DNA of 32,000 nucleotides from Candidatus Regiella endosymbiont of Tuberolachnus salignus (GTDB taxonomy: Bacteria > Pseudomonadota > Gammaproteobacteria > Enterobacterales > Enterobacteriaceae): NCBI RefSeq assembly GCF_964020115.1, contig NZ_OZ026542.1, positions 1,845,436 through 1,877,435 on the forward strand, given 5' to 3'. The position numbers and the translations under genes were made by a program. Positions 1 through 32,000 of this stretch are shown in pieces (position 1 is the stretch's first letter; every line of letters starts with the position of its first letter). Below the pieces are notes generated by a model. It made no database searches. It was given only the letters and a program-made list of their open reading frames with translations, and was not told the DNA's origin.

Positions 1-24
1 GTAACTTGAAAGACGAAGGGTATA
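1..24. repeat. ERIC-like MITE (family E), right end cut by window edge
   Basis: gtaacttgaaagacgaagggtata matches the right terminus of E1 (9904-9927) and of E3 (26469-26491). Confidence 0.7.
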
Positions 25-47
25 AAGAATATTTTCTAGGAGGTTAT

Positions 48-797
48 ATGTCTAAGGCTGCTTTATCATTTCTACCTGAAGAAGTTCCAGCGCCACTTGT
101 TTCATCGTGGGAAGATAGCGGTGATCCTTGGGGATTCAAAGATCATAATGCACGTTATTTGTATGCAAATGCTTCTTTCTTTGATTTATTGAATTTGCCA
201 TTAGAATCTAATATCGAAAAATTACCGGACACTAAGCAATCCGATAGCCATTTTTCTCAATTTTTATCTCAATTTACTGAGCAAGAACAACAAGCGAAAA
301 AAACCAAGAGAAAAGTATCTTCAATTGAAACCTATTGTTTTGGTCGAGAAGAAAAAATACAACCTTATCTTTTTGATAAGTTTCCATTGTTAAATGCTAA
401 AAAAGAATATATCGGTATTATCTTTCACGGGAAAAAAATGGATTTTTTCACTGGTGAACAATACCGTAACCACGAATCTCCGGTTAATTTCCTGGTTGAA
501 AAACCAGATGATTTTTTAACAGATCAGGAATTTGCAGTGCTTTTTTATCTTTGTGAAGACGCCAATGATGCGGTCATCGCTGAAGCATTATCACTCTCTG
601 AAGAAGAGGTCGCACAGCACCGAAAAACTATTTATCAAAAGGCGCAAGCCGAGTCTCTAGCAAGCTTGAATGATTTTTGTAAAAAAAGGGGATATCAGGG
701 TTACGTCCCACAAAAATTATTACGACCCAGTTCTGTCATAATTCCCTTTACTGAATGGGACTTAAATGATCTAGACTCGGGAAACGCTCAAAATTAA
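48..797 (+). CDS. LuxR-family solo transcriptional regulator with a non-AHL (PAS-like) N-terminal domain
   Basis: ORF 6..797 trimmed to ATG 48, which follows AGGAGG (41-46); codons upstream are read-through of a repeat end. The C-terminus has a LuxR/GerE-type HTH pattern (LTDQEFAVLFYL...IAEALSLSEEEVAQHRKTIYQKAQ). The N-terminus shares the PWG[FV]KD..[FY].YAN motif with the next gene. No autoinducer-binding domain is recognisable. Confidence 0.7.
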   Translation: MSKAALSFLPEEVPAPLVSSWEDSGDPWGFKDHNARYLYANASFFDLLNLPLESNIEKLPDTKQSDSHFSQFLSQFTEQEQQAKKTKRKVSSIETYCFGREEKIQPYLFDKFPLLNAKKEYIGIIFHGKKMDFFTGEQYRNHESPVNFLVEKPDDFLTDQEFAVLFYLCEDANDAVIAEALSLSEEEVAQHRKTIYQKAQAESLASLNDFCKKRGYQGYVPQKLLRPSSVIIPFTEWDLNDLDSGNAQN

Positions 798-890
798 TAC
801 AAAACATTACTCAGAAGCTCTTGCAATATCGACTTGTAGCAAGTACTTTTTACAAGTAGGCGATGGCAGACAAGATAGAGGAATAAGATC

Positions 891-1610
891 ATGGTAAATA
901 CAATAGACCACGAAAAAACCATTGATTCTCAATGTATAAAGACAGAATCTTTGGGTTCACTTATCTCTTTTATGGAAAATAATGAAGAGCCTTGGGGAGT
1001 GAAGGATTGTAGCTCTCGCTTTGTGTATGCAAATAAATCGACGCTGAGATTTAGTGGATTACCTAGCAATTTTAAGATGGAAAATAAATTAGACAGTGAA
1101 TGCTCGGGAGCTTCTTGGGCGGATTTCGAAGCTGACTTGCAAAAGCAAGATCGAGAGGTGGAGAAAAACAAAAAACGCGGTGCGATGATTCAAACTAACT
1201 TATGGGGAAGGGAGCACACCCTTTGCGAAAAATTTCCCCTCTTTAACAACGACAAGCAGTGTATTGGCACCGTATACCATGTAAGAAAGTTCAATTTTGT
1301 TTCTTTATATGAACTGTTTAACGACAGAATACCGCCAGTGCTAACTACAACGCCACCGGACAATAAATTTAAATTTACTGAAAAAGAACTTGAAATCATT
1401 TTCTGCTTGCTACATACCCATATGAGTGCGAAGGAAATAGGGAAAAAATTAAATCTTTCTCACCGCACAGTAGAAAATAAACTGCAAGTGCTATACAAGC
1501 AAAAAGCAGGCGTTAATTCATCAAATCAATTAAGAGAATTTTGCAGAGCAGAAGGTTTTGATCAGTATATCCCCGCCAGATTTTTTAAAGCTGGAGTGCA
1601 ATTCATTTAA
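891..1610 (+). CDS. LuxR-family solo transcriptional regulator, paralog of 48..797
   Basis: ATG 891 follows AGAGGA. The C-terminal HTH is FTEKELEIIFCLL...SAKEIGKKLNLSHRTVENKLQVLYKQKAGV. The N-terminus EEPWGVKDCSSRFVYANKSTL parallels GDPWGFKDHNARYLYANASFF in the upstream gene. Confidence 0.75.
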   Translation: MVNTIDHEKTIDSQCIKTESLGSLISFMENNEEPWGVKDCSSRFVYANKSTLRFSGLPSNFKMENKLDSECSGASWADFEADLQKQDREVEKNKKRGAMIQTNLWGREHTLCEKFPLFNNDKQCIGTVYHVRKFNFVSLYELFNDRIPPVLTTTPPDNKFKFTEKELEIIFCLLHTHMSAKEIGKKLNLSHRTVENKLQVLYKQKAGVNSSNQLREFCRAEGFDQYIPARFFKAGVQFI

Positions 1611-1736
1611 GTCGCTGCTCTAATTTTAGCGACAGAGCATACCGTACTGACCTTGTAAGGTTCCCCCTCTGTACTAAAAATCAGTCATCACCGATGATCC
1701 TCCGCTGAATTTAGTCGGGGAGAATGTCAAGTCTGA

Positions 1737-3173
1737 TTAGGGGGTAACGGTCTGCTTTCTATCACCAAACTGGTTACCGATATAAAAAGCCAACAGATTA
1801 AACGCCAACGAAGGGACAATCGGATGAAAACCGCCAAGATGGATATTAAAGCTAACCAGTAATGTATAACACATCCCACCCGTCATCATCGAACTAATGG
1901 CACCATATGCGTTGGCTTTCTCCCAATATAACCCTAGTAATAATGGCCATAAAAAGATGACCTCAAGACCTCCTAGCGCCAGTAGATTAAGCCAGATAAT
2001 CATCTCTGGTGGATACCAAGCCGTTAAGAGTAATAACAGGCCTAAGATGAGTGTCGACAAACTAGAAATATAGGTGAGTTTTCGCTCATTTTTAATTTGA
2101 TCAGGCTGTAGATTAAGGTACAGATCTTTGACAATCGTTGCAGATGATTGTAACAACTGGGCATTGATCGTCGACATAATTGCGGCGAGTGGTGCCGCTA
2201 GAAATATTCCAGCAGCAAATGATGGCAGCACCATGATCATTAACGTTGGAATAACTTGATCTGGGATCTTAAGATCAGGTAAGACAGCACGGCCTAATAC
2301 TCCCGCCAGATGCATTCCCAACATTAATATCGCCACAACAATAGTGCCAAGGATCATCCCTTGATGCACCGCTTTGCTATCTTTATAAGCGATACAGCGT
2401 ACTGCCGTAGGAGGCAAACCAATCAAGCCAAAACAGACCAACACCCAGAAAGAAGCCATGAAAGGCAAATCTAAGCGCTGCTCACTCCCTTGTGGTGAAA
2501 TCAGATTGGGATCGATATCTACCAATTTTTCGATTGCTTGCGTTAATCCCCCAGCGGCATAGACTACGGCAATAAGAAGTAAAATAGTGCCGATTAACAT
2601 CACCAACCCCTGTAACGCATCGTTTAATACGCTAGCACGGAAGCCACCGAAAGCGGTATACAGAATAGTACTAAGACCAAAAATCAGTAGTCCAGCGTCA
2701 TACGGGATACCCGCCGCGATTTCCAATAAACGCGCCCCACCGATAAATTGTGCTGTCATCGCACCAATCAAAGCCATTAGTAAACTGATACTGGCTAACC
2801 AAACCAGTAAACGGCTTTGATAACGGGCATACAATATATCGTTCAATGTGACAGCGTTATAACGACGTGCCAAAATAGCCAGTTTTTTGCCCAATACGCC
2901 TAAAGATAACCAGACTACTGGCAGTTGGATCATCGACAATAATACCCAACCTAATCCATATTTATATGCCGCCCCTGGCCCGCCGATAAACGAACTAGCG
3001 CCAATATAGGTGGTGGTTAATGTCATCGCTAACAAAAACCCCCCCATAGAACGATTGCCGACAAAATATTCGTTAAGAAAACTTCCAGTTCGCGGACGAG
3101 TATAAGAATAAAAAGATAAAGCGAAAATTAAGATAAGATAGGCGCATAACGGTAAAACCACATTAATCTGCAT
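1737..3173 (-). CDS. panF: sodium/pantothenate symporter
   Basis: From ATG 3173 (MQINVVLPLCAY...) the 478 aa align end to end by eye with E. coli PanF (MQLEVILPLVAY..., GGPGAAYKYGLGWVLL, AAPLAAIMSTINAQLLQSSAT). The 8 upstream codons in the ORF track have no counterpart. Confidence 0.95.
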   Translation of the reverse strand: MQINVVLPLCAYLILIFALSFYSYTRPRTGSFLNEYFVGNRSMGGFLLAMTLTTTYIGASSFIGGPGAAYKYGLGWVLLSMIQLPVVWLSLGVLGKKLAILARRYNAVTLNDILYARYQSRLLVWLASISLLMALIGAMTAQFIGGARLLEIAAGIPYDAGLLIFGLSTILYTAFGGFRASVLNDALQGLVMLIGTILLLIAVVYAAGGLTQAIEKLVDIDPNLISPQGSEQRLDLPFMASFWVLVCFGLIGLPPTAVRCIAYKDSKAVHQGMILGTIVVAILMLGMHLAGVLGRAVLPDLKIPDQVIPTLMIMVLPSFAAGIFLAAPLAAIMSTINAQLLQSSATIVKDLYLNLQPDQIKNERKLTYISSLSTLILGLLLLLTAWYPPEMIIWLNLLALGGLEVIFLWPLLLGLYWEKANAYGAISSMMTGGMCYTLLVSFNIHLGGFHPIVPSLAFNLLAFYIGNQFGDRKQTVTP

Positions 3174-3405
3174 CGGGCTCTTCCAACGACATATCACGAA
3201 AAATCAGTCGCACCATCAACCAACAAAGGAAAATAAAGAGTAATGGCAGGAAAATACAGGCTATTTCAAACCACAAAGGCAGTCTAGTTACCCCAAGGGC
3301 ATTGCCAGGTAGGTAAGCGCTTATTATCCATCCTGCTAGGTACAGCAGTGTTAAGCCTAAAGACCATCGTGCCTCTTTGTGAATTTGAATGAATCTTTTA
3401 TTCAT
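3163..3405 (-). CDS. yhdT: small inner-membrane protein YhdT (DUF997)
   Basis: 80 aa from ATG 3405 (MNKRFIQIHKEARWSLGLTLLYL...) match E. coli YhdT in length and sequence. It overlaps the panF start by 11 nt. Confidence 0.8.
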   Translation of the reverse strand: MNKRFIQIHKEARWSLGLTLLYLAGWIISAYLPGNALGVTRLPLWFEIACIFLPLLFIFLCWLMVRLIFRDMSLEEPDAD

Positions 3406-3476
3406 TATTGCTTTCATCATTTTCCGAAAGGGGGATCCCATCGACCTAAGTCGGGGAGAAATGAAGAGGATGTCAA

Positions 3477-3582
3477 TATAACCACATCAGTCTAATTTGA
3501 TTTTATGTTGTCGTCGCCTGCCGTACTATTTGTACTGTCTGTGCTCCTCCGCCTTGAATCAAATTAGACTGATGCGGCTATA
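3477..3582. mobile_element. MITE family B copy B1
   Basis: About 26-bp terminal inverted repeats (tataaccacatcagtctaatttgatt / aatcaaattagactgatgcggctata) and the family core ccgtactatttgtactgtctg. Shares its terminal TA with A1. Confidence 0.85.
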
Positions 3583-3695
3583 TACCCTTCGCCTTTGATG
3601 TTGGCTGCGAGCCTTCGCCCTCATGGTATGTCGACGCTCATCGAGTCTCACGCCCTGCCTGGCAGCCGAAGGCAACTTCAAAGACAAAGGGTATA
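3581..3695. mobile_element. ERIC-like MITE family A copy A1
   Basis: Termini tatacccttcgcctttgatg ... cttcaaagacaaagggtata; the interior matches the other A copies. Confidence 0.85.
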
Positions 3696-3767
3696 ACATT
3701 GATGTATCAACAGTTCCACGAAATTTTGGATAAAAAAAAGCGGCAACTTAAAGAACTGTGAGTATAA

Positions 3768-5132
3768 TTAATTTTCTTGTAATTCTAGTTTTTTTTCCAA
3801 ATAGTGGATATTGGTACTCCCTTTCTGAAAGCATTCATCATCCATAATTTGTTGATGCAATTCAATATTAGTTTTGATTCCATCAATAATCAGCTCCGTC
3901 AATGCATGCTTCATACGTGCAATCGCCGCTTCACGATTTTCACCATAAGTAATCAGTTTTCCAATCATCGAATCATAATAGGGTGGCACAGTGTAATTGG
4001 TATAAATATGCGATTCCCAGCGTACACCAAACCCTCCTGGGGCATGGAACCGCGTAATTTTTCCAGGGCTAGGTAGGAAAGTTTTTGCGTCTTCCGCGTT
4101 AATACGACATTCAATCGCATGGCCACGAACTACCACATCGTCTTGTTGAATAGAAAGTCGTTGACCTGCCGCAATCCGCAGCTGTTCTTTGATCAGATCA
4201 ATACCCGTTATCATCTCGGTGACGGGATGTTCAACCTGAATACGTGTATTCATCTCAATAAAATAAAATTCACCATTCTCATACAGAAATTCAAAGGTAC
4301 CGGCGCCACGGTAGCCAATATCAATGCAGGCTTTGACACAGCATTCACCGATATTAGACCGAATATCATTGCTAAGACCAGGGGCGGGGGCTTCTTCCAC
4401 CACTTTTTGATGACGGCGCTGCATTGAACAGTCACGTTCAGCGAGATAAAGCGCATTACCTTTACCATCGGCTAAGATTTGAATTTCGATATGGCGAGGA
4501 TTTTCAAGATATTTTTCCATATAAACCGTATCGTTATTAAAAGCAGCTTTAGCCTCTGTTCGGGTCATATCGATAGCTTTTTCTAAATCTTTAGCATCAT
4601 GAACTACCCGCATACCTCGTCCCCCCCCTCCCCCGGAGGCTTTAATAAGAACCGGATAGCCTATTTTTTTTGCCACCGCCTGATTTTTTTTGGCATCATT
4701 GCCTAATGAACCGTCAGATCCAGGTACACAAGGAACCCCTGCTTTTTTCATGGCGTTGATGGCGGAAACTTTATCGCCCATTAAGCGAATCGTTTCTGCT
4801 GTTGGGCCAATAAAAATAAATCCTGAATGCTCTACTTGTTCGGCAAAATCTGCATTTTCAGACAAAAAACCATATCCCGGATGAATAGCAGTGGCACCGG
4901 TTATTTCTGCTGCTGCAATAATGGCAGGAATATTCAAATAGCTTTTAACCGAAGGCGCGGAGCCAATGCATACTGTTTCGTCCGCCAATAAAACATGTTT
5001 TAGATCACGATCCGCCGTAGAGTGAACTGCCACCGTTTTTATCCCGAGTTCTTTACAAGCTCGCAATATCCGTAAAGCAATTTCTCCCCGGTTAGCGATA
5101 ATAATTTTTTCAATCATAGGGTTATCAAGCAT
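3768..5132 (-). CDS. accC: biotin carboxylase subunit of acetyl-CoA carboxylase
   Basis: ATG 5132 ([21 protein letters not shown]) has GAGG 5 nt upstream and lies 10 nt after the accB stop. Long near-identical blocks to E. coli AccC ([24 protein letters not shown]). Confidence 0.95.
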
Positions 5133-5142
5133 AGTGGCCTCA

Positions 5143-5598
5143 TTATTCGATGACGACAAGAGGCTGATCGAATTCAATCGGTTGACCGTTTTCTACCAAA
5201 ATAGCTTTTATCGTACCGGACTTATCTGCTTCAATAAGATTCATCATCTTCATGGCTTCAATAATACATAAAGTATCACCGACAGAAACTTTTTGTCCTA
5301 TTTCAATGAAAGCTTTGGCTTCTGGGGTTGGTGTACGGTAGAAGGTACCAACCATCGGCGAACGGATAACATGATGATTCAATGCGGGCTCAACGACCGA
5401 AGGAACTGTCGTGGTAGCATCAGGTTGTTTTCCCGCCGCTGTGGGGATACAAGGCAGCGGTTGTTGCGTTATTGGATAATGTGATAGGGTTGGTGCACGG
5501 TTAATGCGTACTGACTCTTCACCTTCTGAAATTTCTAGCTCTGAAATGCCAGATTCCTCAACCAGTTCGATAAGTTTTTTAATTTTACGAATATCCAT
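5143..5598 (-). CDS. accB: biotin carboxyl carrier protein
   Basis: [32 protein letters not shown]... and the biotinyl-lysine motif EAMKMMN; same order as E. coli accBC. Confidence 0.95.
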
Positions 5599-5619
5599 GA
5601 GAGTAATTCCGTATTTTCT

Positions 5620-6081
5620 CTATGTCATTTTATTATATTTAGATAAGCGATTGACGGCTGCTTGTAAAGCAAAACTATAGCCATCAGCACCTAACCCACA
5701 AATTGTGCCAATTGCAATATCGGAAAAGTACGAATGATGGCGAAAAGGCTCTCTGGCATGCACGTTAGAAAGGTGAATTTCAATAAAAGGAATTCGCACT
5801 GCTAATAATGCATCACGCAAAGCGATACTGGTATGCGTGAAAGCGGCCAGATTGATCAAAATAAAATCGATATTTCCTTGTGCCTGATGAATTCTATCGA
5901 TAAGTTCATGCTCTACGTTCGATTGCAGGCAAGATAATTCGACATTCAATTCTTGCGCTTTTTGTTTCAATCCGCTAATCACTTCTTCCAGCGTGATCGC
6001 GGTGTACTTTTCTGGTTCACGCGTCCCAAGCAAATTGAGGTTAGGGCCGTTTATAAGCAAAATATGAAACTTATCCGACAT
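5620..6081 (-). CDS. aroQ: type II 3-dehydroquinate dehydratase
   Basis: [26 protein letters not shown]... closely matches E. coli AroQ. It lies directly upstream of accB, as in E. coli. Confidence 0.95.
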
Positions 6082-6177
6082 GCTGTATCCAAATGGTGTT
6101 TTAAAAGCAGTTACTAAAAGGTCGACAAATTGACGACATCAAAATCGTCCGAGATAACTGATTTGTTACTTTATACT

Positions 6178-6324
6178 CTAAAAGCCTGTTCCAAATCTTC
6201 TTGAGCGACGCTGAATTGAGAAAAAATGAGCGAAAAAGCGCAGTTTACATAAGGAAAATGAGCATTTTGAGCTCATATTTGACGAAGTATCAGCGAGCAC
6301 AAGAGATTCCAAACAGTCTCTAAG
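6178..6324. mobile_element. MITE family C copy C1 (147 bp)
   Basis: ctaaaagcctgttccaaatcttcttgagcgacg ... cagcgagcacaagagattccaaacagtctctaag. It is a long imperfect palindrome and aligns along its whole length with C2 and C3. Confidence 0.85.
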
Positions 6325-6440
6325 ACTGCCATGGCAGCCAGAAGTAAAGTTCAGCATTATAACGATATCGTAGCAATTAGCAGCTAAATACTGCTTTTAT
6401 CCTCGAAGATATTTTATCCCGCGCAATAAAGTTTGTTTTT

Positions 6441-6542
6441 TCAGCTACCTACTAATTTGATTCAAGGCGGAGGGGTACAGACAGTAAAAATAGTAAGGCA
6501 AGCGACGACAACACAGAACCAAGTGAAAATGATTTAGCTACA
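6441..6542. mobile_element. MITE family B copy B2 (degenerate termini)
   Basis: The family core ttgattcaaggcggaggggtacagacagtaaaaatagtaaggcaagcgacgacaacac is present; both termini are diverged. Confidence 0.6.
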
Positions 6543-6557
6543 ACACCAATGCAGCTC

Positions 6558-6586
6558 TTGCTATTTGTTCAAGCATAGTGAATAAT
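6558..6586 (+). promoter_or_regulatory. candidate sigma70 promoter of ffs
   Basis: TTGCTA, 17 nt, AATAAT. This would give a leader of roughly 28 nt, consistent with 4.5S RNA being made as a 5'-extended precursor. Confidence 0.35.
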
Positions 6587-6620
6587 GCCGCCCGCTCCGA
6601 AACATAAAGGGGCATTCAAT

Positions 6621-6733
6621 GGTGGCTCTGTTGGTTCTCTCGCAGTACTAACTTGTGAATTCGGTCAGATCCGGAAGGAAGCAGCCGTAGCAGGCGATGT
6701 ATGTGCCGGGATGTAGCTTTCAGAGCCACCACC
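6621..6733 (+). ncRNA. ffs: 4.5S RNA (SRP RNA)
   Basis: 113 nt align by eye to E. coli 4.5S RNA: GGTGGCTCTGTTGGTTCTC...GGTCAGATCCGGAAGGAAGCAGCC...GTGCCGGGATGTAGC...AGAGCCACCACC. The 5' and 3' ends are complementary. Confidence 0.9.
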
Positions 6734-6806
6734 AAAATATACATTTTATCCTCCCTTAATATTCCCTAGATTTTTCTTCTCACATAGCTTTTTTGCACAT
6801 GCTTTC

Positions 6807-6838
6807 CTCGTTCAAGAAGATTTTGAACAGGCGCTAAG
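6807..6838. repeat. MITE family C terminal fragment (C10)
   Basis: ctcgttcaagaagattttgaacaggcgctaag matches the C terminus (gctcaagaagatttcgaacaggctctta). Its terminal cta is the feoA stop codon on the minus strand. Confidence 0.6.
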
Positions 6839-7058
6839 AATGCGCTTCTAACCTCAAAAAATTCAAATCCTTTTTGCGTAATAATAAGCTAACGCCTCGA
6901 ATTTGAATTTGAACAGGATCTCCAAAGGGCGCCAAACGAATCACTTGAAATGATGCGCCAGGTAACATGCCTAAAGAAAGTAATTTTTGCCGGTAGGTAG
7001 GTAGGATCTCGGGAAAAAAATGAATTATTTTATAATATTGCTGAGGAACAAACCGCAT
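6834..7058 (-). CDS. feoA: ferrous iron transport protein A (orphan; no feoB follows)
   Basis: From ATG 7058 (GAGG 4 nt upstream), ...[48 protein letters not shown] matches E. coli FeoA ([48 protein letters not shown]). Confidence 0.75.
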
Positions 7059-7094
7059 ATGACCTCTGTATCGCATAACCAAAAATTACTAAAT

Positions 7095-7113
7095 AATAAT
7101 GAGAATATTTATT
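7095..7113. promoter_or_regulatory. candidate Fur box upstream of feoA
   Basis: aataatgagaatatttatt matches 14 of 19 positions of the GATAATGATAATCATTATC consensus. It lies 37-55 nt upstream of the feoA start. Confidence 0.4.
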
Positions 7114-7199
7114 ATTCTAATTTACTTTAAGATAAAAATAAACAATAAAACCGTTAGTACATACTATTTGCAAATGTATTGTGAAGCTTTTACGATGTT

Positions 7200-7294
7200 T
7201 ATGCTCTTCGCTTTTGAAGCTGCCGCGTGTTGGCTGCACGTTCATCGGTTTCCCCTCTGGCCGCCTAGCGGCAATTTGCAGGACTATGGGTATA
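7200..7294. mobile_element. ERIC-like MITE family A copy A2 (short, internally deleted)
   Basis: TA-tgctcttcgcttttgaagctgccgcg...ctagcggcaatttgcaggactatgggta-TA, inserted at the central TA of a perfect palindrome (arms 7183-7199 and 7295-7311). Confidence 0.75.
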
Positions 7295-7407
7295 AACATC
7301 GTAAAAGCTTCAAAAGACAATCTAAATAGAGAGGAATGCTGAACGGGTTTCGATCACTTTTCGCTCTTCTATTTTTTAATTTAAAATTAAATGACTAGGT
7401 ATAAAAA

Positions 7408-7656
7408 ATGCATACTGTAATTTTTGGACGTTCTGGATGTCCCTATTGTGTCCGTGCAAAACAATTGGCAGAAACACTGGCGGCTAAACGCGACGATTTT
7501 ACTTTTCGCTACATAGACATTAATGAAGAAAATATTAGCAAAGCAGACCTAGAAAAAAGTGTTGGCCAACCGGTTAAAACTGTTCCACAAATTTTCATTG
7601 ATGAAAAACATATTGGGGGTTGTACCGATTTTGAAGCCTATATCCTTCGTCTTTGA
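7408..7656 (+). CDS. grxA: glutaredoxin 1 whose last 4 codons and stop come from a MITE
   Basis: MHTVIFGRSGCPYCVRAKQLAE...TVPQIFIDEKHIGGCTDFEAY matches E. coli GrxA (MQTVIFGRSGCPYCVRAKDLAE...). The tail ILRL-stop lies inside repeat A3. Confidence 0.9.
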   Translation: MHTVIFGRSGCPYCVRAKQLAETLAAKRDDFTFRYIDINEENISKADLEKSVGQPVKTVPQIFIDEKHIGGCTDFEAYILRL

Positions 7657-7753
7657 AGTTGCCTTCGACTGCCAAGGTGTGAGGCCGATGAGCGTGGACA
7701 TACCATGAGGGCTCGCAGCCAACAACGCGGCGGCTTCAAAGGCGAAGAGTATA
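7639..7753. mobile_element. ERIC-like MITE family A copy A3, inside the grxA 3' end
   Basis: TA-tatccttcgtctttgaagttgcc...ggcggcttcaaaggcgaagagta-TA. Confidence 0.85.
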
Positions 7754-7784
7754 TGTCAAAAAACATCATTTGCATCAACCATGA
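7754..7784 (+). other. displaced native 3' end of grxA
   Basis: Deleting A3 plus one TA gives GAA GCC TAT GTC AAA AAA CAT CAT TTG CAT CAA CCA TGA (EAYVKKHHLHQP-stop), in frame and parallel to the E. coli tail AAWVKENLDA. Confidence 0.6.
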
Positions 7785-7912
7785 AAAGGCTAAAAACAGA
7801 TAGGTTTCACAATATTCATTTCTTTTTTATAACTAATAATTGGCAAAGCCATATACTCAGGTTAATCTGACGGCTCAATCTGTTTAAACCCATTGCTATG
7901 GAAATTTCTCTT

Positions 7913-9103
7913 ATGTTTGAAAACATCGAGCTTGCCCCCGCTGATCCCATTTTAGGCCTTGCTGAGCAATTTAATAAAGATCCACAGCCAAATAAAATTA
8001 ACCTCGGCATTGGTGTCTACCAAGACGAAACCGGTAAAACACCGGTGTTATCTAGTGTAAAAAAAGCGGAGCAGTACCTGCTAGAAAATGAAACCAGCAA
8101 AAATTATCTTAGCATTGACGGATTACAAAATTTTGCCGGCTGCACACAGGCACTGCTTTTTGGTGAGAGCAGCGACATTATAAAAGAAAAAAGAGCGCGA
8201 ACTGCACAGACCCCGGGCGGAACTGGCGCGCTGAGGGTTGCCGCTGATTTTATCGCCAAAAAAACCGATGCTAAACGCGTGTGGGTGAGTAATCCCACTT
8301 GGCCAAATCATCACAATATTTTTCCCGCCGCCGGATTAGAAGTGGTTGAATACGGCTATTACGATGCACTCAATCACTGTCTGGATTTCGATAAAATAAA
8401 AACTGACTTAAGAAACAAGGCGCAAGCCGGTGATGTTGTATTATTCCACGGCTGTTGCCATAACCCAACTGGCATCGATCCGACACTAAAACAATGGCAA
8501 GAATTGGCTGAACTCTTGAAGGAAAAAAACCTGTTGCCTTTGTTTGATTTTGCCTATCAAGGCTTCGCAACAGGGCTTGAGGAAGATGCTGAAGGGTTAC
8601 GAGCTTTTGCAGAAAAGCATGATGAATTAATAGTCTGTAGCTCTTATTCGAAAAATTTTGGCTTATATAATGAACGTGTCGGTGCCTGCACCCTGGTTGC
8701 TGCCAGCCCGAAAAATGCGGATAACGCATTTAGTCAGATAAAAGCGACTATTCGTGCGAATTACTCAAATCCACCCGCTCATGGTGCTGCTGTCGTGGCC
8801 GCTATCCTCAATGATAAAACGACGTTACGCCCTCTCTGGGAAAAAGAATTGACAGCTATGCGTCAACGTATTAAAGAGATGCGGGATCTGTTCGTTGAGA
8901 CATTGGAGAAAGAAGGAGCAAATTTCAGTTTCATCAAACAACAGAATGGGATGTTTTCCTACAGTGGTTTAACGGCTAACCAGGTAACACGTTTACGCAA
9001 AGAATTTTCTGTTCATGCCGCCTCTTCTGGCCGCATTAACATTGCAGGGATGACGAAAGAAAATATGTCAACGCTGTGTAAAGCCATTGTTGAGGTTCTT
9101 TAG
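7913..9103 (+). CDS. aspC: aspartate aminotransferase
   Basis: 396 aa from ATG 7913 ([16 protein letters not shown]...) are collinear with E. coli AspC, including [14 protein letters not shown] (PLP lysine region). Confidence 0.95.
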
Positions 9104-9104
9104 T

Positions 9105-9211
9105 TATAGCCGAATCAGTTTAATTTGATTCAAGGCGGAGGAGCACAGACAGTACAAATAGTACGGCAAGCGACGACAACACTTAAATCAAGTTAAAATG
9201 ATTTGGCTATA
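9105..9211. mobile_element. MITE family B copy B3
   Basis: tatagccgaatcagtttaatttgattcaaggcggagg...cagtacaaatagtacggcaagcgacgacaac...aaaatgatttggctata. It starts 1 nt after the aspC stop. Confidence 0.85.
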
Positions 9212-9230
9212 GCTGATTAATAGGTACTCT

Positions 9231-9812
9231 ATGAGAATAATCACGCTAATAGCGGTATTAGCTGTGGTTACCATTGGATTAGGTGGTGCTCTCTTTCTAG
9301 CGGGAGGGCGCCTCAATACGAGCAACAGTATGCCGTTGGGTTTGTATTGGATAACTGACAAGCCAATGACAAAAGGCGAATATGTTATTTTTTGCCCCCC
9401 ATTACAAGCCGCATTTAAAGAAGCAAAGCGGCGCGGTTATATTGGTTTCGGTTTATGCCCTGGTAACTATAGTTATATGATGAAAAAAATTGTCGCTCTC
9501 CAAGGTGACAACATTGCGATTACCGCTCAGGGTGTTAGCGTGAACGATACCTTGCTGCCTCATACCACCCCTTTGCCAACCGACAGAGCTGGGCAACCGT
9601 TACCACAAATCAGCATAGCATCTTATACCTTAAGTGAATCCGAATTATTACTCATGACGGAGCAAAGCCCTACTTCATTTGATTCACGTTATTTTGGACC
9701 TGTTAATAAAACCCAAGTTGTCTCTGTTATACGCCCCGTATTAACGTCTTCAACCTATTGGGGTCAATGGTTTTTAAAAAGATATAATCAATTAAAAAAT
9801 TATACCCAATGA
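9231..9812 (+). CDS. conjugative-transfer signal peptidase TraF-like (S26 family), orphan
   Basis: Collinear by eye with IncP (RP4) TraF: RLNTSNSMPLGLYW (catalytic Ser region), FCPP, RGYIGFGLCPGNYSYMMKKIVAL (Lys region), SFDSRYFGPV, VIRPVL. It has a tail of about 20 aa with no RP4 counterpart. The last 3 codons and the stop lie in repeat E1. Confidence 0.8.
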   Translation: MRIITLIAVLAVVTIGLGGALFLAGGRLNTSNSMPLGLYWITDKPMTKGEYVIFCPPLQAAFKEAKRRGYIGFGLCPGNYSYMMKKIVALQGDNIAITAQGVSVNDTLLPHTTPLPTDRAGQPLPQISIASYTLSESELLLMTEQSPTSFDSRYFGPVNKTQVVSVIRPVLTSSTYWGQWFLKRYNQLKNYTQ

Positions 9813-9927
9813 ATTTCGAGTTACGGCAAGGCGGCAATCAAGCGAATCCCAGGAGTATACAAGTAGTACATGACTGGGATGAGAGTGTGCAGCCAACGCC
9901 GCCGTAACTTGAAAGGCGAAGGGTATA
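9801..9927. mobile_element. ERIC-like MITE family E copy E1 (127 bp)
   Basis: The central core gaatcccaggagtatacaagtagtacatgactgggatgag resembles the ERIC core GTGAATCCCCAGGAGCTTACATAAGTAAGTGACTGGGGTGAGCG. Termini are tatacccaatgaatttcgag ... cttgaaaggcgaagggtata. Confidence 0.85.
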
Positions 9928-9941
9928 TAAGGAAATAAGAG

Positions 9942-10781
9942 ATGAATAGTAGTCAACACGTTTATTCAAAACATCTTGGTCAAAAATCACAGTATATAGA
10001 TACATACAACGAAAAATTATTAGTAGCCATACCTCGGTCAGCAGGAAGAAAAGAAATAGGCTTAATCGATGAACAAATACCCTTCACTGGATTTGATTTG
10101 TGGACGGCATATGAACTTTCTTGGTTGAATAAAAAAGGAAAACCGCAGGTTGCTATGGCGGAGTTTACTGTACCCGCCACATCCCCAAATTTGATTGAAT
10201 CCAAATCACTCAAACTTTATTTAAATAGTCTAAACCAATCCCATCTCGATTCTTCAGAGGTTCACCAACATATCTCAAAAGACCTCTCTCACATCGCTGA
10301 AGCTGAAGTGAAAGTGACACTATTTGAGGGGATGAAAAATTACAGCAAAAAAATTGATGAGCCTGACTACATTAGCATTGATGAAAGCGATATAGAGGTC
10401 AATGACTATAAATTTAATGCTGATCATTTAAAAAATGCAGTGACAGAAAAATCACCTTTTGTTACTGAGCGCCTGACGTCAAATCTTTTAAAATCTAATT
10501 GTTTAGTCACCCTGCAACCTGACTGGGCCAGTGTTTTTATAAAATATGAAGGCAAAAAAATAGATAGAGAAAAGTTGCTTCGATATATTATCTCGTTCCG
10601 AAAACATAATGAATTTCATGAGCAATGTGTAGAAAGGATATTTTTAGATATAAAAAAATATTGTCATCCACAAAAATTAACGGTTTTTGCCAGATATACA
10701 CGTCGAGGAGGATTAGATATTAATCCCTTTAGAAGCGATTACGAATCGACATCAGCCATAGGGCGATTAGTCAGACAATAA
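9942..10781 (+). CDS. queF: NADPH-dependent 7-cyano-7-deazaguanine reductase (two-domain type)
   Basis: 279 aa are collinear with E. coli QueF: LIESKSLKLYLNS, LLKSNCLVTLQPDW, REKLLRYIISFRKHNEFHEQCVERIF, ARYTRRGGLDINP, RLVRQ-stop. Confidence 0.95.
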   Translation: MNSSQHVYSKHLGQKSQYIDTYNEKLLVAIPRSAGRKEIGLIDEQIPFTGFDLWTAYELSWLNKKGKPQVAMAEFTVPATSPNLIESKSLKLYLNSLNQSHLDSSEVHQHISKDLSHIAEAEVKVTLFEGMKNYSKKIDEPDYISIDESDIEVNDYKFNADHLKNAVTEKSPFVTERLTSNLLKSNCLVTLQPDWASVFIKYEGKKIDREKLLRYIISFRKHNEFHEQCVERIFLDIKKYCHPQKLTVFARYTRRGGLDINPFRSDYESTSAIGRLVRQ

Positions 10782-10830
10782 GTGACTGCTCCCCGCCCTA
10801 TTGGACAACAGTTTACAGCGAATTTTGCTA
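10782..10830. repeat. repeat family F copy F1
   Basis: gtgactgctccccgccc...cgaattttgcta. The 17-mer gtgactgctccccgccc recurs at 18596 and, reverse-complemented, at 27661-27677. Confidence 0.6.
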
Positions 10831-10974
10831 AGAGCCTATTCGAAATCTTCTTGAGCGACGCTCAATTGAGGAAAAAATGGGCGAAAAAGCGCAGTTTACA
10901 TACAGTAAATGAGCATTTTGAGCCCGTTTTTGACGAAGTATCAGCGAGCACAAGAGATTTCGAGCAGGTGCTAA
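10828..10974. mobile_element. MITE family C copy C2 (147 bp)
   Basis: ctaagagcctattcgaaatcttcttgagcgacgctcaattgagg...gtatcagcgagcacaagagatttcgagcaggtgctaa. Its terminal cta (10971-10973) is the stop codon of the truncated gppA. Confidence 0.9.
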
Positions 10975-11876
10975 CACAGCATCTCGTACAACAGCCCCTC
11001 CCGCAGCCCTCCTCCTGAAAGACCCATACTTTCGATATTTAATTCCTGAAAAATAGCGATCAAAATCGACAAACCACTGGGAAAAACACCGGTACGCTCT
11101 AACGTCAATCCTGCAATATCCAGATTCTCTATATTGCCGCAGACAATCGCTTTTTGTTTCAATTGCTGTAACCTTTCTAAGGTGATCAATTCGTCCATCC
11201 CTTGATTGATCATAATTTCTTGCAATCGTTGAACAATACCAGAAGTCCCAACGCAAATTTGCCAACCATGGTGACGAAAATTCACGCCAACTGGCTGAAT
11301 AATTTCTCGCGCACTTTGTTCAGCTTGAGCAAAATTTTGGGTTGATAGCACAGCATCGTGAAAATAACGATCCAGCCAAGTAACGCAACCCATGGGCAGA
11401 CTGACTAGAATATTGGCTTGTGTCCCAATGCCCGCAATCAGTTCGGTACTGCCTCCCCCAATATCAACCACTAAACGCTTTTCCGACCCTATGGTATTTT
11501 GTGCCATTCCCTGATAAATGAGTCGTGCTTCTTCCTCACCACTAATCACCTCGATAGAACAATTTAGAATATCACGTGCTCTGGCCAAAAATAGATCCGC
11601 ATTAGATGCTAACCTTAATGCCGCAGTTGCAACCACACGGATCTGATGACGAGGAATATTTTGTAAAGAGGTAGCAAATAATGTTAAGCATTGCCAACCT
11701 CGTTCTAGTGACGCTTGCGATAAGCAATTTTTAGCATCTAGACCTGCTGCTAAGCGTACTTTTTGCTTAATACGGGTTAATGGTTGAAAACTGCCAGCTA
11801 CCTTACGTACTACCAACATATGAAAACTATTGGATCCCAGGTCGATAACAGCATGGTCTGAGGTAGCATTGGACAT
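10971..11876 (-). pseudogene. gppA: guanosine pentaphosphate phosphohydrolase, 3'-truncated (N-terminal Ppx/GppA domains only, 301 aa)
   Basis: Aligns with E. coli GppA residues 1 to about 300 ([56 protein letters not shown]). E. coli GppA is 494 aa. The frame ends in MITE C2, and queF follows immediately. Confidence 0.8.
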
Positions 11877-11882
11877 CGTATA

Positions 11883-13178
11883 TTATTGACCTGATCGTTT
11901 ACGGTTGTTACGTAATACATTATTGTCGCTACGTGATACAGATTGGCGGCGCGTACTGACGAGAGTGCGACGGGCACGTGGCAGAGGTTTGGGTTGAGGC
12001 AAATCTGTTAACAAGCTATCACTATTATATTTACTGACCGGGATCCGATGACCGATATAGGCTTCAATTGCCGGCAAATTTAGTGCGTATTCTTCACAAG
12101 CTAAACTGATTGAATAACCACTTTCTCCCGCCCGCCCAGTACGACCTATGCGGTGAACATAATCTTCACAATCATCAGGTAGGTCATAATTAAAAACATG
12201 TGTCACTAATGGAATATGCAACCCACGGGCAGCGACATCCGTCGCAACTAAAATATCTAGATCGCCTTTTGTAAATTCTTCTAAAATACGTTGACGTTTT
12301 TTTTGCGCAACATCTCCTGTCAATAGCCCAACTCTATGGCCATCAGCGGCTAAATGACGCCAAATATCTTCACAACGATGCTTAGTATTAGAAAAAATAA
12401 TACAACGATCTGGCCATTCTTCTTCAATCAGTGTTTGTAATAGCCGCATTTTCTCTTCATTTGAAGGATAAAATAATTCTTCTTGAATACGGTGGCCTGT
12501 TTTTTGTAGCGGCTCTACTTCAACATATTGGCCATTATGCATTAGTTCAAATGCAAGCTCATGTACTCGGCAAGACAGGGTGGCGGAAAATAGCATATTC
12601 AAGCGTTTATCTGCTGATGGCATACTATGAAAAAGCCAACGTATATCTTTGATAAAACTGATATCACACATACGATCAGCTTCATCTAACACCACAACCT
12701 GAATTGCAGCTAAATTAATATAGCCTTGTTTTGCATAATCAATGATACGGCCAGTGGTGCCAATTAGAATATCAACGCCCTTTTCCAGTACCTTAAGTTG
12801 TTTATCATAACCATCCCCACCGTAAGCCAGACCTAATTTCAAGCCGCTGGATTGAGATAAAGACACCGCGTCTGCATGAATCTGTAGGGCTAACTCCCGT
12901 GTCGGTCCCATAATTAAAGCGCGTGGTTGATTAATCATTTTTCCCTCTTCCACTGGGAAAGAAAGTAAATGATGAAAAGTAGACGCTAAAAACGCGAGCG
13001 TCTTTCCAGTACCTGTTTGCGCCTGACCCGCCACATCTTGCCCGGTTAGGGTGATTGGCAACGTTAACGCCTGGATAGGCGTGCAATTATGAAATCCTTC
13101 ATTTTCAAGAACCTCGATAACCTGTGGGTGCAGGGCGAAGTCGGAAAACTTCTGTTCGGTCAAGTGTGTTTTGCTCAT
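11883..13178 (-). CDS. rhlB: ATP-dependent RNA helicase RhlB
   Basis: DEAD-box motifs [30 protein letters not shown]-terminus [22 protein letters not shown] as in E. coli RhlB. Syntenic with gppA and trxA. Confidence 0.95.
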
Positions 13179-13296
13179 AGTGTGGTAGAATATCAGCTAA
13201 TTGTTGCTTTAAGAAAGCGTATCCGGTGAAATAAAGTCAATCTTTTCTTGATTAATACTATATCAAACCAGTTGACACAATACTTTGGAGTAGAGT

Positions 13297-13623
13297 ATGA
13301 GCAAAAATATAAAGGATCTTGAAGATAAAGCCTTCCAAGTTGATGTGTTAGAGGCCAGTGATCCGGTGTTAGTTGATTTTTGGGCGGAATGGTGCGGTCC
13401 ATGTAAAACACTTGCTCCAATTTTGGATGAAATTGCTAACGAATATAAAGGGAAGTTAACTGTCGCGAAGTTAAATATAGATGACCAGCAGGAAACAGCT
13501 AAAAAATATGGTGTACGCGGCATCCCAACACTATTGTTATTTAAAGACGGGAAGATAGCAGCGAATCAGGTAGGACTTGTATCGAAAACTGACATCAAGA
13601 AACTTCTGGATACCCATTTGTAA
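13297..13623 (+). CDS. trxA: thioredoxin 1
   Basis: 108 aa with the WCGPC active site; collinear with E. coli TrxA. Confidence 0.95.
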
Positions 13624-13969
13624 TCGATTTTGACATCATCACAGTCAGATATTTAACGTAAAATATGATTTCTCTCTCGCTGGCAGCTAGACGATTGCAA
13701 AGAAGCATGTTAGATTTAGTTCATTCACTGCGCGGCTTATTTCTTTCAAAAACAGAATTAAGCACTGTTCTCGCTGCACAGAATGCATTGATGGCAGAGC
13801 GCTCTTCACCTAGCTAATTGTTGCCTGACGATTTAATCAAGTAAAAACTCATCTAAGCGAGTGAAGGTTAATCATATTCGTAGTAGGGTTCCCCGGCTTA
13901 AAGGTCGGGGGTGCCGCCAAAGAATCAGTCTAAACATTTAACCTCGAAGCTGCCATTGTCACGCGTGTT

Positions 13970-14095
13970 TATACCCTTCGCCTTTGAAGCTGCCACTAGG
14001 CGGCCAGGGCGTGAGACCGATGAGCGTAGATATACTACGTGATTCGGCGAACACCCGCAGCCAACAACACGGCAGCTTCAAAAGCGAAGGGTATA
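13970..14095. mobile_element. ERIC-like MITE family A copy A4, in the rho leader
   Basis: tatacccttcgcctttgaagctgccactaggcggcc...cagccaacaacacggcagcttcaaaagcgaagggtata. It ends 78 nt upstream of the rho ATG. Degenerate B- and A-like fragments lie at about 13918-13955. Confidence 0.9.
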
Positions 14096-14173
14096 GCGTG
14101 GTTCGCCGACTGCTTTATCACACAATCCAAAACAATACTTCGAGACAATTCCCAATTTAAAGAACCCACCATT

Positions 14174-15433
14174 ATGAATCTTACTGAATTAAAGCACACC
14201 TCAGTTGCTGAGTTAATAAAACTTGGCGAAGAAATGGGGCTAGAAAATCTACCTCGTATGCGAAAACAAGACATTATCTTTTCTATCCTTAAACAGCACG
14301 CTAAAAGTGGCGAAGATATCTTTGGTGATGGTGTGTTGGAAATATTGCAAGATGGATTTGGTTTTCTCCGTTCAGGAGACAGTTCCTACCTTGCCGGCCC
14401 CGACGATATCTATGTTTCTCCTAGCCAAATTCGTCGTTTTAATCTTCGTACTGGCGACACCATTGCCGGTAAAATTAGGCCACCTAAAGAAGGCGAACGT
14501 TATTTTGCTCTGTTGAAAGTGGACAAAGTTAATTACGACAAACCAGAAAATGCCCGCAACAAAATACTCTTTGAAAATCTGACGCCTCTACATGCTAATT
14601 TGCGGCTAAGGATGGAGCGAGGAAATGGTTCAACGGAAGATTTAACCGCTCGAGTGCTCGATCTTGCTGCACCTATCGGTTGTGGGCAGCGAGGTTTGAT
14701 TGTAGCTCCACCCAAAGCAGGAAAAACAATGTTATTGCAAAATATTGCCACTAACATTGCCCATAACCATCCCGATTGTGTATTGATGGTACTGTTGATT
14801 GATGAACGTCCGGAAGAAGTCACAGAAATGCAACGTTTAGTTAAAGGCGAAGTTATTGCTTCTACCTTTGACGAACCTGCATCTCGTCATGTTCAAGTGG
14901 CTGAAATGGTGATTGAAACAGCAAAAAGATTAGTTGAACATAAGAAAGATGTCATCATTTTATTAGACTCAATTACTCGTTTAGCCCGCGCCTATAACAC
15001 AGTGGTTCCCGCTTCAGGTAAAGTCTTAACGGGTGGTGTCGATGCTAATGCTTTACATCGGCCTAAACGGTTTTTTGGAGCAGCGCGTAACGTTGAAGAA
15101 GGCGGTAGTTTGACCATTATCGCTACTGCATTGGTTGATACCGGTTCTAAAATGGATGAAGTCATCTATGAAGAATTTAAGGGTACAGGCAACATGGAAC
15201 TGCATTTATCACGTAAAATTGCTGAAAAACGTGTATTCCCTGCCATTGATTACAACCGCTCTGGCACAAGAAAAGAAGAACTTCTCACCTCTGTGGAAGA
15301 ATTACAAAAAATGTGGATACTGCGTAAAATTATCCATCCCATGGGCGAAATTGATGCAATGGAATTTCTTATCAACAAATTGGCTATGACCAAAACTAAT
15401 GATGAATTTTTCGACATGATGAAACGTTCGTAA
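14174..15433 (+). CDS. rho: transcription termination factor Rho
   Basis: 419 aa from ATG 14174 ([26 protein letters not shown]...), the same length as E. coli Rho and near-identical to it. The 45 upstream codons in the ORF track are MITE read-through. Confidence 0.97.
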
Positions 15434-15581
15434 ATTTCATCATCATAAAAATTAAATAAACACCGCTTACAGAAAAAACGTTTTTGAGTAAGTGTTCGTC
15501 GTTAGTCTTAATTGACGGTAATCAGTACGAGATTAAAAAATCTGTGATACTTTCTCAGCGTATTAAACGTCATAACTGTAA

Positions 15582-15745
15582 CTTAAGAGCCTGTTCCAAA
15601 TCTTTTTGAGCGATGCTCAAACGAGGAAAAAACAGGCGAAAAGGCGCAGTTGCCTTTTTTGTACAAAGCAAGGTAGTAAATGAGCATTTTAAGCTCGTTT
15701 TTGATGAAGTATCAGCGAGCACAAGATATTTTGAACAGGCTCTCA
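15582..15745. mobile_element. MITE family C copy C3 (164 bp)
   Basis: cttaagagcctgttccaaatctttttgagcgatgctcaaacgagg...gtatcagcgagcacaagatattttgaacaggctctca. Confidence 0.85.
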
Positions 15746-16018
15746 AAAAAGAGGTTAAGCGATTAGCTAAAAACAAGGCATGATTTACTATAATGTTTTT
15801 GATTCATAATCAATTATTTTATTTTTAAAAGCGTTTTTTGAAAGCGAGCTAAAGCAATACTCCGTATAAAGTCACTTTGTATTTATATGTAAACATGAGT
15901 AAGGGTTGTGGTGGTGTTTTGATATTTATTTTTACAAATTGAATATAAAAATTAACACTATATTTTCAACCCAATTAAATAACTACTAGCTCCTATAATC
16001 ACAACAGAGAACGTTAAA

Positions 16019-16411
16019 ATGTCATCATCTTTTACTGTGCAAAACGATCCTTTACAGGAGGATACAATAATAAAAATCACACCAGGGACAGAAGATCTTC
16101 CTATTTCAGGTGAAAATAAACAACCTATATCTTGTTTTTGTAGCACTGAAAAAACAGCCGATAGTGATAATAAAGAAAAGGAAGTACTGCTTGACGCTTT
16201 AAACGATCCGCCAACTTTACGCGCGCCTAATCTGGTTATTTCGAAAACCTTCTCAAGTTTGGATAGATATTTCACTAAACTTTTTCATGCTTCAGCTGCA
16301 ACAGATAATAATTCTGCTTCCATCAATCAGTCGATCCACAATATTTTAGACAGATTTAGCGCCAGAAAACTAACTGCAGAAGATATTCACAGGGTCTTTA
16401 GCACACTTTAA
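16019..16411 (+). CDS. hypothetical protein (130 aa, orphan, in AT-rich DNA)
   Basis: Longest ORF in an AT-rich, repeat-free stretch; only a weak SD. I recognise no similarity. No TM segment or signal peptide is apparent, and the N-terminus is Ser/Thr/Pro-rich. Confidence 0.4.
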   Translation: MSSSFTVQNDPLQEDTIIKITPGTEDLPISGENKQPISCFCSTEKTADSDNKEKEVLLDALNDPPTLRAPNLVISKTFSSLDRYFTKLFHASAATDNNSASINQSIHNILDRFSARKLTAEDIHRVFSTL

Positions 16412-16426
16412 CATCCTCCCTGGCCA

Positions 16427-16460
16427 GGATCTGCGTTCAGATTGAAACCTGAACGCGATC
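16427..16460. terminator. hairpin between convergent orf130 and ampC
   Basis: ggatctgcgttcag-attgaaac-ctgaacgcgatc forms a stem of about 12 bp with one bulge. There is no clear U-run. Confidence 0.3.
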
Positions 16461-16502
16461 TGGTACGACCTAACGCTCTAAGAGCCTGCCGCTGTAAATC
16501 TA

Positions 16503-17669
16503 CTACAACTTATCGAGTTGCTCTAAAATTTCATATCCCGCTTTTACTCTTTGATCGATGGGATAAGATTTGTTGGCCAATATCACAACGCCTCTTTTTT
16601 TGCTCGGCACAAAAGCGATGTAATTGGCAAAACCATTGGTTGAGCCTGTTTTATTGATCAACACATCTGCGGTTGGCCGTAAATTAGAGATGATGCGAGT
16701 AGTAGGTGTATCTTTAAGAAGTGCGGCATTTCCTTTAAATAATTCTTTAATGTCAGTTGGATAATGATATTGCTCCCACATTAAATTTTGTGTTATCCCC
16801 TCTGCTTTGAAATAAACGAGATGCGTGTTATCTATCGCATCCTGAAGTTTTTGATTAACGGTTATTTCGTTCATATTAGCTTGAATATAGCGAACGAGAT
16901 CATGGGTGCAGGATTTCAAACCATAGGCTTCAGATGACAACACAGCAGGTTTCATCCGAATCGGAGAGCCTGTCTGTGTGTAACCTTGCGCGTAATCCTT
17001 CATTTTATCCGCTGGAACATCAATATAGGTGTGAGTCATTCCAAGTGGTGTCAATATTATATTTTTCAGCAAACTATCATAAGAGCCCTGCAAACTTTTA
17101 GCCGTTACTATGCCAAGCAGACCAATGCCTAGATTGGAATAAACTCGATATGTACCAATGGGGTAAGGAGGTTGCCATTGCTTAAAATAGTCCATTAGTT
17201 CATCTTTATTCTTAATATTTTCAGGAACAAACAACGGCAGGCCTGATGTGTGCGTAGCCAAATTTAATAAACTAATTTTATCAAACGCGGTCTTTGCAAG
17301 ATCAGGCAGGTGTTCACTGGCATGATCTGAAAGCGAAAGTTTATTACTGACCGCGGCATAAGAAGCCAATATTGCAGTAAAGGTCTTACTGATTGAACCT
17401 ATTTCAAAAAGCGTTTGATTGGTTATAGGCGCAGCTGCTTCTTTTGACATGACACCATAGTTGTAAAAATAATGATTACCATCCAGGGTGACAGCAACCG
17501 CCATGCCGGGGATGTTATATTCTTGTATTAATGGCTGAACGGTATCATTGACAATCTTATCGATCCTAGCTTGATAAATATTTTCCGCAGCATAATTGCG
17601 AGTAGCCATCAAACTTAGACAAAAAAACATCAATGATTGCAATACCTTCTTGATAAACACATAGCGCAT
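16503..17669 (-). CDS. ampC: class C beta-lactamase
   Basis: Signal peptide, then the class C motifs S-x-S-K (GSISKTF), Y-S-N (RVYSNLGIG) and K-T-G (NKTGSTNGF). Collinear with E. coli AmpC (PGMAVAV, LFELGS, LATHTSG). Confidence 0.9.
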   Translation of the reverse strand: MRYVFIKKVLQSLMFFCLSLMATRNYAAENIYQARIDKIVNDTVQPLIQEYNIPGMAVAVTLDGNHYFYNYGVMSKEAAAPITNQTLFEIGSISKTFTAILASYAAVSNKLSLSDHASEHLPDLAKTAFDKISLLNLATHTSGLPLFVPENIKNKDELMDYFKQWQPPYPIGTYRVYSNLGIGLLGIVTAKSLQGSYDSLLKNIILTPLGMTHTYIDVPADKMKDYAQGYTQTGSPIRMKPAVLSSEAYGLKSCTHDLVRYIQANMNEITVNQKLQDAIDNTHLVYFKAEGITQNLMWEQYHYPTDIKELFKGNAALLKDTPTTRIISNLRPTADVLINKTGSTNGFANYIAFVPSKKRGVVILANKSYPIDQRVKAGYEILEQLDKL

Positions 17670-17717
17670 ATATTCTCCGTATTAAGATGAGGCAAGTGAA
17701 TGACATCGACAAAAATC

Positions 17718-17970
17718 CTAGCAGCTTGTTCGAACTCTCTTGTGTTCGCTGATATACCCTTCGTCTTTGAAGCCACCACGTTGTTAGCTGCCAGCCCTCG
17801 CCCTCATGGTAGGTCTACGTTCATCGGCCTCACCCCCTGAGCCGCCTAGCGGCAACTTCAAGGACGATAGGTATATTAGATAAAAAAAAGGGCGATAAGT
17901 GTTCATTTACTCTGTAAATTACACTTTATCGCCTGTTTTTACTTAATTAAGGCTCGTTCTAGAAAATTTT
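17718..17970. mobile_element. MITE family C copy C4 (degenerate, carries nested A5)
   Basis: ctagcagcttgttcgaactctcttgtgttcgctga-TA[A5]TA-ttagataaaaaaaagggcgataagtgttcatttactctgtaaattacactttatcgcctgttttt aligns with reverse-oriented C copies. Confidence 0.6.
17753..17875. mobile_element. ERIC-like MITE family A copy A5, nested in C4
   Basis: TA-tacccttcgtctttgaagccaccacg...ctagcggcaacttcaaggacgataggta-TA. An uninterrupted C copy reads ctgaTActtcg at this point. Confidence 0.85.
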
Positions 17971-18438
17971 TTAACGGGGGCTAACGGTGACATTATTACC
18001 ACTACCTGCCAAGAGTACACGTTGACCAGGGCTAAATTGGGTTTTACCTTGTTTTTGTACCACTGAAATAGTGACACCATCATCTTTACGAATTTCTAAC
18101 TGAACACCTTTAGTCGTATTTAGCTTGCCTTGTATCCCTTGACCCGCCATCCCCCCGGCTACTGCACCGGCCGCAGTTGCTAAGCTTTGGCCTCTACCCC
18201 CACCGATGGTATTTCCTAAAAATCCGCCTAAAACAGCACCACCAATAGCGCCCATGACATTGGATTTATCTCCTCCTTGAATAGTAACGGGACGCACAGA
18301 GATCACTGTGCCGTAGGATACAGCCTGTGCTTGCTTAGCTTGGTGGTCGCTAAAAACATCACCGGATGTGGTGCTAAGATTAGTACAGCCTGTCAAAGTA
18401 GCTGTGGCAATAGTCACAACGAGTAAAGACTTAATCAT
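17971..18438 (-). CDS. slyB: outer-membrane lipoprotein SlyB (glycine-zipper)
   Basis: Lipobox LTGC, then GAIGGAVLGGFLGNTIGGG...SLATAAGAVAGGMAGQG and C-terminus RFSPGQRVLLAGSGNNVTVSPR. Collinear with E. coli SlyB. Confidence 0.9.
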   Translation of the reverse strand: MIKSLLVVTIATATLTGCTNLSTTSGDVFSDHQAKQAQAVSYGTVISVRPVTIQGGDKSNVMGAIGGAVLGGFLGNTIGGGRGQSLATAAGAVAGGMAGQGIQGKLNTTKGVQLEIRKDDGVTISVVQKQGKTQFSPGQRVLLAGSGNNVTVSPR

Positions 18439-18489
18439 AAAAGCTCCTGTTTAGAAATAGATGATCGTTGTAAAGTTAATTGCATTTAT

Positions 18490-18569
18490 CTAAGAGCCTG
18501 TTCGAAATATCTTGTGCTCACTGATACTTCGTCAAATATGAGCTTAAAAAGATTTCGAGCAGGCTCTAA
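18490..18569. mobile_element. MITE family C deletion derivative C5 (80 bp)
   Basis: ctaagagcctgttcgaaatatcttgtgctcactgatacttcgtcaaatatgagcttaaaaagatttcgagcaggctctaa; both termini are kept and the core is deleted. Confidence 0.8.
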
Positions 18570-18595
18570 CAAATACTCAATGTTGATGTGATGTT

Positions 18596-18645
18596 GTGAC
18601 TGCTCCCCGCCCATATTATGCGAGGGGTTACGACGAATTTTGCTA
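18596..18645. repeat. repeat family F copy F2
   Basis: gtgactgctccccgcccatattatgcgaggggttacgacgaattttgcta; same ends as F1. Confidence 0.6.
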
Positions 18646-18793
18646 AAAGCAAAATTGATAACTCAATTATGCGATTCTAGCAGAAAAAAAACAACTCGGC
18701 CAAAACATGACGCCAATAATAATAGCGGGTTTGAAACCTTCTTTATAACGAGCATAAGAAATTGCTAACCGGCTCTATAAATACCGATTAAAA

Positions 18794-18850
18794 TAAGAGC
18801 CTGTTCGAAATCTCTTATGCTTATTAAAGAAGATTTCGAATAGGCTCTGA
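18794..18850. mobile_element. MITE family C minimal derivative C6 (57 bp)
   Basis: taagagcctgttcgaaatctcttatgcttattaaagaagatttcgaataggctctga; essentially only the two termini remain. Confidence 0.7.
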
Positions 18851-18895
18851 GAGTAAAATAATAACCATTCAATCCTCGCTTCCATCAAGGTTTTT

Positions 18896-19552
18896 ATGTC
18901 TGAATGCAATGAATCTGGAATTGAAAATTTACGGCGTGAATATATAGGCGGCAAGCTATGCAGTAAGGATCTTCCCTCTGATCCGTTAGTCTTATTCACC
19001 GCCTGGTTCGAAGAAGCAAAGCAAGAAGAGAAGATCAAAGATCCCTCCGCGATCTGTGTTGCTACGGTCGATGGCTATGGCAGACCTTTTCAACGCACCG
19101 TTTTGCTTAAACATTATGATGAACAAGGTATGGTATTTTACGGCAATCTAAAGAGTCGTAAGGCGCTGCATTTAAAAGAAAATCCATATATCAGTTTATT
19201 ATTTCCATGGTATGCATTAGATCGACAAGTTACTTTTCTTGGCAAAGCTGAACCGCTGCCGCGTGATCAAGTAGAAAGTTATTTCGCCAGTCGGCCAAAG
19301 GATAGCCAAATTGCTGCTTTGGTTTCTCATCAATCTTGTACAATTGCTAGCCGCCAGGTATTGGAAGCGGAATTCAGTAAATGTCAGCAGCAATATCAAC
19401 AGAGCACAGTTCCGGTTCCAGATTATTGGGGAGGATTTTGTGTTTGTTTTGACTCGGTAGAATTTTGGCAAGGAAGAGCATCCCGTCTTCATGATCGTTT
19501 TCTCTATCAACGCAGTAAAGAGGGCTGGGAAAAGAGTCGATTAGCACCATGA
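18896..19552 (+). CDS. pdxH: pyridoxamine 5'-phosphate oxidase
   Basis: 218 aa, collinear with E. coli PdxH ([32 protein letters not shown]...[14 protein letters not shown]-stop). Confidence 0.95.
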
Positions 19553-19573
19553 TCAGAATTTTGGTACTGGACT

Positions 19574-19652
19574 TCTTAGAGCCTATTACAGACAGTGCAA
19601 ATAGTACGGCAAGCGATGACAACACAGAATCAAATTAAACTGATTTGGCTAT
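19574..19652. repeat. chimeric repeat: family C terminus fused to a family B half (B4)
   Basis: cttagagcctatt (C terminus) runs directly into acagacagtgcaaatagtacggcaagcgatgacaacacagaatcaaattaaactgatttggctata (right half of B). Confidence 0.65.
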
Positions 19653-19760
19653 ATATCTCATAGTAAAGCCTAGCAGAGATCACATTAACCTCGTGTTATA
19701 ATCACTCTACAGTGTCGTTAACGCGGCTTCTTTACACCTTACACTTTGAGCAGAAAATAA

Positions 19761-21122
19761 ATGTTTGACAATTTAACTGATCGATTATCGCGTACATTGC
19801 GTCATATCAGCGGTCGTGGGCGGCTAACAGAAGACAATATTAAAAACACGTTGCGTGAAATCCGCATAGCTTTGTTGGAAGCTGACGTAGCCCTGCCAGT
19901 TGTGAATGATTTTATCAACCTGATTAAAGAACGCGCAGTGGGGCGTGAAGTCAATAAAAGCCTTACTCCAGGGCAGGAATTGGTAAAAATAGTTAAGGAT
20001 GAATTGACCTCCGCGATGGGGAAGGTCAATAGCGAGTTAAATTTAGCGACTCAGCCCCCCGCAGTGATATTAATGGCGGGTTTGCAGGGAGTGGGTAAAA
20101 CCACCAGTGTTGCTAAACTCGGCAAATTTCTTAAAGAAAAACAGAAGAAAAAAGTGTTAGTAGTATCAGCTGATGTTTATCGCCCAGCGGCGATAAAACA
20201 GTTAGAAACCTTAGCACAGGGTGTTGGCATCGATTTTTTCGCCTCAAATTTACACCAAAAACCAATTGATATCGTTAATCTGGCTCTTGAGACAGCAAAA
20301 CTTAAATTTTATGATGTTCTCATCGTCGATACGGCAGGTCGTCTACATGTTGATGAAACCATGATGGACGAAATTAAACAATTACATTCTGCCATTAATC
20401 CAGTAGAAACCTTATTTGTCGTTGATGCGATGACAGGACAGGATGCTGCGAATATCGCCAAAAGCTTTAACGACGCGCTGCCACTCACGGGGGTAATATT
20501 AACTAAAGTTGATGGCGATGCGCGAGGGGGGGCAGCTTTATCTATCCGCCACATCACTGGAAAGCCAATAAAATTTCTTGGCATGGGTGAAAAAAGTGAA
20601 GCATTGGAAGCCTTCCATCCTGATCGAATAGCCTCGCGCATTCTTGGCATGGGCGATGTATTGTCATTAATTGAACACATTGAAGACAAAGTCGATCGAA
20701 CACAAGCTGAAAAAATGGCAGTTAAGCTGAAGAAAGGTCGTGGATTTGATCTGACCGATTTTCTTGAGCAGCTCAAGCAGATGGAAAAGATGGGCGGTAT
20801 GACCAGTCTGCTAAATAAAATACCCGGTGCTAACGCCTTGCCCAGTAATATAAAAGTACCCATAGATGACAAAATGACGCAAGGCATGAAGGCGATGATT
20901 AATTCCATGACCCATAAAGAGCGCACTAAACCTGAAATTATTAAGGGCTCTCGCAAACGGCGTATCGCCAGTGGCTCAGGTATGCAAGTTCAGGATGTTA
21001 ATCGCTTGTTGAAACAGTTTGATGATATGCAACGTATGATGAAAAAGATGCAGAAAGGCGGGCTGGCAAAAATGATGCGGGGAATGAAAGGTATGATACC
21101 ACCAGGTTTTCCCGGTCGTTAA
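19761..21122 (+). CDS. ffh: signal recognition particle protein Ffh
   Basis: 453 aa, the same length as E. coli Ffh. MFDNLTDRLSRTLR, GLQGVGKTT, DTAGRL, TKVDGDARGG, and a Met-rich M domain. Confidence 0.97.
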   Translation: MFDNLTDRLSRTLRHISGRGRLTEDNIKNTLREIRIALLEADVALPVVNDFINLIKERAVGREVNKSLTPGQELVKIVKDELTSAMGKVNSELNLATQPPAVILMAGLQGVGKTTSVAKLGKFLKEKQKKKVLVVSADVYRPAAIKQLETLAQGVGIDFFASNLHQKPIDIVNLALETAKLKFYDVLIVDTAGRLHVDETMMDEIKQLHSAINPVETLFVVDAMTGQDAANIAKSFNDALPLTGVILTKVDGDARGGAALSIRHITGKPIKFLGMGEKSEALEAFHPDRIASRILGMGDVLSLIEHIEDKVDRTQAEKMAVKLKKGRGFDLTDFLEQLKQMEKMGGMTSLLNKIPGANALPSNIKVPIDDKMTQGMKAMINSMTHKERTKPEIIKGSRKRRIASGSGMQVQDVNRLLKQFDDMQRMMKKMQKGGLAKMMRGMKGMIPPGFPGR

Positions 21123-21128
21123 CTCAGT

Positions 21129-21338
21129 CTAAGAGACTATACCCAATGAATTTCGAGTTACGGCAAGGCGGCAATCAATCGAATCCCAGGAGTGTACAAA
21201 TAGTACATGACGGGGATGAGAGCCAGCAGCCAACAACGCGGCGGCTTCAAAGGCGAGGGGTATACAAAAGTAAATGCGCATTTTGAGCGCGTTTTTGATG
21301 AAATATCAACGAGCACAAGAGATTTTGAATAGGCTCTA
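21129..21338. mobile_element. composite: MITE family C copy C7 with its left part replaced by E2
   Basis: ctaagagac[E2]caaaagtaaatgcgcattttgagcgcgtttttgatgaaatatcaacgagcacaagagattttgaataggctctaa. Confidence 0.7.
21138..21262. mobile_element. ERIC-like MITE family E copy E2
   Basis: tatacccaatgaatttcgagttacggcaaggcggcaatcaatcgaatcccaggagtgtacaaatagtacatgacggggatgag...cttcaaaggcgaggggtata. Confidence 0.85.
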
Positions 21339-21483
21339 AAATAAATTGAGTTCAAGAAAATACCGCTTTAGATTGCTTTTTGCACCGAAGTCAGTAGAAT
21401 TTTGAAACTTTTTACGTGTAGCAGGTTCCGTCTCCACGCGAGATCTGATTGTTTTGTTAATTTGTTAATTGAAAGAGGATGTT

Positions 21484-21732
21484 ATGGTAACCATTCGTTT
21501 GGCTCGGGGCGGCGCTAAAAAGCGGCCATTCTACCAAGTAGTCGTCACTGACAGTCGTAATGCTCGTGATGGTCGTTTTATCGAACGTGTCGGTTTTTTC
21601 AATCCGATAGCATCGGGTAAGGCTGATGTTTTACGTTTAGATTTGGAGCGTATCAAATATTGGTTCGAACAAGGTGCTAGCGCCTCTGAACGTGTAGTGA
21701 CACTGATCAAAAATTTTGAAAAAGCCGCTTGA
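21484..21732 (+). CDS. rpsP: 30S ribosomal protein S16
   Basis: ATG 21484 follows [28 protein letters not shown]... is 82 aa, as in E. coli. Confidence 0.97.
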
Positions 21733-21757
21733 TAAATCATCTTCAGCTCAAGTAATA

Positions 21758-22309
21758 ATGATGAAAAGAACACCGGATTTTGTTGTTCCCACTCAGAAAA
21801 TTGTGGTGGGAAAAATGGGCTCGACTTATGGTGTTCGGGGGTGGCTAAGGCTGTTTTCGTCTACCGAAATCGCGAGTAATATCTTTGACTATCAACCCTG
21901 GTTTATACAGCATGCCGGACGGTGGCAATCTATTGAACTAGAAGGATGGAAGCACCACAACCACGATCTGATCATAAAAATCAAAAGCGTCGATGATCAG
22001 GGGGCGGCAAGTCAGCTAACTAATTGTGAAATTGTGGTTGACTCGACACAATTACCGGTGTTGAGCACGAATGATTACTATTGGAAGGATCTAATCGGTT
22101 GCCAGGTAATCACAACGAGTGGTTATCAATTGGGTAAAATCATTGATATGATGGAAACTGGCTCTAACAACGTAATGGTTGTAAAGGCAGACCTAAAAGA
22201 TGCGTTTGGTATTAAGGAACGTTTGATCCCCTATCTCGATAAGCAAGTTGTAAAGCGAGTTAATGTTGACGATAAACGGGTTGAAGTGGATTGGGAGCCT
22301 AATTTTTGA
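21758..22309 (+). CDS. rimM: 16S rRNA processing protein RimM
   Basis: From ATG 21758 (183 aa), [21 protein letters not shown]...[13 protein letters not shown]...VDWEPNF-stop matches E. coli RimM (182 aa). Confidence 0.9.
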
Positions 22310-23121
22310 ACTCGAGATTACTTCACGATGGTGCGTCGAAAAAAATTGAGCTAAACACGACTAAAACAAATGACCCGATCGAGATCGGGGTTGTTAGCCT
22401 GTTTCCTGAAATGTTTCGCGCCATAACCGATTATGGTGTCACGGGGCGAGCCGTAAAAAATGACCTGCTCAAGATAACATGTTGGGATCCACGTAAATTC
22501 ACTATTGATCGGCATCATACCGTAGATGACCGTCCTTATGGCGGTGGACCCGGAATGTTGATGATGGTGCAACCTTTATGCGAAGCAATTCATGCAGCAA
22601 AAAAAGCGCTGGGTGGTGTAGTAGAAAAAGTTATCTATTTATCCCCCCAAGGACGTAAGCTTGACCAACAAGGTGTTCGTGAATTGGCAACGCATAAGAA
22701 AATTATTCTAGTGTGTGGTCGCTATGAAGGCATCGATGAACGTGTGATTGATACGGAAATTACCGAAGAATGGTCAATTGGTGATTACGTTCTCAGCGGT
22801 GGTGAGTTACCTGCAATGGTTTTACTTGATGCTATCTCCCGTTTTATACCGGGTGTTTTAGGTCATCAGGCCTCAGCTGAGGAGGATTCATTTGTTGATG
22901 GGCTGTTGGACTGCCCGCATTATACCCGTCCTGAAAGGTTAGAGGGGCTGGAAGTACCTGCGGTATTACTGTCAGGCAATCATGCTGAGATCCAGCGCTG
23001 GCGCTTAAGGCAGTCTCTGGGACGTACTTGGCTTAGAAGACCTGAACTTCTGGAAAACCTAGCTCTGACTGACGAGCAAAAATTGTTGCTAGCTGAGTTC
23101 CAACAGGAACACACAGTTTGA
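22306..23121 (+). CDS. trmD: tRNA (guanine37-N1)-methyltransferase, apparent TTG start
   Basis: The core [24 protein letters not shown]...GGGPGMLMM...[14 protein letters not shown] matches E. coli TrmD. There is no in-frame ATG or GTG upstream of the conserved core. TTG 22306 overlaps the rimM stop (TTGA) and has GGGAG 8 nt upstream. Confidence 0.85.
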
Positions 23122-23168
23122 GTAACACAGTACCATGCAAAAGCGATGAGAGGAATGTTGTGCATCTT

Positions 23169-23282
23169 TCTAACCCTCAGTCTTTTAAGTTGCCGCTAGG
23201 CGGCCAAAGGTGAGGCCGATGATACATGATTCGGCGAGCACCCGCAGCCAACAACGCGGCGGCCTCAAGGGTGAAGAGGATA
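23169..23282. mobile_element. ERIC-like MITE family A copy A6 (diverged), between trmD and rplS
   Basis: tctaaccctcagtcttttaagttgccgctaggcggcc...cgcagccaacaacgcggcggcctcaagggtgaagaggata. Confidence 0.75.
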
Positions 23283-23333
23283 TGCCAACTAGCCCTTAAT
23301 TTATATCAGTTTATCTAGGATAAGAGATTGGTT

Positions 23334-23681
23334 ATGAGCAATATCATTAAGCAACTTGAACAAGAACAAATGAAACCAGATGTCACCAAATTCAGACCTG
23401 GTGATTCCATAGAAGTAAAAGTATGGGTGGTTGAAGGGGCAAAAAAACGTCTTCAGGCCTTTGAAGGGGTCGTTATTGCGGTGCGTAATCGCGGTCTACA
23501 CTCTGCATTTACTGTACGTAAGATTTCTAACGGCGAAGGCATTGAACGTGTATTCCAAACACACTCTCCTATCATTGACAGCATTACTGTTAAACGACGC
23601 GGAGATGTTCGTAAAGCCAAATTATATTATCTACGTGAGCGCACAGGTAAAGCAGCTCGTATCAAAGAACGTCTCAAGTAA
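23334..23681 (+). CDS. rplS: 50S ribosomal protein L19
   Basis: ATG 23334; [14 protein letters not shown]...AARIKERLK is 115 aa and near-identical to E. coli L19. Confidence 0.97.
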
Positions 23682-23721
23682 GAGATAAGCAGCTTCACAT
23701 TTTTTACTTGTGTAGCCGCCA

Positions 23722-24020
23722 TTAAGAGCCTATTCAAAATCTTCTTAAGCGACACTCAATTGATAAAAAAACGGGCGAAAAAGCGCAGTTGCCTTTTGTT
23801 ACAAAAACAAGAAGGTAAATGAACATTTTGAGCCCGTTTTTGACAAAAGACTTTCTTGCAAAACCGTAGCGAGGGGTGTGAAGTCAAGGCACAGGGTACG
23901 CAGCAACCGCAGTGTACATATGCTAGTACATGAGGATTGCGAGCACCGCGCAACGCAGAATTCACACCACGCAGTAGGTTATGCAAGCAGTCTAAAGTAT
24001 CAGCGAGCATAAGAAATTTC
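23722..24020. mobile_element. MITE family C copy C8 carrying nested D1
   Basis: ttaagagcctattcaaaatcttcttaagcgacactcaattgat...gagcccgtttttgacaaa[D1]aaagtatcagcgagcataagaaatttc. The right terminus is truncated at the tusD stop. Confidence 0.75.
23848..23993. mobile_element. MITE family D copy D1, nested in C8
   Basis: Termini agactttcttgcaaaaccgtagcg ... cgcagtaggttatgcaagcagtct are inverted repeats. Flanked by AAA/AAA where intact C copies read gacGAAgtatcag. Confidence 0.7.
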
Positions 24021-24419
24021 TTAAAACTGGATAATGCGATCACAGGTGAATAACGCCTCGGCTAATGCTCCCAGCCCACCTAGCGTAAACCCGGGCTGTA
24101 GATTGATAGCGACAGTATGATCTTCAGTCTGATTCTTATCACAAACACCCCGCCGTTGAGCAGCTGAAATACACACATTTAGCTGCACTTTATTGTCTTT
24201 GGCTAACTGTGACCAGGCTCTGACCAAATCAAACTCATCATTGGCCGGGGCGGTCAATCGATTAGCATTTAAAACACCTTCACGATAGAAAAAAATATTG
24301 CTTAGCCGATGTCTTGCCTCCAACAGAGCCAAAGCAAATTGATAAGCGCTGCTTGCCTGCTGAGTGCCATAAGCTGAGCCGGTAACCAGCAAACAATAAC
24401 TTAAACTTAAAGGCTCCAT
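24021..24419 (-). CDS. tusD: sulfurtransferase TusD (DsrE family)
   Basis: From ATG 24419 (AGAGG upstream), [20 protein letters not shown]...[11 protein letters not shown]...DEFDLVRAW...[20 protein letters not shown]-stop is collinear with E. coli TusD. Confidence 0.85.
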
Positions 24420-24534
24420 ATTAAACCTCTGCAAAATCTATGCTCGACGCGAATATTTATTTATATATCCACAGTCCTTCAAGTCGCAGCGCGGCGGTCA
24501 GGGTGTTAGGGGCTGATGAGCATAGACAAACTAC

Positions 24535-24660
24535 TATACCCTTCGCCTTTGAAGCAGCCGCGTTGTTGGCTGCGAGCCCTCGCCCGAATCATGTAGTAGG
24601 TCTACACTCATCGGGTCTCACGCCCTGGCCGCCTAGCGGCAACTTCAAAGACAAAGGATA
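24535..24660. mobile_element. ERIC-like MITE family A copy A7b (nested)
   Basis: tatacccttcgcctttgaagcagccgcgttgttggctgcgag...ctagcggcaacttcaaagacaaaggata. Confidence 0.85.
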
Positions 24661-24661
24661 C

Positions 24662-24766
24662 ATAGCCGAATCAGTTTAATTTGATTCTATGTTGTCGTCG
24701 CTTGCCGTACTATTTGTACTGTCTGCGCTCCTCCGCCTTGAATCAAATTAAACTGATTCGGCTATA
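24662..24766. mobile_element. MITE family B copy B7 (nested)
   Basis: atagccgaatcagtttaatttgattc...ccgtactatttgtactgtctgcgctcctccgccttgaatcaaattaaactgattcggctata. Confidence 0.85.
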
Positions 24767-24841
24767 TGTGATTCAGACGAGCACCCGCAGCCAACAAAGC
24801 TGCAAACTTCCAAAGGCGAAGAGGATAGACTTGTTGCACGG

Positions 24842-24888
24842 CACAGCCCAATCATTTTATTGAATCAAATTAAAATGATTGGGCTATA
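24842..24888. mobile_element. MITE family B minimal derivative B8 (47 bp)
   Basis: cacagcccaatcattttattgaatcaaattaaaatgattgggctata; only the paired termini remain. Confidence 0.6.
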
Positions 24889-24910
24889 TCCGCGGTCTTT
24901 ACACAGTTAA

Positions 24911-25732
24911 TTATTTAGGTGCTGGCGTATCGGTAGTGGAAGGCGCTTTTTCTGTTGATACGGGTTTTGATTTCACGTCCAGCAGCTCCACTTCAAATTT
25001 CAGCGTGGAATTGCCAGGGATATTATTTTGGACGCCCTCTTTACCATAGGCCAAATCAGGGGGGATGACTAAGGTAATCTTACCGCCTTTTTTCAGCAGT
25101 TTCATACCCTCTTGCCAACCTGGAATAACACCATTAAGAGGGAAAGAGGTCGGTTCAGAACGCTTATAAGAGTTATCAAATTCAGTGCCATCAATCAGAT
25201 TTCCTTTGTAGTGAACTGTCACAGTATCCGTATCTTTTGGAGCCTGACCTGTCCCTGGTTTTTCTATGTGATAGAGTAAACCAGATGCTGTTTTTTTCAC
25301 GCCTTTTTCTTTAGCGAATTTTTCACGGTATTTCTTACCGGCCGCCTCGTTATCTTCCGCCTCTTTCACCTCTTTTTCCATTCTTACCTTAGTCTTGTCT
25401 GTTACCTGTGCTTCAAATGCCTTTAAAATAGTGTTTATTTCTTCGTTACTGAGTTTTTTTCTATCGTTTAACGCTTCCTGAACTCCGGTTACAAATCGCT
25501 CTTTATCTAATTCTATGCCCAATTTTTTTTGTTCTTGAAAAGAATTTGCCATGTAGACTCCCAAAGAAGCCCCTAAAGCATAGGAAGTTTTTTCACCTTC
25601 AGTTTTGAAGTTATTGTCAGTTTTTGTTGTTACAGATTTATCTGCGGTTTCTGCAATGGCGAATGCTTGAGAGGTGTTTAGGGTTAGCGTGATGGTCATC
25701 GCCAACAGGGTAAATTTAAACCGTGATTTCAT
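24911..25732 (-). CDS. fkpA: periplasmic FKBP-type peptidyl-prolyl isomerase FkpA
   Basis: Signal peptide, then KTSYALGASLG..., YREKFAKEKGVK, and FKBP domain VTVHYKGNLIDGTEFDNSY...GVIPGW..LVIPP.LAYG. Collinear with E. coli FkpA. Confidence 0.93.
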   Translation of the reverse strand: MKSRFKFTLLAMTITLTLNTSQAFAIAETADKSVTTKTDNNFKTEGEKTSYALGASLGVYMANSFQEQKKLGIELDKERFVTGVQEALNDRKKLSNEEINTILKAFEAQVTDKTKVRMEKEVKEAEDNEAAGKKYREKFAKEKGVKKTASGLLYHIEKPGTGQAPKDTDTVTVHYKGNLIDGTEFDNSYKRSEPTSFPLNGVIPGWQEGMKLLKKGGKITLVIPPDLAYGKEGVQNNIPGNSTLKFEVELLDVKSKPVSTEKAPSTTDTPAPK

Positions 25733-25772
25733 TTATTTCTCCAATAGATTAATTCTTTCTTCAGCAACAGTT

Positions 25773-25911
25773 TTAAGAGCCTATTCGAAATCCCTTGTGC
25801 TCGCTGATACTTTACGAAAATAGGGCTTAAATACTCGTTTACTTCGTGTAAACTGTGCTTTTGTTCATCTTTCCCTGAGCTCAGCTTAAAAAAATTTCGA
25901 ATAGACGCTAA
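25773..25911. mobile_element. MITE family C copy C9, in the divergent fkpA/slyX promoter region
   Basis: ttaagagcctattcgaaatcccttgtgctcgctgatactttacg...cttaaaaaaatttcgaatagacgctaa. Confidence 0.8.
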
Positions 25912-25987
25912 CAGATATAACACCACTTCAGGTTAAAATAATAGCGATCAATTATGCGTAATGATTCTCCACCGGCAGGAAAATATC

Positions 25988-26200
25988 ATGAAACCTTTGT
26001 CATTTGAAGAGCGGCTAGAAAAACTGGAAAGCCAGATAGCTTTTCAGGATAAAAGCATTGAAGAATTGGAACTCATTGTGACGGAAAACCGCAATACAAT
26101 CGATAAATTACAAAAGCAACTGCATTTACTCGGTGAAAGATTGCCAGAAACATCAATTCTAGCAGCTGTTTCAGAAGAAGCGCCACCACCCCATTATTAG
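25988..26200 (+). CDS. slyX: protein SlyX
   Basis: From ATG 25988 (70 aa), ERLEKLESQIAFQDKSIEELE...APPPHY-stop matches E. coli SlyX ([21 protein letters not shown]...TPPPHY). It is divergent from fkpA, as in E. coli. Confidence 0.85.
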   Translation: MKPLSFEERLEKLESQIAFQDKSIEELELIVTENRNTIDKLQKQLHLLGERLPETSILAAVSEEAPPPHY

Positions 26201-26261
26201 ACTTCTGTATAACCTACTGCGTGGTGTGAATTTCTGCGTTACCGGTGCTCGCAATAGGCTC
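26199..26261. repeat. MITE family D half copy D2
   Basis: agacttctgtataacctactgcgtggtgtgaatttctgcgttaccggtgctcgcaat matches the reverse complement of the right half of D1. It overlaps the slyX stop codon. Confidence 0.65.
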
Positions 26262-26491
26262 TATACCCAATGAATTTCGAGTTACGGCAAGGCGGTATCC
26301 CAGGAGTGTACAGGTAGTACATGACAGGGATAAATGATCGCTGCCAACGCCGCTGTATAGCCGAATCAGTCTAATTTGATTCAAGGCGGAGGCGCACAAA
26401 CAGTACAAATAGTACAAATAGTACGGTAAGCGACGACAACGCAGAATCAAATTAGACTGATTCGGCTATAACTTGAAAGGCAAAGGGTATA
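26262..26491. mobile_element. ERIC-like MITE family E copy E3 (internally deleted) carrying nested B5
   Basis: tatacccaatgaatttcgagttacggcaaggcgg-tatcccaggagtgtacaggtagtacatgacaggg...gccaacgccgctg-TA[B5]TA-acttgaaaggcaaagggtata. Confidence 0.85.
26356..26470. mobile_element. MITE family B copy B5 nested in E3, flanked by duplicated TA
   Basis: TA-tagccgaatcagtctaatttgattcaagg...cagtacaaatagtacaaatagtacgg...gaatcaaattagactgattcggcta-TA. It contains a 9-bp tandem duplication (acaaatagt) absent from other copies. Confidence 0.9.
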
Positions 26492-26520
26492 ACACCGCTA
26501 CACAATATCCATTCATCATC

Positions 26521-27159
26521 ATGGAAACGAAAAATTTGACCACTAAAGAACTTAATTACACTACAACGCGTTTTATCAGTAGCGCACCAGATATTCATCA
26601 TCTTCCAGCTAATGAGGGAATTGAGATTGCATTTGCTGGCCGTTCTAATGCAGGTAAATCGAGTGCACTGAATGCGTTGACTCATAAAAAAGGTTTAGCA
26701 CGAACCAGTAAAACACCAGGACGTACCCAGCTAATCAATTTATTTGAAGTTGCCGATGGAAAGTGTTTGGTAGATTTACCCGGTTATGGTTACGCCGCAG
26801 TGAAAAAAGAAATAAAAAATCAGTGGCAGCATGCTTTAAATGACTACCTAAATAAACGTGAATGCTTGAAAGGTCTGGTGGTACTGATGGACATTCGCCA
26901 TCCGTTAAAAGAGTCAGATCAACAGATGATTAGCTGGGCGGTTGCTGTCGACATTCCCATTTTTTTACTGCTGACAAAAGCAGATAAATTAGCTACCAGT
27001 GCGGCTAAAGCGCAACTTAATAGGGTACGCGAAGCGGTGCTCCCTTTTATGGGGGATATTCAAGTAGAAAATTTTTCATCACTGAAAAAAACAGGAGTCG
27101 ATAAATTACGTGCAAAATTGGATAACTGGTTTAATGGCATCGTAACAGCAAATATATAA
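26521..27159 (+). CDS. engB: ribosome-biogenesis GTPase EngB/YihA
   Basis: From ATG 26521 (212 aa), SAPDIHHLP...[21 protein letters not shown]...[17 protein letters not shown]...DLPGYGYA...LLTKADKL is collinear with E. coli YihA. The upstream 16 codons in the ORF track are repeat read-through. Confidence 0.93.
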
Positions 27160-27170
27160 AATATCGGCGC

Positions 27171-27257
27171 GCTACGGATTTGCCGCGGTAGGCTGCTGTG
27201 ATGTCAATCTCTTAGTCACACAGGAGACTTATTACAAAACCTACCGGCAGTTTTGCA
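27171..27257. repeat. family D-related short palindromic derivative (D4)
   Basis: The reverse complement begins tttcttgcaaaactgccggtagg (D1 has tttcttgcaaaaccgtagcg) and pairs with ctacggatttgccgcggtagg at the other end. Confidence 0.4.
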
Positions 27258-27270
27258 AGAAATTTCATGG

Positions 27271-27375
27271 TATAGCCGAATCAGTTTAATTTGATTCAAG
27301 GCGAGGAGCGTAGACAGTACAAATAGTACGGCAAGTGACGACAACACTTAAATCAAATTAAACTGATTCGGCTAT
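27271..27375. mobile_element. MITE family B copy B6
   Basis: tatagccgaatcagtttaatttgattcaaggcgaggagcgtagacagtacaaatagtacggcaagtgacgacaac...aaattaaactgattcggctat. Confidence 0.85.
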
Positions 27376-27620
27376 GGCACTGTTAACAAAGTTAAATTAT
27401 TGAATAAAAAAGAATTTATAAAAATATTTAGGACGCATAAAATAATGATGAGATAAAAATAATACTTTTTGTGATCGGCTTCATCATTGAGAGAATTCGC
27501 CGATCGCTGCCATAAAAAATCGATTCATCTGTTTTTTTTAAAGAGGAACCGTTTACTTTGAATGCATTTAAATTATAATAATTTCAATAAGTTAAATGAA
27601 TACACTTTGTTAACAGTGCC
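27376..27620. mobile_element. 245-bp AT-rich element with perfect 17-bp terminal inverted repeats (family G, single copy here)
   Basis: ggcactgttaacaaagt (27376-27392) is the exact reverse complement of actttgttaacagtgcc (27604-27620). The interior has no ORF longer than 10 codons. It sits between a B terminus and an A terminus. Confidence 0.65.
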
Positions 27621-27677
27621 ATATTTCCTTCGCCTTTGAAGTGGGAAGCCTCGTCCCATAGGGCGGGGAGCAGTCAC
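27621..27677. repeat. family A left terminus fused to family F copy F3
   Basis: atatttccttcgcctttgaagtgg (A terminus) followed by gaagcctcgtcccatagggcggggagcagtcac (reverse complement of gtgactgctccccgccctatggg). Confidence 0.6.
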
Positions 27678-28301
27678 TGAGTGAATTTATATAACGTAAA
27701 GTTATTTTTATCAGCCGGACGTTGTCCAACCCAAATCGGGATCCAGTGATCAGCTTGTATTTTTTCAGGATGGTGCACATTATCTTGAACTAGCAAAAAT
27801 AGGCAACGTTGGGCGTTTTTATTGAGTGTCACCCCATCACCTTCACCTGAGTGGCCTTCATAGATTTTTATCGCCACTTTACCTGTCACATAATGCAACA
27901 TACTCTGTTCGGACTCTCCAAGGCCACTGGTTGCAAGACATTCACTATTCTGAATAAAAGGAGCAAGTGTTAGGAAAGTGTCTTGATAGCTGCGTGCGGC
28001 GTTGATCCAAGGCATCAATAGTAAAAATGTGATAGACCAGGTTACAGCTAACCCCGAGGCCCATGACAGCAACATCGAATGGTTATCCGATTTTTTAATA
28101 ATAATTAACCATAAAATGATAATAATCATGGCTAATGTAAATAGATACCATTTCGTTTGTAAGGCAAAGGGCAAGGGTAATACATTATCAATGTCAGACC
28201 ACAATACTTGCAGTAACCGTGCCTCACCATCCATAACAAGATTAAACCAAGTCAATACTATTATTAACAGTGTGATACCGAAAAAAATGTTCATTACCTT
28301 A

Positions 28302-29163
28302 TATAGTGTCGTCATGAGATCTTGAGCCATAGAGCAAGGCATCGTATTTGTACAGCAGCGAGAAAAGAGGAGGTATTTTTTGCATAACGAGTAGCAATAC
28401 CTCGCCAGCGCTTTAGGTGCAGAAAAGCATTTTCCACGAGATGTCGATGCTTGTAGAGCGCTTTATCGTACTCACGTTGAATTTTACGATTCTTTTTAGG
28501 TGGTATTACGATTTGCATGCCGGCTTCTTCTGCTTTTTTAATGATGTTATCACTGTCATAGCCCTTGTCAGCCAACAGATATTCTGCTGCAATACCTTTG
28601 GTTAAATTCGTTGCTTGCTGACAATCTGCTGTGGTACCTGATGTAATAAAAATTCTGACCGGCATACCATGCGCATCCACGGCCAGATGTATCTTACTGT
28701 TGAGCCCCCTTTTGTGCGCTCCATATCCTGATTACCGCCTTTTGCGCCTGCTGCATGAGGGTGAACTTTGCTATGAGTGGCATCAATCATCAGCCATTCA
28801 AAATCTGGCTCCACAATCAGCGCTTCGAGCAGAGACTCCCATAGCCCCTTGTCACGCCAGCGGCAAAACCGGCGATGAGTATTTTTCCAACCGCCATAAT
28901 CAGGCGGTAAATCACGCCAGGGAGCGCCGGTTCTCAATATCCAGAAAACAGCATTAATAAACTGCCTGTTATCTCTGGCTATGCCACCCCAAGTGCCTTT
29001 TCTCCCCGGGAGATGAGCTTCCAATAGGCTCCAAACATGATCGGATATATCGTGGCGGCGATGGGCTAAATTCATTCCCGAATCATCTTTCATTATTGAA
29101 TCATCTCAACAGTTGTCGTTATTTGTTACATGATAATATATTTTTTATTACGTGACGACACTA
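28302..29163 (-). mobile_element. IS5-family insertion sequence (IS427/IS1031-like), about 862 bp
   Basis: Terminal inverted repeats tagtgtcgtcatg (28304-) and cgtgacgacacta (-29163). CTTA occurs on both sides (28298-28301 and 29164-29167), giving a candidate 4-bp target duplication. Confidence 0.8.
28312..29093 (-). CDS. IS5-family DDE transposase in two frames (candidate -1 frameshift)
   Basis: The N-terminus HRRHDISDHVWSLLEAHLPGRKGTWGGIARDNRQFINAVFWILRTGAPWRDLP is typical of the IS5/IS427 group. DDE contexts are LMIDATH, LLADKGYDSD and HLVENAFLHLKRWRGIATRY. The frames join as ...ERTK/RGLNSKIHLAVDAHGMPV at ACAAAAGGGGG (28705-28715). Confidence 0.8.
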
Positions 29164-29351
29164 CTTAGAGCCTGTCTTGTCTAAGCTATGTAATAAAGGA
29201 ATGAATGGCACTGTTAGTAAAGCCAAGGGTGGGTACAATGGCAGCAGATAAATATCTCGCATTGAAGCTGATGAGAAGAGTGAAAAGAAGCCAGTGGTAA
29301 AAAAGAGCAAAACGATGGCATATGCTGATAATTGTGGCCTGAATATCATTT

Positions 29352-29476
29352 TATACCCTTCGCCTTTGAAGCCGCCGCGTTGTTGGCTGCGAGTGTTCGC
29401 CTCATCAGGTAGTCTATCTACGCTCATCGGTCGGTCGCCCTGGCGGCCGAAGGCACCTTCAAGGACTGTGGGTATA
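29352..29476. mobile_element. ERIC-like MITE family A copy A8, in frame inside the glycosyltransferase-like gene
   Basis: TA-tacccttcgcctttgaagccgccgcgttgttggctgcgag...gaaggcaccttcaaggactgtgggta-TA. It adds exactly 41 codons between F and K of ...SFVF|KMIF.... Confidence 0.9.
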
Positions 29477-29934
29477 AACACGAAGCTATGATGTTTTATT
29501 TTGTACGATATCCAACGGATAAAAGCAAAAATGGCACCTATCACAAATAAAATGGATGTTGGCGCACCGTTAACCAGTATTGCGATTATCTTTTCGCTAT
29601 AGTTTTTGTTATAGACGCCGAGCGGGGCATCAGACAATCCTATAAAACGACCAATATTATTTAGCCAAAACCATTCATGAAAAAGTTCTGCTGAGTGGTG
29701 ATACAAGGCTAATGGCCACAATATGACGAAAGGTAAAACACCGATAAAAGCCGTGAGGTAGAATCTTAGCTTAGTGTGATTGCGAAAATCCTGAAAGAGA
29801 ATCAAGCAAAGTAATAATGTTAATCCAGCAATACCAGGGACGAACAATCCTTTTGATAAAAAAGCGATACCAATGCCAGCGCCGAATAAAAAACCACTGA
29901 TAACTTGCCTGGTTTTCACCTCTTTTGAAGCATT

Positions 29935-30062
29935 AGACTTCTTTCGAAACCGTAGTTCGTTATGCGAAGTCAAGGCACCCGGCGCACAGCAACCTTCGTT
30001 GCCTACAGTACATGAGGATTGCGCGCACCGGGCAACGCAGGATCCGGGTTTCGAAAGAGGTT
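29935..30062. mobile_element. MITE family D copy D3, in frame inside the glycosyltransferase-like gene
   Basis: agacttctttcgaaaccgtagttcg...cagtacatgaggattgcgcgcaccg...ccgggtttcgaaagaggttt. It is translated as ...SKPGSCVARCAQSSCTVGNEGCCAPGALTSHNELRFRK.... Boundaries are approximate. Confidence 0.7.
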
Positions 30063-30656
30063 TATTGCCAACTAGTGCTGCCAAAGCCAAAGTAGCCCCA
30101 GCAAGTTGAGCTATATCGGCAGTAAGTTTGTGAATGTGTTCGGTCAAACCAATGATGGCGACTAACAAGGTTATTGAATGCACACGATAAGAAATTGATG
30201 TGTGGGAAGGCGCTAGCGACAGTGATTGTCTGTCTATTTCGTCGAACAGACGCGATGCGATGAAACAAAATGCAGCTATTGTTACTGCCATAAAAAGTAC
30301 AATAGTCAGTCGCGATGATTCATGTGCGGGGATAAAAGGCAGTGCTTTAGCAAATATTGCGCCTATCCAAAATATGAGTGGAGATTTTTCTACAAAGGGA
30401 TCACCCGCGACATGCGGGATCAGCCATTGATTGTTAATGATGATGTTCCAAATAATGCCGAAGGAATAAGGCTCGTCTGCTTTCCAAGGGAATCGATCAA
30501 AAATACCGATTAAACCGTAAGCAAAAAATAAAACATAGATAAACCAAGTAGTAGGGATTTTTTTCAAAATCTGCCAGACTGGCAGAGAAGTCAATGAATA
30601 TTTTTTTATTGATTTTAACATAAGCTTGGTGTGTCCTACCCTCGTGGATCCTTGAA

Positions 30657-30780
30657 TATACCCTTCGTCTCTGAAGTTACCGCTAGGCAGCCAGAACGAC
30701 CGACCGATGAGCGTGGACATACCCCATGAGGGCGAGAGCTGGCAGCCAACAACGCGGCGACTCCAAAGGCGAAGGGTATA
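30657..30780. mobile_element. ERIC-like MITE family A copy A9, in the divergent promoter region of the glycosyltransferase-like gene and tilS
   Basis: tatacccttcgtctctgaagttaccgctaggcagcc...ggcagccaacaacgcggcgactccaaaggcgaagggtata. It lies 35 nt upstream of ATG 30621. Confidence 0.85.
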
Positions 30781-30863
30781 CTTCCTTGTGTTCATTAGAA
30801 GGATCTTCTAATAGACACTGAAAAAACTTCTAATAAGATATTTTTTATTTTATAACACTATCA

Positions 30864-32000
30864 ATGAATAAAAATGATGATCTTTTACTCCAGATTAACA
30901 AGCAGCTAGCGGGATATCGAGAGCTGCTAGTGGGTTTTAGTGGCGGACTGGATTCCAGTGTTTTGCTGCATCTACTGACTCGTCTACGCACTGGCCAACG
31001 GCCTGATCTGAGCATTCGAGCGATCCACATCCACCATGGAATCAACCCACAGGCAAACGATTGGGCAGAACATTGTCAATATCAATGTCAACAATGGCAA
31101 GTACCACTAGAAATTGTGTCGGTGCAACTGAATACACACAAAAATGGCATTGAAGCCGCTGCGCGCACAGCGCGTTATCACGCTTTTTCCACCCATCTCA
31201 CCGACAAAGAAGTGTTATTGACCGCTCAACATCAAGATGATCAATGTGAGACCTTTCTGCTGGCATTAAAACGGGGGAGTGGGCCAACGGGGTTGTCTGC
31301 CATGGCGTCAAAAATGGCTTTCGCGCAAAGTCAGTTACTCCGTCCTTTATTGAGCTGTTCCCGACAAAATTTAATGGACTATGCGCAACGGCATCAAATT
31401 CAGTGGGTAGAGGATGGGAGTAATCAAGATAGACGTTTTGATCGTAATTTTCTACGGCAAGAAATTATCCCTTTGCTCAATCAACGTTGGCCGCATTTTT
31501 CCCAAACGGTCACGCGCAGTGCTAGCCTTTGTGCAGAGCAAGAACAATTGCTTGATGAATTACTCACTGCCACATTAGATCAATGGCAGCATACTGATGG
31601 GTCTCTAGCGACTGACGGATTAATCACTATGTCAGAAGTGAAACGCAATGCGGTATTGCGGCGCTGGTTATCTCGCCACCATGTCAGCATGCCGTCTCGA
31701 GATCAGTTACAACGTTTATGGCATGAAGTTGTATTAGCGCGTATCGATGCCAATCCTTGTTTACAACTAGGGCAACATCAAGTACGGCGTTTTCGCCAGC
31801 GTCTCTATTTATCATCCTCGCAACAAATCAACATAACCCCCCAGTGTTTACACTGGTGTGTCAGTGAAGATCTATTACTTCCCGCTAACTTAGGGGTTCT
31901 GCGCCTGACTAATGCCGATGGACAACAAATTCGGGCAGCAAGGCCAGATGAAAGCGTGAAGATCCGTTTTGGCCTGCAAGGAAGGGTGAAAATTGTCGGG
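30864..32000 (+). CDS. tilS: tRNA(Ile)-lysidine synthase, 3' end beyond the window
   Basis: ATG 30864; MNKNDDLLLQINKQLAGYRELLVGFSGGLDSSVLLHLL (PP-loop SGGxDS), TAQHQDDQCETFLLALKRGSGP, FDRNFLR. Collinear with E. coli TilS and open to the window end (379 codons). Confidence 0.93.
   Translation, partial: MNKNDDLLLQINKQLAGYRELLVGFSGGLDSSVLLHLLTRLRTGQRPDLSIRAIHIHHGINPQANDWAEHCQYQCQQWQVPLEIVSVQLNTHKNGIEAAARTARYHAFSTHLTDKEVLLTAQHQDDQCETFLLALKRGSGPTGLSAMASKMAFAQSQLLRPLLSCSRQNLMDYAQRHQIQWVEDGSNQDRRFDRNFLRQEIIPLLNQRWPHFSQTVTRSASLCAEQEQLLDELLTATLDQWQHTDGSLATDGLITMSEVKRNAVLRRWLSRHHVSMPSRDQLQRLWHEVVLARIDANPCLQLGQHQVRRFRQRLYLSSSQQINITPQCLHWCVSEDLLLPANLGVLRLTNADGQQIRAARPDESVKIRFGLQGRVKIVG

Follow-up and report, generated by a model that had tools for sequence, protein, structure and literature searches.

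Gene-less transposon-like repeats of five probable lineages in a housekeeping region of Candidatus Regiella insecticola

Results and discussion

Gene content and repeat load

The window analysed here, a 32-kb stretch of DNA (32,000 nucleotides), carries the housekeeping genes panF, accBC, aroQ, queF, gppA, rhlB, trxA, rho, pdxH, ffh, rpsP, rimM, trmD, rplS and fkpA, together with the SRP RNA gene and an aspartate/aromatic aminotransferase gene. Because its RhlB is 99% identical to that of strain LSR1 (the runner-up match, from Yersinia, reaches 85%), the host can be assigned with confidence to Candidatus Regiella insecticola, an inherited symbiont of aphids. The syntenic LSR1 locus matches the window DNA at 91–100% identity, with 95–97% across most blocks.

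Repeated segments detected by self-BLASTN made up 3,851 bp (12.0%) of the window and the curated copies listed below 4,057 bp (12.7%), in agreement with the ~13%, or roughly 4 kb, estimated in an initial annotation of this DNA. Within these 32 kb the curated copies occupy 42% of the ~8.7 kb of non-genic DNA, and repeats account for just 4.2% of the syntenic LSR1 stretch. Profile searches combined with inspection gave 11 copies or fragments of type A plus two small end fragments, three copies of type E, eight of family B, 11–12 of C, three of D and three of F. The earlier counts for A, B and F were the same, those for C (10), D (4) and E (4) were close, and a family G reported from one copy was not found in the window. 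With G set aside and A and E merged, the seven families initially reported collapse to five lineages. An assembly artefact is ruled out, since orthologous copies are present in LSR1, whose genome was sequenced independently, and contigs assembled from short reads of the same strain (Logan) stop at the repeats.

Folded as single DNA strands, the copies of A, E, B and C pair from end to end (z = -5.4 to -7.7; none of 200 shuffles folded as well) and D pairs via its ends (z = -2.7 and -3.9). The description of most repeats as gene-less and MITE-like was borne out, these being hairpin-forming, TA-flanked sequences devoid of genes; F has no terminal inverted repeats and gave no significant fold.

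The ERIC lineage

Types A and E had been described as ERIC-like. Since each shows homology to the ERIC consensus of E. coli (z = 12–14 for A; score 100, z = 32–36 for E) and profile searches merged the two, they are to be regarded as a single family, ERIC, whose 123-bp unit (TACCC...GGGTA) duplicates TA on insertion.

3581..3695: ERIC-like A, 115 bp, meeting B at a common TA; missing in LSR1 (junction not a clean empty site)
3732..3766: ERIC-like A, terminal fragment
7200..7294: ERIC-like, internal deletion, 95 bp, at central TA of a 19-nt palindrome; LSR1 orthologue 100% identical
7639..7753: ERIC-like A, within a 338-bp stretch lacking in LSR1
9801..9927: ERIC E, closest to E. coli consensus; lacking in LSR1, where the site reads TTATATATAAGG
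13970..14095: ERIC-like A, rho leader; LSR1 retains half (deletion across a 12-nt near-repeat); fold z = -7.7
17753..17875: ERIC-like A, inserted at TA within a C copy
21138..21264: ERIC, left arm E-type, right arm A-type; 16 nt past ffh stop
23173..23282: ERIC-like A, 5' end truncated
24464..24534: older ERIC-like, left half, split by A + B at 24535-24767
24535..24662: ERIC-like A, nested
24765..24827: older split ERIC-like, right half
26262..26358: ERIC E, left segment of a copy into which B inserted at TA
26468..26495: ERIC E, right part beyond the B insertion
27622..27650: ERIC-like terminal fragment, fused to an F fragment
29352..29476: ERIC-like A within a broken membrane-protein gene; a 544-codon ORF reads through in frame
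30657..30780: ERIC-like A, 5' end of the same membrane-protein gene

The ends of this lineage appear to agree with those of "CCC-type" IS630 elements from the sister genus Fukatsuia. A 1,097-bp Fukatsuia IS630 ends in TATACCCGTGATCAATGAAG and TATACCCAAGTGAAA, which gave z = 4.8 and 5.3 against A and E in end-anchored alignments, and on contig L091 an ERIC end (TACCCGTCATCAATGAA) adjoins an IS630 with its own end (TACCCGTGATCAATGAAG). The ERIC-type MITEPlu5 has likewise been tied to IS630 (Zamora-Lagos et al. 2018, PMC6267812).

Family B, a Correia homologue

The termini of B had not been recognised from any named family. Over its full length, however, B is 70% identical to a 106-bp Correia copy (local score 67, z = 26.5), and its interior matches two N. 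gonorrhoeae chromosomes at 40 or more sites each. The whole of B, 107 bp long, is a same-sized homologue of the 106–107-bp form of Neisseria Correia/NEMIS, with termini that diverge past TATAG.

3478..3583, minus strand: B (Correia-like), 106 bp; LSR1 orthologue 97% identical
6437..6543: B, degenerate; common to LSR1
9105..9211, plus strand: B, 2 nt past aminotransferase stop; lacking in LSR1 (site ...AGTTAATTAAT...); fold z = -6.7
19581..19654: B, 5'-truncated
24660..24767, minus strand: B, inside the ERIC-like copy that is split
24845..24889: B mini-copy, two terminal repeats only
26356..26471, plus strand: B, inserted at TA within an E copy; internal 9-nt duplication
27271..27377, plus strand: B

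This second lineage consists of a 105-bp element plus TA, whose ends (TATAGC...TAATTTGATT) seem to resemble a second IS630 subtype in Fukatsuia: against three ends of Fukatsuia IS630 elements of this subtype (HTH_Tnp_IS630 + DDE_3) they gave z = 3.5–5.1.

Families C and D, with IS5-like ends

Family C is a 150–165-bp element that forms a full-length hairpin, and the ends of D resemble those of an IS5-family insertion sequence.

6179..6325: C; LSR1 orthologue 95% identical
6790..6835: C terminal fragment
10829..10976: C at truncated gppA 3' end; 100% identical in LSR1; fold z = -5.5
15584..15747: C, long form with 16-nt extra loop (12 nt instead in LSR1)
17719..17752: C, left end of the copy that the ERIC-like element at 17753 interrupts
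17881..17969: C, interior of the copy split at 17753
18491..18571: C, short deletion derivative, 81 bp
18794..18849: C mini-copy, 56 bp, ends only
21266..21341: C, right half, abutting an ERIC copy
23723..23847: C, left part, interrupted by D
23996..24030: C, right part beyond the D insertion
25774..25911: C
23848..23995: D, 148 bp, nested in C
26197..26259: D fragment
29933..30066: D within the broken membrane-protein gene

The 20-nt end of C, TAAGAGCCTGTTCCAAATCT, lies inverted at both ends of an 886-bp DUF4096 + DDE_Tnp_1 element, itself TA-flanked, on metagenome contig L202, so that the ends of the C lineage are those of a ~0.9-kb IS5-family element. This full-length IS comes from a metagenome organism, not from Regiella. 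Further copies of C occur in a Fukatsuia plasmid and in a chromosome apparently of Fukatsuia or a close relative, and Fukatsuia also holds a D-like mini-element. The D end, TAGACTTCTTTCGAAACC, gave z = 5.1 against the end of ISRin1, TAGACCTCTTCGGAAACT, and the D lineage may accordingly share its ends with this most common Regiella IS, a TA-flanked IS5-family element encoding HTH_Tnp_4 + DDE_Tnp_1/4 that is present in 50 entire copies in LSR1 (Degnan et al. 2010).

Family F and the resident insertion sequence

F cannot be classed as an inverted-repeat MITE, as it has neither inverted ends nor a significant fold; it corresponds instead to an IS200/IS605 end.

10781..10828, plus strand: F, 48-nt IS200/IS605-type left-end/right-end fusion, its first base being the final one of the queF stop codon
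18596..18643, plus strand: F, second short-form copy
27646..27678, minus strand: F, 33-nt right-end fragment of a tnpB-proximal variant (…GGCTTCCCAC…)
28304..29163, minus strand: IS5-family IS, 860 bp, DUF4096 + DDE_Tnp_1 in two frames, 11-nt inverted ends TAGTGTCGTCA

The F 17-mer GTGACTGCTCCCCGCCC was found in 59 IMG/VR contigs, and the related IS200/IS605 element also occurs in many prophages. On contig L106 this 17-mer forms the end of an element, 40 nt beyond tnpB (OrfB_IS605 + Cas12f-like TNB), with a Y1 transposase gene beside tnpB. From these matches F can be identified as a ~50-nt end-fusion of an IS200/IS605 (TnpA/TnpB) element; as a fifth lineage, such a single-hairpin fusion of left and right ends would be moved by a Y1 transposase (TnpA).

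The 860-bp IS at 28304–29163 splits the membrane-protein gene and is the sole transposase-bearing element in the window. As initially annotated, it is of the IS5 family, and none of the small families of the window shares its ends.

Insertion sites and age

Comparison with LSR1 provided a clean filled and empty site for ERIC: LSR1 carries a copy that reads ATGACA-TA-[TACCC...GGGTA]-TA-GAGACA where the window has ATGACA-TA-GAGAAA, which demonstrates ERIC mobility with TA duplication. Conversely, the window has B at 9105 and E at 9801 where LSR1 has neither, and these two differences are precise to 4 nt or better (four extra bases, GCTG, stand at the B site). Five nested or abutting insertions at TA were also seen: type A lies within C at 17753, B within E at 26357, A together with B within an older A copy at 24535-24767, and D within C at 23848, and A abuts B at 3581. 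The clean sites with TA duplication and these five insertions show that the repeats have been mobile. We consider it highly probable that five lineages of non-autonomous transposable elements colonised the intergenic DNA and the pseudogenes of Regiella; none of the elements encodes a protein, and each would retain only the DNA ends recognised by a transposase produced elsewhere.

Paralogous copies are 67–93% identical and orthologous copies in the two strains 88–100%; most insertions are therefore older than the strain split. No very recent burst is evident, because no paralogous pair exceeds 93% identity. B and E come out of these sequence comparisons as the youngest, and some elements may still be active today.

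It is possible, though we think it the less probable course of events, that the repeats are dead relics, dispersed already in an ancestor shared by Regiella and Fukatsuia and no longer mobilised, strain differences being deletions. The modest identity of paralogues would suit such a history, as would the many truncated, internally deleted or degenerate copies, the sharing of C and a D-like mini-element with Fukatsuia, and several differences from LSR1 that are indeed deletions: those at A 3581, A 7639, C 15586 and A 13970 are untidy deletions or replacements, not clean insertion sites. Moreover, no intact Regiella IS630 was found, there being no Regiella-named protein among the 120 best-scoring relatives of the CCC-type IS630 transposase from Fukatsuia and only partial copies of the one single-ORF ~1.1-kb IS of LSR1, ISRins5, in the list of Degnan et al. 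(2010); for these reasons ERIC and B may be immobile in present-day Regiella. At least one textbook insertion, with TA duplicated and the empty site of the other strain intact, nevertheless speaks against relics throughout, as do the precision of the differences at B 9105 and E 9801 and the abundance of ISRin1, the candidate helper of D. The matter is one of timing, and is compatible with the elements being MITEs.

Candidate helper transposases

No helper transposase of the kinds proposed above is encoded in the 32-kb window, as the initial annotation had noted in stating that the mobilising transposase was not to be seen there. Returning to five mobile lineages, the named transposase families would act on them in trans. 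End similarities for A, B and D (15–19 matches over 18–27 nt, z = 3.5–5.3) are suggestive of such a link, and the probable helpers are likely to span three superfamilies. The IS630/Tc1-like helper suggested earlier fits A/E and B, but not C, with IS5-family ends, or D, with ISRin1-like ends.

A single IS630/Tc1-like transposase mobilising every TA-flanked family is accordingly improbable. A, E, B and C all start and end with TA, IS630 is the most abundant transposable-element family in Fukatsuia (PMC7145644) and two of its subtypes there have ends like A/E and B; yet TA flanks fail to tell IS630 from these IS5-type elements, the family ends are unlike each other past TA, the ends of C and D match TA-flanked elements with DUF4096 + DDE_Tnp_1 and HTH_Tnp_4 + DDE_Tnp_1/4, respectively, and F has no inverted ends at all.

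We judge it equally unlikely that, instead of being selfish mobile DNA, the repeats are kept by host selection for a function, for instance as terminators, RNA-stability hairpins or protein-binding sites: many copies begin ~2–50 nt from a stop codon (aminotransferase, ffh, trmD, rplS, queF), all large families form long hairpins, and RNase E/RNase III processing and promoter effects are published for ERIC and Correia (review PMC10969869), but copies insert in each other and in pseudogenes, occur in one strain but not the other at sites that are conserved in other respects, are non-uniform in orientation and position and have ends matching those of insertion sequences, so that function after insertion, while possible, would leave their spread unexplained.

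As transposons without genes, the repeats would fill about one-eighth of the 32 kb, illustrating the extent of mobile-DNA load possible in a young symbiont genome. By analogy with the ERIC and Correia papers, gene-end hairpins are likely to be co-transcribed and to alter mRNA processing, genes are likely to be disrupted, and dispersed repeats are likely to break assemblies and could promote rearrangement.

Comparison with known systems

The elements are of a known kind; their families, density and Correia link appear to be undescribed for Regiella. Like ERIC/IRU (MITEEc1, MITEYpe1 and MITEPlu5 in ISfinder), A/E are imperfect palindromes over their whole length (115–128 bp) with termini TATACCC...GGGTATA and TA duplication, lie mostly immediately 3' of genes and in some cases are read through in frame within an ORF, as described by Delihas (PMC2759123). 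They differ in density, which is far higher: the 32 kb hold 14–16 copies or fragments, whereas 80 other Enterobacterales loci have no more than two per 21 kb and Photorhabdus, with 552 complete copies, has ~1 ERIC per 10 kb (PMC6267812). For type A, a diverged subfamily, BLAST found no match in 5,426 E. coli genomes.

A/E and B share with RUP (Streptococcus pneumoniae) and MITEPlu2/MITEPlu5 (Photorhabdus) a size of ~100–125 bp, TA as the target and terminal repeats similar to the ends of an IS630-family element. That element is resident in the hosts of RUP and the MITEPlu type, whereas for A/E and B the matching IS630 copies were found in Fukatsuia and not in the Regiella sequence searched; RUP has no sequence relationship to A/E or B. 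In common with Correia/NEMIS/CREE, B measures 105–107 bp with flanking TA, has termini TATAG...CTATA and a TA target, and has ~50 nt of nearly identical interior (CAAGGCGG...CAGACAGTACAAATAGTACGGCAAG...CAACA). In contrast, ~20 nt of each terminal repeat past TATAG are unlike (CCGAATCAGTTTAATTTGATT in B, TGGATTAACAAAAATCAGGA in Correia), no 155-bp Correia form was seen among the B copies, and the host of B is a gammaproteobacterial insect symbiont, whereas reviews list Correia for Neisseria only (PMC2229807, PMC3184786, PMC10969869).

C and D share their terminal 18–20 nt and TA flanks with ~0.9-kb IS5-family ISs of two overlapping frames (ISRin1 and the 886-bp element) and deletion derivatives of these; the C and D interiors have nothing in common with the transposase genes. 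Because a 188-bp element with C-type ends from another metagenome organism (contig L184) has an unrelated interior, it is the ends, not the interiors, that define the C-type group.

F has the right-end terminus (...GGGCGGGGAGCAGTCAC) and subterminal hairpin of IS200/IS605 elements with TnpA (Y1) and TnpB and of PATE-type miniatures, and its short form has the first ~20 nt of the left end. Described miniature IS200/IS605 derivatives are generally much larger than F (~48–52 nt, single hairpin). The short form of F follows a TTAG-like motif, as expected of IS200/IS605 elements, which insert 3' of a short target and do not duplicate it.

Repeat load and gene setting

The miniature transposable elements (MITEs) of the window are real and densely packed, and they are of a kind that is already well known. 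In order to obtain a copy list, every repeat-bearing spacer was read, profile models were applied and boundaries were then fixed. The curated copies span 4,057 bp, corresponding to 12.7% of the window (G+C content 41.7%) and 42% of its DNA outside genes. The initial annotation, which had counted by hand seven families amounting to about 4 kb or 13%, was thus borne out on the load, and its per-family copy counts were essentially right; its family G, however, could not be identified in the window. Self-BLASTN returned repeated segments of 3,851 bp (12.0% of the window), and an exact-seed repeat finder returned 21 direct-repeat families.

The repeats lie among the housekeeping genes panF, accC, accB, aroQ, the SRP RNA gene, an aspartate/aromatic aminotransferase gene, queF, a truncated gppA, rhlB, trxA, rho, pdxH, ffh, rpsP, rimM, trmD, rplS and fkpA. 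The SRP RNA alone scored above threshold in an Rfam scan of the window. The further genes and the single transposase-bearing element are as follows:

1-1610, two neighbouring PAS_4-LuxR "solo" regulator genes
9231-9812, TraF-like (conjugal-transfer) signal peptidase gene, alone between the aminotransferase gene and queF
10971-11876, gppA, with 301 of about 496 codons left
16503-17669, class C (AmpC-type) beta-lactamase gene, here in an aphid endosymbiont
27674-30795, membrane-protein gene with a weak ArnT-like match, split by the IS of the next line
28304-29163, IS5-family IS of 860 bp with ends TAGTGTCGTCA

The TraF-like gene is also present in Candidatus Regiella insecticola LSR1, a second strain used for comparison, and is probably the remnant of an integrated plasmid. 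Copies of families C and F (10781-10976) lie directly at the break in gppA; LSR1 has the identical truncation with C and F copies that are 100% identical, so the loss of gppA predates the split of the strains. The split membrane-protein gene holds two ERIC-like copies and one D copy, and a 544-codon open reading frame runs unbroken across all three. Such in-frame read-through is what Delihas described for ERIC (PMC2759123).

Families A, E, B, C and D all have the features of MITEs, being small and non-coding, with terminal inverted repeats, several copies and, in A, E and B, a duplicated target. Their folds were compared with those of shuffled controls, the standing against which is given as z throughout: A, E, B and C reached z = -5.4 to -7.7, and D z = -2.7 and -3.9. 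The TA flanks of C fit a duplication, but no clean empty site was found for this family. Each of the five shares ends with an autonomous IS: A and E with IS630 elements of the CCC type, B with a second IS630 type, C with an IS5-family element on metagenome contig L202 (20 nt identical) and D with ISRin1, the commonest IS of Regiella. None of these partners is in the window, where, as had been claimed from the sequence, the IS5-family element with its unrelated ends is the sole autonomous element and the mobilising transposase is missing. Helpers from three transposase superfamilies would be implied within 32 kb; both the helper assignments and any present-day activity are inferred.

Families A and E and the ERIC lineage

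Profile models of A and E each recovered all copies of the other. Aligned locally to the RU-1/ERIC consensus of E. coli, as given by Delihas (PMC2759123), E scored 100 (z = 32-36) and A 43 (z = 12-14). Judged by these alignments, A and E are ERIC, with E as the canonical form and A as a diverged subfamily; the initial annotation had rightly taken both as ERIC-like, and its division into two families did not hold, since profile searches merge them. Full copies measure 123-128 bp and fold end to end as DNA (z = -7.7 for A and -5.4 for E). One ERIC copy found in LSR1 only, between aroQ and accB, reads ATGACA-TA-TACCC...GGGTA-TA-GAGACA opposite ATGACA-TA-GAGAAA in the window; from this filled and empty pair the element measures 123 bp, duplicates a TA and has the ERIC termini TATAC...GTATA. 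The positions of A and E copies just past stop codons or in leaders would be compatible with a transcribed intergenic location. Apart from its density, the ERIC part of the repeat set is ordinary.

Plasmid p5D-1 of Fukatsuia symbiotica, from the sister genus of Regiella, carries two IS630 elements of 1,097 bp that start with TATACCCGTGATCAATGAAG and have the reverse-complemented end TATACCCAAGTGAAA. Ends of this "CCC type" were tied by Zamora-Lagos et al. to the ERIC-like MITEPlu5 of Photorhabdus (PMC6267812). In end-anchored alignments with them A and E gave z = 4.8 and 5.3, respectively, and no shuffle equalled these scores. On a further contig (L091) a related IS630 is directly followed by an ERIC copy, the end of which (TACCCGTCATCAATGAA) is nearly the same as that of the IS itself (TACCCGTGATCAATGAAG). 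No Regiella-named IS630 transposase turned up among the 120 best relatives of the Fukatsuia enzyme, and the closest of those without a species name came from environmental metagenomes.

The central TA of a perfect 19-nt palindrome (GAAGCTTTTACGATGTTTA / TAAACATCGTAAAAGCTTC; 7181-7313) is the exact position of a deleted ERIC-like copy (7200-7294); the site is located downstream of the SRP RNA gene, at a distance of about 450 nt. Either an earlier hairpin element or a terminator may have served here as target.

Family B and the Correia elements

Family B elements are 105-107 bp long with 26-nt terminal repeats; the five full copies measure 106-116 bp and have TA on both flanks, in agreement with the length and target of Correia elements, and the ~155-bp form of the Correia type was not seen among the B copies. 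In a BLAST search of a plasmid collection, B had 40 or more matches in either of two Neisseria gonorrhoeae records of 2.17 Mb (NZ_CP119140.1 and NZ_CP119142.1); both are chromosomes filed as plasmids, and the match came to light solely through this filing. The gonococcal sequence matched is a 106-bp Correia element, TATAGTGGATTAACAAAAATCAGGACAAGGCGGCGAAGCCGCAGACAGTACAAATAGTACGGCAAGGCGAGGCAACACCGTACCGGTTTAAATTTAATCCACTATA. Aligned over its full length with one such 106-bp copy (L289), B was identical in 78 of 112 columns (global z = 9.7), and local alignment gave a score of 67 (z = 26.5). The two have in common a nearly identical interior, the same length, a TATAG start, a CTATA end and the TA target, whereas about 20 nt of terminal repeat between TATAG and the interior differ. 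The 24-26-nt Correia terminal repeat (TATAGTGGATTAA...) is absent from B, which has TATAGCCGAATCAGTTTAATTTGATTC and agrees with it only in TATAG and scattered positions. Because of this different terminal repeat, we regard B as a relative of Correia without strict membership. Three reviews give Correia for Neisseria only (PMC2229807, PMC3184786 and PMC10969869).

The ends of B resemble those of a second subtype of Fukatsuia IS630 (HTH_Tnp_IS630 and DDE_3 domains), TATAGCGTAACGTATTAATTTTGATTAC and variants, against which TATAGCCGAATCAGTTTAATTTGATTC of B gave z = 3.5-5.1. A relative of Correia outside Neisseria with ends like those of an identifiable IS630 subtype offers a lead on the enzyme that moves such elements. 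The B end had no match in a metagenome scan, and a viral scan gave two contigs with a single match each.

An alignment of ten sequences showed CAAGGCGG to be invariant and at the same offset in Correia, B, Regiella E and E. coli ERIC, along with the centre TAC-A-TAGTA (GTACAAATAGTAC in Correia, B and ERIC) and a CAAC block. A superfamily of ERIC and Correia was considered on the strength of these shared blocks, but E. coli ERIC and Correia aligned pairwise with an insignificant z = 1.8, and a common origin of the two is kept as a lead only. A wider proposal strikes us as rather improbable when taken as a whole: that B and the Fukatsuia IS630 (TATAGC...TAATTTTGATTAC; HTH_Tnp_IS630 and DDE_3) would be a Correia-type MITE and its autonomous relative, that Correia, B and perhaps ERIC would form one IS630-dependent superfamily in beta- and gammaproteobacteria, and that about 10% of the Regiella genome would be MITEs. 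We know of no transposase identified for Correia, and this proposal, if true, would supply a concrete candidate enzyme.

A derivation of B, C and D from ERIC could not be demonstrated: a central likeness of only about 13 nt was found in B and D (z ~5), and C reached z = 3.2 against the E. coli consensus. Assignment of C and B to YPAL/RU-2 or RU-3 was dismissed for lack of any similarity, and alignments of RU-2 and RU-3 with all families were no better than shuffles.

Families C and D and IS5-type ends

Family C elements are 150-165 bp long and palindromic over their whole length, with deletion derivatives of 56 and 81 bp. Scanning metagenomes with the C end returned mostly single chance matches. 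On one 1,038-bp metagenome contig (L202), the 20-nt C end TAAGAGCCTGTTCCAAATCT occurs twice, in inverted orientation and 884 bp apart. Between the two ends lie overlapping frames, two in number, that encode DUF4096 and DDE_Tnp_1 domains, and the unit is thus a complete IS5-family element. A viral scan for C gave nine contigs with a single match each. One C copy of 78% identity is present on the Fukatsuia plasmid, where it adjoins PAS and LuxR genes similar to those at the start of the window and an acyl-homoserine-lactone synthase gene (L084, 20462-23603). Another is on a contig resembling the chromosome of Fukatsuia or a close relative, together with a 60-bp D-like mini-element.

Further occurrences of C-type ends were recorded. 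On a Fukatsuia-like chromosome contig (L096, 8259-8581) the C-like terminus TAGGGCTTGTTCTAAATCT starts a fragment with a 134-codon open reading frame that has no family match; this fragment, which is broken by an IS630 insertion, may belong to an autonomous element that is resident there and has C-type ends. Metagenome contig L184 (2569-2756) holds a 188-bp element with C-type ends and an unrelated interior, and two others (L196 and L181) gave weak full-length profile matches to C. From these three contigs it appears that C-type ends serve MITEs in other organisms.

Family D elements, of about 135-148 bp, pair chiefly via their ends. The D end TAGACTTCTTTCGAAACC aligned with the ISRin1 end TAGACCTCTTCGGAAACT at z = 5.1; ISRin1 belongs to the IS5 family, and for LSR1 it is listed with 50 entire copies (Degnan et al. 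2010, Table S4). Because both IS5-type elements, that of L202 and ISRin1, are flanked by TA, such flanks alone do not indicate IS630. The centre of D (AGTACATGAGGATTGCGAGCACCGCGCAACGC; copies at 23848-23995 and 29933-30066) weakly resembles that of ERIC (local z ~5) and the D ends resemble ISRin1. D may be a chimera. A Salmonella Infantis contig showed a 51-nt match to the D centre.

Family F and IS200/IS605 ends

Family F is of a different kind: it is without inverted ends and folds no better than shuffles (z = +0.9 and -0.3). A concatenated query against phage genomes found F in a Providencia phage and a Klebsiella phage with 83-85% identity over about 53 nt. The 17-mer at its start, GTGACTGCTCCCCGCCC, is exact in 59 IMG/VR contigs and occurs in Providencia and Klebsiella phages as well (L097 3001-3054, L098 3001-3052 and L099-L157 in all); there it either closes a TnpA/TnpB element or stands alone in a unit of about 50 nt, and one contig (L145) has a perfectly palindromic version, GTGACTGCTCCCCGCCCTGAAGGGCGGGGAGCAGTCAC. 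In many IMG/VR contigs the F sequence passes directly into a gene at its 3' end; for L106 this gene is tnpB (OrfB_IS605 and a Cas12f-like TNB domain), beside a Y1 transposase gene. On L106, as on about 20 further prophage contigs, the end that lies 40 nt past tnpB equals the first 33-40 nt of F. Since F thus ends a tnpB-bearing element on L106, we assign it to the right end of an IS200/IS605 element, as its terminus.

At 27646-27678 only 33 nt of the tnpB-proximal form are present, as a fragment, while the 48-nt copies (10781 and 18596) and the phage copies represent a shorter form in which a left-end start (as on L106; GCAAA..CGCCG.AAACCCTCGCCC) is fused to the right-end terminus via one shared hairpin. 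Of about 12 copies from Regiella and phages that were inspected by eye, most show (C/T)TTAG preceding the short form at its left boundary. Rfam returned nothing for F and the C/F region, even at E <= 1, and the ideas that F might be an RNA gene, a CRISPR repeat or an attachment site were dropped in view of its identity with IS605 ends. An end-fusion of about 50 nt that the window shares with Providencia and Klebsiella phages indicates how small a remnant of the TnpB type can persist, and F is of possible interest for TnpB guide RNA research.

Movement and age of the copies

The window repeats have moved by transposition, for which the best case is the LSR1-only ERIC copy. Two copies, B 9105 and E 9801 (numbers give the window start), are present in the window and missing from LSR1. 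The LSR1 site opposite E 9801-9927 (L083, ~13250) has four extra bases (TATA), reading TTATATATAAGG instead of the expected TTATAAGG, which could be a Tc1/mariner-style excision footprint or slippage of a TA repeat. Other strain differences, at A 3581, A 7639, C 15586 and half of A 13970, are untidy deletions or replacements. Nesting at TA was found for A in C (17753), for B in E (26357; GCTG-TA-[TAGCC...GGCTA]-TA-ACTTG) and for A and B in an older A (24535-24767); A 3581 and a B copy have one TA in common, and a D lies inside C at 23848. Paralogous copies are 67-93% identical and orthologous copies between the strains 88-100%. As paralogues diverge more than orthologues, most insertions are older than the strain split. 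B and E are the youngest families, in agreement with their strain-specific copies.

Regiella strains and assemblies

RhlB of the window is 99% identical to that of LSR1 in the protein database, with Yersinia next at 85%; in a scan of one genome per species, Yersinia was the best match at 85%, and identity to Photorhabdus was 79%. Photorhabdus, which the GC content, the PAS-LuxR solos and the ERIC load had suggested as source, was rejected on these RhlB identities. Window 3078-16438 aligned with the syntenic LSR1 locus (L083) at 91-100% DNA identity, and at 95-97% in most blocks. The alignment stops near 16440, beyond which LSR1 carries a 324-codon gene followed by recC, so the neighbourhood is rearranged between the strains. 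Insertion differences between strains otherwise so similar over most of the locus provide markers to type and date Regiella lineages.

Exact copies of window proteins were found only on contigs of 1.5-5.6 kb from public short reads, broken off at repeats; that with ffh is just 1,539 bp. Same-strain Logan contigs (L001, L002 and L092-L094; ERR13868582, ERR13868850 and ERR10664261) have ends inside or beside MITE copies. Protein look-ups for more Regiella sequence gave no record for RplS (from its TTG start), the OrfA of the window IS or the query P0242, and those with Ffh, RpsP and P0241 gave contigs of 1-2 kb only. Dispersed repeats fragment assemblies, and the MITE copies explain the fragmentation of short-read Regiella assemblies, in which same-strain contigs stop at repeats. 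Gene callers are also misled here, producing odd open reading frames such as the 544-codon frame across three MITEs.

Distribution and comparison with known repeat loads

The published Regiella genome papers considered here count transposase-bearing IS only. IS and "repetitive sequences" are described for LSR1 in its genome paper (PMC2955975) and for TUt in its announcement (PMC7530917), neither of which mentions MITE or ERIC, nor are MITEs mentioned in the main text of a 2026 comparative Regiella study, which used a general transposable-element pipeline. Four points seem new: an insect symbiont carries a family related to Correia (B), for which there is a candidate partner in IS630; families C and D are linked to IS5; F is an IS605 end-fusion of ~50 nt; and helpers of three superfamilies are implied by the repeats of so short a stretch. 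Non-coding hitch-hikers may equal IS in mobile load, which bears on genome rearrangement and decay early in symbiosis.

Among 80 Enterobacterales rhlB loci (1.6 Mb), ERIC alone was found and never in more than two copies per 21 kb; no locus had A, B, C, D or F (A by BLASTN only, as the profile merges A with E). The same five families had no match at E <= 0.001 in 5,426 complete E. coli genomes, a weak test for the 48-nt F; this speaks against similarity to REP/BIME and other repeats of E. coli. In LSR1, the stretch that corresponds to the left part of the window consists of 4.2% repeats, so the window strain carries more of them than LSR1, and the density of 12.7% may be a local high. Palindromic elements make up about 3% of the genome of Rickettsia conorii, the highest MITE load known, and a Regiella genome with about 10% MITEs would exceed it several-fold. 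In a 2024 census of strictly conserved MITEs, the maximum was 1.23% of a genome (PMC11602168).

What the first reader, a model, noticed from the sequence alone, without database searches (positions are those of the whole stretch)
29164..30621. Two MITEs inserted stop-free and in frame inside a membrane glycosyltransferase-like gene
Seen in the sequence: the 544-codon minus-strand ORF reads straight through repeat copies. For A8 (29352-29476) the gene strand translates as ...HHSFVF[IPTVLEGAFGRQGDRPMSVDRLPDEANTRSQQRGGFKGEGY]KMIFRPQ.... Removing the element plus one TA restores GTG TTT AAA ATG, so the insertion is exactly 123 nt (41 codons) with no stop. D3 (about 29935-30062) adds ...SKPGSCVARCAQSSCTVGNEGCCAPGALTSHNELRFRK..., also without a stop. 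Hydrophobic membrane-protein-like sequence continues in the same frame on both sides, so its net length must also be a multiple of 3. Family A is open in at least one frame in each orientation: ...PPSGNFKDKGYI in one, ...SQQRGGFKGEGY in the other. Inference: frame-breaking insertions were a priori more likely. Two 3n, stop-free insertions therefore suggest the gene kept functioning with about 80 extra residues until the IS split it. This would parallel the palindromic elements known inside Rickettsia genes, here in an enterobacterial ERIC-like family.
Basis: partly seen in the sequence, partly recalled or inferred. Interest (0 to 1): 0.8.

Follow-up and report, generated by a model that had tools for sequence, protein, structure and literature searches.

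The report
In-frame MITEs inside a symbiont gene
A membrane sugar-transferase gene of the aphid symbiont Regiella carries two small mobile elements that read through in frame as extra protein loops; one has been kept under selection in an intact copy of the gene in a sister strain, and the same element type sits in frame in several other Regiella genes, a known kind of event (as in Rickettsia) seen here in a new host.

Summary
The window comes from Candidatus Regiella (symbiont of the aphid Tuberolachnus salignus). The minus-strand ORF is the 5' part of an ArnT-like GT-C glycosyltransferase gene. It holds a 123-nt ERIC-type insert (A8, 41 codons) and a 132-nt insert of a second MITE family (D3, 44 codons), and an 862-bp IS5-family element splits it.

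An intact 652-codon allele in R. insecticola RINTU1 (locus L024) has exact empty sites for A8 and the IS but carries D3. With A8 and the IS removed, the window gene is 1959 nt, the same length as that allele.

D3 is therefore old, shared by three strains and tolerated: dN/dS is 0.18-0.39, significantly below 1. A8 is specific to the window lineage, and its order relative to the IS cannot be determined. Its 125-nt subfamily always adds 3n, and two of six frames are open, so about 1/3 of insertions would be stop-free by chance.

The same element, in the same frame (IPT...GY), sits in frame in tilS, an ArsC-family gene, hemD and cca of Regiella strains.

In-frame MITEs are already known (RPE; intragenic ERIC, Delihas 2007), so this is a new member of a known kind.

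The parts
29164..30621 (-). 5' part of an ArnT-like (GT-C) glycosyltransferase gene. It has 486 codons including the two inserts. The ORF ends at a TAG (29161-29163) supplied by the IS.
   Evidence: NCBI WP_339056493.1. An AlphaFold model of the gene with the IS removed (693 aa, still carrying both A8 and D3) has pLDDT 85. The best Foldseek hit is ArnT 5F15, TM 0.71 normalised to the target.
29352..29476 (-). A8: ERIC-type MITE, 125 nt including both copies of the TA target. The net insertion is 123 nt (41 codons), read as IPTVLEGAFGRQGDRPMSVDRLPDEANTRSQQRGGFKGEGY.
   Evidence: Family hits. Frames. Exact empty site in L024 and in 5.15/RINTU1 proteins. Collinear with E. coli ERIC. GC 58% against 39% for the host gene.
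29932..30063 (-). D3: second MITE family. A 129-nt element with terminal inverted repeats (AAACCTCTTTCGAAACC) plus an AAT duplication, net 132 nt (44 codons), read as KPLSKPGSC...RFRKKSN.
   Evidence: Present in window, L001 and L024, and absent from orthologues outside Regiella. The RNA hairpin is -51 kcal/mol, z -4.4.
28302..29163 (-). IS5-family insertion sequence, 862 bp, with two overlapping transposase ORFs (28602-29093 and 28312-28680). Terminal repeats are TAGTGTCGTCA. The 4-bp target duplication CTTA lies at 28298-28301 and 29164-29167.
   Evidence: Pfam DUF4096 and DDE_Tnp_1. Boundaries. Empty site with a 4-nt overlap in L024.
27674..28301 (-). 3' part of the same gene (about 209 codons: the last TM helices plus a soluble C-terminal domain), intact to its native stop.
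   Evidence: 97.4% identical and ungapped relative to L024.
30657..30780 (+). A9: ERIC-type copy in the 5' region between the gene and the divergent tilS. The 544-codon ORF reads through it, but it lies upstream of the true start. It is largely deleted in L001, L015 and L024.
30864..32000 (+). tilS (5' 1137 nt; runs off the window). The TA at 31133-31134 is the empty site where strains L001 and L024 carry a 123-nt in-frame ERIC-type insert.
23838..23961 (-). Second, diverged (about 75% identical) copy of the D family, intergenic, next to tusD. It aligns to D3 in the same orientation as D3, i.e. on the gene strand.

Best explanation
The locus is a single ArnT-like GT-C membrane glycosyltransferase gene of Candidatus Regiella that was hit three times by mobile DNA.

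Step 1 (shown). A D-family MITE inserted in a variable loop between two helices, duplicating AAT. This happened before the sampled Regiella strains diverged. It reads through in frame as about 44 hydrophilic, Cys-rich residues. The gene then stayed under purifying selection and is still intact in strain RINTU1.

Step 2 (shown as an event; timing inferred). In the window lineage only, an ERIC-type MITE of a 125-nt subfamily inserted at a TA in TTTAAA inside a Lys/Arg-rich loop. It adds 41 codons in the one hydrophilic open frame (IPT...GY).

Step 3 (shown). An 862-bp IS5-family element inserted with a 4-bp duplication and split the gene. This is the only disabling lesion.

Why the inserts are 3n and stop-free. 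It is partly built in: both master elements plus their duplications are multiples of three (123 and 144 nt), and each has an open frame. It is partly survivorship: only copies that land in that phase, in loops, leave the gene working (inferred). The inference rests on in-frame copies of the same element, in the same frame, in tilS, an ArsC-family gene, hemD and cca. Whether the enzyme worked with A8 as well as D3 is undecided; I put it at roughly even odds.
For: - Organism.
- Gene family.
- Intact 652-aa allele with D3 but without A8 or the IS.
- Exact empty sites (TA, CTTA).
- Restored length of 1959 nt, equal to L024.
- dN/dS 0.18 (10 N / 17 S, P=2e-5) against L001. dN/dS 0.33-0.39 (P~1e-6) against L024. 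For comparison, tilS gives 0.10-0.13.
- Window branch 7 N: 10 S.
- Two D3 alleles differ by two separate 12-nt (3n) indels.
- Both inserts fall in alignment-variable loops and are the only long low-confidence stretches (pLDDT<50) in an otherwise confident model.
- In-frame 41-codon copies in tilS (L001, L024; absent from window, LSR1 and 5.15). The insert falls between E. coli TilS residues 83 and 89.
- ArsC-family gene, 164 vs 123 aa.
- hemD, 34 codons.
- cca fragment.
- ERIC homology.
Against: - No allele with A8 but without the IS was found, so nothing shows the protein worked with A8.
- The gene is dispensable in this clade. It is cut independently in L001 by another repeated element, and the LSR1 and 5.15 proteins look frameshifted. 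A8 could therefore be a neutral hit.
- dN/dS of 0.33-0.39 is relaxed compared with tilS.
- In the segments 3' of the A8 site, dN/dS is not significantly below 1 (0.69 and 0.45), though the counts are small.
- The full-length D copy has an in-frame TGA in the frame used, so either the inserted copy differed or the frame was reopened later.
- No expression or protein data exist.
- The arsC and cca cases were found with an F1-frame peptide query, so the shared frame is partly ascertainment.
Confidence: 0.85

Rival explanations
1. A8 is a neutral, post-mortem insertion. The IS (or general loss of need for the gene) inactivated it first, and A8 then landed in a dead gene and is stop-free and in frame by chance.
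For: - A8 is seen only in the IS-bearing allele.
- Its 125-nt subfamily always adds 123 nt and has 2 of 6 frames open, so the chance is about 1/3.
- The gene is being lost independently in several strains.
- Segments around and after the A8 site show dN/dS of 0.45-0.69, not significantly below 1.
Against: - A8 uses exactly the frame and 41-codon form that is tolerated in tilS, arsC and hemD.
- It sits in a length-variable, Lys/Arg-rich loop.
- The window branch still shows a purifying pattern in the 5' part, 7 N: 10 S, so inactivation is recent.
Confidence: 0.4
2. The whole gene was already a pseudogene in the Regiella ancestor, and the long ORF through both elements is luck.
For: Regiella is a pseudogene-rich facultative symbiont. 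IS and MITE density in the window is very high.
Against: - An intact 652-codon allele exists.
- dN/dS is significantly below 1 in three comparisons.
- There are no indels other than two 12-nt in-frame ones over 1959 nt at about 6% divergence.
Confidence: 0.03
3. The inserts are adaptive (exapted). The encoded peptides give the proteins a new property, and the open frame of the ERIC subfamily is maintained for that reason.
For: - The same peptide frame recurs in five unrelated genes.
- The arsC insert is conserved between two strains.
- D3 shows 3 synonymous to 1 non-synonymous change.
Against: - Presence/absence polymorphism among close strains: tilS, arsC and the GT gene all have insert-free alleles.
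- The inserts are predicted to be disordered.
- Most copies are intergenic, and the peptide matches found in the public protein sets searched are otherwise almost all ORFs under 100 aa; among those that carry a source name, nearly all are Regiella 'hypothetical proteins'.
- The counts are too small to show selection on the peptide.
Confidence: 0.05

Closest known systems
Rickettsia palindromic elements (RPE; Ogata et al. 2000, as summarised in PMC10969869)
   Same: Short palindromic mobile elements inserted in frame into many unrelated genes, including housekeeping genes, of a host-restricted bacterium. They add a hydrophilic peptide at surface or loop positions while the host gene stays functional.
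   Different: There is no indication of sequence relatedness (not tested by alignment); the hosts are Gammaproteobacteria versus Alphaproteobacteria. The element here is an ERIC homologue with a TA duplication. Only five in-frame cases were found here against dozens for RPE. Most copies here are intergenic.
ERIC / RU-1 elements with open reading frames found intragenically (Delihas 2007, PMC2759123)
   Same: It is the same element family: the window copy 9801-9927 is collinear end to end with a 127-bp E. coli intergenic element that carries the ERIC core as I recall it from the ERIC1R/ERIC2 primers. A roughly 41-42-aa open frame was already noted, and fusions to annotated genes in Erwinia, Yersinia, Photorhabdus and Salmonella were described.
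   Different: In the part of the Results I read, the Delihas cases are fusions at gene ends (3' in ECA3499, ECA0168 and YPO3245; 5' in PLU3667) or hypothetical ORFs. Here the inserts are internal, flanked by conserved sequence on both sides. They have exact empty-site alleles in sister strains, and for D3 there is evidence of selection. The Regiella subfamily has a diverged core.
Other bacterial MITEs giving in-frame gene fusions (Coxiella QMITE1, PMC5896051; Correia elements of Neisseria)
   Same: Non-autonomous elements with terminal inverted repeats that can be read through as part of host ORFs and that form RNA hairpins.
   Different: They are different families with different target duplications. 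The Regiella case offers strain-level presence/absence for each insertion.
ArnT (4-amino-4-deoxy-L-arabinose transferase; PDB 5F15/5EZM), GT-C fold
   Same: The predicted fold matches (Foldseek E 1e-10, TM 0.71 normalised to the target). It has multi-pass membrane helices, an invariant acidic motif (D49 E50) after the first TM helix, and a C-terminal soluble domain.
   Different: Only 11-12% identity. There is no sequence-level PDB hit and no Pfam PMT_2/GT39/GT83 hit even without the inserts. It is about 80 residues longer than ArnT, and its substrate is unknown.

Membership tests
ERIC (enterobacterial repetitive intergenic consensus) elements | About 127-bp unit collinear with the E. coli ERIC sequence, including its central core | tested here: met
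   Window 9801-9927 aligns over 1-127 at 73% identity to an unannotated 127-bp intergenic element present in 2075 of 5426 E. coli genomes. In the multiple alignment A8, the tilS insert and A9 share both ends and the 3' half with it, but their central core has diverged. That the E. coli element is ERIC rests on my memory of the ERIC1R/ERIC2 primer sequences.
ERIC (enterobacterial repetitive intergenic consensus) elements | Intergenic location | tested here: not met
   A8 is inside a CDS, as are the tilS, arsC and hemD copies. The other 10 window copies lie between complete genes. Intragenic ERIC copies are a published exception (PMC2759123).
MITE (non-autonomous transposable element) | Terminal inverted repeats, target-site duplication, many copies, no transposase gene, presence/absence polymorphism at precise sites | tested here: met
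   Family A: TATACCC...GGGTATA ends, TA duplication, at least 11 copies in 32 kb, and exact empty sites for A8 and for the tilS copy. Family D: 17-nt terminal repeats, AAT duplication at two independent sites, and copies in window, L015 and L016. No empty site was found for D3 within Regiella; orthologues outside the genus lack it.
[quoted passage not shown] | Recurrent in-frame, stop-free insertion in unrelated genes that remain functional | tested here: met
   The host genes are the GT gene (D3 under purifying selection), tilS (dN/dS 0.10-0.13 with the insert in L001/L024), the ArsC-family gene, hemD and cca. Function of the insert-bearing proteins is inferred from intact ORFs and dN/dS, not measured.
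RPE family (sequence membership) | Sequence homology to one of the Rickettsia RPE families | not tested
   No RPE sequences were compared. The element is demonstrably an ERIC homologue, so membership is not expected.
ArnT / GT-C glycosyltransferases (GT83-like) | GT-C fold with an acidic motif in the first extracytoplasmic loop | tested here: met
   The AF2 model has pLDDT 85. Best PDB matches are ArnT 5F15/5EZM, followed by oligosaccharyltransferases. D49 and E50 are invariant in 51 homologues.
ArnT / GT-C glycosyltransferases (GT83-like) | Match to the Pfam PMT / PMT_2 (GT39/GT83) models | tested here: not met
   There are no Pfam families for the ORF, for the insert-free reconstruction, for the intact allele or for orthologue P0002. 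A minority of distant homologues carry PF13231 or PF02366.
ArnT / GT-C glycosyltransferases (GT83-like) | Transfer of L-Ara4N to lipid A | not testable with these tools
   No arn operon context is present; the neighbours are tilS and engB.
IS5 family insertion sequence | DDE transposase (DDE_Tnp_1 with N-terminal DUF4096), terminal inverted repeats, short target duplication | tested here: met
   Pfam hits.

The most novel reading that the evidence does not exclude
Regiella has turned an ERIC subfamily into an enterobacterial counterpart of the Rickettsia palindromic elements. This would be a 'coding-compatible' MITE whose length plus duplication is a multiple of three and which has one hydrophilic open frame. 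It would colonise loops of many working genes, including the essential tilS. It would be recently active, given the strain-to-strain presence/absence. This would give a natural series of matched alleles with and without a 41-residue insertion.
Probability: 0.35. Interest if true: 0.6.

Novelty: new member of a known kind. Interest (0 to 1): 0.45.

Why it matters
The locus shows, with matched empty-site alleles, that 34-44-residue peptides encoded by mobile elements can be dropped into loops of a 14-helix membrane enzyme. The same holds for housekeeping enzymes (TilS, HemD, an ArsC-family protein), whose reading frames stay intact; for TilS and the glycosyltransferase, dN/dS shows continuing constraint.

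It extends the 'selfish DNA inside genes' pattern from Rickettsia to an ERIC-type element in an insect symbiont. It warns annotators that unusually long Regiella proteins may carry MITE peptides. It also offers natural pairs of alleles for testing how proteins tolerate insertions.

For the specific gene the outcome is ordinary: a dispensable envelope gene being lost to IS activity during symbiont genome decay.

Tried and rejected
- **Genome and metagenome scans.** Scans of genome contigs and metagenome contigs with the restored protein returned only relatives of 24-31% identity and no Regiella locus. The intact allele came from a cluster look-up instead.
- **Neighbouring contigs.** Contigs carrying tilS from LSR1, 5.15 and a Logan assembly break just upstream of tilS, so they do not cover the A8 or IS sites.
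- **Family assignment by sequence.** Pfam on the ORF with inserts, without inserts, and on the intact allele found nothing. A profile search of PDB sequences found nothing. The family call rests on fold and on names given by sources.
- **Peptide census.** The word-index search returned only 38-71-aa ORFs, nearly all named as Regiella hypothetical proteins. It missed TilS, which contains the query exactly, so it cannot serve as a census of long proteins. The exhaustive representative search found the arsC and cca cases. It hides inserts in clusters whose representative lacks them.
- **Alternative IS boundary.** A TA-duplication model for the IS would put the two gene halves out of frame and make the downstream ORF a separate, translationally coupled gene. 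I rejected this because the intact allele shows a 4-nt overlap and reads GSKVINIFF.
- **Compensatory deletion in A8.** I considered whether the 1-nt 'deletion' in A8 was compensatory after insertion. I rejected it because the same GCCTTCGG variant occurs in intergenic copies and in the arsC and hemD inserts, so it is a subfamily trait.
- **Membrane side of the loops.** Helix counting gave inconsistent parity. The positive-inside rule suggests cytoplasmic loops, but this is unresolved.
- **arsC locus in the window genome.** The look-up of P0343 was not on record. I used the RINTU1 copy instead.

Full report
**What is there**

The window is from Candidatus Regiella, the facultative endosymbiont of the aphid Tuberolachnus salignus. 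Six of seven window proteins occur exactly in that 3.29-Mb genome.

The minus-strand ORF at 29161-30795 exists. Its true start is the ATG at 30621, the start shared by all Regiella homologues. The upstream 58 codons only read through a further ERIC-type copy (A9, 30657-30780).

The product belongs to a family of 600-660-aa proteins that sources name 'ArnT family glycosyltransferase'. An AlphaFold model is confident (pLDDT 85), and its best PDB match is ArnT of Cupriavidus (5F15; E 1e-10, TM 0.71 normalised to the target). Pfam does not recognise the protein, with or without the inserts, and no PDB sequence matches it.

**The three insertions**

A8 (29352-29476) is one of at least 11 copies of a 95-128-nt family in the window. 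The family is a true ERIC homologue. Copy 9801-9927 aligns end to end with a 127-bp intergenic element found in 2075 E. coli genomes, and A8 shares both termini with it.

D3 (29932-30063) belongs to a second family. It has 17-nt terminal inverted repeats and an AAT duplication. A 94%-identical full-length copy (141 nt + AAT = 144 nt) sits at the 3' end of tilS in strain LSR1, and a diverged copy lies at window 23838-23961.

The IS (28302-29163) has DUF4096 and DDE ORFs and a CTTA duplication.

The inserts are 58% and 53% GC in a 39% GC gene. As RNA they fold into long hairpins.

**The decisive comparison**

A cluster look-up found a 652-aa intact allele in R. insecticola RINTU1 (GFN46101.1; locus L024).

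- Against the window it shows an exact empty site for A8 (2-nt TA overlap).
- It shows an exact empty site for the IS (4-nt overlap).
- It shows the presence of D3.

After removing A8 and the IS, the window gene is 1959 nt. That is the same length as L024, and the alignment is ungapped with no stop.

A third strain (metagenome contig L001, 96.7% identical) also has D3. There the gene is cut at window position ~29813 by a different repeated element. Protein fragments from strains 5.15 and LSR1 lack A8 and look frameshifted.

**Was the gene working with the inserts?**

For D3, yes, as far as sequence can show.

| Comparison | dN/dS | Detail |
|---|---|---|
| Window vs L001, first 809 nt | 0.18 | 10 N / 17 S; P=2e-5 against neutrality |
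| Window vs L024, whole gene | 0.39 | 0.33 without D3; P~1e-6 |
| tilS (for reference) | 0.10-0.13 | |
| Window branch alone | — | 7 N : 10 S, against a neutral expectation near 3:1 |

The two D3 alleles differ by two separate 12-nt indels, both multiples of three.

For A8 there is no such evidence. It is confined to the window lineage and is seen only together with the IS. Downstream of its site, dN/dS is not significantly below 1, on small counts.

**How surprising are 3n, stop-free inserts?**

Across 11 window copies, 19 of 66 frames are stop-free and 3 of 11 copies have a 3n net length.

A8, however, belongs to a 125-nt subfamily (the GCCTTCGG variant). This subfamily is also seen in intergenic copies and in the arsC and hemD inserts. 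Its net insertion is always 123 nt, and frames F1 and R2 are open. The chance of a harmless read-through is therefore about 1/3.

The D element plus its duplication is 144 nt. In the frame used, the full-length copy carries one TGA. The window allele lacks it because of a 12-nt deletion, and L024 has TTA instead. I cannot tell whether the inserted copy already lacked the stop.

**The wider pattern**

The same ERIC-type element, read in the same frame (IPT(V/A)...FKG(E/C)GY), is in frame in four other Regiella genes:

- **tilS.** 41 codons in L001 and RINTU1 (NCBI GFN46100.1, 486 aa). The insert is absent from the window, LSR1 and 5.15. It falls between residues 83 and 89 of E. coli TilS.
- **ArsC-family reductase.** 164 aa in the window genome and RINTU1, against 123 aa in 5.15, a difference of exactly 41 residues.
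- **hemD of RINTU1.** 34 codons. The HEM4 domain spans 262 residues for 229 profile positions.
- **cca fragment of a Regiella MAG.** 40 codons.

In about 95 kb of Regiella DNA examined, 4 of roughly 21 copies lie in genes, and all four are 3n and open. Among the window's ten intergenic copies, 2 have a 3n net length. None of those ten splits a recognisable gene.

Two caveats apply. Frame-breaking copies would turn genes into pseudogenes that this small survey would not count. The arsC and cca cases were found with an F1-frame peptide query.

**Where the inserts sit in the protein**

Both inserts lie in regions that vary in length and sequence among orthologues. They lie between confidently modelled helices and are the only long stretches with pLDDT below 50 (residues 187-230 and 383-423).

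The A8 loop is rich in Lys and Arg in all orthologues, which suggests a cytoplasmic loop. Helix counting did not give a consistent topology, so the side of the membrane is unresolved.

**Comparison with what is known**

In-frame MITEs are established. The Rickettsia palindromic elements and other cases are reviewed in PMC10969869, and ERIC (RU-1) open frames fused to annotated enterobacterial genes were described by Delihas (PMC2759123). In the part of that paper's Results that I read, the cases are fusions at gene ends or hypothetical ORFs.

The Regiella genome paper does not mention such repeats (PMC2955975), and no paper in the searchable library links Regiella with ERIC.

What is new here is the host, the internal position in conserved genes including tilS, and the matched empty-site alleles.

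**Verdict**

- The finding is a new member of a known kind and of moderate interest.

Noticed in passing
L001 5457-5581; L024 5481-5605; empty site at window 31133-31134: tilS carries a 123-nt in-frame ERIC-type insert in two Regiella strains (483 and 486 aa, annotated as normal TilS). The window, LSR1 and 5.15 lack it. tilS is an essential gene in E. coli (from my own knowledge, not tested here).
   Followed up: yes
L026 10001-10495 (element 10312-10436); proteins P0343, P0367, P0366: An ArsC-family (YffB-like) reductase upstream of a Peptidase_M20-family gene (probably dapE, judged from E. coli gene order) has an exact 41-aa ERIC-encoded insert in the window genome and in RINTU1, but not in strain 5.15.
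   Followed up: yes
L026 16034-16915 (element 16273-16376; partial copy 16888-16929): hemD of RINTU1 is 293 aa. It has a 34-codon in-frame, internally deleted ERIC copy, and its C-terminus runs into a second, partial ERIC copy.
   Followed up: partly
L015 1692-1835; L024 about 4414-4440; L001 about 4384-4404; L016 1256-1296: A D-family element sits at the 3' end of tilS. In LSR1 and RINTU1, two different 13-nt deletions fuse tilS into it, giving new C-termini (...KPLSKPTA and ...KPLSKPT). In L001 only a stump of the element remains after the native stop.
   Followed up: partly
L016 1-160: tilS of strain 5.15 lacks about 113 nt that encode the PP-loop (SGGxDS) region and is annotated from an internal start (367 aa). 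This is either a draft-assembly error or a pseudogene of an essential gene.
   Followed up: no
window 30657-30780 vs L001 5851-6101, L015 125-330, L024 5952-5954: The ERIC copy upstream of the gene (A9) is reduced to a 14-nt stump in the other strains. L001 and LSR1 carry a different ERIC variant at a TA about 50 nt away. This shows rapid element turnover in the tilS-GT intergenic region.
   Followed up: partly
window 10829-11876: gppA (10971-11876, minus strand) covers only positions 2-300 of a 496-position model. It ends beside a copy of a third repeat family (TAAGAGCCTRTTCGAAAT..., with copies near 6179-6329, 10829-10980, 15584-15750, 18484-18575, 21269-21345, 23722-23843 and 25767-25917). 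It is a likely truncated pseudogene.
   Followed up: no
window 3478-3583, 9105-9213, 24662-24767, 26356-26473, 27271-27377: A fourth repeat family of about 110 nt (TATAGCCGAATCAG...GGCTATA), often abutting ERIC copies. One copy lies between engB and the 3' end of the GT gene.
   Followed up: no
window 27613-27650: A partial ERIC end (TTCCTTCGCCTTTGAAG...) lies immediately downstream of the GT gene's stop codon. The gene therefore has ERIC-type sequence upstream, inside and downstream of it.
   Followed up: no
window 28298-28342: The 222-codon ORF at 27674-28342 starts inside the IS end. NCBI annotates a 206-aa protein from MNIFF... The IS could in principle drive or initiate expression of the orphan C-terminal fragment.
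   Followed up: no
window 6629-6725: Bacterial small SRP RNA (ffs), Rfam RF00169, 65 bits. It is the only Rfam match in the window.
   Followed up: no
window 9231-9812 and 16503-17669: A TraF-type conjugative signal peptidase gene stands alone between tyrB and queF. A full-length class C beta-lactamase (ampC) gene is also present. Both are unusual passengers in a symbiont chromosome.
   Followed up: no
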